64,000 bases of DNA from Waterburya sp. (GCA_965217895.1 CBDCJV010000001.1:1-64000), one strand, 5' to 3'. Counted from the stretch's first letter, positions 1-64,000 are shown. The notes: generated by a model from the sequence alone, not told the origin. Numbers and translations: made by a program.

Positions 1-567
1 ATCGGATTCTGTAATTTGACTAGAGGTATATTGGTTTGTATCTACGCCAATTCCCCGAGTGTAATAAATTCTGTCTGGGGGTAGAAAATTGTTTTCTTTA
101 GCTGCGGTTTCATCTTCTTTGTTGATTGTGATTAAATAATCAGTCCATCTTGCAGCTAATTTTTCTAAGTTGAAGAAGGCTGTATTTTTTAGCCAACTGC
201 CACCTTGATAAAAATGGAAACCATGGGCAGTATAAATTACCTTTGCTTTGGGAAAATCCTTGAGAGCATAACGAGTAACGAAGGCAGCAATAGGAGTATG
301 TACATGAACCAAATCATAATCTCCTATACCAACTACTTTTTTAACTCGTTTAACTCCTGCCAAAAGATTTCTAGGATCTAAGACATTTCTTGACCACTGA
401 ATATCCCAAATGCGATCGCACGCATTTACACATTTTGGATCTGCTGAAATCCACTGTGCCATTCCATCAACCTGCCAACCCAAGCTTTTAAAGTGTTGAA
501 CAAATGGCAGCAGGAAACCGCGAATTGTAATGGGAACTGTTGTAACAATGAGTAATTTATAAGTCAT
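1..567 (-). CDS. Glycosyltransferase family 4 (partial, runs off the window edge)
   Basis: Manual translation from ATG at 567: MTYKLLIVTTVPITIRGFLLP...LVHVHTPIAAFVTR...VIYTAHGFHFYQGG...GIGVD, a typical GT4 N-terminal domain. Confidence 0.85.
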   Translation of the reverse strand, partial: MTYKLLIVTTVPITIRGFLLPFVQHFKSLGWQVDGMAQWISADPKCVNACDRIWDIQWSRNVLDPRNLLAGVKRVKKVVGIGDYDLVHVHTPIAAFVTRYALKDFPKAKVIYTAHGFHFYQGGSWLKNTAFFNLEKLAARWTDYLITINKEDETAAKENNFLPPDRIYYTRGIGVDTNQYTSSQITESD

Positions 568-575
568 ACATTTGC

Positions 576-679
576 TGGCGTTGCTGATTGGAAACATAAA
601 ATTGCTCATGATACTGCTCGTAGCTATCAGCTATCAGCACACAGAAAAGTACTGTTCATGGTTCGATTCGGCAACGCCA
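576..679. repeat. Small MITE-like element
   Basis: Terminal inverted repeats TGGCGTTGCTGA ... TCGGCAACGCCA enclosing GCTATCA heptamers. Confidence 0.6.
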
Positions 680-744
680 TCTGCCTTATAAACAGAATTA
701 TCGTTTTTAGTTACACATTTGTCTATCAACTTTACCCAAACTAC

Positions 745-1551
745 TTAGCCATAAGATTCTAGTTTTTCATCGCCATTTGGCATTTTAGGAGCAAATTTTC
801 TCAAGCCCAGATACTGCTGAAATACGTTCCAAAGATACAAAGGATTAAGAATTGCGTAACGCTGCCACAGTCTTTTTGGCTCTTGAATTAGACGAAAGAA
901 CCATTCTAAGCCCGCGTCCTGCATCCATTTAGGAGCTTGAGGTAAAGTTCCTGCATGGAAATCAAAAGCAGCACCAACTGCCAAAATTGGTATACTTAAC
1001 AGGTTTCGATACTCATAAGCCCAGGTTTCTTGTCGGGGACAACCAAGACCTAAAAAGACGGCACTAGCTCCAGATGCTTTGATGCGTTCAACTAACTCTA
1101 AACGTTCTTCTTCGGTGAGTCTTCTGAACTTAGAAGCTTCCATTCCCGCAATTTTTAATCCAGGATAAAGTTGAGCTAGATTATGAGCAAACTTTTCCAA
1201 GGTTTCTGCTTCGCTGCCATATAGATATATGCTCAAGCCTTCTTTGGTCAAAGATTCGGCTACTTTGAGAGTTAGGTTAGGGCCATAAACACGGTCTGGT
1301 AGCTGCTTATTGTATAGCCAGGACAATGCCCAGCGCACAGGTTGACCGTCAGGCAAAACTAAATCTAAGCCATTTAAACGTCTAGCGTGGGTACGATCCA
1401 TAAATCCAGTCATTACGCCATGTACCGCTAAGGCACTAACGGCGCAAGGCTGTTTGTTTTTAGCTGCGGAGGTGATTTTGTGGACGGCAAACTCATAGTC
1501 TACAGCACAGACATTAATTCCTAATACTGAGCATTTTCCTTGATCGATCAT
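745..1551 (-). CDS. WecB/TagA/CpsF family glycosyltransferase
   Basis: Motifs [43 protein letters not shown]. Confidence 0.93.
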
Positions 1552-2613
1552 TTAGTTCCACCTCTCAATGCCACTTTCGTAAATTTCCGCTAAAATCTGA
1601 TTGATATTGTATTTAAGTGACCAGTCTGGATAATGAGATTTAAATTTAGAAAGGTCGCTTACATACCATATATGATCCCCACTACGGTTATCTTCAGTAT
1701 ATGAATAATCAAGTTTTTTGCCCGAAAGCTCTTGGGCAATGGCGATCGCCTCTAGCATTGAACAATTACTTTCTCGTCCACCACCAATGTTATAAACTTC
1801 GGCAACGCGAGGATTTTTGTAAAATTCATGGAAAGCTGAGATTAAATCAGAAGAATGAATATTGTCTCTGACCTGCTTTCCTTTGTAGCCATAGATTGTG
1901 TAAGGTTTGCCAATAGCTGTACATTTTACCAAGTATGCCAGAAAGCCATGTAGTTCAGTCCCAGAATGATTTGGCCCTGTTAAACAACCGCCCCTAAAAG
2001 AAGCTGTCCGAATGCCAAAGTAGCGTCCATATTCCTGAACTAGTACATCGGCTGCGACTTTAGAAGCTCCAAATAAAGAGTGTTTACACTGGTCAATGCT
2101 CATGTCCTCTGAAATTCCCCCATAATACTTATGAGCAGAATCTATTTCCCAGCGTTTTTCTAGCTCTTTTAAAGGCAGAGCATTGGGCAAGTCGCCATAG
2201 ACTTTATTGGTAGATGTAAAGATAAATACTGCTTCAGGACAATATTCGCGAGTTGCCTGTAAAAGATTGAGCGTCCCGTTAGCATTAACCGTAAAGTCGG
2301 AAAAGGGATCGCTAGCAGCCCAGTCGTGAGAGGGTTGAGCAGCAGTATGAATGATTAAAGCGATATTTTGACCAAAATGCTGAAAGATTTCTTCGATCTT
2401 TTCGTAATCTCTTATATCTACTTCACGGTGTTGATAATTATCAATTTCTTTTTCTAATTTTTGGCGATTCCACTTTGTTGATGCCTCTTCTCCAAAAAAG
2501 AATTTCCTCATGTCGTTATCAATACCAACAACGTCCATTCCTAGACTGCTAAAGAATCTTACAGCTTCAGAGCCAATTAAACCCGCCGACCCAGTGACAA
2601 TTGCTACACCCAT
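1552..2613 (-). CDS. NAD-dependent epimerase/dehydratase (CDP-paratose 2-epimerase-like)
   Basis: TGSAGLIG Rossmann motif, STNKVYG, FGASK, QVRD. Confidence 0.9.
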
Positions 2614-3038
2614 ATTTAACTTTAGTTTCTAACTATCTATTTAGATTAACTACCCGACCTTTACATAAACTTTGTAATTTCCAAAGATTTAGGTAGGTTT
2701 TGCGTACTTACTATTAAGTATATTTACTATTAAGGCTTTATCATATTATAGGAAATTTTTTAATATGTCGATAGATAATCAGTAAAAAAACTGGCACAAA
2801 AGTTTCAACCAGAAAAAATAAAATAGTGATATGATTGCTAGGTTTAAAATTATAGGTTCTCAGTTAGAAAATAGACTCTTTTGGTAGTGAGTTACACAGC
2901 CTTTGTAAATTGATATTGGTGTTAATAGTAAACTTTAATTAAAGATCATTTTTTTATTTAGACAGATTAGGTATTTTAAGATGTCTAGTTGTTTTTGCCT
3001 AAGTATTTATAGTTAAGATAAAGTCAAACAGTAATTTT

Positions 3039-4229
3039 ATGCTTATTGGAATAATTGAAGTTAGCGAACCAAACCATTATTCGGCAGTTAATGGTCTACT
3101 TAAGACCTATGCCAGCAATCCTCAAAACGAGATCATTGTTTACACTTTGCCATCAATTAAAAAGGCTTTAGAAGAAAATGGTTTACCAGAAAATTCTAGT
3201 TTAGTAGTATTAAATATAAACGAAAATCAGTCTCTAAAAAATCTGCTAAAGGATATAGAAGATACTGCCTTTGATCGGATACATATTTGCACCATCTTTG
3301 ACAACTATTTTGAGTTTGCTGGGTTCAAGCCTCAAGCCAAAGAAATCTGGCTTCACGTACATCAATGTGAAGAATGGTATAACGATGACTTGAATAGAGC
3401 TATTAATACTTTAATTCCTAGCCTCAAAAACAAGGATCAAAACAGAGAATATTCACGCATAATTGCTAGGGCGGTTCGAGATTATTTAGTTTACAAACCT
3501 CTGAGAAAAAAAATGCTATCTCAGTTTACTAAAAATTATCAGCTACGAATCATAGTCCATAGTCAAGGGCAAAAAAAAGTTTTATTAGAGTATGGTTGTA
3601 AATCCCCAATTACCGTATTTCCTTTTGCTATTTATGAGGGAATGAAAGACTTCTCTGAGTCGAACCAAGTTTTAAGAATATGTATCCCTGGTGTAATTAC
3701 CCAAGCCAAAAGAGATTATCTAGGGGTGTTTAAAGTTCTACAAGAAAATGCAGCAGCCTTAAGCGATCGCCTGGAGCTTTATTTGTTAGGATACGTTACC
3801 CAGCGTGAACAGCCCCAAATGACAGATGCCATAGCAGACTTGCAAAACTCTGGCTATAAGGTTTTTTATCATGACTCTTTTGTCTATGGCGAAGAGTTCG
3901 ATCGGGCGATCGCTAGTTCTGATTTATTGCTCAATAATCAGTTCATTAGTAGAAACAGTACTGAGGTTTATGGCAAAACTAAAGAATCAGGCATGATTTT
4001 CAATATGCTTAGAGCCGCTAAACCAGGGCTATTGCCAAAGGAATATAATGTATCTCCAGAGTTTAATGACTGTACCTTATTTTTTGATAGCTATCCTCAT
4101 TTAGTTGAGCTGATCGAAGAGGTTATTAACGATCCCCAACGTTTACAACAATTAAAGGCTGCTGCTAAAAAACTATCAGTAAGTTATTTACCTGAAAATC
4201 TCTATCCTAGATTAGTGTCAGCAAAATGA
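3039..4229 (+). CDS. Hypothetical protein, probably a GT-B fold glycosyltransferase
   Basis: 396-aa ORF beside polysaccharide genes; C-terminal IPG..KRDY and YG.TKESG segments resemble GT-B proteins. Confidence 0.5.
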   Translation: MLIGIIEVSEPNHYSAVNGLLKTYASNPQNEIIVYTLPSIKKALEENGLPENSSLVVLNINENQSLKNLLKDIEDTAFDRIHICTIFDNYFEFAGFKPQAKEIWLHVHQCEEWYNDDLNRAINTLIPSLKNKDQNREYSRIIARAVRDYLVYKPLRKKMLSQFTKNYQLRIIVHSQGQKKVLLEYGCKSPITVFPFAIYEGMKDFSESNQVLRICIPGVITQAKRDYLGVFKVLQENAAALSDRLELYLLGYVTQREQPQMTDAIADLQNSGYKVFYHDSFVYGEEFDRAIASSDLLLNNQFISRNSTEVYGKTKESGMIFNMLRAAKPGLLPKEYNVSPEFNDCTLFFDSYPHLVELIEEVINDPQRLQQLKAAAKKLSVSYLPENLYPRLVSAK

Positions 4230-4235
4230 TATTAG

Positions 4236-4316
4236 ACTAAATCCTGTTCGTATAGGTAAGTTATTAATTTTAGAGGTCAGAGAGTGGATAACTACCTTTG
4301 TCAATCGGATCTAGTA
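4236..4316. repeat. MITE-like element, same family as 31336-31484
   Basis: Ends ACTAAATCCTGTTCGTAT ... TCAATCGGATCTAGTA; both ends recur, inverted, at 31336-31484. Confidence 0.65.
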
Positions 4317-4333
4317 TTACTTATATTGACGAC

Positions 4334-5059
4334 TCAAAATAGCAATCTTAAACCTGTAACCATCAGTAAAGCTAAGGTAATACGCTTAAATGTCAGGGGA
4401 TTTATTTTGGTAGATAAAATTATCCCCAGCCACAAGCCAAGAGCAAAACCAGGAAGACTATAAACGGCAAACCGACCAACAGAGATAGTTATATTTCCCT
4501 GCCAGCTATAGGCGATCGCTGCTAGCAAAGAACTAAAGAAAAATACAGCAGTCAGGTTGCCTTTAAACTCTTTAGGAGTCCAACCGCGACAGTTGGCATA
4601 GACAATTACAGGCGGGCCACCAATAGTATATGCTCCGTTGAGAATACCTGACGCTCCACCAAATAGATAAGCCCAAATAGAGGATTTTAAATTAGGTAAA
4701 GATAAATCGAGCCAATCGTAGAGAACATAGCTAATAATTAAAATTCCTAATCCCTTAAGAGCGATCGCTTCAGGAATGCGGTCGAGTAATAAAGTACCGA
4801 CAGGAGTGGCTATTAAAGCTGCGATCGCCAATTTTTTAACTGCTTTTAGGCTACAGCTATGGCGATAATTATACCAAATAACTACATTGCCAATAATACT
4901 GACTAAAGTGACTAATGGCACTGCGGTTTGCAAACCAACGACTTGGGGTAAAAAAGACATAGAAACGATCGCAAAGCCAAATCCAGTTATGCTTTGAGTT
5001 AAAGCTGCCAGAAAGATAATACCAGCAACTATCAGATAATCGTTTCCGTATAGCTCCAT
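4334..5059 (-). CDS. Sulfite exporter TauE/SafE family permease
   Basis: QSITGFGFA and GAYTIGGPP motifs, hydrophobic; start moved to ATG 5059 because the longer ORF start lies inside a MITE. Confidence 0.85.
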   Translation of the reverse strand: MELYGNDYLIVAGIIFLAALTQSITGFGFAIVSMSFLPQVVGLQTAVPLVTLVSIIGNVVIWYNYRHSCSLKAVKKLAIAALIATPVGTLLLDRIPEAIALKGLGILIISYVLYDWLDLSLPNLKSSIWAYLFGGASGILNGAYTIGGPPVIVYANCRGWTPKEFKGNLTAVFFFSSLLAAIAYSWQGNITISVGRFAVYSLPGFALGLWLGIILSTKINPLTFKRITLALLMVTGLRLLF

Positions 5060-5384
5060 TAGACCTCTTGCACGAATCAAAAACACTGGTTGAGAATGAA
5101 GTTATACCATTTTAAATTTACAACATGACACATCGTTTTCTGTAGGGGCGAACGGTCGTTCGCTTACAATTAATCTGTAGCGGATACAATTTAATTTGGT
5201 ATTAAAAGTTAAAAGTTAACGTGGGTGTGGAACAAGCTTCCTAAACGGGAGCGGGCGGTATAAAGACGAGCGACCCCGACCCCGCGTTCCCTTGCGTTTC
5301 CACCCGCAAAAGTCAAGAGTTAGAACTTGTCTCGTATATTTCGGTAGCTAAAAATCCTTATTAAATATTTATGCAAGAGGTCTA
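5060..5384. mobile_element. TA-flanked MITE with nested MITE, REP and hairpin elements
   Basis: Inverted ends TAGACCTCTTGCA ... TGCAAGAGGTCTA; inner ATACCA...TGGTAT element, GTAGGGGCGAACGGTCGTTCGC palindrome, AAAAGTT heptamers. Confidence 0.75.
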
Positions 5385-5385
5385 T

Positions 5386-5811
5386 TTATTTAAGAATCAG
5401 CACTGGACAAGGAGACAGTCGTACAACCCTTTCAGTTACCGAACCAAGTAAAAAACGACTTATACCCTTGCGTCCGTGGGAAGGCATGACGATTAAATCC
5501 GCCTCGATCTCTTTGGCGTAGTCAACAATTTGTGTACTGGGGTCGCCAATTGCTACCTCAATTTGAATTTCCTTATATCCTATTTCACCCAGCTTTGACC
5601 CTAGAAAGCTTTTGACCTTTTCTTTTCTTTGCTCGTTGTCTAGGGTATTCCACATGGCTGCTGGGTCGGCAGGATGCAGAGGAGTTAGAACGTGAATTAG
5701 TTTTAAAGCTGATTCAGCTTCGACATATTCTCTAGCTGGGGCGATCGCCTGATAAGATAATTCCGAAAAGTCAATCGGAACTAGAACAGATTTCTTTTTG
5801 AGCCAACTCAT
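5386..5811 (-). CDS. Universal stress protein
   Basis: VLVPIDFS, ADLIVMPSHGRKG..FLLGSVTERVVRLSPCPVL. Confidence 0.95.
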   Translation of the reverse strand: MSWLKKKSVLVPIDFSELSYQAIAPAREYVEAESALKLIHVLTPLHPADPAAMWNTLDNEQRKEKVKSFLGSKLGEIGYKEIQIEVAIGDPSTQIVDYAKEIEADLIVMPSHGRKGISRFLLGSVTERVVRLSPCPVLILK

Positions 5812-5824
5812 TATTTATCTCCCC

Positions 5825-7384
5825 TTATTTTAAAACTGGTTCTTTAATCTCTTGGATCTCCGCCAGCATTGCTCCAGATTTTAGGCGAGACATATAGCTG
5901 TTTAACTCTTTAGCAACTACACCAGAAAGCAGAAAACAGCCTAATAGGTTAGGTAAAGACATTGCCAATAAAACAATATCACTAAATTCGAGGACAAGAT
6001 CGAGATTAATTACTGCGCCAATAAACCCACAGATGAGAAATAACACTTTATAGATATTGACAGTCCTATCGCCAAACAAATATGCCCAAGACTGCTGCCC
6101 ATAATAACTCCAAGAAATCATAGTCGAAATAGCAAATAAAAAGCCAGCAACAGCAATTACATAGGGAAACCAGCTAATAATTGTGGCAAACGAGGTAGCC
6201 GATAGTTTTGCCCCATCGAGATCGGCAGAAGCAGGATCGGCATAAACCCCCGTAAGCACAATCACAATTGCCGTCATATTACAAATAAACATGGTGTCGA
6301 TAAACGGCTCTAACAAGGCCACAATTCCCTCTCTGACTGGTTCGTCGGTACGAGCAGCCGAGTGGGCGATCGCTGCCGAGCCAATGCCAGCTTCATTGGA
6401 AAAAACCGCTCGTTGAAATCCAACTACAATTGCACCAATAGCTCCTCCTGCAACTGCTTGAGGATTGAAGGCTGTAGTGATAATTGTCATAATTGCCCCA
6501 GGTATGGAAGTAAATTTTACCAGCATCACCCAAAGGCAGGCTAAGGTATAAATTACTGCCATGGTTGGAACTAAAACCCCTGCTACTGAGCCGATGCGTT
6601 CAATACCGCCGAGAATTACCAGCCCGACCATAGTTACCAAAATAATCCCAAACAGCCAGCTATAATTCTCAAAAAAAGGTATGACATTAGCCACAGCAGA
6701 ATAAGCTTGATTTGCCTGAAACATATTGCCCGCACCCATAGTAGCGATCGCGCAACATACCGCAAAAATTACTGACAACGCTTTACCCAAAGGAGCCATG
6801 CCGTTTGCCGACAAGCCACGAGACAAGTAATACATTGGACCTCCTCCCACAGTACCATCAGGCTTAATGATGCGGTATTTTTGACCGAGAGTACATTCAG
6901 CAAATTTACTCGACATACCCAGAAAGCCAGCCATAGTCATCCAAAAGGCGGCTCCTGGTCCACCCATCCGAATCGCGATCGCCACCCCTGCAATGTTACC
7001 AATACCTACTGTACCTGAAAGGGCTGCTGCCAGGGCTTGAAAATGGGAAACATCTCCTTCATCATGTGGATCGTCGTACTTACCCTGCACTACTTCAATG
7101 GCGTGTTTAAATGCTCGAACATTAATAAACTTCATGCGTAGAGTAAAGAAGATTCCCCCACAAATCAGCCAAAGAACAATCAGTGGCATTCCGTTTTCGC
7201 CACCAATCTTGAAGTAGAGAAAGAGATTTAGAACATCAATAACTCTCTGAAATATTGCTTCAAATGTTCCTCCTATACCTCCCGAATTTGCTTTATCTTG
7301 AGCCAAGGCAATTTGAGGCATTAAGACTATCAGTAAAACAGGAAGCCAAAAATACTTTTTAAAATTAAACAATAACTGTTTCAT
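5825..7384 (-). CDS. agcS: Alanine/glycine:cation symporter (AGCS family)
   Basis: ALSGTVGIGNIAGVA, GGPMYY, FSNEAGIGS, EPFIDT motifs. Confidence 0.92.
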   Translation of the reverse strand: MKQLLFNFKKYFWLPVLLIVLMPQIALAQDKANSGGIGGTFEAIFQRVIDVLNLFLYFKIGGENGMPLIVLWLICGGIFFTLRMKFINVRAFKHAIEVVQGKYDDPHDEGDVSHFQALAAALSGTVGIGNIAGVAIAIRMGGPGAAFWMTMAGFLGMSSKFAECTLGQKYRIIKPDGTVGGGPMYYLSRGLSANGMAPLGKALSVIFAVCCAIATMGAGNMFQANQAYSAVANVIPFFENYSWLFGIILVTMVGLVILGGIERIGSVAGVLVPTMAVIYTLACLWVMLVKFTSIPGAIMTIITTAFNPQAVAGGAIGAIVVGFQRAVFSNEAGIGSAAIAHSAARTDEPVREGIVALLEPFIDTMFICNMTAIVIVLTGVYADPASADLDGAKLSATSFATIISWFPYVIAVAGFLFAISTMISWSYYGQQSWAYLFGDRTVNIYKVLFLICGFIGAVINLDLVLEFSDIVLLAMSLPNLLGCFLLSGVVAKELNSYMSRLKSGAMLAEIQEIKEPVLK

Positions 7385-7531
7385 GATTTCAATTAACTTG
7401 AGACGATAGGTTTTTGTGAATGTTTACATTGCAAAAGTACACGTTATCTTTTATTTTTTGACAGAATGTAAATGTTCGTCAAAATCTTTTACGCACTGGC
7501 TTAAGTTTGTATTTATTTAGTTGATAAAACT

Positions 7532-7545
7532 GTAATTTAATATAC
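7532..7545. promoter_or_regulatory. Possible NtcA box upstream of agcS
   Basis: GTA-ATTTAATA-TAC matches GTA-N8-TAC about 150 bp upstream of agcS; AT-rich context and no clean -10 box at canonical spacing. Confidence 0.3.
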
Positions 7546-7571
7546 TTTTTTTATTAAAAATTCAAAATTGA

Positions 7572-7667
7572 TATAGCAATCCTGTTTTATTTGTGAACAG
7601 TTAAATCTTGGTATCGGGAATAGGGAATAGAGAACAAAAATTTTGCAATTTATTTAGGATGGCTATA
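7572..7667. repeat. MITE-like element with GGGAATA heptamers
   Basis: Inverted ends TATAGCAATCCT ... AGGATGGCTATA. Confidence 0.65.
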
Positions 7668-7771
7668 TAGCGGTTCTCAAATTAGTCAGGTACAAAGTAA
7701 ATCGTTTTAAGGCAGAGGGCAGAAGGCAGAAAGCAGAAGTTAGATGTACTTCAGTAAACTGAGAACCGCTA
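7668..7771. repeat. MITE-like element with GGCAGAA heptamers, abutting the previous element
   Basis: Perfect inverted ends TAGCGGTTCTCA ... TGAGAACCGCTA. Confidence 0.7.
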
Positions 7772-7936
7772 CATATAGATATTAGAAAGCAGTAGCCTCA
7801 TAAATTCATTGATATTTATTAAATGAGCTGATTTTTAGTTTGTGCTATTCAACTTATTTTTGAGCTTAAATATAGATTTTATTTAGATTATTATTAATAT
7901 TTAAGAAACGCTTTATTTGTTAATAATAAAAACAAT

Positions 7937-9046
7937 TTAAGCTAGAGAAAATTCAGCAGTACGGGCGACTAAATCTTTGAATACTTCTCTGACTACGGGA
8001 TGCACTAACTGGTAATTTTTAACATTTAGTCCCATCGCCAAAGCAGGATCATTTTCTAAGGCTTTGATACCCGAATCAGCCAGCTTAACTACATAAGGTA
8101 AGGTACTATTATTTAAAGCTTGAGTTGCAGTCCAGGGTACAGCCCCAGGCATATTGGGTACGCCATAATGAACAACTCCCTCTTCAACATAGACAGGCTG
8201 AGAGTGAGAGGTAGGGCGCAATGTTTCAATACATCCTCCTTGATCTACAGCTACATCAACGATTACTGAACCAGGACGCATTTGAGCTACTAAAGCACGA
8301 TTAACTAAAGTGGGTGCATTTTTGCCTGGAATCAATACCGCACCAATTAATAAGTCTGCATCAGGCACAGCAGCTTCAATGGCTGCGGTAGTACTATAAA
8401 GCAGTTCTACTCTTGAACCAAACAGGGTTTCCAAATAAGATAATCGTTCGACGCTGATATCAATAATCTGGACTTTTGCACCCATACCCACAGCAATTTT
8501 GGCTGCCTCTGTACCAACAACACCTCCACCTAAGATTGTAACTTTGCCTGGAGATACGCCTGGGATACCACCTAATAGAACCCCTCTGCCTCCCTGTTGC
8601 CTTTCTAAAAAGCGTGCGCCAAACTGTACCGATAATCTACCAGCAATAATGCTCATGGGCATTAGTAAAGGCAAGGTGCGATTCAATTCTACCGTTTCAT
8701 AGGCGATCGCCGTTACCCCAGATTCAACTAGACGTTCGGTTAGGGGTTTATTCGCTGCTAGATGCAAATAGGTAAATAGTATTTGTTCTGGTTGGATAAA
8801 GTGATATTCCGTCGCTAGAGGCTCTTTAACCTTAATAACTAACTCTTGATTCCAGGCATCTTTTGCCTCAGCTACAATCGTTGCCCCAGCGTCTTGATAA
8901 TCGCGATCGCTAAACCCAGAACCAACACCAGCACTAGTTTCTACAAATACACTATGACCTTTATCAGTTAGAACCCGAACGCTAGCGGGAGACAAACCTA
9001 CACGAAATTCCTGATCTTTAGTTTCTTTTGGTACACCAACTTGCAT
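7937..9046 (-). CDS. ald: Alanine dehydrogenase
   Basis: GVPKETKDQEFRVGL, KVKEP, FTYLHLAA, GGGVVG, DVAVDQGGC, VPNMPGAVP. Confidence 0.96.
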   Translation of the reverse strand: MQVGVPKETKDQEFRVGLSPASVRVLTDKGHSVFVETSAGVGSGFSDRDYQDAGATIVAEAKDAWNQELVIKVKEPLATEYHFIQPEQILFTYLHLAANKPLTERLVESGVTAIAYETVELNRTLPLLMPMSIIAGRLSVQFGARFLERQQGGRGVLLGGIPGVSPGKVTILGGGVVGTEAAKIAVGMGAKVQIIDISVERLSYLETLFGSRVELLYSTTAAIEAAVPDADLLIGAVLIPGKNAPTLVNRALVAQMRPGSVIVDVAVDQGGCIETLRPTSHSQPVYVEEGVVHYGVPNMPGAVPWTATQALNNSTLPYVVKLADSGIKALENDPALAMGLNVKNYQLVHPVVREVFKDLVARTAEFSLA

Positions 9047-9075
9047 AATTAACCTCTTTGTAAATTACTTCTCTG

Positions 9076-9101
9076 TAAGGGCGAACGGTCGTTCGCCCCT
9101 A
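9076..9101. repeat. REP-like palindrome overlapping the aminotransferase stop codon
   Basis: GTAAGGGCGAACGGTCGTTCGCCCCTA; a second copy lies at ~5142-5163. Confidence 0.65.
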
Positions 9102-10511
9102 ACTACCTACTACCTCTAAAGTTTGCTTTAAACTATCAACAATCTTGTCTGCATCTGCTTTAGTCAAAATCAAAGGAGGAGCAATAATCAAAACGTTAGA
9201 AAGCCCTGGGACAGTGCTAGCATTGCGTCCAATTATTGTGCCTAGTTCTAGACAGCCAGAGACAACTGCACCTACTTTTTCTCCTCCCAGGGGTTCTTTA
9301 GTTTCTTTGTCCGCCACTAATTCAATGCCGATTAACAATCCTTTACCTCTTATATCACCAACGTTGGGATGATTTTCCAAGTTAGATAATTCTGCTCTTA
9401 AATATGCCCCCATCTTAGCTGCTTGTTCTGCTAGCTGTTCTGTTTCGATAATCTCGATATTTTTTAAAGACAGGGCGGTAGAGGCGGGATTACCTCCATA
9501 GGTATTAATATGGCGAAAGTGGGAAGTAGGATCGCTTTCATCTGAGAAAGCTTCAAAAATATGCTGTTGAGTGACTGTTGCTGAAAGAGGTAAATAACCG
9601 CTGGTAATGCCTTTGGCTAGGGTAATCATATCGGGCTTGACTCCCCAGAGTTGGTGTCCAAACATCTTGCCCAGACGACCAAAACCACTGACTACCTCAT
9701 CAAAGATTAACAGGATGCCATGGCGATCGCAAATATCTCGCAGCATGGGTAAATATTCATCGGGAGGAACAATTACTCCACCACCTGAAATTACAGGCTC
9801 GACAATAATTGCAGCAACGCTTTGGAAGCCTTCGTGAATCACCGTGTTTTCTATCGAACTAGCACATTCGATATTACAAGAACCATATTCTTTACCAAAG
9901 GGACAACGATAGCAGTAGGGTGGATGAACATGAAGAAAACCAGGTACAAGGGGATCGTATTTGGCACGTCTTTCTGCTTGTGCAGTGGCACTCAATGCAC
10001 CCATAGTATTGCCGTGATATGCCCGATAGCGAGAAATAATTTTATAGCGTCTCGTACCGCCTGTTTGGCAATGGTATTGACGCGCCATTTTAAACGCTGT
10101 CTCGTTGGCTTCTGAACCACTATTAGAAAAGTGAACTTTGCCTTCAAACTGAAGTAATTCAATTAACTTAGCTGCCAGCTTAATTGCTGGGGAATGACTC
10201 ATCACCAAGGGAAAATAAGACAGTTCAATTAACTGTTCGTGTGCTGCATCTGCCAATTCTTTACGCCCGTAGCCGACATTAACACACCACAATCCCGATA
10301 CACCATCTAAGTATTCTTTTCCTTCGCTGTCGGTGACATAACACCCCTCAGCCCTATCCATCCGCTTGGGTGGGTTGCGTTCGTATTTTTTGTGCTGCAC
10401 CATTGGATGCCATAAAGATTCGACATCCATCTGAGTTAGAGAGGTTTCAGACTCAGGTGATAGTTCTTCTGATTTAGCTAAAAGCTCATCAGAACGATCT
10501 AAATCTAACAT
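9099..10511 (-). CDS. Class-III PLP aminotransferase (taurine/omega-amino acid:pyruvate aminotransferase-like)
   Basis: YLDGVSGLWCVNVGYGR, SGSEANE, RYRAYHG, IFDEVVSGFGRLG, LAKGITSGY, FRHINTYGG; next to ald. Confidence 0.85.
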   Translation of the reverse strand: MLDLDRSDELLAKSEELSPESETSLTQMDVESLWHPMVQHKKYERNPPKRMDRAEGCYVTDSEGKEYLDGVSGLWCVNVGYGRKELADAAHEQLIELSYFPLVMSHSPAIKLAAKLIELLQFEGKVHFSNSGSEANETAFKMARQYHCQTGGTRRYKIISRYRAYHGNTMGALSATAQAERRAKYDPLVPGFLHVHPPYCYRCPFGKEYGSCNIECASSIENTVIHEGFQSVAAIIVEPVISGGGVIVPPDEYLPMLRDICDRHGILLIFDEVVSGFGRLGKMFGHQLWGVKPDMITLAKGITSGYLPLSATVTQQHIFEAFSDESDPTSHFRHINTYGGNPASTALSLKNIEIIETEQLAEQAAKMGAYLRAELSNLENHPNVGDIRGKGLLIGIELVADKETKEPLGGEKVGAVVSGCLELGTIIGRNASTVPGLSNVLIIAPPLILTKADADKIVDSLKQTLEVVGS

Positions 10512-11023
10512 TGCATTACTTCCTATTAATAGTTTAGTGGTTATTTAAATCTTTGAGCGATCGCCTGAAGAAATATTTATTTCGCTAAACGCTACAACGA
10601 TTTTGAAAGTACGCCAGCGTAAATCGTGCTTAGGTCGCGAATCTCTGTATAAAATAAGGAAGCGAAATTACAGCAATCACTGAAAATGCTGTTTACTTCT
10701 GCTCTAAAGAAACTGTATCTATGCTAGAGCCAGAACAGATACTAAATATAAATATTGTTAGGCGAACCAACACCACTTCTATTGATTAAGTGCTTGTGCA
10801 GTCTACCATGCTTGATCGAGAGGCGAAAAGGAGTATGGTTACTGCAAAAAGAAAGTTGATAAGACACGGTAATAAAATCCGTACTAGAGTGTGTGAGAAA
10901 TTTAATCAGCAATAAAACTTGGTAATAAAATTCTATAAAATGTGAGCAAGTCTTTTTGTTTATTGTAAACATTTCAGTTTTAATGTCATGAATCTCTTAA
11001 AGACTTCTGCTGAAAGATAGTTA

Positions 11024-11104
11024 TAGGACTTACGCACTCGCCCCCTAAATCCCACAGATTTGGTGGGCTAGGGGGGCAAAACTCGTTAAACTGCGTAAGT
11101 CTTA
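11024..11104. repeat. MITE-like element AGGACTTACGCA...TGCGTAAGTCTT
   Basis: Inverted ends; its right half recurs, inverted, at 53778-53817. Confidence 0.7.
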
Positions 11105-11106
11105 AG

Positions 11107-11228
11107 TTACTGATGTTACGCAAATCAATGAGAAATCAATAGTTTGAACAAGGTACGAAAAAAAGATCCATAAACCCTTTTCCCCTTTCCCCAATCTTAA
11201 CAAATACATTAGTGCGTAACATCAGTTA
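11107..11228. repeat. MITE-like element
   Basis: Inverted ends ACTGATGTTACGCA ... TGCGTAACATCAGT; a related copy starts at ~63896. Confidence 0.7.
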
Positions 11229-11268
11229 AGTTATTGTATGTTTTGATAATCGGAAATTGGTAAAACGC

Positions 11269-11799
11269 TTATTCCGCATCAACACAGACACCGAGATAGG
11301 CATTTTTTAGACGCGAAAAATGCTCCCAGACTTCTAATTTTATGCCACAACCAGAGCAGGTAACAAGATTAGTTTCAACTTGAGGATTGATCCTGTGACA
11401 GGTAGAGCAGTAAATGTTTCTAGCCTTTTTATTAACTATTTCTAAATTAATTTCTTCTTCTAACATTCCAAAACTGCGAGCGAAACCCTTTAGGTTTTGC
11501 ACAAATTGCTCTGAACCAACCGCATAAAACCTTGTTCCCATACACGCCTGTGCCAAAATTTTCTGCAACCTAGCTTCTAAATTTTCTGTTAAATCAAATT
11601 GCTCTATATCTAAATCTTTTCTGGCTATTGCTATTTTTCCCAGATACAAAATCTGGAGATTTACAGGAATATATTCAAGTGCATTTAGTCTGTTATAAAC
11701 TAAATCTATTGAATCTTCTTCTACACAAATTAAATGCCGAGAAGCAGAGAGATCGAATTTAAGTTTAGTTGGTTGAGGGACGCTACGCATTATAGTCAT
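11269..11799 (-). CDS. Dimethylamine monooxygenase subunit DmmA-like protein (orphan)
   Basis: G.RFYAVGSE.F, YCSTCH...CSGCG.KLEVWEHFSRLKNAYLGVCVDAE C-terminal Cys-rich signature of the DmmA family. Confidence 0.7.
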   Translation of the reverse strand: MTIMRSVPQPTKLKFDLSASRHLICVEEDSIDLVYNRLNALEYIPVNLQILYLGKIAIARKDLDIEQFDLTENLEARLQKILAQACMGTRFYAVGSEQFVQNLKGFARSFGMLEEEINLEIVNKKARNIYCSTCHRINPQVETNLVTCSGCGIKLEVWEHFSRLKNAYLGVCVDAE

Positions 11800-11831
11800 T
11801 CTAATTAAACAGCCCCACTATCCCACTATAA

Positions 11832-13464
11832 CCCTCTTTTGTCACTTTCCGAAACTTGAATTACAATAGAAAAAATTTTTAGAAGCTGAGAGAGAGAGAG
11901 GGCAATGGATGTAGAATTACAGATTCTCAACAGGCGAGTGGAATAAGCTCCCTAGACGGGAGCATTTCCTCGCCTCAAACATTTAAAGCGATCGCCAACA
12001 TCTACGGTTTCCATAATAGATCGTTATTGCGACTCTTATAATGACTTGTTTTCTAATGACTTGTTTTCTGATGTCAGAAATTATGAATGTTTCAAATATT
12101 TACATCAAGGAATTATCTCATCAATCAAAAGAAAATCATTACCAGAGATAGCCAACTCGCGCGTTCCCTAGCGTCTTGAAAAGACGCGGGGTCGCTCGTC
12201 AAAGTAGTAGGAGTATCTTCATCTCAATCATTACATCATTTCGTAGCTAATTCACCTTGGTCAATAACAGAATTAAGAACTAGAAGATTAACTTTATTAA
12301 CTTTAACTAAAAATACTTTAAAAGAACGAAAAATCACGTTGGTAATTGACGAAACAGGAGATAGAAAAAAAGGAAAGAAAACCGATTATGTAGCTAGGCA
12401 GTATTTGGGAAGCGTAGGCAAAATAGACAACGGTATAGTATCGGTAAATGCTTATGGTGTTTATGAGAATATAACTTTTCCTCTATTGTTTAAAATCTTC
12501 AAACCTAAAGGAACATTAAAAGAGTCAGATACTTACAAAACAAAGATTGAGTTAGCATCTTCTATCGTGACTGAGCTAATAGAATTCGGATTTAAAATTG
12601 GATTAGTATTAGCCGATAGTTTATATGGCGAAGCTAGTTCATTTATTAGAACATTGGAGAAATATCAACTACCTTGGGTTGTGGCAATTAGAAGCAATCA
12701 TGGAGTCTGGCTGTCTCAAGAACAAAAGGTCAGAGCTAACAAATGGTGTAAATTTAAGAGAACTTTTAGCAACCAAAAAGCGGTGCGACCCCGCGCCGAC
12801 GTAAGGCGCAAGGGAACGCGCACCAAGACATCTGAAATAAGGTATATCAGAGAAATAATTGATGGTCGAAGAAATCATAGAACTTATTGGGAAATAACTA
12901 CCGACCCTGAAACTATGCCAGAGAATTCCACTTCTTTTGTAATGACTAATATTCAGTTAAGTCGGAACAAAATGAAACAAACTTTAGGTAATCTATACGG
13001 AATGAGAACATGGGTAGAATATGGATTTCGGCAATGCAAACAAGAATTAGGATGGACTGATTATCGATTTACTAGTTTTCAGGAAATTAATAAGTGGTGG
13101 GAAATAATTTTTTCAGCTTACTGGATGGTCAGTTCCCATTCCAAAGTCTTCTGTGACTTAAATCAATCTCAGACTTTATCTACTTCCAAAATTCCAAGTG
13201 AAAAATTCATTCCTAATTTTAATCTTCATCAACAATGGTCAAACGAAGGGGGATGGAAAACGACCTTAAACAATTTACGTCTAATTATTCAACCAACAAT
13301 TGTATTCTGGATGATTATGCCCTGGTTAGATGTTTTTCCCAATCGTTCTTTGCTACTTGGTTTTCATCAACTCATTGCTGTCATGAATCAATTTTATTTT
13401 TCTTTTCCTGATGGATAGATTTTGTTTTTGCTATTTTTAAATCTCGGAAAGTGACATAAGAGGG
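11832..13464 (+). mobile_element. IS701-family insertion sequence (inactivated)
   Basis: 21-bp terminal inverted repeats CCCTCTTTTGTCACTTTCCGA / TCGGAAAGTGACATAAGAGGG (1 mismatch); flanks ATAA vs CTAA are not a perfect target duplication. Confidence 0.9.
11905..13418 (+). pseudogene. IS701 transposase interrupted by three hairpin insertions
   Basis: MDVELQILKHL...KRKSLPEIAKVV...IDETGDRKKGKKTDYVARQYLG; the frame is restored by removing the 48-bp insert (11931-11978) and the 47-bp net insert at ~12156-12200. Confidence 0.88.
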
Positions 13465-13669
13465 CTAACTTTAAAAAAAGATACATAATCATTTTTATTA
13501 AGCCTAGAATACTTTATGAAAGAAAAATTTAAAAACGGCAAAATAATAGCATTATCTAAGCTTTATAGACAATGCAATTGACTGACGAAAAACTTTGTTT
13601 AGCTTACATCGCTACTAATATCTTTTACTTGTTTAATAATGCCTTGGTCTTGGCGAATTTTAACAAAAA

Positions 13670-14824
13670 CTATACAAAAGCAAAATTAGAATTATTGGAA
13701 GACGTAGAGTTAGAGGATTGCATTTTAAGTAAACACTGGGTAATAAGCTCTATATTTACTTGCTCTGTTATTTCAGCTTTACCGATACCAGTGGGCAGGA
13801 TAAATCTAACTTTGCCATTTTTGACCTTTTTATCTAAGGCTATTGTCTCCAAAATTCTTTCGATTTCCAGAGTCTTGGGTATTGAAGTTGGTAGACCAAC
13901 TTTTTCAATAAGAGCCAGTTGCCTTTGGGCTGCCGTTCTATTCCACCAACCAGAGGCAACCGCGATTTCTCCAGCAGCTATCATTCCTAATGCCACTGCT
14001 TCACCGTGAGTATATTGACGATAATTAGTTATGCTTTCAATAGCATGACCAACTGTATGTCCGTAATTTAGAAGAATTCGCAAACCAAAATCAGATTCTT
14101 TTTCATCGCGAACAACAATGTCTGCCTTAGCTTGACAAGAAAGAGTGAGAATAAGTTTTAATAATTGCGGTTGAATCGTCTTCTGTTGTAGGCTCTCAGC
14201 AGTTTCAAGTTCCTTGAATAAATCAGCATCCCAAATTACGCCGTATTTAATAACTTCGGCTAATCCAGAGCGAAATTCCCTGGATGGTAGTGTCGATAAT
14301 ACGTTGCGATCGACAATTACCAAGTTGGGCTGGTAAAAAGTGCCGATGAGGTTTTTGCCTTGAGGATGATTTACGCCAGTTTTTCCACCTATGGCAGAAT
14401 CTACCATACTCAGGAGACTAGTGGGAATCTGCACCAAACTTATGCCTCTCAACCAAGTAGATGCTGCAAATCCAGCTAAATCTCCAACTACGCCACCACC
14501 AAGAGCAATAATAGTTGAAGAACGTTCAAGGCGGTGTTCTAAAGCTGCATTGTAAATTTTCTGAATGGAAGAAAAGGTTTTAAATTGTTCTCCTGCATCT
14601 ATGAGAAGACTAGATACCTGAAATCCAGATTTTTCTAATGATTCAACAACTCGTTGACCATAATATTGAAATATTTCTGGATTAGATACAATTAAAACCT
14701 TTCGTTTTAAATCGCGAAACTGAATAAAATCAGTAACTAATAATTCTCCGATTGTATCTATACCATTTTCCGAAAAAATCACCTTATAAGGTTGATGGGG
14801 TAAATTGACGTGTACTATTTGCAT
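13670..14824 (-). CDS. aroB: 3-dehydroquinate synthase
   Basis: [55 protein letters not shown]. Confidence 0.95.
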
Positions 14825-14873
14825 GGGGTTAGCCTCGCTTTATCTGTTGCTAAGTTTGCACTCTAATTGATAA

Positions 14874-15350
14874 TCAATTAGAGTGTTTGAGAATTTTGGG
14901 TTGTCTGAGATGATCGACTAAAGCATGAAGTGCTAAAAGATAACTATTGTGTTTGAAACCGCTAATTTGCCCAATAGCTACAGCAGAAATGAAGGAGTCA
15001 GAGCGATATGCTTCACGCTTGTAAATGTTAGTAAGATGGACTTCAACCACGGGAAGCTTAATGGCAGAGATCGCGTCTCTTATGGCGATGCTCGTATGTG
15101 TATACGCTCCAGCATTGAGAATGATACCTTTGCAGAGGTTGCTACTTTGGTGAATAAAGTTGATTAAAGCTCCTTCGGAGTTAGATTGAAAAGAAATAAC
15201 TTCGACATCCAAAGCTTTTCCTTCCGACTCTAATAACTTGTTTATTTCATCTAAAGTCAAAGTTCCATATATATCTGGCTCTCTTTGACCTAATAAATTG
15301 AGATTGGGTCCGTGAAAAACACAGATTTTTAAAGACTGAGAGTTATTCAC
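14874..15350 (-). CDS. aroQ: Type II 3-dehydroquinate dehydratase
   Basis: HGPNLNLLGQREPDIYG, NAGAYTHTS, EVHLTN; start taken at GTG 15350 to avoid overlap (longest ORF starts at 15425). Confidence 0.93.
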   Translation of the reverse strand: MNNSQSLKICVFHGPNLNLLGQREPDIYGTLTLDEINKLLESEGKALDVEVISFQSNSEGALINFIHQSSNLCKGIILNAGAYTHTSIAIRDAISAIKLPVVEVHLTNIYKREAYRSDSFISAVAIGQISGFKHNSYLLALHALVDHLRQPKILKHSN

Positions 15351-15381
15351 TTTTATTTGTTTATCCGACTCAATTAATTTC

Positions 15382-15834
15382 TTAAGCAACTGAAGGATTA
15401 GCTGAAAAAGTTTGTATTGATTCAAAAGCTTTTTTCGCAGCCGTTAAATCATAAGCAAAGGGTGGTTTTAAAGGACGGTAATCCCGCTCGTGAGCAGGAC
15501 CATGCCGTAGTACGGCATTGACCATGACACAGGGTTGGGAACTAAAATTGATGGCACCATGTGGAATGCCAGGAGGGATTTTTACTACTGTAGGCTGCTG
15601 TTCGTTCAGACCAAGATAGTGATAATGTCGATTCTGTAAAACTACTAGTACAAAACTGCCTTGCACTACTAAAAGCTGATCGCTCTGAAAGCTATGTACA
15701 AATAGATTATCAATCGTTTTCGGTCTGATTTTTACCAGCATTGTCTCGTGACTTGTTTGAGAGGAGTAAAATTTTACTCTTCCTTTTGTATTTGCTGCCA
15801 GAGGACAAACTTCGATTTTGTTAATTAAGCTCAT
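15382..15834 (-). CDS. Cupin-fold protein (RmlC/dTDP-epimerase-like)
   Basis: FVH..Q.DQLLVVQG and VKIPPGIPHG cupin motifs. Confidence 0.7.
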   Translation of the reverse strand: MSLINKIEVCPLAANTKGRVKFYSSQTSHETMLVKIRPKTIDNLFVHSFQSDQLLVVQGSFVLVVLQNRHYHYLGLNEQQPTVVKIPPGIPHGAINFSSQPCVMVNAVLRHGPAHERDYRPLKPPFAYDLTAAKKAFESIQTFSANPSVA

Positions 15835-15870
15835 ATTACTTACTAATTTTTTGACAAGCGGGATTTGGCT

Positions 15871-18303
15871 CTAAAGGCTTGAGTTCAACTTTGCTTCCGT
15901 CTGTGCTACTTGCTGCTTGACCGCGACTGCACTATCAGGATTTAAGGAAATTGAGTCAATTCCTGCTTCCACCAAGAAAGTAGCAAAATCAGGATGATCC
16001 GAAGGAGCTTGACCACAAATTCCTACCTTGCGATCTTGCTCATGAGCCGTTTTAATCAGGCGACTAATCATTCGCTTAACTGCTAAATCCCGCTCGTCAA
16101 ATAATTCTGCCAAATTTTCAGAATCTCTATCTATACCTAACACCAGCTGAGTCAAGTCATTAGTACCAATCGAAAAACCATCAAACCTTTGGGAAAATTC
16201 GGCGGCTAATTCCACATTTGAGGGAACTTCGCACATGACATAAACTTGTAAGCCATTTTCTCCACGCCGAAGTCCATTTTCCGCTAAAACTCGTAACACT
16301 TGATCGGCTTCTAGTAGCCGACGACAGAAGGGAATCATGATAATTACATTATCCAAGCCAATTACTTCTCGTACTCGTTTAATTGCTTGGCACTCTAAAT
16401 TAAATCCTTCTCGGTAGCGAGGACTATAATAACGAGAAGCTCCACGAAATCCTAACATGGGGTTAGCTTCGATTGGCTCGAATTGTCGTCCCCCAATTAG
16501 ATCGGCATATTCATTGGTTTTAAAATCGCTCATCCTCACAATTACTGGTTCGGGATATTGAGAGGCAGCAATTTTGGCAATCCCTTGAGCTAACCTATCG
16601 ACAAAATATGCCTTCTTATCTCTATATCCTGGCGTTATTTGCTGAATTTGCTGCTTGGCTTCTTTATCCTCGAGCCGCTCGAAATGAACTAAAGCCAGGG
16701 GATGAATTTTAATTACGTTATTGATGATAAATTCCATCCGCGCCAACCCAATACCGTTAACTGGTAACTTCCACCATTTAAAAGCTGCTGCGGGACTGGC
16801 AATATTCATCATGATTTGAGTCTTGGTTTCGGGGATTCCCTCTAAGCTGACCTCTAATTGCTCGTAGTCTAAAATGCCATTATAGATATGTCCTCGATCG
16901 CCTTCGGCAGTAGAAAGAGTAATTTGTTGATTTGGCTGTAATAATTTTGTGGCTCGACCAGTCCCCACAACCGCAGGAACTCCTAATTCGCGACTGATAA
17001 TAGCAGCATGACAAGTGCGACCTCCAGAATCAGTGATAATACCTGATGCCCGTTCCATTACAGGAACCCAATCAGGATCGGTCATTTTAGTTACTAAGAT
17101 CGCCCCATCTTCAAATCGATCGATCTGCGCTGCACTTTCTATTAAACAGACTTTGCCTGTAGCGATCGCTGCCCCTACACTCAATCCCGATATTATAGGT
17201 TTATCTGACTGCTTAAGCTGGTAAGTGTTAAGAACACCTTCTCCTTGGCGAGACTGAACGGTTTCTGGTCTAGCCTGAACAATAAATAACTCCCCTGTAA
17301 CACCATCTTTTGCCCACTCAATATCCATTGGTCGAGCATAATGAGATTCAATGCGATTTGCCCAGCGAGCTAACTGCAAAATTTCCGCATCTTCAAGAAT
17401 AAAAGATTGGCGTTCGCCAGAAGAGGTTTTCACCTGACGAGTTTGTCGATTGAGCCTATTAGCATAAATCAGCTTTTTTTCCTTAGAACCAGCAGTTTTC
17501 TCAATAATAGGTTGCAGTGACGATCGATCCAACAAAGGTTTGAAGATCCGAAATTCGTCTGGGTTGACAGATCCCTGAACCACATTTTCCCCCAATCCCC
17601 ATGCACCTGTAATCAAAATAATGTTATCGAATCCAGTTTCTGGATCGATGGAAAACATCACCCCCGCACTAGCTAAGTCCGATCTAACCATCTTCTGAAT
17701 CCCGATCGATAAAGCTACTTCTAAATGGTCAAAGCCTTTAGTATTTCGGTAGCTAATAGCACGATCTGTAAACAAAGAAGCATAGCACTTACGACAAGCT
17801 TCTAAAATTTCGGCAGTTCCACGAACATTGAGATAAGATTCCTGTTGACCAGCAAAGCTGGCATCGGGTAAATCTTCTGCTGTAGCACTACTTCTGACTG
17901 CAACGTCTACTCGATCGGTATTGTGAAAACGGCACAATTCCTCGTAAGCATCAGTAATTTGAGCTTGAACGGCCTCTGGGATAGGAGATTGGTAAAAGAG
18001 CTGGCGAATACAGTTTCCTGCTTGTTCTAGGCTAATATTTTCTTGTTCTAGACCTGTGAGATAGAAACGAATTTTTTTAGTCAGGTTATCTGATTTGAGG
18101 TAATCTCGATAGGCATCTACCGTAATCGCAAAACCATGGGGAACTTGAATACCTTCTTTTTCGAGAGTCTGTATTAGTTCTCCCAAAGAAGCATTTTTTC
18201 CACCAACCAAGGGAATGTCTTGAAGATTTAGGCTAGTAAAAGAACGAGTGTAGACATTGGTATTGAGGGTTTGAAGATGAAGATTGGCTGTTGTGATGTA
18301 CAT
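15871..18303 (-). CDS. ppsA: Phosphoenolpyruvate synthase
   Basis: VGGKNASLGE, RSSATAEDLPDASFAGQQ, GGRTCHAAII, EANPMLGFRGA, SIGTNDLTQ, ICGQAPSD. Confidence 0.96.
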   Translation of the reverse strand: MYITTANLHLQTLNTNVYTRSFTSLNLQDIPLVGGKNASLGELIQTLEKEGIQVPHGFAITVDAYRDYLKSDNLTKKIRFYLTGLEQENISLEQAGNCIRQLFYQSPIPEAVQAQITDAYEELCRFHNTDRVDVAVRSSATAEDLPDASFAGQQESYLNVRGTAEILEACRKCYASLFTDRAISYRNTKGFDHLEVALSIGIQKMVRSDLASAGVMFSIDPETGFDNIILITGAWGLGENVVQGSVNPDEFRIFKPLLDRSSLQPIIEKTAGSKEKKLIYANRLNRQTRQVKTSSGERQSFILEDAEILQLARWANRIESHYARPMDIEWAKDGVTGELFIVQARPETVQSRQGEGVLNTYQLKQSDKPIISGLSVGAAIATGKVCLIESAAQIDRFEDGAILVTKMTDPDWVPVMERASGIITDSGGRTCHAAIISRELGVPAVVGTGRATKLLQPNQQITLSTAEGDRGHIYNGILDYEQLEVSLEGIPETKTQIMMNIASPAAAFKWWKLPVNGIGLARMEFIINNVIKIHPLALVHFERLEDKEAKQQIQQITPGYRDKKAYFVDRLAQGIAKIAASQYPEPVIVRMSDFKTNEYADLIGGRQFEPIEANPMLGFRGASRYYSPRYREGFNLECQAIKRVREVIGLDNVIIMIPFCRRLLEADQVLRVLAENGLRRGENGLQVYVMCEVPSNVELAAEFSQRFDGFSIGTNDLTQLVLGIDRDSENLAELFDERDLAVKRMISRLIKTAHEQDRKVGICGQAPSDHPDFATFLVEAGIDSISLNPDSAVAVKQQVAQTEAKLNSSL

Positions 18304-18415
18304 GAGTATAAAGTATTAAAAATTTAATCGTTACTAGTGTCTTGGCTAACTATTGAGCTTCTAGCAAATGTGACTAACTAAAGATGGAGAGACTTAACTT
18401 TCTAGAAATCATCAA

Positions 18416-18994
18416 TCAATCCCCAACTTTTACCGCCTCAATCGCACTAATCGGAGAATGGGTATAAATAACTTTCGTGAGCTTAAAGCCAGCTTTAGCT
18501 AGAAGTTGCCGATATTTAGCTTCACGGCGATCGCGACCACCAGTCATTAAAAATAAGGTCAAATCGAGCCACTCCCTAGAAGTCGATCGCCGATCGTCGG
18601 CTGTAGAAGAGGGAATTGCCGTTTCTAGAAGCAAAAGTTTACCTCGCCCTGCCATCGCCTGATGGCAGTTTTTGAGAATACTCAAGGTGCGATCGCTGTT
18701 CCAGTTGTAGATAATGTTTTTCATGATGTAAACATCACCATCATCTGGTATCGGTTCTGAAAGGATCTCTCCCTCGCATTTACGGCGATCTGCTATATTT
18801 TTGGCATGGAGTAGAGGTCTTACTGCTGCCCTGGGGGAAAAAGCGCAATTACGAAGAATGCTCTTAATCACTGAGTTTACTTTGAAAATCTCGCCAATAA
18901 ACAGATTGTGTTCGTTGTCAACGATTTGGTTTATGGGTGAGAAATCATAGCTGACAAGTATTGCAGATACTGAAGATGAGGTAGATGTAAACAT
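18416..18994 (-). CDS. Truncated or degenerate SAM-dependent O-methyltransferase
   Basis: C-terminal DVYIMKNIIYNW...GKLLLLE...DLTLFLMTGGRDR OMT motifs; motif I reads VDNEHN instead of VDxGGG; AGGAG RBS at 19006-19010 supports ATG 18994. Confidence 0.7.
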   Translation of the reverse strand: MFTSTSSSVSAILVSYDFSPINQIVDNEHNLFIGEIFKVNSVIKSILRNCAFSPRAAVRPLLHAKNIADRRKCEGEILSEPIPDDGDVYIMKNIIYNWNSDRTLSILKNCHQAMAGRGKLLLLETAIPSSTADDRRSTSREWLDLTLFLMTGGRDRREAKYRQLLAKAGFKLTKVIYTHSPISAIEAVKVGD

Positions 18995-19013
18995 AATTGT
19001 TGCTACTCCTAAA

Positions 19014-19601
19014 CTAACTACGAAGATAGAGATCTTCAACTCGTTGACGAATCGCTAGCATATTGGCTGGTACATCATGACTCAAAATATGTTCGACTAA
19101 CGCCATGGGGAAAATGCGCTTAGGACAAATAGTAAAGTCATAAATTAGCTCGATTGCAGCTTTCCCATCAGCTAAATTCTGCGGTTCTAATCGCCAGTAG
19201 CCAGACAAGGCTTTCATATCTCCCTCAATTTGTTGGTAATGAATTTCGTGGGGAAACTTTTCTTCTACATTAAATAGCGAACGAGCAGAAAAGCTCATGC
19301 CCATAAAATTTTTGGTTCGTACCTGTTCTATTTGGACATCTTCAGTTGAAAGTTGTAACCGTCTGCTTTCAATTAAATTGGGCAGGAACTCGGCACAAGC
19401 TTCATAGTCTGTGAGAACTTGCCAAACTTGGTCTAATGAAGAGGGAATCAGAATTTTTGCCAAGACTCGTCGCTGTCTTCCTTCTAACTGTTCGACTTTG
19501 ATCGCGACATTGGTTTGAGAGACTGAATTGGAATCAGTTGGCAAATCACCTATGGTTGTAGAAGTGTTTAATTCTTGTTTGAGGTTGTATGTATTACTCA
19601 T
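19014..19601 (-). CDS. SRPBCC/START (polyketide cyclase/COQ10-like) protein
   Basis: VWQVLTDYE..AEFLPNL, EGDMKALSGYWRL. Confidence 0.85.
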   Translation of the reverse strand: MSNTYNLKQELNTSTTIGDLPTDSNSVSQTNVAIKVEQLEGRQRRVLAKILIPSSLDQVWQVLTDYEACAEFLPNLIESRRLQLSTEDVQIEQVRTKNFMGMSFSARSLFNVEEKFPHEIHYQQIEGDMKALSGYWRLEPQNLADGKAAIELIYDFTICPKRIFPMALVEHILSHDVPANMLAIRQRVEDLYLRS

Positions 19602-19727
19602 TGGTAGTTTTATAGATAAAGATTGAATGACAAACGGATTGATAATTCTGAATTGACGGGTTAGAGGGAAGAGTTTTTCAATTTTTAAACTTAATTACCC
19701 TCTAACCGCAGGTTTAATTTACGGACT

Positions 19728-20834
19728 TTAACGTGACACAGTGCTGGCAACTGTGTGTTGGTTAGAGTTAACAGTGCTGGTAGATAAACCAAATTTGGAA
19801 GACGGGCGATCGATAGCCTGGCTAATGATCTCTATTTCCTGCATCAACATTTGATATTGGTTTGGCGTTAGAGACTGAGGACCGTCTGAGAGAGCTTTAG
19901 CAGGATTGGGATGAACTTCTATCATTAAAGAATCTGCACCAGCAGCGATCGCCGCCTTTGCCATCACGGGAACGAACTCAGCTTTACCCGTACCATGACT
20001 GGGATCGATCATAATTGGTAAGTGAGTCAGCGATCGCAAGACGGGAATAGCTGAAATATCAAGGATATTTCTGGTATATTGTCGGTCAAAAGTACGAATT
20101 CCCCGTTCACACAGAATCACGTTAGGGTTGCCTGCTGCCAGAATATACTCGGCAGACATGAGCCAATCTTTAATTGTGGCAGACATACCTCGCTTAAGTA
20201 GAACAGGCTTGTCTTGTGCTCCTACTTTTTTCAGTAGGGAGAAATTTTGCATATTACGCGCACCGATCTGGATGATGTCTGCAACCTCAGCCACTTTTTC
20301 AAGATCGTCTGAATCCATAAGTTCAGTCACAATACCCAAACCCGTAGCCTCACGAGCTGCTGCCAAAAGTTTTAAGGCACTCTCCCCATGTCCTTGAAAA
20401 GAGTAAGGTGAAGTACGGGGTTTGTAAGCTCCGCCGCGTAAGAACTTAGCACCAGCAGCTTTTGCTCGCTGTGCGGTTTCGATAATCATTGATTCGTTTT
20501 CTACCGAACAAGGTCCAGCCACAAAAACTACGGGGCAGTTCTCACCAAAAGCGACAAATTCATTGGGCGTTGAGACAAATACCTCACTGGGTTCTCCATG
20601 ACGGAATTCTCGACTAGCTCGTTTAAAGGGCTTATCTATCGACAAAACCTGTTCAATAAAAGGGCTTAGCTGTTGGATTTGTCGGGAATTAAGAGCTTCC
20701 GTATCGCCAATCAATCCAATTACGGTATTATGTTTGCCGACTATTTTTTCTGGTGTAATGCTCTGGCTTTGTAGTTCTTGATTGACTCTTTCAATTTCAG
20801 AGGCAGGAGTGCCTTGTTTCATAATTACGATCAT
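19728..20834 (-). CDS. aroF: DAHP synthase (type I-beta with N-terminal regulatory domain)
   Basis: [49 protein letters not shown]. Confidence 0.95.
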
Positions 20835-20909
20835 TAGTTTAAATCTCCGTTGTTTTAGATATTGTTTGAGAATTAGTTAATTGGCAATAGCCAATAGTTG
20901 AAGTTGCAT

Positions 20910-21992
20910 TTACCCTTTTTGGATAAACATTTTTGTTTGATACATCCAGTAATAAATTGAGGAAAATAGGACAAATATAAACACAGAAGAGTAGATTAAA
21001 GTAGCGTTAAGAGGAATAAGGAGGAAGGAACTGATTAGTTCAGTCAAGGCAAGTCCAATCAGTATCCTGACAATGGTTTTTCGCTTCAATAAACTGCACA
21101 GTATCGCACCTATAGGCGCACCGACTACAACCACAGGTACTGCTGCTAGCCAATAACCAATTATTGGCTCGACAAAGTCACCTATGACATATTTATTGAG
21201 AACAAATCCAGCTACAGCATTAATAGCCATCAAAATGACCGAGGTCGAAGTGCTAATCTTTTCGCACATGCCAAACAAAAGCACTAAGATAGAAAAACCA
21301 AAAATGTCCATACCGCTGCCTACCATACCGCTGACGATTCCTCCCCAAAGTCCTGCTACTAGGGATACAATTCGTTCTCGATTTCCCCAAAATGAGATAG
21401 CTAATTTTGGTCTTCTTTTTGTTTGATTTAAAGCGAACAAAACGACAGCAAAGCTACTAACCATCGTCGTAAAAGAAATTTTGATTACATCCGAAGGCAA
21501 AACAGGTGCTAAAAAGACCGAACCTAAGATGATACCGAAAACACCTCCAAGACTTGCCCAACGGATGAACTGCCATTCGACCTTAGTACCCATTGCCACG
21601 ATGGTAACTGAAGCCGCGCTCATACCGACACTTTGAATGGCTAAAGAAAACACCTTCGCATCATGTGGAGAAACGTGAAGCACCTTGGTAAAAACTGGAA
21701 AGGCTACTGCTCCCCCTCCCATGCTTGTGCCACCAGCCACTATAGAGCCAAAAACCATAGTTACGGCAGCCTCCCAGTTAGCAATCAAATTAGAAAATGC
21801 TCGACTAGGACCCGTTGTAATTAGCCATACAGTCCATACCGTTAGAGCGACTAAAACGCTAACACGAATAAAGTGTTGAGCAAACAAAGTCTTGGCGACA
21901 AGGTGAAAAATGTAAGTTAATTGGCTCTGGCTGTTTATTTTGCTTTTGGTTATTCGCCGAGCTTGTTTTTTCTGGAGCATAGTCATTCTCAC
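20910..21992 (-). CDS. TauE/SafE-family permease
   Basis: GSIVAGGTSMGGGAVAFP, SLAIQSVGM, PVVVVGAPIG; many transmembrane segments. Confidence 0.8.
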   Translation of the reverse strand: MRMTMLQKKQARRITKSKINSQSQLTYIFHLVAKTLFAQHFIRVSVLVALTVWTVWLITTGPSRAFSNLIANWEAAVTMVFGSIVAGGTSMGGGAVAFPVFTKVLHVSPHDAKVFSLAIQSVGMSAASVTIVAMGTKVEWQFIRWASLGGVFGIILGSVFLAPVLPSDVIKISFTTMVSSFAVVLFALNQTKRRPKLAISFWGNRERIVSLVAGLWGGIVSGMVGSGMDIFGFSILVLLFGMCEKISTSTSVILMAINAVAGFVLNKYVIGDFVEPIIGYWLAAVPVVVVGAPIGAILCSLLKRKTIVRILIGLALTELISSFLLIPLNATLIYSSVFIFVLFSSIYYWMYQTKMFIQKG

Positions 21993-22397
21993 GTTGGTTG
22001 AAGTTTTTGATTAGCAAGGGCTGTTGAAAATCACCATCAACTAAACGTTGCTAAATTGGAAGATGAAATATTTTAGATGTGGACTCAAAGATGATTGGCA
22101 ACCACGGTTTCCTAGTCTATCAGTCAAGAATCGCTAACTTAAAGAAACCAAAGGGACACTGTGTTACATTTGGTAGCTCAAGCAACAAGGCTTGAAAACA
22201 CATCGATGGCGGAAAATTTGGTCAATCAAATGTCTTTGTGGCGTAGATCGCTCGACCGTGATTATATTAGTTCGACATAAATAACTTCGGATACCTGGGA
22301 GCTACCATAACTACTCAAAGTCCGAGGATGTCTACTTTTAGGTAAAATGAGCTAATGCAAACATGAGATAATTAACTTGAAAAAGCTCAATCTTACG

Positions 22398-22946
22398 TTA
22401 AAATAATTTTTGGCAAAAATAGCTTTCAGGAAACTTTTCTGTAATCATCATGGTCAGTTTTTTTTGAGAGAACACACAATAGGTGCGAAAAAACAAATTT
22501 TCTTCGGGGTTAATAGAAAAATAATCCGACAATTCGTTAGCGGGCTCTTTGCCAGAATCGATGATTTCTTTGTAGGTTTCAACTTTTTGCTCCGACCAGA
22601 GCTTGCCGATTGGCGTCTTGCTGTTCAATAATTTATCGCTAAATTGCTGCTCCAGGTTGTCAACAAAAATCCGTGAATTGGCATAGATAAAATTACGGCA
22701 GCTATTTTTTCCTTGAAGCAAAACTTCTCTGGCGAGAACTTTTCCTTCTGTATCTGATTTGATATTAGGTAATCTAGCCTTCATCTGTCCTAAATATTCT
22801 GATAGCTTAACCAATCGAATTGGCTCAGATAAGTAAGTTTCTAAAAGGCGTGTAATCGAACCATTAGTTCTCAACAAAATCTTCTGAAAATCACCTAATT
22901 CAGATGCTTCTGCATAAGTAGTAGGTATTTGTAAATCGCTTTTCAC
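22398..22946 (-). CDS. Chorismate pyruvate-lyase (4-hydroxybenzoate synthase, DUF98/Rv2949c-like; Bmp6 role)
   Basis: LLRTNGSITRLLE, REVLLQG, YANSRI, PIGKLW, ETYKEI, RTY, ITEKFP; GTG start with AGAGGA RBS. Confidence 0.85.
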   Translation of the reverse strand: MKSDLQIPTTYAEASELGDFQKILLRTNGSITRLLETYLSEPIRLVKLSEYLGQMKARLPNIKSDTEGKVLAREVLLQGKNSCRNFIYANSRIFVDNLEQQFSDKLLNSKTPIGKLWSEQKVETYKEIIDSGKEPANELSDYFSINPEENLFFRTYCVFSQKKLTMMITEKFPESYFCQKLF

Positions 22947-23049
22947 GGTAATATTCCTCTGTATTGTGGATAAGTGAAACTTTTAATGAATTTTATTCCC
23001 GTAACTCCTTTTGATATCTAGCCATTACTCGCAATTGAAACCCCAAAGC

Positions 23050-24507
23050 TTAAAAGCGAGGTTTAACTATGACTCTGTATTCCTTGGGAAATACGAATGG
23101 CCCTGGAAATTCAGCTTCAAAACTTAATTTCTCTCCAGGTACTTGTTCAAATTTGCATTTACACAGCAGATTCGCCAAGAATGCAAAGACTTGGAAACGT
23201 CCTAGATACTCTCCCAGGCATCTACGCGGTCCGATGCCAAACGGATAGAACCGATCGAGGAGATCTTTTCTCAGTTTGCCGTTTTCATCTAAAAACCGAT
23301 ATGGGTTAAATTCTTCTGGATCTTTCCAACTACGCTCATCTCGAGTCAGGCTGTAGTAATTGATAATTAAAGGAGTGTTTTGAGAAATAAAGTGATCCCC
23401 TAATGTAGTGTCGGTAGTAGTAGCGTAGTTTACGGCAGGTATGGTAGTAGTAGAAGAGTGGCGCAAAATTTCATTGATGCAAGCTTCCATAAATGGCAAT
23501 CTGCTGCGATCTTTAAAAGATATTTTTTGTTCTCTGCCAACTACCTCATCTAGCTCTCTCTGGATTTCAGTCTGAATTTCTGGATAGGCAATCATATAAA
23601 GCAGCGCCCATCTGAGTATAAAATTCGGTAGCTGTGTACCCGCCGCTAGGAATTGAATCAAAGAGCCTTTGACAATATCATTTTCGTTTAAGTTAAGTCG
23701 CTTTTTCTCTGATTCAGTTAGTTCATCGCTAGCTTCTAACAATCCATCTGTGATATCTCGCAAAAGTTCTGGCTCAAAAGATTCTCGATGCTGCTCGATA
23801 TTTTTTTCAATATAGTTTTCTACAGCACCTAGTCCCTTCAGAAAAGCCCTGATTGTTTTTAAGTTGAGGAACGCATACATTGGCAGCCATAATTTAGGAA
23901 TAACGCTCATGATTACTCCTGTCAGAAGACCGTGAGGCAGTCTTCTAATAGAATAGGCAGTCTCAACAAAATCGATGTCTTCGGGAGTGTTTGTTTTGCT
24001 AAACACTAGCCTTTGCATAAAATTCATGCTGGCTAGAGGAATATGTAATTCAGGGTTAAAAGGTCGATCATCAGAGTTTAAGAACTTATTTACCAAGCCC
24101 TCTGCTTCTTCTGCGATCCAATTTTCATGTATGTCTGATTTTCCCGCCAAAAAGGTATGCATTACCTGCATTAAGATATCACGATGTTTTTTCCAAGCTT
24201 CGCCACTCTTAAGCTCAAGAAATTCAGATTGAGGTGGCTGCTTGAAAACATCGAAATCTGCCCTATTATTAAAGATATCCTGTTGCTTAACTAGGGCTTC
24301 TTTAATTATGCTGTACTCATTGAGCACCACAAAATTCCTACTGCCGACACGCATTTGAAACATATCACCGTGCTTAAGGGCTAGTTGATTCAATGCTAAA
24401 TGAAAGTGTTGATTCAAAAAAGGTCGCATCCCAGCCAGGGAAACCGTCGGTAATTCTGAATAAGTAATTTTGTTTGGCTTTGTAGAGACTGTTTCTTGAT
24501 AGAACAT
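23050..24507 (-). CDS. Cytochrome P450, candidate phenol-coupling enzyme (Bmp7 role)
   Basis: EILR (ExxR), FNPYRF, heme motif FGIGPRRCLGE; I-helix reads AAGTQLP. Confidence 0.93.
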   Translation of the reverse strand: MFYQETVSTKPNKITYSELPTVSLAGMRPFLNQHFHLALNQLALKHGDMFQMRVGSRNFVVLNEYSIIKEALVKQQDIFNNRADFDVFKQPPQSEFLELKSGEAWKKHRDILMQVMHTFLAGKSDIHENWIAEEAEGLVNKFLNSDDRPFNPELHIPLASMNFMQRLVFSKTNTPEDIDFVETAYSIRRLPHGLLTGVIMSVIPKLWLPMYAFLNLKTIRAFLKGLGAVENYIEKNIEQHRESFEPELLRDITDGLLEASDELTESEKKRLNLNENDIVKGSLIQFLAAGTQLPNFILRWALLYMIAYPEIQTEIQRELDEVVGREQKISFKDRSRLPFMEACINEILRHSSTTTIPAVNYATTTDTTLGDHFISQNTPLIINYYSLTRDERSWKDPEEFNPYRFLDENGKLRKDLLDRFYPFGIGPRRCLGEYLGRFQVFAFLANLLCKCKFEQVPGEKLSFEAEFPGPFVFPKEYRVIVKPRF

Positions 24508-24563
24508 AGTTAGTTTACAGATGAAGTTAATACGATTATTCCCAGTAAAATAATTTTCAATTT

Positions 24564-26111
24564 TTAGGAACTTTTAAGAGCAGTAAATCGCATTTTTGGA
24601 ATCGCATTTTTGAATGCATAAATTACACGCCCTTTAAGACCAGCTTTGACAATATGAGTCGGTTTACTCACAGGTAGCTTCATCATCAGCTTTTGAGCCT
24701 CCGATTCTTTACTGCCAGGTCCTTGAAGTCGAAACTGAGTAGCTTGGGTGGCACCGTATACCATGCGAAGCCAGATACGGGGATGCAAGAAAAAGTATTT
24801 CCACAATGGAGGTTCACAGCCAATTAAACCAGCCATATCATCTATGTAGCGATGATAGTCCACCAAGCTTCGTACCCGATGAGCATTATGCTCAAACTGT
24901 TCTAAGTTGGTAGCTCGATCTAGACAGGCAATTCTCTCCATTTCTGCTGGTTTAGGAAGAGTTCGTTCCCCTTTGCAGATCAGGGCAAAATAACGAGCCT
25001 GCATCTCCATAATGGGAAATTGACTGCCAAAGCTAGGTCTTGCCCAACCAATCCAAACTATCTTGTCACCATACTTGGGATGAAACATATGTTTGTAAAG
25101 ACTGCGGGGATCGGTTTTCTTAAGCTCGTCTGGTAGAAAAGACACATAGTTTTTATAACCAGTACAAAAGGCAATAGCATCCAAGTCGGATAGAGTCATT
25201 CCGTCTGCTGTGTGAACGGTCTTGCCTCCCGCTTCTACTTTAGCGATTTCACCCACAACTTTACAATCATGATGTACAATCGCCTTGGGCAAGGAGAAAG
25301 TTTTGGTTCCATAAGTGCCCCACACTCCCTTTTGCGCTGTAATCTTGTTGTTGAGTTCTACGCAAACATCGTGGATCGGGTCTTTTTGGCTCAGTTCTGC
25401 TTGATGGATAGCTTCGCTTAAAGTTGCTCCATAATCGCGAGGTAGACCCCACACCCCGCGATGAGTGGAAATATCGGCGGCATAGATACCTCTTTTGCGA
25501 GGTGCGACCCATCCAGTAGTGCTACGCAGACTAACCCAGCAATTTTTGGCAACACGAGATGCCTCTAATGCCACATCCGAACCAGATTCTCCTCCTCCAA
25601 CTACTAATACATTTTTTCCTTTGAATTTATCTGCGTTGCAATAATCTCTAGAATGAGAATATTCAACATCTGTCAATAAGTTTTTCCACGCAGGATAACT
25701 AGGAACTGCATTGTTACCAATTGCCAGTGCGACTCGTTGCGTGAGAAAAGTATCTCCAGTTGCTGTTTCAACTTTCCAACTGCCATCATCTTGAGGAATT
25801 ATCGCCACGACTTTAGAGTCAAAATGAATGCGCTCTAAAACGCCAAAGTGTTCGGCATATCGCTTCCAATAATCGACGGCTTCTTCCTTTGTCCAAAACG
25901 TATGTTCGTTTCCTTCACCAATCCAGAAATCGGAATACATACTCATAGGGGCTGAGGAAGTTAATAATAGACTATCGTAAGCCTTGGCAAAAACTCCTCC
26001 TACATCTTCTGCTTGTTCTAAACAAATAACTTCGCTCAAACCTTGTTCGAGTAACTCTTTGGTACAAGCAAGACCTCCTGGTCCTGCACCGATGGTTATA
26101 CAATCTAACAT
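24564..26111 (-). CDS. Single-component FMO-fold flavoenzyme, candidate Bmp5-like decarboxylative phenol halogenase
   Basis: GAGPGG (FAD), GGGESG (NADPH), HSRDY, FCTGY, RP.FG..EMQARY, SLVDY..Y.DDMA; AGAGGT RBS supports ATG 26111 (longest ORF starts at 26189). Confidence 0.8.
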   Translation of the reverse strand: MLDCITIGAGPGGLACTKELLEQGLSEVICLEQAEDVGGVFAKAYDSLLLTSSAPMSMYSDFWIGEGNEHTFWTKEEAVDYWKRYAEHFGVLERIHFDSKVVAIIPQDDGSWKVETATGDTFLTQRVALAIGNNAVPSYPAWKNLLTDVEYSHSRDYCNADKFKGKNVLVVGGGESGSDVALEASRVAKNCWVSLRSTTGWVAPRKRGIYAADISTHRGVWGLPRDYGATLSEAIHQAELSQKDPIHDVCVELNNKITAQKGVWGTYGTKTFSLPKAIVHHDCKVVGEIAKVEAGGKTVHTADGMTLSDLDAIAFCTGYKNYVSFLPDELKKTDPRSLYKHMFHPKYGDKIVWIGWARPSFGSQFPIMEMQARYFALICKGERTLPKPAEMERIACLDRATNLEQFEHNAHRVRSLVDYHRYIDDMAGLIGCEPPLWKYFFLHPRIWLRMVYGATQATQFRLQGPGSKESEAQKLMMKLPVSKPTHIVKAGLKGRVIYAFKNAIPKMRFTALKSS

Positions 26112-26583
26112 CGCGTATTTACCTCTGTGATATATCGACTTGTTTTTCTTTTGTCTAAATTTAGTTTGTAAAAAGTATCTAATATTCACAAGCTATCTTT
26201 AGGAATTTAACTAATAATTTTTCTTAGAATTAAGTCTCAGTTAAAACAATCTGTAAATGTACACTTTTGTAGTCTCAAAACTTATACCGTACCGTAATTC
26301 AGAATAAAAGAGGATAAAAAGTATTATTAATTACTTTTTAGAGTTAGTAAATTTCGTTTTTTTGTAAAAATCAAAACATTTAATTAGTAATAATGTTAAG
26401 TAAAATACTTTTTCTTTAATATAAGCTCAATATAAGCCTATCGATAGATTTTTTTTAAAAATTTTATCAATAAGATTTGGCTGAGGCACTTTATTACTTA
26501 AGTACTAAAAAAGGCAATCAAATTAATTATTGAATACAAAATTACCAAGCACAAATTTAAAAAAAATATTAATTTTAATAAGA

Positions 26584-29500
26584 ATGTCAACTTGGAAAAC
26601 AATTAATAAGACCAAAAAAAAATCCCAAAGCCAATTGGGTAAAAGAAGAAAGCGTGGCGTAGTTCTTACTCTTACGGGACTAGAAAAACTTCAAGAAGCT
26701 CAACTGAAATTAGAATGCGAAAATAACTGGGGAGCAAAATATACATACGAGAAGTTAAGCGAAATTGGCGATCTTGACATCAATACTGTCAAAAAAATCT
26801 TAGCCGCAAAAGAAGGAGTAGATAGACGTTCGCTAGAAAACTACTTTCGTGCCTTTGAAATAGTGCTAATCGAAGAAGATTATGCCAAACCCAATCCTAA
26901 TAAACGTCAAGATTGGGGAGAAGCAATTAGCGTTAGCGATTTTAGTGGACGTACCTCGGAGCTTAATACTTTAGAAAACCTGCTATTTAAGAACAAATGC
27001 CGACTGATAACAATTTTAGCAATGGGGGGGGTCGGTAAAACTACCCTATCGATTAAATTGGCTCAGAAAGTTGGCAATCGCTTCGATTGTCTGATTTGGC
27101 GTTCTTTTCGAGATGCTCCCCCATTAAATGAATTTCTGGCTGAATCAATCCAATTTTTATCCGACGGACAGTTAACCGAAACCGAGCTACCAGAAAGAAC
27201 CAGCCAAAGAATATCTTATTTGATAAATTATTTTCGCTCTTTACGCTGCTTGATCGTACTCGACAACGTAGAATCACTGCTGTGTGGTAATGGCAAAGCA
27301 GGTTTCTACCGCGAAGGATACGAAGAATATGGCGAGTTCTTCCGACGAGTAGGTGCAACAGACCACCAAAGCTGTCTCATACTAACCACTCGTGAAAAAC
27401 CCAAAGAAGTAGCTATGCTGGAAGGAGAAGCACTACCAGTTTGTACTTTTAAATTAGGAGGATTAAAGCCAAAGGCAGGAGCAAAAATGCTCATAAAAAA
27501 AGGGCTTAACGGGTCGGAGGTAGAATTTAATGAGTTAGTCAGGCATTATGATGGCAATAGTTTAGCTTTAAAAATAGTATCGACTACCATACGCGATTTA
27601 TTTGACGGAAACATAAAAAATTTTTTGCGCCAAGAAACTTCAGTTTTTGGTGATATTCGCAATCTTATAAGCCAACAGTTCGAGCGTTTATCTCCTATGG
27701 AGGTAGAGATTGTCTATTGGTTGGCGATTAGTCGAGAGCCTCTTAATCTATCTCAGTTGCGAGAAAATTTAGTTTCGGTAGTGCCGCGACTCGATTTATT
27801 AGAAGGCTTAGAGTCTCTGTCGAGAAGATCTTTAATTGAGCAGAATGAGGCTTGTTTTACACTACAACCAGTGGTGATGGAATACACGATCCTGCGTTTG
27901 ATTGAGACAATCTTTGATGAAATTTGCACTCAAAAGCTGCATTTCTTGCATCGCTATGCCTTAATTGAAGCTACAGCAAAAGAGTACGTGCGAGAAACGC
28001 AAATTCGCCTCATTCTTCAACCAGCGATCGAAAAGCTATTAACAATTTTTAAGGGTCAAAAAAGTCTCGAACTACAATTGACTAGAATTTTGGAGACGCA
28101 GCGAGAAACATCGTTAAAAGAACCTGGATATACCTCTGGAAACATTATCAATCTGCTTTGTAAGCTCGGAATCGATCTTAGAACTTACGACCTGTCTGAC
28201 TTAGTTGTCTGGCAGGCAGATTTACGTCAAGCCTGTTTGCACAATGTAAATTTTCAGAATACAAGTATAGTCAAATCATTATTTGCCGAAGCTTTTGGCG
28301 GAATTTGGTCAGTTGTCTTTAGTCCTGACGGGCAATATTTAGCTACTGGAGATACCAAGGGTGAGATTTTGGTGCGACGTTCTGCTGATGGACAGATAGT
28401 TCTCAGTCTGAAAGGTCACAATGGCTGGGTAGTATCCCTGGCTTTTAGTCCCGATGGTAAAACATTAGCCAGCGGTAGCTGTGACTGTACTATCAAGCTC
28501 TGGAATATTGACACTGGTAAATGCCTTCATACCCTACAAGAATATAGGCAAGAAGTTTGGTCGGTTGTGTTTAGTCCCGATGGTAAAACATTAGCCAGTG
28601 GTGGTGATGATAATAAATTAAAATTGTGGGATGCCAGTAGTGGAGAGTGCCTTCAGGTTTTTCAAGGTCATTCTAACGAATTACTTTCAGTTGCCTTTAG
28701 TTTAGATGGTCGAGAGCTAATAAGTGGCAGTCAGGATCGAGTTATCAAGCTATGGGATATTGAGACTGGAGAGTGTAAAAAGACTTTTCAGGAGCATAGA
28801 GATGGAGTACGCTCGATTAGTCTTAGTCCTGACGGTCAAACTATTGCTAGCGGCAGTAACGATGGTACGATTCGGCTATGGGATATTGCAACTGGAAGCT
28901 GTATCCGCGTTGGTTTTGGTCATACAAACGTAGTATTATGTGTGCGCTTTTGTTTGCAAGGCAATCTTTTAGCTAGTAGCAGTATCGACCATACAGTAAG
29001 GTTATGGGATATCAATACTGGAGAATGTCTGAAGGTTTTTCAAGGTCATTCTAATATGGTCAATTCGATCGCTTTTAGTTCCCAAGGAAATTATCTAGCT
29101 AGTGGTAGTTACGATCAGACAGTGAAAATATGGAATGTCAATACTGGTAAATGCTGCAAGATTTTCCAAGGGTATAGCAATCAAGCTTTATCGGTTACTT
29201 TCAGTGCTGACGGAAAAATGCTGGCTAGCGGAGGACGCGATCGCCAGGTCAGACTTTGGGATATCGGCACCAAACGAGAAATAAAAACTTTGCACGGACA
29301 TACCAATTGGGTCTATTCGTTAGCTTTTGGTAAGTACGGTAATTTCTTGGCCAGTAGTAGTGGCGATAAAAGCATCAAACTCTGGAATGTGGAGACTGGT
29401 AAAACCGTAAAAACCTTTTGGGGACACGAGGCGGTAGTCCGCTCGATTGCCTTTAGTTCTGACGGTCAAACTATAGCTAGTGGTAGTGAAGATCGAACGA

Positions 29501-30147
29501 TTCGGCTGTGGAATATTAGTAGAAATAAAGCCATCCAAATTTTACGAGGACATCAAGCAGAGGTTTGGTCGATTGCTTTTAGTTCTGATGGACGGATACT
29601 CGCCAGTAGTTCTTTTGATGGAACGGCAAAACTCTGGAATGTGGAGACTGGTAAATGTTACAAAACCTTTGACAAACATACCAGTTGGATTTGGTCGGTT
29701 GCTTTTAGTCCCGACGATAAGATTTTGGCTACTACTAGCGTAGATCGAACTATCAGACTTTGGAGCGTAGACACGGGAGAATGTCAACAGATTCTGCGAG
29801 AAGAAACGGGACATTCAGAAATTGCTTTTAGTAGCGACGGTGGCACTCTAGCTAGCTGTAGCCAAGACCACGGTATCAGATTGTGGAGTGTCAGCACGGG
29901 AAAATGTTATAAGACCTTAGCTGGTCATACGGCCTTAATCGACTCGATCGCTTTTAGTAGCGATTGCCGCACCTTAGCTAGTAGTAGCGAAGATGAAACC
30001 ATCAAGCTGTGGAATTATCAAAGCGGTGAATGTATTCAAACGTTGAGAGTGGAAAAACCCTATCAGTGGATGAATATTAGTGGTATCAGTGGTTTGTCTC
30101 CAGCCAATATCGATACTCTCAAAGCATTAGGGGCTGTTGACGGTTAG
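26584..30147 (+). CDS. HTH-NB-ARC-WD40 STAND protein
   Basis: N-terminal RKRGVVLT...TYEKLSE HTH-like region, MGGVGKT P-loop, LIVLDNVE, pentapeptide-like linker, ~14 WD40 repeats; ATG 26584 preferred over TTG 26530. Confidence 0.9.
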   Translation: MSTWKTINKTKKKSQSQLGKRRKRGVVLTLTGLEKLQEAQLKLECENNWGAKYTYEKLSEIGDLDINTVKKILAAKEGVDRRSLENYFRAFEIVLIEEDYAKPNPNKRQDWGEAISVSDFSGRTSELNTLENLLFKNKCRLITILAMGGVGKTTLSIKLAQKVGNRFDCLIWRSFRDAPPLNEFLAESIQFLSDGQLTETELPERTSQRISYLINYFRSLRCLIVLDNVESLLCGNGKAGFYREGYEEYGEFFRRVGATDHQSCLILTTREKPKEVAMLEGEALPVCTFKLGGLKPKAGAKMLIKKGLNGSEVEFNELVRHYDGNSLALKIVSTTIRDLFDGNIKNFLRQETSVFGDIRNLISQQFERLSPMEVEIVYWLAISREPLNLSQLRENLVSVVPRLDLLEGLESLSRRSLIEQNEACFTLQPVVMEYTILRLIETIFDEICTQKLHFLHRYALIEATAKEYVRETQIRLILQPAIEKLLTIFKGQKSLELQLTRILETQRETSLKEPGYTSGNIINLLCKLGIDLRTYDLSDLVVWQADLRQACLHNVNFQNTSIVKSLFAEAFGGIWSVVFSPDGQYLATGDTKGEILVRRSADGQIVLSLKGHNGWVVSLAFSPDGKTLASGSCDCTIKLWNIDTGKCLHTLQEYRQEVWSVVFSPDGKTLASGGDDNKLKLWDASSGECLQVFQGHSNELLSVAFSLDGRELISGSQDRVIKLWDIETGECKKTFQEHRDGVRSISLSPDGQTIASGSNDGTIRLWDIATGSCIRVGFGHTNVVLCVRFCLQGNLLASSSIDHTVRLWDINTGECLKVFQGHSNMVNSIAFSSQGNYLASGSYDQTVKIWNVNTGKCCKIFQGYSNQALSVTFSADGKMLASGGRDRQVRLWDIGTKREIKTLHGHTNWVYSLAFGKYGNFLASSSGDKSIKLWNVETGKTVKTFWGHEAVVRSIAFSSDGQTIASGSEDRTIRLWNISRNKAIQILRGHQAEVWSIAFSSDGRILASSSFDGTAKLWNVETGKCYKTFDKHTSWIWSVAFSPDDKILATTSVDRTIRLWSVDTGECQQILREETGHSEIAFSSDGGTLASCSQDHGIRLWSVSTGKCYKTLAGHTALIDSIAFSSDCRTLASSSEDETIKLWNYQSGECIQTLRVEKPYQWMNISGISGLSPANIDTLKALGAVDG

Positions 30148-30159
30148 GGTTAGCTATGC

Positions 30160-31293
30160 TTAATTAAGCTGAGAACGAAATCTTTTAATGCTGATGGTCA
30201 GCAGGACGACGGCAAAAATCGCTAGGGCGATCGCATTTGGTAAAATTGCCTGTAGACCGACACCTTTAAGAATCAGGCTACGATTGATTGCCACATAATG
30301 ACGCAGGGGATCGAAAAAAGATAAAATCCGAAACACGTAAGGCATACTTTCAGTTGGCGCGATCGCTCCTGAAAGTTGAAGAATGGGAACGTTAAAAAAG
30401 AAAGAAGTCAAAATTACCTGTTGTTGGGTACGGCATATAGTAGCGAGTAACAGACCGAGACCGATACAGACAAAAACATAAAGTCCCGACATTATTAAAA
30501 ATAAGCCAAAATTACCGCGAAACGGGATGCGAAATACCACAGCAGACAAACCAGCAGCTAGCAGCACATCACCCATCAACAAAACAAATAGCGGCACTAT
30601 TTTAGCTAGCAGAATTTCCCCTTCTGCCGCAGGCGTCATTAGCAGTTGTTCGAGAGTACCAACGTCTTTTTCGCGGATTGAAGTAATCGAAGACACTAAA
30701 GAACCAGTTAGGGTTAAAACCGTACCAATAACGCCAGTCACAAAGTACCAGCTACTAATCAAACCAGGATTATAGAGAAATCTGACTTGCGATTGCACCA
30801 ACGGCATAGGGCATTCTGTCTTTTCGCAACTCAGAGTTTGACCGTATTGCCTGACAATTTGGTCGATATATCCCTTAGCAATGCCAGCCGTATTAGCATC
30901 GACACCGTCAATAATTATCTGAACGGCTGCGGTTTTGGCTGAAGCTAAATCGCGGTCAAATTCGGGCGGAATAACCAAACCTACTGTAATCTCTCCCGTA
31001 CTGACCTGTCGCTTGAGGGTTTCGCGGTCGCTAGGAGCGGTTTCAACTTGAAAAATTTGATTTTCGGTTAATGCCGAAACTAATTCCCGACTTTTACTAC
31101 TGTTAGTGTAGTCCAATACTCCCAAATTAATGCGATCGACATCGGGACTGAGAGCCAAGCCAAAAATTAATAATTGAATTGTTGGTGGAAAAATCAACAG
31201 AAAAATTAGTTGTTTGTTACGCAAAATTTGTTGGGTTTCTTTGCGAATCAAACTCCAAAAGCGACTTTCCCAAATGCGACGCAAAATGTTCAT
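30160..31293 (-). CDS. ABC-2 type transporter permease (YbhR-like)
   Basis: REKDVGTLEQLLMTP, DGVDANTA, YNPGL. Confidence 0.92.
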   Translation of the reverse strand: MNILRRIWESRFWSLIRKETQQILRNKQLIFLLIFPPTIQLLIFGLALSPDVDRINLGVLDYTNSSKSRELVSALTENQIFQVETAPSDRETLKRQVSTGEITVGLVIPPEFDRDLASAKTAAVQIIIDGVDANTAGIAKGYIDQIVRQYGQTLSCEKTECPMPLVQSQVRFLYNPGLISSWYFVTGVIGTVLTLTGSLVSSITSIREKDVGTLEQLLMTPAAEGEILLAKIVPLFVLLMGDVLLAAGLSAVVFRIPFRGNFGLFLIMSGLYVFVCIGLGLLLATICRTQQQVILTSFFFNVPILQLSGAIAPTESMPYVFRILSFFDPLRHYVAINRSLILKGVGLQAILPNAIALAIFAVVLLTISIKRFRSQLN

Positions 31294-31335
31294 AGCAATT
31301 TTTTTTAATAGTAATTATTAATTTCAAAAATTTAT

Positions 31336-31484
31336 CCTAAATCCGATTGATAGAAATTATGTTCGCGACCGAGCAAAAACTTCTACAAGTCCCCCAAGTT
31401 TGACGAGCGACCCCGCGGATAGGGAACGCGCGAGGGAGATTTAGGGGGCGATACAAAAGTAACCCATACGAACAGGATTTAGTA
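31336..31484. repeat. MITE-like element with a nested 33-bp hairpin element
   Basis: Ends match 4236-4316 inverted; contains a CCCCC..GGGGG unit and GACGAGCGACCCCGCGGATAGGGAACGCGCGAG (31402-31434). Confidence 0.7.
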
Positions 31485-32594
31485 TCAGTCGTCGAACTGC
31501 ATTCGACGCAGATTACGAGTAGCAGCAATCGCGATCGTCAATCCGAGTAGAGCTACGGTCGCTGGAACATACCAAAATCCAGTCCATCCAGTCCCTCTAA
31601 CAAAAGCATCGCGGGTGACGAGGATATAGTAACGGGCGGGAATGATATTAGAAATAAGCGACAGCGGAAAGGGAATATTTTCCAGACGATAAATAAAACC
31701 AGAAAGTAATAAAGCAGTTAAAAAACCCGCAATCGCCGTACCTTGGACGGCAGCAGTTTGATTGCTAGCGCGAGTTCCCACTAACAAACCAAAAGAAACG
31801 CTGGCAATGAGATAAGTCACAGTGCCGACGATTAAGAGAGTTGGTTCTACCTGCAAACGGAGTCCGAATAAGATAACGCTAACGCCAATAACGATCGCCG
31901 CTTCAGCCAGTGCTACTAACACATAAGCCAACCCTTTACCCAACAACCACTCTACAGCACTGAGAGCGGAGGCATAAACTTGGATAATCGTGCCTTGTTC
32001 TTTTTCTCGTACCATGGAAATTGCCGTTAGCATCGAAGGAAAAACCCATAAAATCACCCCATAGATCCCGGGAACTATATAAAGAGATTCTTTTCTACCA
32101 GGATTAAACCAGAGTCGCGACTCAGTCACCACTTCTGCTGGCAAGGAAGGAGATGCAGTAGATAACGTACCGATAAAAAAGCTAGTCGTGGCGCGGATAT
32201 TGCTTTGAATAATCCTGGCATTATTTACATCCGTACCATCTACCAGTGCCTGAACGTTAACTGGTTTTTGAGCTTTTATCTGGCGAGAAAAATCGGGGGG
32301 AATAACCACGACAACTTTGGCAACTCCGCGATCAAGTGCCGTTACGGGAGATGTACCTACTGTCGGCGCGGGAACGAATTGATTGGTGGCATAAAGTCTT
32401 GCCACATAGCTGCGACTGAGGGAGCTATTGTCAAAATCTTGAATGCTCAAAGGAATATTTTGGGCTTCTAGACGAATAGCATAGCCAAAGATCAACAGCA
32501 CGCCTACAGGCAAAATCAACGCCAAAGCCACGGTGAGGCGATCGCGCCTAAACTGATTTAATTCTTTGATAAATTGAGCTAAGACTTTGTTCAT
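31485..32594 (-). CDS. ABC-2 type transporter permease (YbhS-like)
   Basis: WFNPG, VREKEQGT, LSGFIY..ENIP. Confidence 0.92.
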   Translation of the reverse strand: MNKVLAQFIKELNQFRRDRLTVALALILPVGVLLIFGYAIRLEAQNIPLSIQDFDNSSLSRSYVARLYATNQFVPAPTVGTSPVTALDRGVAKVVVVIPPDFSRQIKAQKPVNVQALVDGTDVNNARIIQSNIRATTSFFIGTLSTASPSLPAEVVTESRLWFNPGRKESLYIVPGIYGVILWVFPSMLTAISMVREKEQGTIIQVYASALSAVEWLLGKGLAYVLVALAEAAIVIGVSVILFGLRLQVEPTLLIVGTVTYLIASVSFGLLVGTRASNQTAAVQGTAIAGFLTALLLSGFIYRLENIPFPLSLISNIIPARYYILVTRDAFVRGTGWTGFWYVPATVALLGLTIAIAATRNLRRMQFDD

Positions 32595-32610
32595 GATTGC
32601 CTACTGAAAC

Positions 32611-34596
32611 TTATTGTTTTGCCGATCTTTGGACGATACTGATAAAGGCATCTTCTAGAGAAAAAGGAATGGCTCGTTCTGAATGAATATCTAGGTGATG
32701 CTCTACTAAACTTTGCTTTAACTGAGATAATTCTCGTTCTGGGTGTTCCAGCACCACATGGAGGCGATCGCCAAAAATCGAGACTTGCCAGGACTCTAGT
32801 TGGGTTTTGAGTAAGTCCGAAGCTTTTTGAGTATCCGACAGCACCATCTCGATCAACTGTCCTGGCTGTTGGGCTTTTATTTGACTGGGAGATCCCTGAG
32901 CGACAATTTCTCCTGCCACCATAAAACCCATGCGATTGCAGTTTTCGGCTTCTTCTAAGTAATGGGTAGTCACCAGTATTGCCGTTCCCTCACGGGCAAA
33001 ATCGCGAATTAACCGCCAAAATTGCCGTCGCGCCAAAGGATCGACTCCAGAAGTGGGTTCGTCTAAAAATAAGATTTCTGGTTCGTGCATCACCGAGGCA
33101 CCAAAAGCAACGCGCTGCTTCCAGCCGCCGGGAAGACTTCTGGTGATGGTGTTTTCTCTGCCTACCAAACCACAGGTTGTTAACACCCAGTTAATTTTTT
33201 CTTGACGTAACTTACGGGGAATGCCATATACACCACAGTAAAATTCGAGATTTTGTTTGATAGAAAGATCGTCATACAGCGTAAATTTCTGACTCATATA
33301 GCCGAGGCGCGATCGCACTTGCGAACTGTGCAAATTTTCTGTCTGACCTGCCAAAGTCATGTTACCCGCACTAGACGGCAGCAAACCACACAGCATTTTA
33401 ATTGTGGTCGTCTTCCCCGCTCCATTTGCCCCTAGCAAACCGTAAATTTCGCCATATTTTACTTCTATATCGATCCCTTTTACCGCTCGAAAATCTCCAA
33501 AGGTTTTTTGTAAATTAGACGCACCGATGGCAGTTTTACGAGCGACAGAAGTTTCTGTTTCTATGCCATCTTTACTGCCACCGCGATATCGAGGAAAAGG
33601 AATATAGGTCGGATCCGAACCTTGTTGTCTCAGGCGGGTCACAAAGACATTTTCTAAGGTGGGTTCCTCTGCTTCAAGACTTGCTAATTTTAGTTGCTGT
33701 TGAGATAATATTTGGCGAATCTGGCTGCTGCCTTGTGAGACATCGGTAACTAAAACGTCCAGGCGATCGCCAAAGGATTGCAGATCGACAATAGTAGCTC
33801 CTTCTCGCGCTTCCTTAGAAGCAGATAAGTTCTCTTCGACAGCAGGCAAATTTTCGGCTCTTACTTCAAGTCGATGTAGACCTAGACTGTCTCTTAATTG
33901 AGTTAGAGTACCGAGTTGTTGAATTTCACCCTGATAGATCAAAGCAATGCTATGACAGCGTTCTGCTTCATCTAAATAGGGAGTCGCTACGACAATAGTT
34001 ACTCCTTCGGCAGCTACTGTAGCTAGTAAATCCCAAAACTCCCGACGGGACACGGGATCTACCCCAGTAGTCGGTTCGTCGAGCAATAAAATTTGCGGTT
34101 GGGCAATTAAAGCACAACAGAGGGCTAGTTTTTGCTTCATTCCTCCCGAAAGCTGACCTGCCAGACGATGAGGAATGCCCTCCAAGTCAAATAAGCCTAG
34201 CAGTCTGGCTTTTTGTTCGCGATATGTAGATTTTGCCAACTGACGCAGGCCAGCACTATAACGTAAATTTTCTTCAATACTCAAATCTTGATAGAGTGAA
34301 AACTTTTGCGTCAGATAGCCAATTTCCAATCTTGCTTGGCTGGGGGTTTTGCCCAAAACTTCAATCTTTCCTGCAGTTGCTTTCATCACTCCTGCTAAAA
34401 TCTGAAAAGTGGTGGTTTTCCCCGCGCCATCGGGTCCGATTAAGCCAAAAATTTCTCCCTGACAAACGCTAAAATCAATGCCTTTTACCGCCACCAGCTT
34501 ACCGTAATGCTTGTGTAGCCCTTCGATCTTAATTGCCACGTTATCGGCGATCGCCGCTTGGTTAGAGTCGGGAGCGAGTGTCGAGTTATGATTCAT
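32611..34596 (-). CDS. ABC transporter ATP-binding protein with two ATPase domains (YbhF-like)
   Basis: GPDGAGKT and GANGAGKT Walker A motifs, LSGGMKQ and LPGGWKQ signatures, two DEPT motifs. Confidence 0.94.
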   Translation of the reverse strand: MNHNSTLAPDSNQAAIADNVAIKIEGLHKHYGKLVAVKGIDFSVCQGEIFGLIGPDGAGKTTTFQILAGVMKATAGKIEVLGKTPSQARLEIGYLTQKFSLYQDLSIEENLRYSAGLRQLAKSTYREQKARLLGLFDLEGIPHRLAGQLSGGMKQKLALCCALIAQPQILLLDEPTTGVDPVSRREFWDLLATVAAEGVTIVVATPYLDEAERCHSIALIYQGEIQQLGTLTQLRDSLGLHRLEVRAENLPAVEENLSASKEAREGATIVDLQSFGDRLDVLVTDVSQGSSQIRQILSQQQLKLASLEAEEPTLENVFVTRLRQQGSDPTYIPFPRYRGGSKDGIETETSVARKTAIGASNLQKTFGDFRAVKGIDIEVKYGEIYGLLGANGAGKTTTIKMLCGLLPSSAGNMTLAGQTENLHSSQVRSRLGYMSQKFTLYDDLSIKQNLEFYCGVYGIPRKLRQEKINWVLTTCGLVGRENTITRSLPGGWKQRVAFGASVMHEPEILFLDEPTSGVDPLARRQFWRLIRDFAREGTAILVTTHYLEEAENCNRMGFMVAGEIVAQGSPSQIKAQQPGQLIEMVLSDTQKASDLLKTQLESWQVSIFGDRLHVVLEHPERELSQLKQSLVEHHLDIHSERAIPFSLEDAFISIVQRSAKQ

Positions 34597-35872
34597 TATG
34601 TTCGCCCTCTTCTGGTTGGGTAATTATTTCCCCATCAGCGGGCATACCTGGTTTGGCGAATCCATTGGGGTTATCGATATTGAGTCTCAAGCCAAACACC
34701 TGGTCTACGCGATCGCTGCGGAAATAAATGTTTTCTGGGGTAAAGGAAGCTTCGGCATCAACTTTGGTTACACTGGCATCTAAGGGGCGATCGGGAGCAG
34801 AATCTAAAAATATTTGGGCTGGTTGTCCGACTCGCACGTTGCCAATTTCTCCTTCAGGAAGATAACCCCGCAAATATAAATTGTTGAGATTGACAATAGT
34901 CATTAAATTCGTCCCACTGGCAACTACTTCACCTGGTTCGGTAGTTCTTGCCAGCACTACCCCATTGATGGGGCTGACAATTTGAAGATCGTCTAACTTG
35001 GCGACAATTTCGGCTTTTGCTGCCTTGGCATTTTCGACATCTGCCTTATCAGCCTCTACCTGTGCATTACTTTGAGCTAGTTGTTTGTTTAAACCTGTTA
35101 GCTTGGCTTGGTTAATTTGAGGATTAAAACTGCTGGTTTTGGCTTGAGTCAGTTCGGCTAAAAAGACATTTACTTGTCTTCGAGCGGCAACAACAGCAGC
35201 TTGACTGGCTCTGAGGGTTGCTTTAGAAGTATCAAAGTTAGTTTGGCTCTGGTCGAACCGCTGTTGGGTAATCACTCCTTCAGCAATTAGAGGCTCGTAG
35301 CGGTTGAGATCGGCTCGAGCCAGACGTTTTTGGGCTTGAGCCTGTTTGGCTTCTGACTGGGCTTGCGATAGTTGCGCTCGTGCGGCGGCTACTTTGGCTT
35401 GGGCGCGAGCGATCTCTCCTACAGCATCGTCGCTAGACTGGCGGAGACTGAGTTGTGCTTCATCTATTTGACTGTTAATTACTTCAATTTCTAGTTGTGC
35501 TTGATTTACATCTTGCCGTGCGGCTTGAAGACGAGCTTCTGCACCTTTTAGTTGAGCTTGAAGTTCGGCATCGTCAAGCTGGGCAATAACCTGACCCGAA
35601 GCTACAAGATCGCCTTCTCTGACTGCGATGTTTTCAATTTTTCCTCCTAACTTTGCTCCGACATCGGTTTCGTGACCTTCAATTCTGCCGCTTAACTCTA
35701 GTGAGTTATCTTTAGTTTGTCCCGCAAGATAATAGCGAATGCCAATGCCGATACCGAATAATAAGAAAACTATAGGCACTACAAAGCGCATGACACCCAC
35801 GAACTTTGATAATTTCTCATTCTTGTCGTTATCGACCTTTTTTTTTTGGTCTTGAAAAGCTAATCCAGACAT
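34586..35872 (-). CDS. HlyD-family membrane fusion protein (YbhG-like)
   Basis: N-terminal transmembrane helix, long coiled coil, SPINGVV, AEASFTPENIY, KPGMPADG. Confidence 0.92.
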   Translation of the reverse strand: MSGLAFQDQKKKVDNDKNEKLSKFVGVMRFVVPIVFLLFGIGIGIRYYLAGQTKDNSLELSGRIEGHETDVGAKLGGKIENIAVREGDLVASGQVIAQLDDAELQAQLKGAEARLQAARQDVNQAQLEIEVINSQIDEAQLSLRQSSDDAVGEIARAQAKVAAARAQLSQAQSEAKQAQAQKRLARADLNRYEPLIAEGVITQQRFDQSQTNFDTSKATLRASQAAVVAARRQVNVFLAELTQAKTSSFNPQINQAKLTGLNKQLAQSNAQVEADKADVENAKAAKAEIVAKLDDLQIVSPINGVVLARTTEPGEVVASGTNLMTIVNLNNLYLRGYLPEGEIGNVRVGQPAQIFLDSAPDRPLDASVTKVDAEASFTPENIYFRSDRVDQVFGLRLNIDNPNGFAKPGMPADGEIITQPEEGEHNES

Positions 35873-36056
35873 AATATTTTGTAAGCTAAAAGCATAATGT
35901 TCGTCATCAATTAATCAATTCACTGCTTACTTAGCAGTTATTTCAGATAAGGTCAGTTATCGAGTAAAGCATATTTAGATCCGAGGAGGGAAGTAGAAAA
36001 AATATTAACAATTGACAATTAAGCTAGTTTTTTGAAAATCATTGTATATTTTGTTA

Positions 36057-36383
36057 TTAGCAAGCTTCTGTTTCGATCCAGCGCTCGATTAAATTGTATA
36101 AAGCAGAACGCATCGTAATTCCCTTTTGAATACAGAAGATTTTAAAGCGAGTTTTAAGACATTTGGAAATATATCCTTTGAGATCTTCATCTTCTTCTTT
36201 AACTGGCTCTAAGATAAAATCATTAGTAGGAGCATCAGCTTGTATCCATTTTTTGATCGATTCCTCTAAAACTTTACTCATGGTTAAATTTTTTTGGGTA
36301 CATCGAACCTTAAATTGAAATTTTAAGGAACTCGGCATTGAGACCTTGATAACTACGCGTTTTTCTCTATCTTCTTGATTCAC
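36057..36383 (-). CDS. Tandem ribbon-helix-helix (ParG-like) DNA-binding protein
   Basis: Internal duplication LKFQFKVRCTQKNLTMSKVLEESIKKWI / LKTRFKIFCIQKGITMRSALYNLIERWI. Confidence 0.7.
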   Translation of the reverse strand: MNQEDREKRVVIKVSMPSSLKFQFKVRCTQKNLTMSKVLEESIKKWIQADAPTNDFILEPVKEEDEDLKGYISKCLKTRFKIFCIQKGITMRSALYNLIERWIETEAC

Positions 36384-36455
36384 TACTGTTTCATCTATTT
36401 AGTTACAAAAGTAATAAGGTACAAATGATTATTCTCATCCTAAATAACTCAAAAA

Positions 36456-36612
36456 TTTTCACCAGTGAAGTTTGGGAGGTTTAAAAAAAACATTATTGAT
36501 AAACTGAATAAAGCTGAAATCAAGCGAAAAGCTGTTATCGAACCAAACTCAGAAAAATTGTATTAGTGCGCTCGAAAGTATTTCATAAAATCCTAATCTT
36601 CACTGGTAAAAA
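36456..36612. promoter_or_regulatory. Pair of inverted sites in the divergent promoter region
   Basis: TTTTCACCAGTGAAGTTTGGGA (36456-36477) is the reverse complement of TCCTAATCTTCACTGGTAAAAA (36591-36612) at 19/22 positions. Confidence 0.45.
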
Positions 36613-36712
36613 GCTGCCTGACCTTAGAAACTATAGGTTCAAGCCATAAATCTTGCTTGTGTTTATATAGTTTTCAAGCTCGATCCTAAAAAAGATTGAT
36701 AAAACAAACCTC

Positions 36713-38059
36713 ATGCTCGATCTCACCGTCAATCTAATTGACTTTTACAACACAACTGACATAACTATTCAACCTCCTACTTTAGGAATGTCATTAAAAG
36801 GTTCGTTAGCTATTCCCGGCGATAAATCTATTTCGCACCGTGCCCTAATGTTTGGTGCTCTAGCATTAGGAGAAACTCGAATTCGGGGATTATTATTAGG
36901 AGAAGATGTAATTAGTACCGCTAAATGTCTGCGTTCAGTAGGTGCAGAGATTTCCGATCTCACTGCCGAGGAAATTATGGTTACTGGTGGTTGGGAAAAA
37001 CTACAAGAGCCATTAGATCTTCTAAATGCTGGGAACTCAGGGACTACGATGCGTTTGATGTTAGGAATTTTAGCGGCTCAACCTAACTGTTTCTTTACCC
37101 TAAGTGGCGATCGCTCTTTACGTTCTCGTCCTATGTCTCGCGTAGTAAAACCCTTAACTCAAATGGGAGCGACAATTTGGGGCAGACAAAACAACAATTT
37201 AGCACCTTTGGCAATTAAAGGAAAAAAATTACGTCCCATTCACTATCATTCTCCTGTAGCTTCGGCTCAAGTCAAATCTTGTATTCTCTTAGCGGGATTG
37301 ATGAGCGAAGGAGCGACTACGATAACAGAACCAGCAAAATCTAGAGATCATAGCGAAAGAATGCTAAAAGCTTTTGGTGCGGATCTCCAAATCGACTCCG
37401 AAACTAACAGCGTTACTATAACTGGTGGTAAAGATTTACAAGGACAAGCGATTATAGTCCCTGGAGACATTAGTTCGGCAGCGTTTTGGTTAGTAGCTGC
37501 TTCTATTGTTCCTAATTCAAAACTAGTCTTGACCAATGTTGGGATTAACTCCACAAGAGCGGGGATTTTAGATGTTTTAAACCTCATGGGGGCAAATATT
37601 ACCCTAGAAAAAGAAAGAACTGTCGCAGGAGAACCAATTGCTGATTTGCGCGTTCGTTACAGTTCCCTAAATGGATGCGAAATAGCAGGAGAATTAACTG
37701 TGCGCTCAATTGATGAAATTCCCATTATTATCGTAGCTGCTGCTTTTGCTAAAGGAACAACGATTATTAAAGATGCTGCTGAGTTAAGGGTAAAAGAATG
37801 CGATCGCCTCTCAGTAATGGCTACTCAATTGAGTTATATGGGAGCAAAAATTACCGAATATCCCGATGGCATAGAAATTCAAGGCGGACATCCTCTATCA
37901 GGTGCAGAAGTAGCAAGTCATGACGACCATCGGATTGCCATGAGTTTGGCAGTAGCAGCTTTAGGGGCTTCAGGAAAAACTATGATCGAAGATGCTACCG
38001 CAGCCAATATTTCTTATCCTAGCTTTTTTGATAGTCTGCAACAAGTTTGTTATTCGTAG
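36713..38059 (+). CDS. aroA: EPSP synthase
   Basis: [56 protein letters not shown]. Confidence 0.96.
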
Positions 38060-38105
38060 GGGCAATCTACTATTTCACCTCTAAATTATTCAAAGGAAAA
38101 TAATC

Positions 38106-39194
38106 ATGGGTAGTACATTCGGACATTTATTTCGCATCACTAGCTTTGGTGAATCCCATGGCGGTGGCGTTGGTGTAGTCATTGATGGTTGTCCCCCGCA
38201 ACTTGAAATATCAGCAGCAGAAATTCAAGTAGAATTAGACCGCAGAAAACCAGGACAAAGTAAGATCACTACCCCCAGGAAAGAAAGTGATACCTGTGAA
38301 ATTATTTCTGGAGTTTTTGAAGGAAAAACTTTAGGAACACCAATTTCAATCTTGGTTAGAAACAAAGATGCTCGCTCGCAAGATTACAATGAGATGGCAG
38401 TAAAATATCGCCCTTCCCATGCTGATGCTACCTACGATGCTAAATACGGCATTCGTAATTGGCAAGGTGGTGGTCGTTCTTCGGCTAGAGAAACCATTGG
38501 CAGAGTCGCAGCAGGTGCGATCGCCAAAAAAATTCTTTACTTAGTAGCTGGGATTGAAATAGTTGCTTACGTTAAACGGATTAAAGATCTAGAAGCGGTA
38601 GTAGATAGTAGTATTGTTACTCTAGAACAAGTTGAAAGCAATATTGTTCGCTGTCCTAATGATGAATGTGCCGTAAAAATGATCGATGAGATCGATCGCG
38701 CCAGAAGAGATAAAGATTCTCTGGGTGGTGTAGTTGAATGTGTCGCCCGCAATGTCCCTCAAGGTTTAGGCGAACCAGTCTTCGATAAATTAGAGGCAGA
38801 TTTAGCCAAAGGTATGATGTCTTTACCTGCTACCAAAGGATTTGAAATTGGTTCGGGGTTTGCGGGAACAACCATGACAGGAAGCGAACACAACGACGAG
38901 TATTATCTTGATGAAAACGGCAAGACTCGCACAATAACCAATCGTTCGGGGGGAATCCAAGGAGGTATTGCTAACGGCGAAAATATTGTTATTCGGGCTG
39001 CTTTTAAACCCACCGCCACTATCGGTAAAGAACAGCATACCGTTACTAAATCAGGTGAATCAACAACTTTAGCTGCTAAAGGCAGACACGATCCTTGTGT
39101 ATTACCTAGAGCTGTTCCTATGGTTGAAGCTATGGTAGCTCTAGTCTTATGCGATCATCTGCTGCGCCATCATGCTCAATGTAAACTAATGTAG
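38106..39194 (+). CDS. aroC: Chorismate synthase
   Basis: [35 protein letters not shown]. Confidence 0.97.
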
Positions 39195-39204
39195 TTTTTA
39201 ACAT

Positions 39205-39717
39205 ATGGATAGACAACTAAGACAAAGCAACATTTATCTAATTGGAATGATGGGATCGGGAAAAACCACCGTTGGTAAGTTACTCGCCGAGAAATTAGAT
39301 TATTGTTTTTTTGATATCGACGTGGCAATTGAAAAATTAGCCCAAAAAACTATTACTGAGATTTTTGCTATAGAAGGAGAAGCAAGATTTCGCGAATTAG
39401 AAAGTCAAACTTTGAGAAAGATATCTACTTATCACCGAAGTGCGATCGCAACTGGTGGTGGAATCGTTCAAAGACCTGAAAACTGGAATTATCTTCGTAC
39501 TGGCTCGATCGTTTGGCTTGATGCTGACTTAAATTTACTCAATCGAAGACTAGCGGACGATAGCAGTAGACCTCTAGCCAATCAACTCGAATCATTATTA
39601 GCAACTCGCCGCTCTCTTTATGCCCAAGCCGATCTACATATCGCCATTAAGTCAGAACAAACTCCAGAAGATCTTGTCACTGAAATTATTGATTTACGCA
39701 CTCGAAGAGCTAGTTAA
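39205..39717 (+). CDS. aroK: Shikimate kinase
   Basis: GMMGSGKT, GEARFRELE, ATGGG, RPL. Confidence 0.94.
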   Translation: MDRQLRQSNIYLIGMMGSGKTTVGKLLAEKLDYCFFDIDVAIEKLAQKTITEIFAIEGEARFRELESQTLRKISTYHRSAIATGGGIVQRPENWNYLRTGSIVWLDADLNLLNRRLADDSSRPLANQLESLLATRRSLYAQADLHIAIKSEQTPEDLVTEIIDLRTRRAS

Positions 39718-39789
39718 TTCTAATAGTTTAGCAGTTTGAGCAAATTGCGTCCCACAGGTAATACAAATATAGTTATTCATTAATACTTC

Positions 39790-40425
39790 TCAATTTTTGA
39801 GCTTGATTGCTACTTCTCCAACTCGGCTTCCCAAAGCACTAGCCATTTCTAAATCTTCCGACTTTGGCTCAAGTTCACCTTTTGCCCCTGCAATTGTCGT
39901 CGGACCATAGGGTGTGCCTCCTCTCGCTTCGGTGTGAATCATGCCAGGGACAGAATACGGTACGCCCACGATAATCATGCCTAAATGAATCAGCGGCACC
40001 ATCATCGTGAGTAGGGTGGTTTCTTGACCACCATGAGTGCTGGCTGTAGAAATGAAAACACCTGCTGGCTTGCCTTCCATTTCGCCATTAAGCCAAAGGC
40101 TGGTCATTGAATCAAATAGCTGTTTAAGTTGAGATGACATATTTCCAAAGCGAGTTGGCGTACCAAAAATAACCGCGTCAGCCGAACGTAAATCATCTAA
40201 AGAACAGATAGAAATATCCTGCTGCTGTTCCCAGATCTTTTGAGCAGCTTCATTACCGTCGATCGCCTTTTGCTTGACTTGCTCAAATTCTTCTACGCGA
40301 CGGAAGACAACTTCCACGCCAGGAATTGTCTTTGCCCCTTTTTCAATGGCTCGCGCTAGCTCTAAAGTGTGACCATAAAGAGAATAGTAAACGATTAAAA
40401 CTTTAACGGGAGTTTGGATAGACAT
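39790..40425 (-). CDS. wrbA: NAD(P)H:quinone oxidoreductase WrbA
   Basis: YYSLYGHT, GTPTRFGNM, STHGGQETT, GGTPYG. Confidence 0.93.
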   Translation of the reverse strand: MSIQTPVKVLIVYYSLYGHTLELARAIEKGAKTIPGVEVVFRRVEEFEQVKQKAIDGNEAAQKIWEQQQDISICSLDDLRSADAVIFGTPTRFGNMSSQLKQLFDSMTSLWLNGEMEGKPAGVFISTASTHGGQETTLLTMMVPLIHLGMIIVGVPYSVPGMIHTEARGGTPYGPTTIAGAKGELEPKSEDLEMASALGSRVGEVAIKLKN

Positions 40426-40640
40426 AATAGATTGGGGTAAATGGTTTGACTGAGATGGGAACTATTAACTAGTTGGACAAAATTAAATTCAACGGTAACG
40501 CTCGAAGTCATAAAGGACTTGTGCTAAAGCATACCGCTTTGAGACCGAAGGTAAGGCGCATAGTTCGCCGCAACTAATCCTTTAGGGCATATCTGCATGT
40601 AGTCAGAAGTCAGAAGTTCCAAAGCGAAAATAGGATACAT

Positions 40641-41063
40641 TTAAGGTTTTTCAGGCTTGGAAATTGCAGCAATCGCATCTATTTCAAACAACATACCATC
40701 CCCCGCTAGTCGAGGCACGGGTATTAAAGTACTAGCTGGTTTGATTAGATCGTCTGGCCACATGGCATTTCGTTCTGCTGAAATCAGCTTCTGTTTTTCA
40801 GCATCGTGATTAACCGAAAGTACCGTAATTTTCACGACCTGCTCTGGAGTTGCGTCTGCTGCTGCTAAAGCCTTACGGAGACTAGTAAAAGCTTGCTTAA
40901 GTTGAGCTTCAAAATCACCTAGATTTCCCTGTTCATCTCGACCACCTTGTCCTGCAATAAAAATGAGAGTTCGATCGGGAGGTATGATCGCAATGTTGGT
41001 AAAGCCGAAATTAGACGGACTTCCCAGTTCGGGTGGATTGATACGCTGTATTTCTTGAGACAT
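40641..41063 (-). CDS. RidA/YjgF family protein
   Basis: IFIAGQ, VVKITV, PASTLIPVPRLA, FEIDA; start moved to ATG 41063 to remove the overlap. Confidence 0.85.
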   Translation of the reverse strand: MSQEIQRINPPELGSPSNFGFTNIAIIPPDRTLIFIAGQGGRDEQGNLGDFEAQLKQAFTSLRKALAAADATPEQVVKITVLSVNHDAEKQKLISAERNAMWPDDLIKPASTLIPVPRLAGDGMLFEIDAIAAISKPEKP

Positions 41064-41085
41064 AATAAATTTGAGAATTATATTT

Positions 41086-42000
41086 TTATACTTTGCGTGT
41101 TGATTTAGCAGAGGAAGAACCTTTAGATGCATCTTTGTTTTTAGGAGAGCTAGCCTGCTGCCCAATAACAACGCTAACTAATATAGTTGCCACCCCAATT
41201 AGTTGAATCGCTGTAAAAGTCTCCTGTAAAAAAACATATCCGATCAACGTTGCGACCACAGGACTTAGTAGCCCCAAATATGAGACAGCCGTAGGGTTAA
41301 GCTTACTAATTCCGCGAAACCAAAGTGCGTAGGCAAGTCCAGTGCCAATCAGTCCTAGATAGATAAAGCCCCACAAATTAATCCTCGTCAGTTCGGCAAA
41401 TGTTCCCTCGGTTATTAAAGCAATTGGCAGCAGAATTAGTCCACCGACGGTTAGCTGCCATGCGGTAAAGACCATTAGAGAAACCCTAGGCTTCCATCGT
41501 TTTACCAGCACAGTACCCAGTCCCATAGCGACCGCACCACCTAGTGCTGCAATAATGCCGATAGTGTCAAGCTTGGCGCCAGGTTCGAGTACTAATAGAC
41601 CAACGCCAATGAATCCTGCGATCGCGGCAAAAATAAATATTTTAGAAGGTTTTACGCTCAATATCTGCCAGGCGAACAGTCCAACTAACAAGGGTTGAAT
41701 CGCCCCCGCTGTAGCTGCTACACCCCCAGGAAGGCGATAGGCTGCCACAAACAACAGTGCTTGGAAAACGCCAATATTTAGACCGCCCAAAATCAAGATC
41801 TTCCACCACCAGTCACCTTTAGGTAGCTTTCTCAGACCAATAGTGAGTAAAAGTCCAATGGGAAGCGATCGCATTGAAGCCACTAATAACGGATGGTTAG
41901 GCGGTAAGAATTCTGTCGCCACAGCGTAGGTCGTTCCCCAGGAAATCGGTGCTAAAGCTGTTAGCAGTATATTAGATAAACGACCTGTAGGAGCATTCAT
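41086..42000 (-). CDS. pecM: PecM-like EamA/DMT exporter
   Basis: ALAPISWGTTY..TEFLP, YRLPGGVAA, TAWQLTVGG; divergent from a PecS-like MarR gene. Confidence 0.8.
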   Translation of the reverse strand: MNAPTGRLSNILLTALAPISWGTTYAVATEFLPPNHPLLVASMRSLPIGLLLTIGLRKLPKGDWWWKILILGGLNIGVFQALLFVAAYRLPGGVAATAGAIQPLLVGLFAWQILSVKPSKIFIFAAIAGFIGVGLLVLEPGAKLDTIGIIAALGGAVAMGLGTVLVKRWKPRVSLMVFTAWQLTVGGLILLPIALITEGTFAELTRINLWGFIYLGLIGTGLAYALWFRGISKLNPTAVSYLGLLSPVVATLIGYVFLQETFTAIQLIGVATILVSVVIGQQASSPKNKDASKGSSSAKSTRKV

Positions 42001-42004
42001 AATT

Positions 42005-42126
42005 TATCTTGATGTTAAGATACTTGATATCGATATTATAAGATTTATCTTGACATAAAGATACTCGATCTCAAAACTATTTTCCAGATCTAGATGTCAG
42101 GCAGTCTTTATCTTGGTGTTAAGATT
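42005..42126. promoter_or_regulatory. Three TATCTT-N6-AAGAT palindromes, likely PecS operators
   Basis: 42005-42022 TATCTTGATGTTAAGATA; 42046-42063 TATCTTGACATAAAGATA; 42109-42126 TATCTTGGTGTTAAGATT. Confidence 0.8.
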
Positions 42127-42158
42127 ATTAAAATCGAGACTCTATACAATAAGTTTTA

Positions 42159-42650
42159 ATGGCTAACGATCTAGTTGATAAAATTTTGGCGCAGTGGCAA
42201 AAAGAGCGTCCTCAATTAGATGCTTCGCCAATGGGTATATTAGGTAGAACACCACGGCTAGCTAAACATTTAACCAGAGAAATTAGCCAAACATTAGCTA
42301 AATTTGATTTAAATCCTGGAGAATTTGATGTTTTGGCTACACTCCGTCGCTCAGGTAAGCCCTATCAACTTTCGCCAACCGAGTTATATAACTCAATGAT
42401 GGTCACATCTGGAACAATGACCCATCGTATTGACGGCTTGGAAAAAGCAGAACTTGTAGAACGCATTCGAGACCCAAGCGATCGCCGAGGCCTACTAATT
42501 CATTTGACTGATAAAGGTTTTAATTTAATCGAGAAGGCAGTAGAAGCTCATGTCGAGAATGGACATCATATTCTTAGTGTTTTGGAAGACTCAGAGCTTA
42601 AAACATTGAATATGCTGCTGCGTAAGCTTTTGATTTCCATAGAAGAGTAG
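42159..42650 (+). CDS. pecS: PecS-like (UrtR subfamily) MarR regulator
   Basis: N-terminal DKILAQWQKERP helix, EFDVLATLRR, SGTMTHRIDGLE, DPSDRR. Confidence 0.82.
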   Translation: MANDLVDKILAQWQKERPQLDASPMGILGRTPRLAKHLTREISQTLAKFDLNPGEFDVLATLRRSGKPYQLSPTELYNSMMVTSGTMTHRIDGLEKAELVERIRDPSDRRGLLIHLTDKGFNLIEKAVEAHVENGHHILSVLEDSELKTLNMLLRKLLISIEE

Positions 42651-42725
42651 CGGTTACATCTATCTAGACATAGGCGAGAAAATTGGTGTTTTTGTAGCGT
42701 GTGATACTGTTGACGAACCTTATGT

Positions 42726-43420
42726 CTATTCAATACCTTTTCCTTCAATTGCTTTGATATAACGTTCGGCAGAACGTCGAACACTAGCCTTGGCATTAGA
42801 TAAAATCACCGAATTCCACCAAGCACCATAAAGACGGTCAAATGTGTAAGTTTCTACAGCACTTGCGATACGCCTAACTTTAGAAGCTGGAAGGGGAATA
42901 AGATTAGGATAGCTATACATAAAACTTACCCAACGCTTGTCGGCAACAACTTAAATTACATCCCCAGTCAAAAGCGTGCCTAATCCATTTGTACCTGATG
43001 CCCAATGGCATACAGTACCACCCTCAAAATGACCTCCTGCTCTTATCAGGGTTAGATCCTGTTGCAGCTTAAGGGTATTTCCTTGCCAAAACTCGATTAT
43101 AGAATCGGGACGCATCACCCACTGACTATCCGCTTCATGGAGATAAAGAGGTACATCAAAAGCTTTTGCCCACTCAACAGCCGATCCATAGTAGTGAGGG
43201 TGAGAAATGGCGATCGCGCTTAGTCTACCAAGCTCATTGACTTGCTCAATTGTTTTGTCATCAATGAGGCTAATACAGTCCCATAAAACGTTACCTTGGT
43301 CTGATTGGATCAGCAGTGCCCGTTGACCGATCGCAAATTTTGGCTTTGTTCCAATACCATATAATTTGTTTTCTTGTTTCTCAATACGGTTGTGGTGGTC
43401 TTGTTTCAGTTTAGTTAAGG
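42726..43420 (-). pseudogene. MBL-fold metallo-hydrolase pseudogene
   Basis: HPHYY and GGHFEG motifs; in-frame TAA at 42951-42953 (GDVI*VVADKRWVSFMYSYPN); 5' end replaced by an IS1634 end. Confidence 0.85.
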
Positions 43421-44097
43421 CCGACATTCCGCAGAAATAAGAGAGAGACGGAAGAATTAATTTGAGAGATAAGGAAGAAGTATCAAATGAGTCTCAATTA
43501 GAGAAAAAGTTGATGGTATGTTGAAAATCATGACACCATCAACAGCACAAATCAAAGTAAAAGACCTAGATCACTGCGGAATCATCGCAGGGATAATTGA
43601 TGAGATTGGATTAGTCACACAAATCGATAAGGCTATCTCACAACATGGCAACCAAAAAGTGACTACAGGACAAGCAGTAAAAGCGATGATTCTCAATAGT
43701 CTAGGGATGATCAGCTCTCCTTTATATTTATTTGAGAAGTTTTTTCAAGGCAAAGCAACAGAACATTTGTTAGGTGAAGGGATATTGCCAGAACACTTAA
43801 ATGATGATTGCCTTGGTAGGGCATTAGATAAATTGTACCAAGCAGGAGTAACCAAAGTATTCGTTACTGTGGCACTGACAGCAGCGAAGAAGATGGGAGT
43901 AGAAGTCAAAAGTTTACACCTCGATCTGTTTGTGGCAGATGCGGCTCTTTACAGTGCAGAAAATATCCAGCAAATCGAGTCATTACGATGGCTCTCAAGA
44001 GTACCAGCTACGATTAAACAAGCAACTATGTTACTGACACACGACCATAAGATGTTTGTTCAGAGCAAGATAGATGGATATCTTATTGCTGAATGTG
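43421..44097 (+). mobile_element. IS1634-family remnant (transposase with internal deletion, 3' truncated)
   Basis: End sequence CCGACATTCCGCA; LDHCGIIAGIIDEIG...LNDDCLGRALDKLY; SLHLD joins directly to LFVADAALYS at ~43925. Confidence 0.85.
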
Positions 44098-44962
44098 TTC
44101 GACCAGGAGTATGTTTTAGATTGGCATCTTTCAAATAGCCATCAATAATAGCTCTAATGCTGCGTCTTGATAGTTGCTTTCCTTTGCTGTTGTTGCTCAG
44201 GGATACAAAGACATTATCGTTGGGTTTGATTTTTCGTCTCAAAACTTTTTGCCTTACCTCTAAATATTTATTTAATTGAGTAGTTAAATTATCCGTTAAA
44301 GGAACAACTCGGCTAGCTCGTTTAGCTGATACTTGTAATCCAGTTTTTATTCCTTGTCTGACGACAATATCTTCTATCTTTAAGGAGTGCATCTCAACTG
44401 TTCTGCATCCTTCTAAACTCATAATGCCAATTAAAATGCGATCGCGCAGGAGTACTAGTTTTTGTTTATTGGTTTTAGCTTCGTTTAATTGAGATTGAAT
44501 ATGGTCGAGTAAAAACTTTAACTCTTCTGTTTCCATAAAGGTAATCCGAGCAGCAGGGTCCTTCCTATCTTTGGGTGCTTTGATGTTTTGTGCGGGATTA
44601 TTTTTAATTAATCCATGAGTTAATGCTGCCTTGTAAAATATCCTGACAATGTTAAGCTTAGTGGCAATCGTACTGTTTTGATAGCCAGATTGAACTAGAT
44701 ATTGTCGATATAGTTTAATATCTTCTGCTTCTGCTTCGAGAGGTTGTAGTAAATTATCCTTACACCAGTCCAGGTATTGTTTAGTTTGAGAAACATAGGA
44801 ACGAATAGTGTCGATCGAGGCTGCGCCATCTCCTACTTCCAATTGAAGAAACTCAGTAAAAATTTTCTCTAATGTAACGCTCGTAGATTGGGGAACAACT
44901 AATACTGGCTTTATAGATTCAGGTATCCTATTTTCTTTTACAGTTACAATTTTAATTTCCAT
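44060..44962 (-). pseudogene. Tyrosine recombinase/integrase, C-terminally truncated
   Basis: SAM-like N-terminal domain, RDRILI..EGCRTVE (catalytic Arg); fused to IS1634 sequence after KHTPGRT, so the HxxR, H and Y residues are missing. Confidence 0.8.
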
Positions 44963-44975
44963 GTTCTTCTTTAAT

Positions 44976-46535
44976 CAATGGTTCGGACAAAATTAGGCAG
45001 CAATAGCTCCGTAGTCATAAAGGTTTGAGTAATTGGGATGGGATTTAATTAAAGTAGGCTCTAGATCTAACTTGTCAATAAATCGTTCAAGCAGATGGTA
45101 GTTAAGCGCACGGCGTTTGTAACTTGCCATTGAAAAAACAAAATTAGTCGAACAATTATGCTGTTGAACAGTATCCAATTTGGCAAGATTGAGCGCAGTG
45201 AGTGAAGCATTAAAATGAAAATCAAGCTTGCTTAGATCGCGAGCCTGACAATCAGCTAACCCTGTAAACTGTTTACTATCACGAAACACAAACTCGATTT
45301 GGAAGCGAGATTTATAGTAGAGATAAATCGAGTAAGCATCAAGCTCAAGATGAGTGCAAAATAAAACAGCATAGCTTGAAGAAGCTGAATTATTGAGTAA
45401 ATAGACTATCCGAACTTGGCGTTTAAGACTGATAGACCAAACAACGGCGGTGTAAAGATCTATACCGTTAGATAATTGAGTGACCAACTCAAAGTTATTT
45501 TGGTTGGTTAAATCGACTTTTTTGCCATACTTACGAGGTCGTCCTCTTCCTGAATATTCTTCTCGGTTGGGATAACGTAAATTGGCATCCCGTCGTAATT
45601 TTCCGATTGCTTCTAGCTTGAGGTTGGTGACTCCTTCGACCCATTTAATTTTGCTGTAGAATCCATCACTGACTACATAGCGAAGGGAGCTGGTTCACAA
45701 GTAGCAAGTAGCAAGTAGCAAGTAGCAATTTTACCTCTCGTTAAAACAAGAGGATTGAAACAAAGAAATGTGTTTTATTTTTTTTCGTCTTTAAAGAGCG
45801 CAACGCTTGCGCGTTGCCAGTCGTCTTCGACGACGATCTGAGCCTTTCAGGCTCTGCGCTTTAGACCAACTTCGGAGTTACTTAATTGCTATCTGTTATC
45901 TGCTACTTGTTACTTTTGCTCCAAAGGAGCTGGGTAAATAAGGAACAGTTACTTCTAATTGAGCTAGATAGTGATTAATCCTAGTCGTTTCTGGTTGCTC
46001 ATTTTTCTCTAAAGATGAGTTCTTGGCTGGTGTTTGCTGAACACTGAGGCTGTATCCCCTTTTTTTGCCTACATCTACTACTGCCATTGCCGAAATCTCT
46101 AATCCTTTCTCTGCTCTTGATGCACTGCCGTTGTAAAAGCGATCCAGACCATAGGTTCGTTTTCCACTTTTGGGAATAAAAGAACAGTCTACCGCTAAGA
46201 TTACCTCTGATTTAGAGTCAATTGCTTGCTCTATTAGCTTTTGGTTGAATTGGATGAAGTTAAAAGAACGTTGATATTGTCGCCGATATGTTCGCTCACT
46301 GATTTGACTATAACGACTTAAGTTAACAAAATTAGCTCTACCGCAACCTACAAGCAGAGTTGAAAATAAGGTCAAGATAAATTTCTTTTGAGGATGTGTT
46401 AAATCCCCCATCGAGATCAGTAAGCTTTGTATAATTGTTTTGACGCTATCCATTGCAGGTAATCTTTCAACACTTTTACCTTAATTCAGTGGATGGCTTT
46501 TTTTCTCTCTTTTACAAAAATTGTCCGAACCATTG
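44976..46535 (-). mobile_element. DDE insertion sequence (IS4/IS701-like); transposase 46453-44993 interrupted
   Basis: Perfect terminal inverted repeats CAATGGTTCGGACAA / TTGTCCGAACCATTG; DCSFIPKSGK and RFQIEFVFRDSKQ motifs; removing 240 bp restores a 406-codon ORF. Confidence 0.88.
45694..45925. mobile_element. Non-autonomous insertion with CAAGTAG heptamer ends, inside the transposase
   Basis: Flanked by direct repeats GGAGCTGG (45686-45693, 45926-45933); (CAAGTAG)4 at left, degenerate inverse at right, three internal hairpins. Confidence 0.75.
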
Positions 46536-46597
46536 ATCATTCAATCTCCAAATAAATCTAAGATTGAAATTACTGAAAACTAAACAGGATTCGCTCA

Positions 46598-47977
46598 ATG
46601 GACACAATCAAGTACACCTTGTCAGAAAGCCAGATGCCTACGGCTTGGTACAATATTCAAGCCGATCTTCCTACTCTCGCGCCTCCAGTGCTGCATCCTG
46701 GTACGGGTCAGCCCATCGCTCCTGCTGACTTAGAACCTTTGTTTCCCGAACAGTTGATTAAACAGGAAGTAAGTAGCGATCGCTGGATTGAAATTCCCGA
46801 AGAAGTACAATCGATTTACCGTCAGTGGCGACCGACTCCCCTTTATCGCGCCCGACGGCTGGAAAAAGCCCTCGATACTCCTGCCAAAATCTACTATAAA
46901 TACGAAGGTGTTAGTCCTACTGGCAGCCACAAACCAAACACGGCTGTTCCTCAAGCTTACTACAACAAACAGGCAGGAGTTAAACGACTAATCACCGAAA
47001 CTGGTGCGGGTCAGTGGGGTTCTTCCCTAGCTTTTGCTGGTGCTTTATTTGGACTTGAAGTAGAAGTCTATATGGTCAAAATTAGCTATGAACAAAAACC
47101 TTATCGTCGTGCTTTAATGGAAGCTTTTGAATCCCAGGTGATAGCTAGCCCCAGCAACCAAACTAATGCAGGGCGCAAAATCCTCCAAGAGAATCCCGAC
47201 AGTCTCGGCAGCCTGGGAATTGCCATCGGTGAAGCGGTAGAGGTAGCAGCCCAAGATGACCGCGCCAAATATGCTTTAGGTAGCGTTCTCAACCACGTAC
47301 TACTCCATCAAACCATCGTCGGTCAGGAGACATTGGCACAATTAGAACAGGCGGGTGATTATCCCGATATTTCAGTAGGCTGTACGGGTGGAGGCAGTAA
47401 TTTTGCTGGCATTGCCTTTCCGTTTATGGGTGCGAACTTGCGAAAAGAGCGATCGCCAATTAAATTTATAGCAGTCGAACCTGCTGCTTGCCCATCCCTA
47501 ACTAAAGGTAAATATACTTATGATTTTGGCGATTCGGCTCATCTGACCCCGCTTGCAAAGATGCACACCCTGGGTAATTCTTTCGTGCCAGAAGGAATTC
47601 ATTCTGGTGGATTGCGCTATCATGGCATGGCACCTTTGCTAAGTCATATTCTCGATCTTGGGCTGATTGAAGCCCGCGCTGAAAAGCAGCTCAGTTGTTT
47701 TGCTGCGGGTACTATCTTTGCCCGTACAGAAGGTATTTTGCCTGCGCCTGAAGCTAATCATGCGGTTAAAGGTGCGATCGATGAAGCCCTGCGCTGTAAG
47801 GAAGAAGGAGTCAGCAAAACTATTCTATTTAACCTGTGCGGTCACGGTCACTTTGATATGCAGGCATATATGGATTATCAAGCGGGGTTGCTGCACGATA
47901 CAGAATATAGTGAGGCAGAGGTAGCAATGGCATTAGCCCAATTGCCTGTAGTTGGCTCGGCAGAGGGTAAATCTTAG
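46598..47977 (+). CDS. trpB2: TrpB2-type tryptophan synthase beta-like PLP enzyme
   Basis: [47 protein letters not shown]. Confidence 0.9.
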
Positions 47978-48106
47978 TCTGGATAATGATTATCTACTAC
48001 CCACGGGAGCATCGCACAGAGCAAGAAACGGGTGGTTTTGAGCCGACACCACTGATAGAGTAAGAAAGTTACAACCTGGGCTTAGAATACAAGAACAAGG
48101 GTAAAA

Positions 48107-48964
48107 ATGCAGGTATCTATACAACATGAAGATTATCAAAAAATTGCCAAGGCGATCGCTTTTATTCGTCAACATCACCTGAGTCAACCCGATCTTTCCA
48201 CTGTGGCACAACACATTGGACTTAGCGAATACCATTTTCAAAAATTATTTACTCAATGGGCTGGTATTAGCCCCAAACGTTTTTTGCAGTATCTGAACCT
48301 CGAATATGCTAAATCAAAAATCAATCTAACCAACAGCTTATTGGATTTGACATTAGATGTCGGATTATCTAGTCCAGGACGATTACATGACCTATTTGTA
48401 AGCTTAGAAGCAATGTCTCCTGGTGAATACAAAACAGGTGGAATGGGTTTGCAAATTTATTATGGTGTTCACGATACCCCGTTTGGTCAATCTTTAATTG
48501 CTACAACTGCTCGTGGTGTTTGCAATCTTCATTTTTTAGATCTGGTCAATCAGCAAACGCCCGAACAAATCCTAAAACAGTCTTGGTCAAATGCCGAAAT
48601 AATTCATAACCAAAACGCTACTCAAGCCTTATGCGATCGGATTTTCCATTCAGCAAACCTGCAAGAGCAAAAATCACTAACGCTTTTAGTCAAGGGAACT
48701 AATTTTCAGATTCAGGTTTGGCGTGCGCTTTTGCAAGTAACATTTGGAGAAATTACAACTTATCAAACTATTGCTGAAATGATCGATCGCCCTACCGCTA
48801 GCAGAGCGGTAGGCAATGCTGTGGGGAAAAACCCGATCGGCTATCTCATTCCTTGTCATAGGGTGATTCGAGGCTCTGGGGAACTTGGTGGCTATCGTTG
48901 GGGAGCAGAGCGCAAAACTGCCATTCTAGGCTGGGAAGCCAGCCATAGAATTGATCGAGAATAA
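48107..48964 (+). CDS. AraC-HTH fused O6-methylguanine-DNA methyltransferase (Ada-like)
   Basis: HFQKLFTQWAGISPK HTH; GTNFQIQVW, PCHRV active site. Confidence 0.9.
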   Translation: MQVSIQHEDYQKIAKAIAFIRQHHLSQPDLSTVAQHIGLSEYHFQKLFTQWAGISPKRFLQYLNLEYAKSKINLTNSLLDLTLDVGLSSPGRLHDLFVSLEAMSPGEYKTGGMGLQIYYGVHDTPFGQSLIATTARGVCNLHFLDLVNQQTPEQILKQSWSNAEIIHNQNATQALCDRIFHSANLQEQKSLTLLVKGTNFQIQVWRALLQVTFGEITTYQTIAEMIDRPTASRAVGNAVGKNPIGYLIPCHRVIRGSGELGGYRWGAERKTAILGWEASHRIDRE

Positions 48965-49090
48965 AATTATGAAAATTTTAAATAGTTTTAAATATTATTG
49001 AGTTTTTTCTGTTAGCTGTGTTAATAACTAGGCTTTTTTTAGTACTAGTACACCGTCAAGTCTTAATAAAAAAGATAGAAGAACTATTGT

Positions 49091-50068
49091 CTATACAGAT
49101 AAACCTTTAGAGGCTAACCATTCCTGGTTATACAGACGAGATTGATATCTTGCTCCACCATCACATAGTACCGTAACTATAGTATGACCAGGACCGATTT
49201 GTTTTGCTAAAGCTAAGGCTGCACCGACATTAATCCCCACAGAACCGCCCATAAATAAGCCTTCTTTGTTGAGCAACTGATAGATAACGCGGACACATTC
49301 TTGGTCATCAACCTGAATCGCATCATCAATGGGCGCACCTTCCATATTGCCTGTAATGCGACTATTGCCAATTCCTTCAGTGATAGAATTTCCTTCGGGA
49401 TTAATTTCTCCTGTTTTGATGTAGCTGTAAAGACCACTACCCATAGGATCGGCAACTACACAGCGAACATCAGGATTTTGCTCTTTAAGATACATTGATA
49501 CTCCCGCATAAGTTCCTCCTGTGCCAGTAGCAGCCACCCAAGCATCAATTTTGCCTTCGGTTTGCGACCAAATTTCTGCCCCTGTGGTTTCGTAATGTGC
49601 CTGACGGTTGGCTAAATTTTCAAACTGGTTTGCCCAGATAGCGTTGTCCATCTCGGCTGCTACCCGTCCTGATATCTTAACGTAATTATTAGGATTTTTA
49701 TAAGGGACGGCCCGAACAAGGCGCACTTCGGCACCAAGAGTTTTTAGGGTATCAATCTTTTCTTGAGACTGAGTTTCAGGAATGATAATTAGACATTTGT
49801 ATCCCTTGGCATTGCAAATGTGCGCCAGACCGATTCCCGTATTACCTGCTGTTCCTTCAACTACAGTTCCCCCTGGTTTAAGTAGTCCTTTTTTTTCCGC
49901 ATCTTCAATAATATAAAGAGCAGCACGATCTTTTACTGAACCACCAGGATTAAGAAACTCTGCTTTACCTAATAATTCGCAGCCTGTTTCTTCACTAAAG
50001 CTGTTGAGCCGAATTAAAGGTGTATTGCCTACTGTGGCGACAAAACCATTTTTTATATCCATATTCAT
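49091..50068 (-). CDS. cysK: Cysteine synthase family protein
   Basis: KAEFLNPGGSVKDR, EGTAGNTG, GTGGT, TEGIG. Confidence 0.88.
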   Translation of the reverse strand: MNMDIKNGFVATVGNTPLIRLNSFSEETGCELLGKAEFLNPGGSVKDRAALYIIEDAEKKGLLKPGGTVVEGTAGNTGIGLAHICNAKGYKCLIIIPETQSQEKIDTLKTLGAEVRLVRAVPYKNPNNYVKISGRVAAEMDNAIWANQFENLANRQAHYETTGAEIWSQTEGKIDAWVAATGTGGTYAGVSMYLKEQNPDVRCVVADPMGSGLYSYIKTGEINPEGNSITEGIGNSRITGNMEGAPIDDAIQVDDQECVRVIYQLLNKEGLFMGGSVGINVGAALALAKQIGPGHTIVTVLCDGGARYQSRLYNQEWLASKGLSV

Positions 50069-50131
50069 AAGAACTATACTGAATCCACCCTTTAGTCTTT
50101 ACATTACCTGAATTTTGCCACTCGTTAATTG

Positions 50132-51211
50132 TTAATTGCTAATATCTTGATGTCCTTCGGCAATCAATTTAGGCTTGACATATAAGTTTTCCAAGAGTAC
50201 GCCCATTCCTGCTATCCAAGGTGGAACAATTAATGCACCAATAATTCCTAGAACCTGTGCGCCACCCAAGACTGCCAGCAATTGATATAAGGGAGAAACT
50301 TTTACAGAGTTGCCGACAAGTAGAGGATCTAGAATATAGGTTTCTAAATTCTGGACAATGGCAAACAATAATAGTACCCAAACAAAAGTTAATCCTCCTT
50401 GAGAAGTGGCGACGATCAAAGCGGGAACTGCTCCTAAGATTGGACCAAAAAAGGGAATAAGATTGGTAAATCCAGCAATTACGCCTAAACCCAGAGCTAG
50501 ATCTGATAAGCCTAAAAATCTGAGACTAACGCTAATTACTACACCCAAAATCCCCGAAACTAAAATCCGCCCCTGAATATAACCTCCCATGCGTTTGCCC
50601 ACTGGCTGAATCTGTTCGGCTAAACGTTGATTCCAAGGTTTGGGAAAAAGATTAATAATATCTTTTATTAGCTGTTTGGAAGTAGATAGCATATAGGCTG
50701 AAAGCAGCAAAGCTAAAAAAGCACTAAGCACGCTGCCGATAATTCCTCTGGTAACGCTGTAGGAGCGAACTACTAACTGCTGACTAGAACGAATTGCCCA
50801 AGAGATTAATCCCTGCACGTCTAATAGCTGATTAATGATATTTGGTGCGCCTGTATCGTTCATGCCTAAACGCAGAATTGAATCTGATAAAAGCGATCGC
50901 ACTGTCTCTAAATATACAGGAAGTCTACCAATCAGGCTTTGGATTTGTTCTACTACCGTCGGTCCAATAATTAAACCAAAACCCGTTAAAGTACCGATTA
51001 ATGCTGCATAAACTAGCAAAATTGCTAAAAATCGGGGCAATCCTAATTTTTGCGTTGTCTCAACTATGGGAGCTAAAGTAGCAGCTATGACTACGGCAAT
51101 CATTAATACTACGATTAAACTTCGCAACTGCCATAAAAGAATCAGCAGCAAAGGAAGAGTAACTAGCAGGATAATATTAGTCAGAGAAATAGAAATCGGT
51201 CTGTTGGTCAT
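50132..51211 (-). CDS. AI-2E family transporter
   Basis: GYIQGR, NLIPFFGP, QNLETYILDP motifs. Confidence 0.88.
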   Translation of the reverse strand: MTNRPISISLTNIILLVTLPLLLILLWQLRSLIVVLMIAVVIAATLAPIVETTQKLGLPRFLAILLVYAALIGTLTGFGLIIGPTVVEQIQSLIGRLPVYLETVRSLLSDSILRLGMNDTGAPNIINQLLDVQGLISWAIRSSQQLVVRSYSVTRGIIGSVLSAFLALLLSAYMLSTSKQLIKDIINLFPKPWNQRLAEQIQPVGKRMGGYIQGRILVSGILGVVISVSLRFLGLSDLALGLGVIAGFTNLIPFFGPILGAVPALIVATSQGGLTFVWVLLLFAIVQNLETYILDPLLVGNSVKVSPLYQLLAVLGGAQVLGIIGALIVPPWIAGMGVLLENLYVKPKLIAEGHQDISN

Positions 51212-51327
51212 GGGAGAGCTACAAGCTGTAAGCCTTAAGCTATAAGCTATGAATAAAGTTGAAGTATTTAAATTGTTTTACAGCTAATAATTTTGTAGTT
51301 AAAAACTAAAAACTATTGAATAACTAT

Positions 51328-52089
51328 TTAGACTAAGGCTAACTCAATTGTTTCTCCAGATTGAGGATTGATCGCTTTAGTGGCAAGATTGTTTTGCTGC
51401 AAAAGTTGCTTAAACTCTTCTATTGTGCCGTCTGCTTTCAGTACTGTCGTAATCAAGCCTTGAACATCGACATCGCCTCCAGCAGCGGTAGCTAAAATCA
51501 CCTGTGGCTTTAAGCGTTTACATACCTGCAAAGCTGTCTCCTGTCCTTTGATTACCGAGCCTACCAAAGGTAACTTAAGGTTAACAAGAGGAGTAATAAT
51601 TACATCGATAGGTGCTGCATCACTCAAAGAATCCGAATGATTGCCGTGAGGCTCATAATAAATATTTTTGCCTGATTCTATACCTTTGATAATGTAGCCA
51701 TTTTCAACTAGTGTAGGACCAACGGGTGAACCTGGAACAGCTTTGATTTCTAATTGTTCTCCTAGCTTAAAGCTTTCTCCATGCTCTAGGGAAGTGACGT
51801 TAGTATAGCCCAATTCTTTAACTACTTTGGCTCCGTTAGGAGATGCTACAACAGGAAGATTATGATCTAATTTCTTGAGCGTAGGGGGATGAGCATGATC
51901 TTCTAATCCCTGGGAAAGAAGAATTAGGTCGATATTTTTAGGAATTGGTTGAGGATTGTTTTTTTTGCTTTTAAACAACCAAGCTTGATTGCCGAAAACT
52001 AAATCTCCCACCAGCCAGGGGTCGAGGAGGATTCTTTTGCCATCAATTTCTATCAGCCAGGAATTGCTATCTAAATAAGTAAGATTCAT
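51328..52089 (-). CDS. MBL-fold metallo-hydrolase
   Basis: ILLDPW, LSQGLEDHAH, YYEPHG. Confidence 0.85.
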   Translation of the reverse strand: MNLTYLDSNSWLIEIDGKRILLDPWLVGDLVFGNQAWLFKSKKNNPQPIPKNIDLILLSQGLEDHAHPPTLKKLDHNLPVVASPNGAKVVKELGYTNVTSLEHGESFKLGEQLEIKAVPGSPVGPTLVENGYIIKGIESGKNIYYEPHGNHSDSLSDAAPIDVIITPLVNLKLPLVGSVIKGQETALQVCKRLKPQVILATAAGGDVDVQGLITTVLKADGTIEEFKQLLQQNNLATKAINPQSGETIELALV

Positions 52090-52400
52090 ATCAGCTATTT
52101 ACTTTATACCTTAGTATTATTGTAAAGATTTGTTTCGCAATTAGGCGAAATTAATTTCATCATATATTTCTAGAAAGCCATGTTTTTATTGGTCAGGCTT
52201 TAGCGTAAAATATTCTGGTGTTTGAAAATATCTATTTGAAGCTAGTACGACCTTTAAGTGAAGTTCAAAACAAACTATAAAACTTTCCTTAACGAAAAGT
52301 TAAAATGGTCATAACTTCTAATATATAAGATTAATTCTAGGAAAAATCAGTAGCAGATAGATATAGATATTTATTCAAATTTTAGAGCAAGATAAATTTT

Positions 52401-53207
52401 ATGATTTACGATCAACAGACTGCCAGTCAAACAGAGACGGTTTTACAGGCAGAAAATGTAAATGTATACTACGGTAATTTTTTAGCCGTCAAGGGTATTT
52501 ATTTAAATATTCCCAAAAATCGAGTTACTGCTTTTATTGGTCCTTCTGGATGTGGTAAAAGTACGTTGTTACGCTGTTACAATCGCCTCAATGATTTAAT
52601 TCCTATTTTTCGCCTAGAAGGTTTAATCACCTATTACAATCAAAACCTATATGGCAAAGATATCGATCCCGTGCAGGTGCGACGCAAGGTAGGAATGGTT
52701 TTTCAAAGACCAAACCCTTTTCCAAAATCAATTTATGACAACATTGCTTTTGGAGCTAAAATTAATGGCTACAAAGGTGATATGGATGAGCTGGTAGAAA
52801 AGTCTCTTAGAAGCGCAGCACTTTGGGATGAGGTAAAAGATAAGCTCAGACAAAGTGGTTTGGCTCTTAGTGGTGGACAACAGCAAAGATTGTGTATTGC
52901 CAGAGCCATTGCCCTGAAGCCTGATATCGTTTTGATGGATGAACCCTGTTCTGCCCTAGATCCTATTTCTACCTTAAAAGTAGAAGAGTTAATTCATCGC
53001 TTGAAAGAGGACTACACAATTGTTATCGTTACTCACAATATGCAGCAGGCATCAAGAGTAGCAGATTATACAGGATTTTTTAATGTTACTGAAGTTGAAG
53101 GGGGAAATCGCCAGGGCTATCTAGCAGAATTTGCGCCCACAGAGCAAATTTTCCAAAATCCTCAAGAAGAAGCAACTCAACAATATGTGAGCGGTCGTTT
53201 TGGTTGA
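52401..53207 (+). CDS. pstB: Phosphate ABC transporter ATP-binding protein
   Basis: [46 protein letters not shown]. Confidence 0.96.
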
Positions 53208-53296
53208 TTTTTAGCAGATAACTTACTTGAGAAAGACGAGGTGGGGTCGATTTCTTGATAATATTAAGTTCAACCTGGGATCGTTAAAATAAAATT

Positions 53297-53701
53297 ATGT
53301 TTTCTAAAAAATACTTATCTCGTATACTTGCTCTAGTTCTAGTAGTTGCTATTGGCTTGGTCGGCTGTGCTTCTAACCCCTCTGGATTGTCGGGAAACTT
53401 TACTGAAGATACTGTGGCAGTGTTAGATAATCTGCGGACGGCAATAGATCTTCCAGAAGATGCTTCTAACAAAAAAGAAGTAGTTAGCCTCGCCCGCGCG
53501 CAAATCAGTGATTATGTTTCTCGCTATCGTCGTAATTCTAAGACTTCGGGATTGCGCTCTTTTACTACTATGCAAACCGCATCAAATGCGATCGCTGGTT
53601 ATTATAGTTCTTACGGCAATCGTCCCGTACCAGACAAGCTGAAAAAACGTCTAACCCAAGAGTTTAGACAAGTAGAAATTTCTTTAAAACGAGGCGTATA
53701 A
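53297..53701 (+). CDS. psb27: Photosystem II assembly lipoprotein Psb27
   Basis: Lipobox LVGC; YVSRYRR, SFTTMQTA, GNRPVPDKLKKRL. Confidence 0.93.
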   Translation: MFSKKYLSRILALVLVVAIGLVGCASNPSGLSGNFTEDTVAVLDNLRTAIDLPEDASNKKEVVSLARAQISDYVSRYRRNSKTSGLRSFTTMQTASNAIAGYYSSYGNRPVPDKLKKRLTQEFRQVEISLKRGV

Positions 53702-53726
53702 GCTTCTATTGATCGTAACTATTTTT

Positions 53727-53759
53727 CTCCTGAACACAACTGTTTAGGAGTTTTTTTTT
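53727..53759 (+). terminator. Rho-independent terminator after psb27
   Basis: CTCCTGAACA-CAAC-TGTTTAGGAG stem followed by T9. Confidence 0.8.
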
Positions 53760-53811
53760 AGACTTTTTCATTAATCTAGGACTTACGCAGTTTAACGAGT
53801 TTTGCCCCCCT

Positions 53812-54408
53812 AGCCCCCAATCTAATAAAGCCCAGTATTTGCGCGATCGCTTTACAGAAGTTAATCTTAATCTCAATGTCTTAGATCTCAATCAAGGAAA
53901 TTTTAGTCGTCTAACTCTATCTCGGCAAATTCAACAAACTATTGCTGCTTTTCCAGATTCTCGAACACCTATTACTTTAATTGGTTCTAGCTTTGGTGGC
54001 TTAACGGCTGCCTGGGTTGCTCAACAGCAACAGGTAGAGAAAATAATTTTATTAGCACCTGCCTTTGGTTTCCCTCAAAGTTGGTATGTAAAGTTAAAAC
54101 CTGAGCAAATAGAACAATGGAGCGAATCAGATGCCTTGCCAATATATCATTACGGAGAAGGTAAACAAATTTCCTTGCACTATCAATTTTTACAAGATGC
54201 AGATAACTATCCTCTATCGGGATTAAAGAGATCCCTTTCGACTTTAGTCATTCACGGTATTCATGATGATGTTGTGCCGATTCAAGTTAGCCGTGACTAT
54301 GCAAGCAAGCATTCTCAGGTAAAGCTGATTGAACTAAATAGCGATCATGGTTTGAATGATGTCAAAGAAAGAATTTGGCAGGAAATTAGAGAGATGATTA
54401 ATGTTTAA
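53812..54408 (+). pseudogene. YqiA/YcfP-family alpha/beta hydrolase lacking its N-terminus
   Basis: GSSFGG nucleophile motif, HGIHDDVVP, DHGL; the frame reads SPQSNKAQYLRDRF but the upstream HGF motif and start are replaced by a repeat element. Confidence 0.6.
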
Positions 54409-56660
54409 CGAATTTGGCAGACTGATGGTTGTGTTGTCATGGTAGTTTCTGCTGGAGAAATCAGTTCGATATTTCCCTTAGCATTCACTATCCAGGTATG
54501 AGCTTCTGTTAAAGGCTGATAGTCAGCATTCTCTTTCTGGCTGGCGTTATGCTTATTGTCTCGATCTGTATTTGCGTCTGTCGATTTATTAGAAGTTTTG
54601 TCTAAATCAGTTAAGATTTCTAGATTACTTGTTTCTTGCAGCAAATTATCAGGAACACCACCACGTCCAATATTACGAAATTGATTTTGACTAAAGCCTT
54701 CTTCCTTACCGCAGCCTCTGTAAATATAATTGTCTGCTACCAAAGAAGCTTGCTTTCTAAATTGCGTTTGAAGTCTAGAGTTTAAATTTAAAGTAATAAT
54801 TTCCACAACTCCTTTTTTCTTGTTGTCTTCGGAGTTAGCAGTAACGCTACTATCGTTATCCGCCAAAAATGATTGAGCATCGATGGTAATTTTGCCACCG
54901 CTTCCCTGTTGAGCATCAGCACTAAATTGACTGGACTTTAGCAAAACCAAATTACCTGTTTCTACGTTTATTTTGCCGCCATCACCATTATTTTTAGCTG
55001 TTGTCGAGATAGCACTTTGATTGTCTAAAATAACTGACTTTTCTGCCATGATGCTGATCGAACCACCATTTCCAGATATAGTATTAGCGATAATTTTGCC
55101 TTGAGTATCTAAATTTAGATTTGAGGTAGTAATTAAAATATCTCCCGCATTAGCAAGACCAAAATTGCTAACGGACATTTGCCCTTCTTTTTCTATTTTT
55201 AAGCTAGGAGTATTAATAATTAAAGATCCGCTTGCAGCTTGGGGTTGCCGTACTGGAGGTAAACCTTCAATACCTGAAGAGGCAGAAAAACCACTAGATA
55301 ATTTAGTTTCAGTTGGCTGCCCTGTCATACTATTTTGCGATCGCAAAACTCCTGTACCAGAAATATCGATGGCTTTACTAGCATTAACTGTAATCGTTCC
55401 CCCTGCTCCTTTTCCGCCCAAAGCCTGAATTTGTCCCCCATCTTTGACAGTTAGTCGGGCAGTATTGATTGCTATTCCGCCTCCATTTCCTTGTCCTTGA
55501 GTCGAAGTACTGATGATGGAAGGATTTTTATCTGCTTCACTTTTTAACTCCACCATATCTTCAGCGTCAATAGTAATATTTCCACCTGGATACTTGCTAA
55601 AAGTAGCAGCAGAAATTAGTGAACCATTTTTGACTGAGATTTGAGGTGCTACCAGAAAAATATCACCTCCTCCACCAACTTGTTGTTCTAGATCGGAACT
55701 CTGTCGCAATACCTGAGACAGCAGAGAACTACCATCTAAGTTAATTGATTCGGTTGCTTTAAGATCGATCGTGCTTCTTGCTGCGTTAATACTCGTAACA
55801 TTAATGATTCCTGAGCCTGTAGCCAAATTAATTTTATTACCTTGAAACTTAACTGCACCACTCTTGTTAATAACTAAAGCTCCATTAGTCAGGTTGATAT
55901 TACCGAACTGGTTGAGTTCATATTGGAATTGCCAACCGCTATTATCTGGTTTGAAATTAACGCTGCCAGACTTGATACTACCAATTTCAATATTGCTTTG
56001 AATACCATTGAGACTATTTCTCGTAATGGACACATCTCCGCCTAGTAAAGCTAGAGTGTTGCCTGGCTTGACATTTAAGCCACTAGAATTGCTAGATACT
56101 CGACTATTATTGGGCAGTATTGCTATTTCTCCAGGGTTTTGACCATACTGTAAGCCGATAGGCGAAGTGATGGTTAATAAAGGAGTATTCTGGGGATTGG
56201 TGGCAGCAAATTCCGTACCATCTGCAAATATAAAGCGATCGCCAGTACTAGCAATAAAAGATCCGCCAATATCTAGCTGAGCGTTTGCACCAAATATAAT
56301 TCCCGCAGGATTGAGCAAAAATAAACTGGCATTACCCTGAGTTTGAATTAAACCATCAATCTCAGAAATTGTTCCCCCAGTAACACGACTAAAAATATTT
56401 TTAACATCTAAACCGTTAGCAAAATTTGCGATCGCGCCTGTTGCCAAGGAAAACTCTTTAAAGCTATGGAAAAGGTTTGAACCATTTTGGATACCTCCTT
56501 CAATTAGAGAAGTACCATCAATTACCTGGACTTGAGTATTAGTCGTTTGATCGCTGGTTATCTGCGCTTGAGCATTACTATCACTAAACATCAGGGTTAG
56601 GGTAGCAAGAGTCGTCAGACCGACTGTAGATTTATAGCCACCAAAATTAGTAGATAGCAT
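54405..56660 (-). CDS. Filamentous haemagglutinin N-terminal domain (TpsA-like) exoprotein
   Basis: Signal peptide, NLFHSF, LLNPAGIIFG, Gly-rich beta-helix repeats. Confidence 0.9.
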   Translation of the reverse strand: MLSTNFGGYKSTVGLTTLATLTLMFSDSNAQAQITSDQTTNTQVQVIDGTSLIEGGIQNGSNLFHSFKEFSLATGAIANFANGLDVKNIFSRVTGGTISEIDGLIQTQGNASLFLLNPAGIIFGANAQLDIGGSFIASTGDRFIFADGTEFAATNPQNTPLLTITSPIGLQYGQNPGEIAILPNNSRVSSNSSGLNVKPGNTLALLGGDVSITRNSLNGIQSNIEIGSIKSGSVNFKPDNSGWQFQYELNQFGNINLTNGALVINKSGAVKFQGNKINLATGSGIINVTSINAARSTIDLKATESINLDGSSLLSQVLRQSSDLEQQVGGGGDIFLVAPQISVKNGSLISAATFSKYPGGNITIDAEDMVELKSEADKNPSIISTSTQGQGNGGGIAINTARLTVKDGGQIQALGGKGAGGTITVNASKAIDISGTGVLRSQNSMTGQPTETKLSSGFSASSGIEGLPPVRQPQAASGSLIINTPSLKIEKEGQMSVSNFGLANAGDILITTSNLNLDTQGKIIANTISGNGGSISIMAEKSVILDNQSAISTTAKNNGDGGKINVETGNLVLLKSSQFSADAQQGSGGKITIDAQSFLADNDSSVTANSEDNKKKGVVEIITLNLNSRLQTQFRKQASLVADNYIYRGCGKEEGFSQNQFRNIGRGGVPDNLLQETSNLEILTDLDKTSNKSTDANTDRDNKHNASQKENADYQPLTEAHTWIVNAKGNIELISPAETTMTTQPSVCQIR

Positions 56661-56723
56661 GGCAGGGATTTAAGAGAACTAACGCAATATTAACTTACGT
56701 AACATAGGACAGCCACTAGTAAT

Positions 56724-56779
56724 CAATGAACAATGAACAATAAACAATAAACAATAAACAATGAACAATAAACAATGAC
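56724..56779. repeat. Heptamer tandem repeat (CAATRAA)8
   Basis: Eight units CAATGAA/CAATAAA, the last CAATGAC. Confidence 0.9.
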
Positions 56780-56859
56780 CTGTAATTTGCTTAACAAAAG
56801 TACAAAATCTTTGAGAATTAAGTAAACTCATATACAAGTAGTCTGTTATTTTCAACTTA

Positions 56860-58002
56860 ATGCAACTTAGTTCCAATCAAACTTCATCATTTCCTAAAGC
56901 TTTGCAGCTTATCGCCCCTTTTTTCCTGTGGGGAACAGCAATGGTAGCCATGAAAGGAGTAATTCCTTACACCACCCCCTTTTTTATGGCAGGAGTGCGA
57001 TTAGTACCTGCGGGAGTTTTGGTGCTAGTGGTAGCAATAATTATGAAATTGCCTCAACCTAAAACTTGGCAGGCTTGGCTTTGGATTTTGGCTTTTGCTG
57101 TAGTTGACGGCGCGATGTTTCAAGGCTTTTTGGCTCAGGGAATTGTCAAAACTGGGGCAGGTTTGGGTTCGGTGATGATTGATTCCCAGCCTTTAGCGGT
57201 TGCACTTATGTCTAGCTGGTTATTTGGGGAAGTGATTGGCTTGTGGGGTTGGCTGGGATTAAGTTTAGGAGTATTGGGTATTAGTTTAATTGGTTTACCC
57301 GATCGCTGGATTTATAGTCTGGCTGCAGGAGATTTGACTGGGATAAATCTTGACTGGCTTGGCTTGTTTGACAACGGTGAATGGCTTATGTTGCTTGCCT
57401 CATTATCGATGGCGGTAGGGACGGTAATGATCCCTTATATTAGTCGTCATAGCGATCCTGTAGTTGCCACAGGCTGGCACATGATTATTGGTGGCTTGCC
57501 TTTATTTGGTTTGTCCTGGCTACAGGAATCTCAGCAGTGGAACAATTTGACTGTCGAAGGCTGGTTAGCGTTGGGATATGCAACGGTTTTTGGTAGCGCG
57601 ATCGCTTATGGAATCTTTTTTTATCTAGCATCTAAAGGCAATTTAACGAGCCTTAGTGCTTTGACTTTTCTGACTCCTATTTTTGCCTTACTGTTTGGCA
57701 CAATTATTCTTTCAGAAGTATTAACTAATCTTCAGTCTCTGGGAGTGGCATTAACCATAGTCAGTATCTATTTAATTAATCAACGGGATAAAATAGCAGC
57801 TAGGTTTAAAGCCGATAATGCTGAACCAGAAGAGACAATTCCAGCAGTAGCTATGGATGCTCTAGAAAAACAAGCATCGAACTTGAGCCAGTCAGAGTCA
57901 AAAATAACTAATTCTGCCCAGAAAAATGCCGAAGAAATTATTACTAAAAGAAATGAAGTTAAACAGCAAATTGACCTGGAACTTAAAGAAAGAGAGGTAT
58001 AA
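56860..58002 (+). CDS. EamA/DMT family transporter
   Basis: PFFLWGTAMVAMK, IDSQPL, two EamA halves. Confidence 0.9.
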   Translation: MQLSSNQTSSFPKALQLIAPFFLWGTAMVAMKGVIPYTTPFFMAGVRLVPAGVLVLVVAIIMKLPQPKTWQAWLWILAFAVVDGAMFQGFLAQGIVKTGAGLGSVMIDSQPLAVALMSSWLFGEVIGLWGWLGLSLGVLGISLIGLPDRWIYSLAAGDLTGINLDWLGLFDNGEWLMLLASLSMAVGTVMIPYISRHSDPVVATGWHMIIGGLPLFGLSWLQESQQWNNLTVEGWLALGYATVFGSAIAYGIFFYLASKGNLTSLSALTFLTPIFALLFGTIILSEVLTNLQSLGVALTIVSIYLINQRDKIAARFKADNAEPEETIPAVAMDALEKQASNLSQSESKITNSAQKNAEEIITKRNEVKQQIDLELKEREV

Positions 58003-58233
58003 AACCGAATAAGCAAGATTTTATTCCCTACTTTTTACTTTTTACTTTTTACTAAGACTATCCTCTAATTAATTTTATCCACCTACTTACAGTCACCTTA
58101 AAATAACTTAAATTATAGACATAAAAATTATAATCTGCTTACTCTCCTGAGATATATAGGTTTGAATAATTCAGATAGTGTTAGGATCTACCCACGAGAA
58201 AAAGAAGCGAAAAAATAAGGAAAATATAAGTTG

Positions 58234-60384
58234 ATGCAGGAATTTGACAAGTCAATATCCTTTGATGGTCGAGATATCCGACTCAAAGTAGGCTTGCTCG
58301 CACCACAAGCTGGCGGTTCAGTGTTAGTGCAGTCAGGAGATACAACAGTTTTGGTTGCTGCTACTAGAGCAAAAGGTAGAGAGGGAATTGATTTTTTACC
58401 TTTAATGGTAGATTATGAAGAGCGACAGTACGCAGCAGGTCGCATTCCTGGAGGCTTTTTTAGAAGAGAAGGTAGACCAGGAGAGAGAGCTATTTTAACC
58501 AGCAGATTAATTGATCGCCCGATGCGCCCTTTATTTCCTGGTTGGCTGAGGGATGATATTCAAATTGTTGCCACTACTTTATCAATGGACGAAGATGTTC
58601 CCCCAGATATTTTGGCAGTAACAGGGGCTTCGGTGGCAGTTTTACTGGCAGAAATTCCTTTTTATGGTCCGATGGCAGCGGTAAGAGTCGGTTTGGTGGG
58701 CGATGATTTTATTCTTAATCCTACTTATAAAGAGATTAAAAAAGGCGATCTAGATATTGTCGTGGCAGGAAGCCCTGACGGGATTGTGATGGTAGAGGCA
58801 GGAGCAAATCAACTACCAGAACAAGATGTGATTGAGGCAATTGATTTTGCCTATGAAGCAATCCAAGAGTTGATTCAGGCACAACGAGATCTAATTAAAG
58901 AATTGGGGATTGAAATTGCTACTGCCCAGCCTCCTGAAGAAGATCAAAGCCTAATTAACTTTATTAGCGATCGCGTCACTGCTGACATCAAAAAAATTCT
59001 TTCTCAGTATGACTTTGATAAAAAAGCTCGTGATGAGGCTTTAGACGAAATCAAGCAAGCCAAGATTGCAGATGCGATCGCCGAATTACCAGCAGACGAA
59101 CCAATTGCTATTGCCACTAACGAAGATTCTAAAGCGATCGATAAGGCATTTAAAAAGCTAACTAAAAAGCTGATGCGGAGTCAAATCCTCGAAGAAGGCG
59201 TTAGAGTTGATGGACGTAAGCTAGATCAGGTTAGACCCATTACCTCCAGAGCAGGGGTACTACCCAATCGAGTTCATGGTAGCGGCTTGTTTAGAAGAGG
59301 CTTAACTCAGGTACTCTCTATTGCTACTTTAGGTACTTCAGGAGATGCCCAAGATACCAGAGACGATCTGAATCCGCAAGACGAGAAGCGTTATCTGCAT
59401 CATTACAATTTTCCAGCCTACTCTGTAGGTGAAACCCGTCCCATGCGATCGCCTGGACGTAGAGAAATCGGTCATGGTGCGCTAGCAGAAAGAGCTTTGA
59501 TTCCTGTACTGCCTACTGTAGAAGAATTTCCTTACGTGCTGCGAGTAGTCTCAGAAGTACTTTCTTCTAATGGTTCAACCTCTATGGGTTCAGTCTGTGG
59601 TTCAACCCTTTCTCTGATGGATGCGGGAGTTCCTCTAGCCAAGCCTGTTAGTGGTGCAGCGATGGGTTTAATCAAAGAAGGAGATGAGGTCAGAATATTA
59701 ACAGATATTCAGGGGATTGAAGACTTCTTAGGCGATATGGACTTCAAGGTTGCAGGGACGGATGTAGGTATTACTGCCTTGCAGATGGACATGAAAATCA
59801 CTGGTCTATCTGTGGAGATAATAGCAGAAGCCATCAGAAAAGCTCAACCAGCACGCATACATATCCTCGAAGAGATGTTAAAAGCGATCGCCGAACCCCG
59901 CAAGGAACTATCTCCTTATGCACCGAGACTCTTAACCATGAAGATCGATCCTGACCTAATTGGCATGGTAATTGGACCTTCAGGCAAAACTATTAAGGCT
60001 ATTACCGAGCAAACTGGAGCAAAAATTGACATTGAAGACGATGGCAAAGTCATTATCGCTGCGGTTGAAGGCGAAAAAGCCGAAATGGCGCGGAAAATGG
60101 TTTTCAATATTACCCGTAAACTGAATGAAGGAGATGTTTACGTTGGCAAAGTTACCAGAATCATCGATATTGGTGCTTTTGTTGAAATATTGCCAGGAAA
60201 AGAAGGCATGATCCATATTTCCCAGCTAGCCGAAGGCAGAGTAGGAAAAGTAGATGATGAAGTGGCAGTAGGCGACGAAATTGTAGTTAAAATACGTGGC
60301 TTTGACCAGAAAAATCGCCTTAATTTAACTAGACTTGGTATTCACCCCGACGAAGCAGCCCAAGCTAGAGCAGAAGCAGAGTAG
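58234..60384 (+). CDS. pnp: Polyribonucleotide nucleotidyltransferase
   Basis: [32 protein letters not shown] and S1 domains. Confidence 0.97.
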
Positions 60385-60387
60385 GAA

Positions 60388-60422
60388 GGGATGAGGGATG
60401 AGGGATGAGGGATGAGGGATAA
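60388..60422. repeat. Heptamer tandem repeat (GGGATGA)5
   Basis: Directly after the pnp stop codon. Confidence 0.9.
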
Positions 60423-60462
60423 GGAACTACGTAGGTTGCCTATTGAATTGTTTCTTCCACCC

Positions 60463-60760
60463 TTATCCTTGCATAACGTGAGTTCGACAGAAAATTTTGA
60501 TTATCTCGATCTTTTGTTGAACTACTTTTAAAATGGTTTTATCTTGGCTGGCGACTGTTTTGATGCCGATTATATTTGCTACGATCCGCGAGACTTCAGC
60601 GGGAGTATAAAATTGCCCTTTACTTTTCCTAGACTCCGTAGCAAAGTGACGCATTAGAATTCATAAGCATCTCATAAATATCGTTTTCATCAGCACAGTT
60701 TTTGCTGAAATTAAGTTCAGGTCTATTTTAAAGATCGCTACTAGGTTAATGTCAGTTTAA
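60463..60760 (-). pseudogene. Type I restriction-modification HsdM fragment
   Basis: LMRHFATES..SKGQFYTPAEVSRI; frameshifted upstream remnants PELNFSKN and DAYEF. Confidence 0.75.
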
Positions 60761-61021
60761 ACTTGGATTAGGTGACAATATTTGCACTAAAAATGAGAAT
60801 TACGTTAAATTTAGTTAAGCTAGAGGTAACATAAAGAAAAGAAACTTGACATAAAAGCTGGTATCACACATTGAAATACAGAAAGTAGCATATGCTTTTA
60901 ATCTAGTTTGACGTTCATTAAGGTTTGCCATGTCAATGATGAAAAAAGCTTTTCGCAAGTCAAGACGTGAAATTGCAAAGAAATAATCTTAAAAATATTC
61001 AATTTAGAACATTACGTACTT

Positions 61022-62920
61022 ATGAAGAATTTTTCGTGGAGAATTGTATTACTTTGGACATTACCTTTATTGGTAGTCGGATTTTTCCTTTGGCAGGGAA
61101 CTTTTTCCGCACCAACTGCTAGCAGTGGCTTAAATGGTAATACTGCTAACACTCGTATGACCTATGGACGATTCTTAGACTATCTCAACTCAGGACGTGT
61201 TTCTTCGGTAGAGCTATATGAAAACGGGAGAACGGCAATTGTCGATGCGATTGACCCAGAACTTGACAACCGCATCCAAAAGCTAAGAGTTGATTTGCCA
61301 GCCAATTCACCTGAACTCATTACCAAGTTGCGCGATGCAGATATTAACTTCGATTACCATCCGACTGGTAATGAAGGTGCAGTTTGGGGACTTTTAGGTA
61401 ATCTTTTGTTTCCAATAATTTTAATTGGAGCCTTGTTTTTCTTGTTCCGTCGTTCCAACAGTATGCCAGGCGGACCTGGACAAGCGATGAACTTTGGCAA
61501 ATCTAAAGCTAAGTTCCAAATGGAAGCCAAAACAGGCATCATGTTTGATGATGTTGCTGGTATTGACGAAGCCAAAGAAGAACTGCAAGAAGTAGTTACT
61601 TTCTTAAAACAGCCCGAAAGATTTACCGCAGTTGGGGCAAAAATTCCTAAAGGAGTATTGTTAATTGGTCCTCCTGGAACTGGTAAAACTCTTTTAGCCA
61701 AAGCGATCGCTGGTGAAGCCTCTGTTCCTTTCTTCAGCATCTCTGGTTCTGAATTTGTGGAAATGTTTGTCGGCGTTGGTGCCTCTCGCGTGCGTGACCT
61801 ATTTAAAAAAGCCAAAGAAAACGCTCCGTGTCTTATCTTTATTGATGAGATTGATGCAGTAGGTCGTCAGCGGGGTGCTGGCATTGGTGGCGGTAACGAT
61901 GAAAGAGAACAAACTCTTAACCAACTGCTAACGGAGATGGACGGTTTTGAGGGTAATACTGGTATTATTATCATCGCTGCAACTAACCGTGCTGATGTCT
62001 TAGATTCTGCCTTAATGCGTCCTGGTCGTTTTGACCGTCAGGTAATGGTAGATAATCCCGATATTAAAGGTCGTCTAGAAATCTTAGAAGTTCACGCTCG
62101 TAATAAAAAAATTGCCCCTGAAGTTTCCTTAGATGCGATCGCTCGTCGTACTCCTGGCTTCTCTGGTGCAGACCTTGCCAACCTACTAAACGAAGCAGCC
62201 ATTTTAACTGCTAGAAGACGTAAAGAGGCTGTTACCATACTCGAAATTGATGATGCGGTAGATCGTGTTGTTGCTGGAATGGAGGGTACTCCTCTGACCG
62301 ATGGCAAAAGTAAGCGATTGATTGCTTATCATGAAATTGGTCATGCGATTGTCGGTACTCTAGTCAAAGACCATGACCCAGTACAAAAAGTAACCCTAAT
62401 CCCTCGTGGACAGGCTCAAGGTTTAACTTGGTTTACACCGAATGAAGAACAAGGCTTAATCAGTCGATCACAGCTAATGGCAAGAATTGCTGGGGCTATG
62501 GGTGGTCGTGCAGCCGAAGAAGAAATCTTTGGTAACGATGAAGTAACTACTGGTGCTGGTGGTGATTTGCAGCAGGTGTCAGAAATGGCAAGACAAATGG
62601 TTACTATCTACGGCATGAGTGACCTTGGCCCTGTAGCATTGGGTGGACAACAAGGTGGTGAAGTATTCCTGGGTGCTGGTCTAACTTCCCGTGCGGAATA
62701 CTCCGAAGAAGTCGCATCTCGTATTGATGCTCAAGTACGTCAAATTGCTGAACGTGGTCATCAGCTAGCGCGTAAAATCGTTAGAGAAAACCGTGAGGTG
62801 ATTGATCGTCTGGTTGATTTACTGATTGAGAAAGAAACTATTGATGGCGAAGAATTAAAGCAAATTGTTTCTGAATATGCTGAAGTACCTGATAAGGAAA
62901 GATTTGTACCTCAAATCTAA
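61022..62920 (+). CDS. ftsH2: ATP-dependent zinc metalloprotease FtsH (FtsH2 type)
   Basis: [41 protein letters not shown]. Confidence 0.93.
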
Positions 62921-62949
62921 TTTCACTTGATTCTGAATCAACAACTTTA

Positions 62950-62977
62950 GGGATAGTCTACGGGCTATCTTTTTTTT
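62950..62977 (+). terminator. Rho-independent terminator after ftsH
   Basis: GATAGTC-TACG-GGCTATC stem (cUACGg loop) followed by a T run. Confidence 0.75.
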
Positions 62978-63060
62978 GTTTTTCAAAAATCTTGAGGCGG
63001 ATAAGCATTACCTATCAACTAAAGCCAAATTGACTATTGAGCGATCGCTCTCTACCAAAA

Positions 63061-63148
63061 GTTATGCAGCTCAGTCTTTGCAAGCTGAAATGCTTGGGTT
63101 TTCCAAGCATTTCAGCTTATGGTAGGGGTTTCTCCCATGAGTAACTGC
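63061..63148. repeat. Dispersed repeat with a nested 16-bp perfect hairpin
   Basis: AAGCTGAAATGCTTGG-GTTTT-CCAAGCATTTCAGCTT (63082-63118) inside an ATGCAGC...GGGGTTTCTCCCATGAG-type element. Confidence 0.6.
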
Positions 63149-63175
63149 CTTTGTGAGCGATCTCTTAAATACTTA

Positions 63176-63730
63176 CTAATTAGTTACGCTACCTACCGCA
63201 CCTTTAAGAGCAGCAATACCTTGTTCTACACTAGCCCAAAGACCCATATCAGGCTCTTGTCCAGCTAATTCTCTCGTGCCAACAAAATAAAGCACACCTT
63301 TGAGTACTTCTTGATGAGCGCGATTCTCGAAGTTGACTTTGTTTAATGGTTCTACCGCGTCTTGTAGTTCATCATCTAAAGACTGAGCAACTTTATGTAT
63401 TACTAAACCAGTCATTGTTTGCTGATGTTTTAACAATTCAAACTGGAAAAATTTATCGTATATTGTTAGTTCAGACCCATCCATCATCTGACCAACTTTT
63501 TCGGCGTGTTTTTGCGTAATATCGCGGGATTCTGCGGTGCTACCAATTTGAGCAATAGCCTTTTCAATTGAGCTTAAGTTATCGCGATCGCTTTTCAAGA
63601 TTTTTTCTAATCGTTCGCGGATGGTACTATCATCTGTAGCTGCCATTAGCTTTTGAGCGCAGTCAATAAGAACATTTTGAAATAGTTTAAGGTCTGCAAG
63701 TTTTGTTTCTAGATTTGTTTTATCAGTCAT
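63176..63730 (-). CDS. Conserved cyanobacterial ferritin-like four-helix protein
   Basis: Helical sequence with ELLKH and ENRAH (E-x-x-x-H) motifs. Confidence 0.6.
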   Translation of the reverse strand: MTDKTNLETKLADLKLFQNVLIDCAQKLMAATDDSTIRERLEKILKSDRDNLSSIEKAIAQIGSTAESRDITQKHAEKVGQMMDGSELTIYDKFFQFELLKHQQTMTGLVIHKVAQSLDDELQDAVEPLNKVNFENRAHQEVLKGVLYFVGTRELAGQEPDMGLWASVEQGIAALKGAVGSVTN

Positions 63731-63895
63731 GATTTTATAAATATTGATGTTGTTGGTTCTGGCAAGAACCAGAAATCTCTTATTTCATAATCTCGTGAGA
63801 TCTTAAAATTACCCTCCGTCTTTCGAGAGATTCAGCCAAAAACATTTATTTTCAGTCGAATCGAGTGTTCGACATAAATAGGTAAGTAAAATTAA

Positions 63896-64000
63896 TTACT
63901 GATGTTACGTACTAGTTAATCTGTGAGAACTGGAAAAAGGTTAAAGGGAACATTGTTTTGTTTTTATCGATCATTAAAACCATTGACTTCTCGCGCTCGA
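63896..64000. repeat. MITE-like element (family of 11107-11228), runs off the window edge
   Basis: TTACTGATGTTACG end and internal similarity to the reverse complement of 11107-11228. Confidence 0.55.

Follow-up and report, generated by a model that had tools for sequence, protein, structure and literature searches.

The locus at positions 13670–39717 of the window (the whole analysed stretch of 64,000 nt from Waterburya sp., GCA_965217895.1 CBDCJV010000001.1:1-64000) is probably a horizontally mobile bmp-type gene cluster, inserted in the chromosome, whose products would be halophenols (bromophenols being the most likely) and dimers of these that resemble flame retardants. What the analysis established directly is the identity of the genes, their homology and synteny, their duplication and the purifying selection on them; the reactions are proposed by analogy with characterised homologues, and the halide, the linkage, export and regulation are likewise proposals. 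Judged from the encoded proteins, the cluster very probably forms a bromophenol and is likely to yield a coupled product; for the linkage of the latter, an ether comes close to an even prospect, a biphenyl bond is possible if less favoured, and another or mixed linkage is unlikely.

All open reading frames listed in the earlier note were found at the positions and on the strands given there. Curated NCBIfam cut-offs were passed by aroB, aroQ, ppsA, aroF, aroA and aroC, and Pfam cut-offs by aroK, the FMO-like protein, the P450, the Rv2949c-like chorismate lyase, TauE, the polyketide-cyclase/START protein and Methyltransf_2, as well as by NB-ARC and WD40, the ABC-2 permeases, the twin ATPase, HlyD and RHH. 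Since the order FMO–P450–chorismate lyase–TauE–aroF is repeated in genome G015 and at loci L001-L003, L031, L151 and L153, the arrangement is not due to chance; the arm from aroB to the halogenase was furthermore present in runs from three other studies at ~92-96% identity (two long contigs in run X3). The host genome, 99.9% complete in two contigs (C1 and C2), also has a glucosylglycerol-phosphate synthase gene, which would be compatible with a salt-tolerant host.

The core triad is Bmp5/6/7-like, as previously read, in the order bmp5-bmp7-bmp6. Its first gene (24564–26111, minus strand; start ATG 26111) encodes, on the grounds of homology, a class B FMO fold and Lys270, a Bmp5-type single-component flavin-dependent halogenase of 515 aa, the start matching those of the homologues. 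The protein is 77% identical to AQU14204.1, the flavin-dependent halogenase of H. spongeliae SP4, and 75% identical to its SP12 and GUM202 counterparts; across five named H. spongeliae halogenases or their genome copies (SP4, SP12, GUM202 and GUM034 among them), identity is 75-77%. In the tree it groups with hs_Bmp5 and not with ordinary FMO/BVMO enzymes, the placement that would have refuted the reading of the earlier note. Both Rossmann motifs are kept (GAGPGG and GGGESG), and the predicted model (pLDDT 93.7) shows a class B FMO fold with a TM of 0.8 to AncFMO2/5. The outcome of the structure search, in which ordinary FMOs ranked first, the best solved matches were ancestral FMOs and no solved Bmp5 structure was among the matches, would also suit an ordinary monooxygenase, e.g. 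a 4-hydroxybenzoate oxidative decarboxylase releasing hydroquinone, with non-halogenated quinoid or biaryl cluster products. The same applies to Lys270, which is common to the halogenase and hs_Bmp5 (Val at the AncFMO5 position) and consistent with the lysine described in AetF and Bmp5 (PMC10306068), and which belongs to a wide family of unknown function: it is invariant in 129 of 129 near-full-length rows, a set reaching down to 30% identity and including algal proteins, and is therefore not diagnostic of Bmp5. Lys270 is a candidate equivalent of AetF Lys258 and Bmp5 Lys277; in the aligned set, one 47% representative carries the lysine at residue 277. Chorismate lyase is absent from the fetched flank at 62 of 76 close flavoenzyme loci, so that the family also serves other pathways. 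However, the 77% identity to the SP4 halogenase within the same gene neighbourhood, the scores of the Bmp5-like group representatives (380-492 bits versus at most 282 for other full-length relatives) and the TauE clade that tracks halogenases (see below) argue for the halogenase and render an ordinary monooxygenase extremely improbable.

The second core gene (23050–24507, minus strand) encodes, according to its PDB match, the tree and the heme-thiolate motif FGIGPRRCLG, a Bmp7-family coupling cytochrome P450 of a subclade sister to hs_Bmp7. The top PDB match was 9ms3, “polybrominated aromatic compounds synthase” (= Bmp7; E 1e-87, the next match 1e-60); the solved Bmp7 aligns across the whole length and, as in Bmp7, the acid-alcohol pair of the I-helix is absent. 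The protein is 57-58% identical to the Hormoscilla P450s (hs_Bmp7), differs from hs_Bmp7 at the I-helix and other pocket-lining stretches, and was placed outside the Hormoscilla Bmp7 clade in a sister clade (support 0.99; FastTree, 81 rows). As this sister subclade is uncharacterised, PBDE versus biphenyl is not readable from the P450, and the product class implied by the coupled biaryl (ether) of the earlier note is not derivable from it. The clade includes the second P450s of two-P450 clusters (L002, L031 and Leptolyngbya SIO1D8), as might be expected if the core made halophenols and the P450 were not a simple dimeriser, i.e. if it added a third ring, used another partner or preferred iodinated or chlorinated phenols, with a product other than the known OH-BDE or tetrabromobiphenyldiol. 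In line with this, the two P450s of ambigol biosynthesis prefer C-C and C-O coupling to different degrees and jointly lead to triphenyls (PMC9214053), free-living cyanobacteria are known to contain iodinated and multi-ring aryl ethers (PMC11596561), and the DNA of the halogenase gene compared with G015 (5' two-thirds 69-78% identical, 3' end 88-98%) points to recombination. Nevertheless, the enzyme is the single Bmp7-family P450 in the Waterburya sp. genome and in G015, just as L151 and L153 have no second one, and thus probably performs the first coupling; we consider this alternative improbable and retain the formation of dimers. The third core gene (22398–22946, minus strand; PF01947) encodes a Bmp6-like chorismate lyase, which shares 50-53% identity with that encoded at the Hormoscilla loci L007/L008 (hs_Bmp6); it is distinct from the cyanobacterial housekeeping lyase, whose gene lies at C2:3632907.

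The aro genes and ppsA of the cluster are extra copies, as had been supposed: all seven supply genes are duplicated outside the cluster, the housekeeping copies being scattered, and the cluster aro genes are not the only ones of the genome, so that the second refuting condition named beforehand did not apply either. On the minus strand, aroB (3-dehydroquinate synthase, 13670–14824; TIGR01357 over cut-off) has a housekeeping copy at C2:4826563 (58%) and a syntenic copy in L151 (84%); aroQ (type II dehydroquinase, 14874–15425; TIGR01088 over cut-off) has a second copy on C2 (53%) and is covered in full by long contigs from runs X3 and X5. The cluster-specific ppsA (PEP synthase, 15871–18303; TIGR01418 over cut-off) shares 85-86% identity with five other copies of the cluster type but 55% with its own housekeeping copy, and the cluster-type sequences form a separate clade (support 1.0); for aroF (DAHP synthase, 19728–20834; NF009933 over cut-off), the tree splits the cluster copies from the C2 copy (72%) with modest support (0.79). 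On the plus strand, aroA-aroC-aroK (36713–39717; family profiles) have second copies at C2:2030303, C1:69017 and C2:2611039. The cluster-borne aroA sequences of several genomes form their own clade (support 1.0), a matching aro block is present in the clusters of G064 (aroA-aroC-aroK-aroB) and G061 (aroA-aroC), and more than one aroA match was detected in only three of 39 congeners, two of which possess the triad. The second copies outside the cluster and the own clades of cluster aroA and ppsA indicate that the supply module travels with the core. The claimed self-supplied route from PEP to chorismate did not hold: aroE is not in the 64-kb window (one copy in the genome, at C2:2194460), and with six of seven shikimate steps the route is not self-contained. 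G061-G064 likewise have one aroE each, on a contig other than that of the cluster; none was found in the 82%-complete genome G015.

The TauE/SafE-family membrane protein (20910–21992, minus strand; PF01925 and neighbourhood survey) belongs to a halogenase-associated clade and is the strongest new lead from the analysis. The clade is encoded near flavin halogenases of two unrelated classes (six of six loci identified through TauE alone), pointing to halide uptake; the protein is a candidate halide importer or product exporter. Sulfite or sulfonate transport would be predicted from the family match; a sulfotransferase or sulfonate gene was not found among the window ORFs scanned. The START/polyketide-cyclase-fold protein (19014–19601, minus strand; PF03364), whose gene follows aroF or the chorismate lyase gene in L001, L002, L005, L031, L151, L160, L162 and L163, is a putative binder of a hydrophobic product. 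The cupin (15382–15834, minus strand; weak Pfam FdtA match, E 0.0013) is similar to a cyanobacterial family that bears the automatic name dTDP-4-dehydrorhamnose epimerase (Atlas neighbours), with a paralogue on C2 (51%) and a syntenic copy in L151 (87%).

The O-methyltransferase-like gene (18416–18994, minus strand; Methyltransf_2, class I), formerly listed among the genes of the island, is a relic of the C-terminal half only. It aligns solely to residues 169-344 of an intact genomic O-methyltransferase; the N-terminal ~168 residues with the dimerisation domain are missing, as is the glycine-rich SAM-binding loop (VD--NEHN where VDVGGGNG is expected). Such a relic might mark the whole cluster as silent or decaying, a recently inserted passenger, and insertion sequences do flank both sides: an IS701-family element at the left edge (11829–13467, plus strand; NCBIfam IS701 over cut-off; terminal inverted repeats 11829-11860 / 13436-13467; a 99.9% identical copy on C2) and transposase and integrase remnants beyond the right edge (43518–46537; DUF4277, Phage_integrase and DDE matches; 17-nt perfect inverted repeats at 44974/46537; 99.9% copies on C2). 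Moreover, a Microbulbifer cluster was silenced by a single-base loss upstream (PMC10579414). However, shorter methyltransferase remnants occur in L002, L031, L096, L151 and L163, those of L002 and L096 being interrupted by in-frame stops, so that this loss is old; the core and supply reading frames are all intact, and dN/dS versus G015 is 0.12-0.29 (seven genes). A silent or decaying cluster is accordingly very improbable, and we regard the pathway as maintained by selection.

Between the two pathway halves lie, at 26530–36383, genes that the earlier note had counted as regulators and exporter of the cluster. The NB-ARC-WD40 STAND protein (26530–30147, plus strand), divergent from the halogenase, was confirmed in its NB-ARC and WD40 domains (Pfam); its N-terminal HTH, which we presume from a sequence pattern, gave no Pfam or NCBIfam match. 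It is followed by an exporter of HlyD adaptor, twin ATPase and two ABC-2 permeases (30160–35872, minus strand; family profiles) and by an RHH-domain protein (36057–36383, minus strand; PF21432). There is about an even chance that these genes are unrelated cargo and the 26 kb a composite, which is compatible with the main reading. In G064, G061 and G015 the aroA block lies after ppsA and shares its strand, and what separates the two is other transporter genes, with no NB-ARC, ABC exporter or RHH gene of this kind among them; the NB-ARC-WD40 family was matched in 30 of 39 congeners (52-62%) and similar exporters in seven of 38 others, G015 not among them, without the triad; and the related runs X3-X5 cover the left arm and leave the NB-ARC gene uncovered, missing cover being weak evidence. 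Conversely, a partial NB-ARC match (40%) adjoins aroC in G061, the NB-ARC gene and the halogenase share the divergent intergenic region, and some exporter occurs in nearly every related cluster: a homologous one (45-65%) flanks the Nostoc triad L005/L095, the other clusters carrying a different HlyD/FtsX/ABC set. RHH homologues were present in seven of 300 other genomes, none within 1.5 kb of cluster genes. The regulators and this particular exporter were thus not upheld as members; membership appears plausible for the exporter and uncertain for the NB-ARC-WD40 and RHH proteins.

In the proposed pathway, PpsA would provide extra PEP, and AroF, AroB, AroQ, the shared chromosomal AroE, AroK, AroA and AroC would raise the flux to chorismate, which the Bmp6-like lyase would convert to 4-hydroxybenzoate. 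The Bmp5-type flavoenzyme, with NADPH, O2 and halide, would brominate and decarboxylate the latter to 2,4-dibromophenol (and 2,4,6-tribromophenol), and the P450 would then couple two phenoxy radicals, yielding a hydroxylated diphenyl ether, a biphenyldiol or both. As bmp9/bmp10 redox partners were not found in the window, the P450 presumably draws on a ferredoxin of the host. Since the cluster has a single halogenase, lacks a Bmp12-like hydroxylase and a sulfotransferase, and its methyltransferase is dead, simple dimers bearing neither methyl nor sulfate groups are expected.

To our knowledge, the question of how halogenating cells acquire bromide is largely unanswered; the TauE clade offers a specific candidate. 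The cluster also samples a P450 subclade uncharacterised in its C-O versus C-C preference, and it shows a three-gene pathway moving together with an entire supply line of primary metabolism, from PEP to chorismate except for aroE. Tentatively, it might represent an undescribed “provisioned” family of halophenol clusters, borne by free-living cyanobacteria and equipped with all of their inputs, with cluster-specific PEP synthase and shikimate genes, a TauE-clade bromide importer as dedicated halide-uptake transporter common to unrelated flavin-halogenase pathways, and a P450 subclade setting a dimer linkage unlike that of hs_Bmp7; such cyanobacteria would be a natural source of OH-BDE or bromobiphenyls. 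Being minimal (one halogenase, one P450) in a 99.9%-complete two-contig genome, the cluster should be easy to express and to assign.

Marine organisms contain natural hydroxylated PBDEs and bromobiphenyls, the characterised cyanobacterial producer being an uncultured sponge symbiont (PMC6520454). The hs_bmp cluster of this Hormoscilla spongeliae has the same three core genes in the same order (hs_bmp5, hs_bmp7, hs_bmp6) at the identities given above (halogenase 75-77%, P450 57-58%, lyase 50-53%) and an exporter nearby; as locus L007 matches the published GUM202 gene set (bmp5, bmp7, second halogenase, extra P450, bmp6), the three core genes of the window map onto it. In contrast to hs_bmp, the Waterburya cluster lacks an hs_bmp12-like hydroxylase, a second halogenase and a sulfotransferase, has a P450 of the sister subclade and additionally carries TauE, START, ppsA and six aro genes, for which the fetched Hormoscilla flanks gave no match; it is larger, as the earlier note stated. 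As described (PMC7918430, PMC11610975; PDB 9ms3), bmp1-10 of Pseudoalteromonas and Marinomonas likewise contains the Bmp5/6/7 phenol branch, whereas its pyrrole branch (bmp1-4, bmp8) and bmp9/bmp10 are absent from the window. The ambigol (ab) cluster of Symphyonema bifilamentata / “Fischerella ambigua” 108b also couples halophenols by P450s, but it is described (PMC9214053, PMC8065813) as having two P450s and chlorinated triphenyl products and as biosynthetically unrelated to bmp; relative to that description, an AB2/AB3-type P450 pair is lacking, with one P450 in the cluster and one of the Bmp7 family in the genome. By description, bp607-bp610 of Microbulbifer sp. RZ01 (halogenase, chorismate lyase, P450, adjacent DAHP synthase gene, neighbouring regulator) produces 3,3',5,5'-tetrabromo-2,2'-biphenyldiol and, unlike the Waterburya cluster, duplicates only the first shikimate step; the DAHP synthase beside this triad and bmp triads in the free-living cyanobacteria Symploca, Nodularia and Leptolyngbya are already published (PMC10579414). 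The hapalindole/ambiguine/welwitindolinone clusters (PMC4236562), although of another product class and duplicating chorismate-to-tryptophan instead of PEP-to-chorismate, also carry paralogues of precursor genes, namely of a DAHP synthase gene and five trp genes, while a single step stays outside the cluster, as that of aroE does in Waterburya.

The best explanation of the locus is a real, intact and mobile bmp-type cluster for halophenols (most likely bromophenols) and their dimers with its own precursor supply, a reading held with good confidence. All open reading frames listed in the earlier note were found in the window and assigned to families, and its claim of a Bmp5-like flavoenzyme (24564..26111, minus strand; start ATG 26111; 515 aa) was borne out by a matching locus gene set and by 75–77% identity to Hormoscilla spongeliae halogenases (77% to AQU14204.1, named flavin-dependent halogenase, of strain SP4; 75–77% to the SP12, GUM202 and GUM034 proteins); the closest named homologues are those of Pleurocapsa, Xenococcaceae and Symploca, from which a cyanobacterial and probably Pleurocapsales-like host follows. 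The structure model, built from a 129-row alignment (the single sequence alone gave a pLDDT of 33.5), is of high confidence and adopts the class B FMO fold, to which Bmp5 was likewise assigned (available text of PMC10306068). Sequence, profile and fold searches of the PDB with the flavoenzyme returned ordinary FMOs, no Bmp5 and, among the matches listed, no AetF, and are therefore not discriminating for this protein. Lys270, at the position of which AncFMO5 has Val, is retained, and was rejected as a Bmp5 diagnostic: The same residue occurs without exception in all 129 rows (window protein, SP4 protein and 127 representatives of 440–700 aa from 150 listed), distant relatives of about 30% identity included, so that the assignment rests on orthology and context. 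An aligned lysine was also present in eukaryotic proteins of Rhodomonas, Tetraselmis and Chromosphaera (among the representatives P0271–P0420). The lysine-bearing family may represent a wide, unexplored set of single-component halogenase candidates, or the residue may have a more general role.

Within the fetched flanks of 76 flavoenzyme loci, a lyase was present in 14 (eight of these with a close P450) and absent from 62. Compared with G015, the congener with a close cluster, the halogenase gene is a mosaic (window 25000–26111 versus L087:3317–4864), the first 1050 nt having 69–78% DNA identity and the remainder 88–98%; this step is likely a recombination breakpoint. Many marine Bacteroidota (L033–L071; Flavobacteriaceae and other heterotrophs) possess halogenase homologues at 55–60% identity, nearly all without nearby lyase or P450 match; the Aquimarina locus L051 has two halogenase copies followed by a TauE gene. 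Two Crocosphaera loci (L009:8255–16625 and L075:8082–13866), labeled here as a non-coupling variant, exhibit the order lyase, TauE, halogenase and FAD monooxygenase with no P450, L009 additionally containing a two-component halogenase and a cupin.

The best solved relative of the P450 (23050..24507, minus strand) is 9ms3, a "polybrominated aromatic compounds synthase", at E 1e-87 with 1e-60 for the runner-up. In a FastTree phylogeny of 81 rows (the window P450, 12 proteins of the loci and 68 of 120 listed homologues) it was placed together with the second P450 of locus L002, that of L031 and one of the three P450s of Leptolyngbya SIO1D8 (support 0.99), and this clade stands beside the group containing the Hormoscilla Bmp7. 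Judged by sequence, it is not an orthologue of the Bmp7 of hs_bmp, the PBDE cluster of that sponge symbiont, the I-helix reading FLAAGTQLP in the window protein versus FAGAGGGLP in hs_Bmp7. It is the only one of its kind in its own genome and in G015. As Bmp7 makes ethers as well as biphenyls (PMC7918430), the Microbulbifer enzyme produced the biphenyl (PMC10579414) and the ambigol P450 pair differs in coupling preference (PMC9214053; available portions of all three sources), the linkage is not predictable for the window P450. The chorismate lyase of the cluster (22398..22946, minus strand) is not the housekeeping one of cyanobacteria, which is encoded on C2, the other contig of the genome. 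Two more distant Bmp7-family P450s (39–44%) were observed together with a two-component halogenase and a sulfotransferase in L160:2855–17495, L161:5043–12480 and L162:8083–21009; L160 and L162 add a tryptophanase/tyrosine phenol-lyase-like gene, aroF and START, and TauE is present in L160 and anthranilate synthase in L162. These loci appear to lead from an aromatic amino acid to an aryl product that is halogenated, coupled and sulfated.

As the proposal of the earlier note required, the aro and ppsA genes are extra copies: For aroF, aroB, aroQ, aroK, aroA, aroC and ppsA alike, the genome contains another copy outside the cluster, at scattered places. The proposed self-supplied route from PEP to chorismate is encoded there as far as ppsA and six aro genes go and lacks aroE, which is single and located outside, on C2; in four of five related genomes, too, one aroE copy lies off the cluster contig (none was found in the fifth, 82% complete). 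Related clusters share the arrangement in part: That of G064 comprises the triad, TauE, aroF, sulfotransferase, ppsA, FtsX/ABC, aroA, aroC, aroK and aroB, that of G061 (Symploca SIO3C6) TauE, aroF, START, relic OMT, ppsA, TetR, HlyD/FtsX/ABC, aroA and aroC, and that of G015 TauE, aroF, three other genes, ppsA, MFS and aroA; L151 corresponds to the left arm of the window without aroQ, and L150, whose gene order and identities match those of G015:C12, was excluded from independent counts. Cluster-type aroA and ppsA formed own clades (support 1.0) separate from the housekeeping copies of their hosts, and the aroF cluster copies separated weakly (0.79); in G061 the cluster aroA is the only aroA found. 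With the G064 cluster aroB no closer to the window aroB than the other G064 copy (58% and 60%), aroB may have been recruited twice. Among congeners, a close flavoenzyme (82%) was present in one of 36 and 32–34% relatives in three, and more than one aroA match in 3 of 39, the third of these (G066) without P450 match. The dN/dS values versus G015 were 0.12–0.29 for seven genes. The arm from aroB to the halogenase recurred in sequencing runs of three other studies at about 92–96% identity (X3 has it on two contigs, one of 5.3 kb and one of 7.6 kb); run X2, which probably comes from the source sample itself, was left out as independent support. A second cluster-clade aroA of G015 (L100, on G015:C144) has a phosphoglycerate mutase gene as its neighbour, which may be a further way of arranging PEP supply.

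A search of 301 genomes of the order with the TauE/SafE-family membrane protein (20910..21992, minus strand) alone yielded 22 loci beyond the window in 19 genomes. A flavin halogenase-type gene was near TauE in 11 of these (flanks up to about 10 kb): Eight possess GxGxxG and WxWxIP, the latter a motif of two-component halogenases, and three directly adjoin distant lysine-bearing FMO relatives with putative halogenase activity. The other 11 divide into three at PKS genes, inferred to be enediyne-type from domain order and a UnbV match, seven without halogenase seen and one on a contig too short; the Pfam scan of these flanks covered 76 of 141 unassigned ORFs. At L193, L195 and L202, gene sets with enediyne-type PKS and thioesterase genes have TauE relatives (56–59%) near their end. 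In the clade of the window TauE (support 0.98) a halogenase-motif gene occurred at all six independently found loci; three of these are from one genus, so that the six amount to about four lineages. A Bmp5-like or related FMO was found in 10 of 19 TauE-positive versus 8 of 281 TauE-negative genomes (Fisher p 2e-9, an overstatement given the non-independence of related genomes). A TauE gene is also reported for the cluster of the brominated leptochelins (available text of PMC11240249). Since what unites these partners, of different enzyme classes and pathway types, is the need for halide, halide import is the lead reading, albeit a tentative one; the sulfotransferases in several related clusters would instead fit export of an anionic product by TauE. 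TauE is dispensable, given its absence from the fetched Hormoscilla loci.

That the regulators and the exporter are cluster parts, as previously proposed, was not borne out as such, and the chances are evenly balanced for the block of NB-ARC-WD40 gene, HlyD/twin-ATPase/ABC-2 exporter and RHH gene (26530..36383): The NB-ARC-WD40 family is widespread in the genus (30 of 39) and its gene is left uncovered by the related runs (missing cover being weak evidence), exporter relatives occur without triad in 7 of 38 other congeners, and no cluster gene lies within 1.5 kb of the RHH homologues, which occur in 7 of 300 genomes; on the other side, the Nostoc triad is flanked by an exporter of the same type. 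HlyD and/or FtsX-type genes flank the triads or clusters of Hormoscilla, G061, G063 and G064. The O-methyltransferase (18416..18994, minus strand) was rejected as a methoxy-BDE enzyme, its N-terminal half and SAM loop being gone; the decay is further along in five relatives. Full-length methyltransferase ORFs in related clusters (L001:11313–12056, L006:7950–9038, L052:7818–8906, L017:8849–9583) are candidates for O-methylation to methoxy-BDEs or bromoanisoles.

The window takes up the first 64 kb of its contig (C1, 86.9 kb of a 5.29-Mb two-contig genome, completeness 99.9%), which is chromosomal, since pnp, ftsH, psb27 and the only other aroC sit on it; together with a His_biosynth-family gene, this content ruled out a plasmid location, and the plasmid collection held no close flavoenzyme relative (one 33% match). 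A host glucosylglycerol-phosphate synthase gene above its cut-off would fit a salt-tolerant habit. An IS701 with inverted repeats stops 200 bp short of aroB, and more IS and integrase remnants lie at 43.5–46.5 kb. Congener matches cover about 0.7–11.8 kb and 48.0–54.4 kb, mostly at 80–93%; because these flanks map far apart in the five congeners searched, no clean empty insertion site was definable. Cluster GC and GC3 are close to host values, so composition carries no transfer signal; the promoter scan of 25900–26800 was at chance level (4 found versus 3.9 expected), and the window contains no tRNA. An integrase-family ORF (44060–44962) splits a DUF4277 transposase gene (43518–45487) with a second IS adjoining, and 211-nt repeats at 45693–45903 recur at at least six places on C2. 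Beside the cluster, wrbA, Rid, EamA and MarR (39790–42650) could be a detoxification set; a 38-nt repeat present three times in the EamA-MarR intergenic region (42002–42143) probably represents MarR operators.

In the available texts of the literature searched, with few subscription papers in scope, neither a PEP-to-chorismate module of bmp clusters (aro genes may already be noted in print) nor the P450 subclade nor a connection between TauE and halogenases was found described. The joint reading, with TauE importing halide and the P450 yielding a distinct coupled product, is doubtful. The triad itself is already published for Hormoscilla, Symploca, Nodularia and Leptolyngbya genomes, and that of Microbulbifer has been described with an adjoining DAHP synthase gene (available text of PMC10579414); the present cluster is a variant of that theme with a supply module. 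Locus L007 of Hormoscilla sp. GUM202, in the order halogenase (75%), P450 (57%), second halogenase (67%), distant P450 and lyase (50%), has the published hs_bmp gene set, and the sponge concerned yielded ten PBDEs (available text of PMC6520454). In its precursor paralogues with one step, here aroE, kept outside, the cluster resembles the hapalindole clusters, in which precursor genes are likewise duplicated and one step lies elsewhere (PMC4236562).
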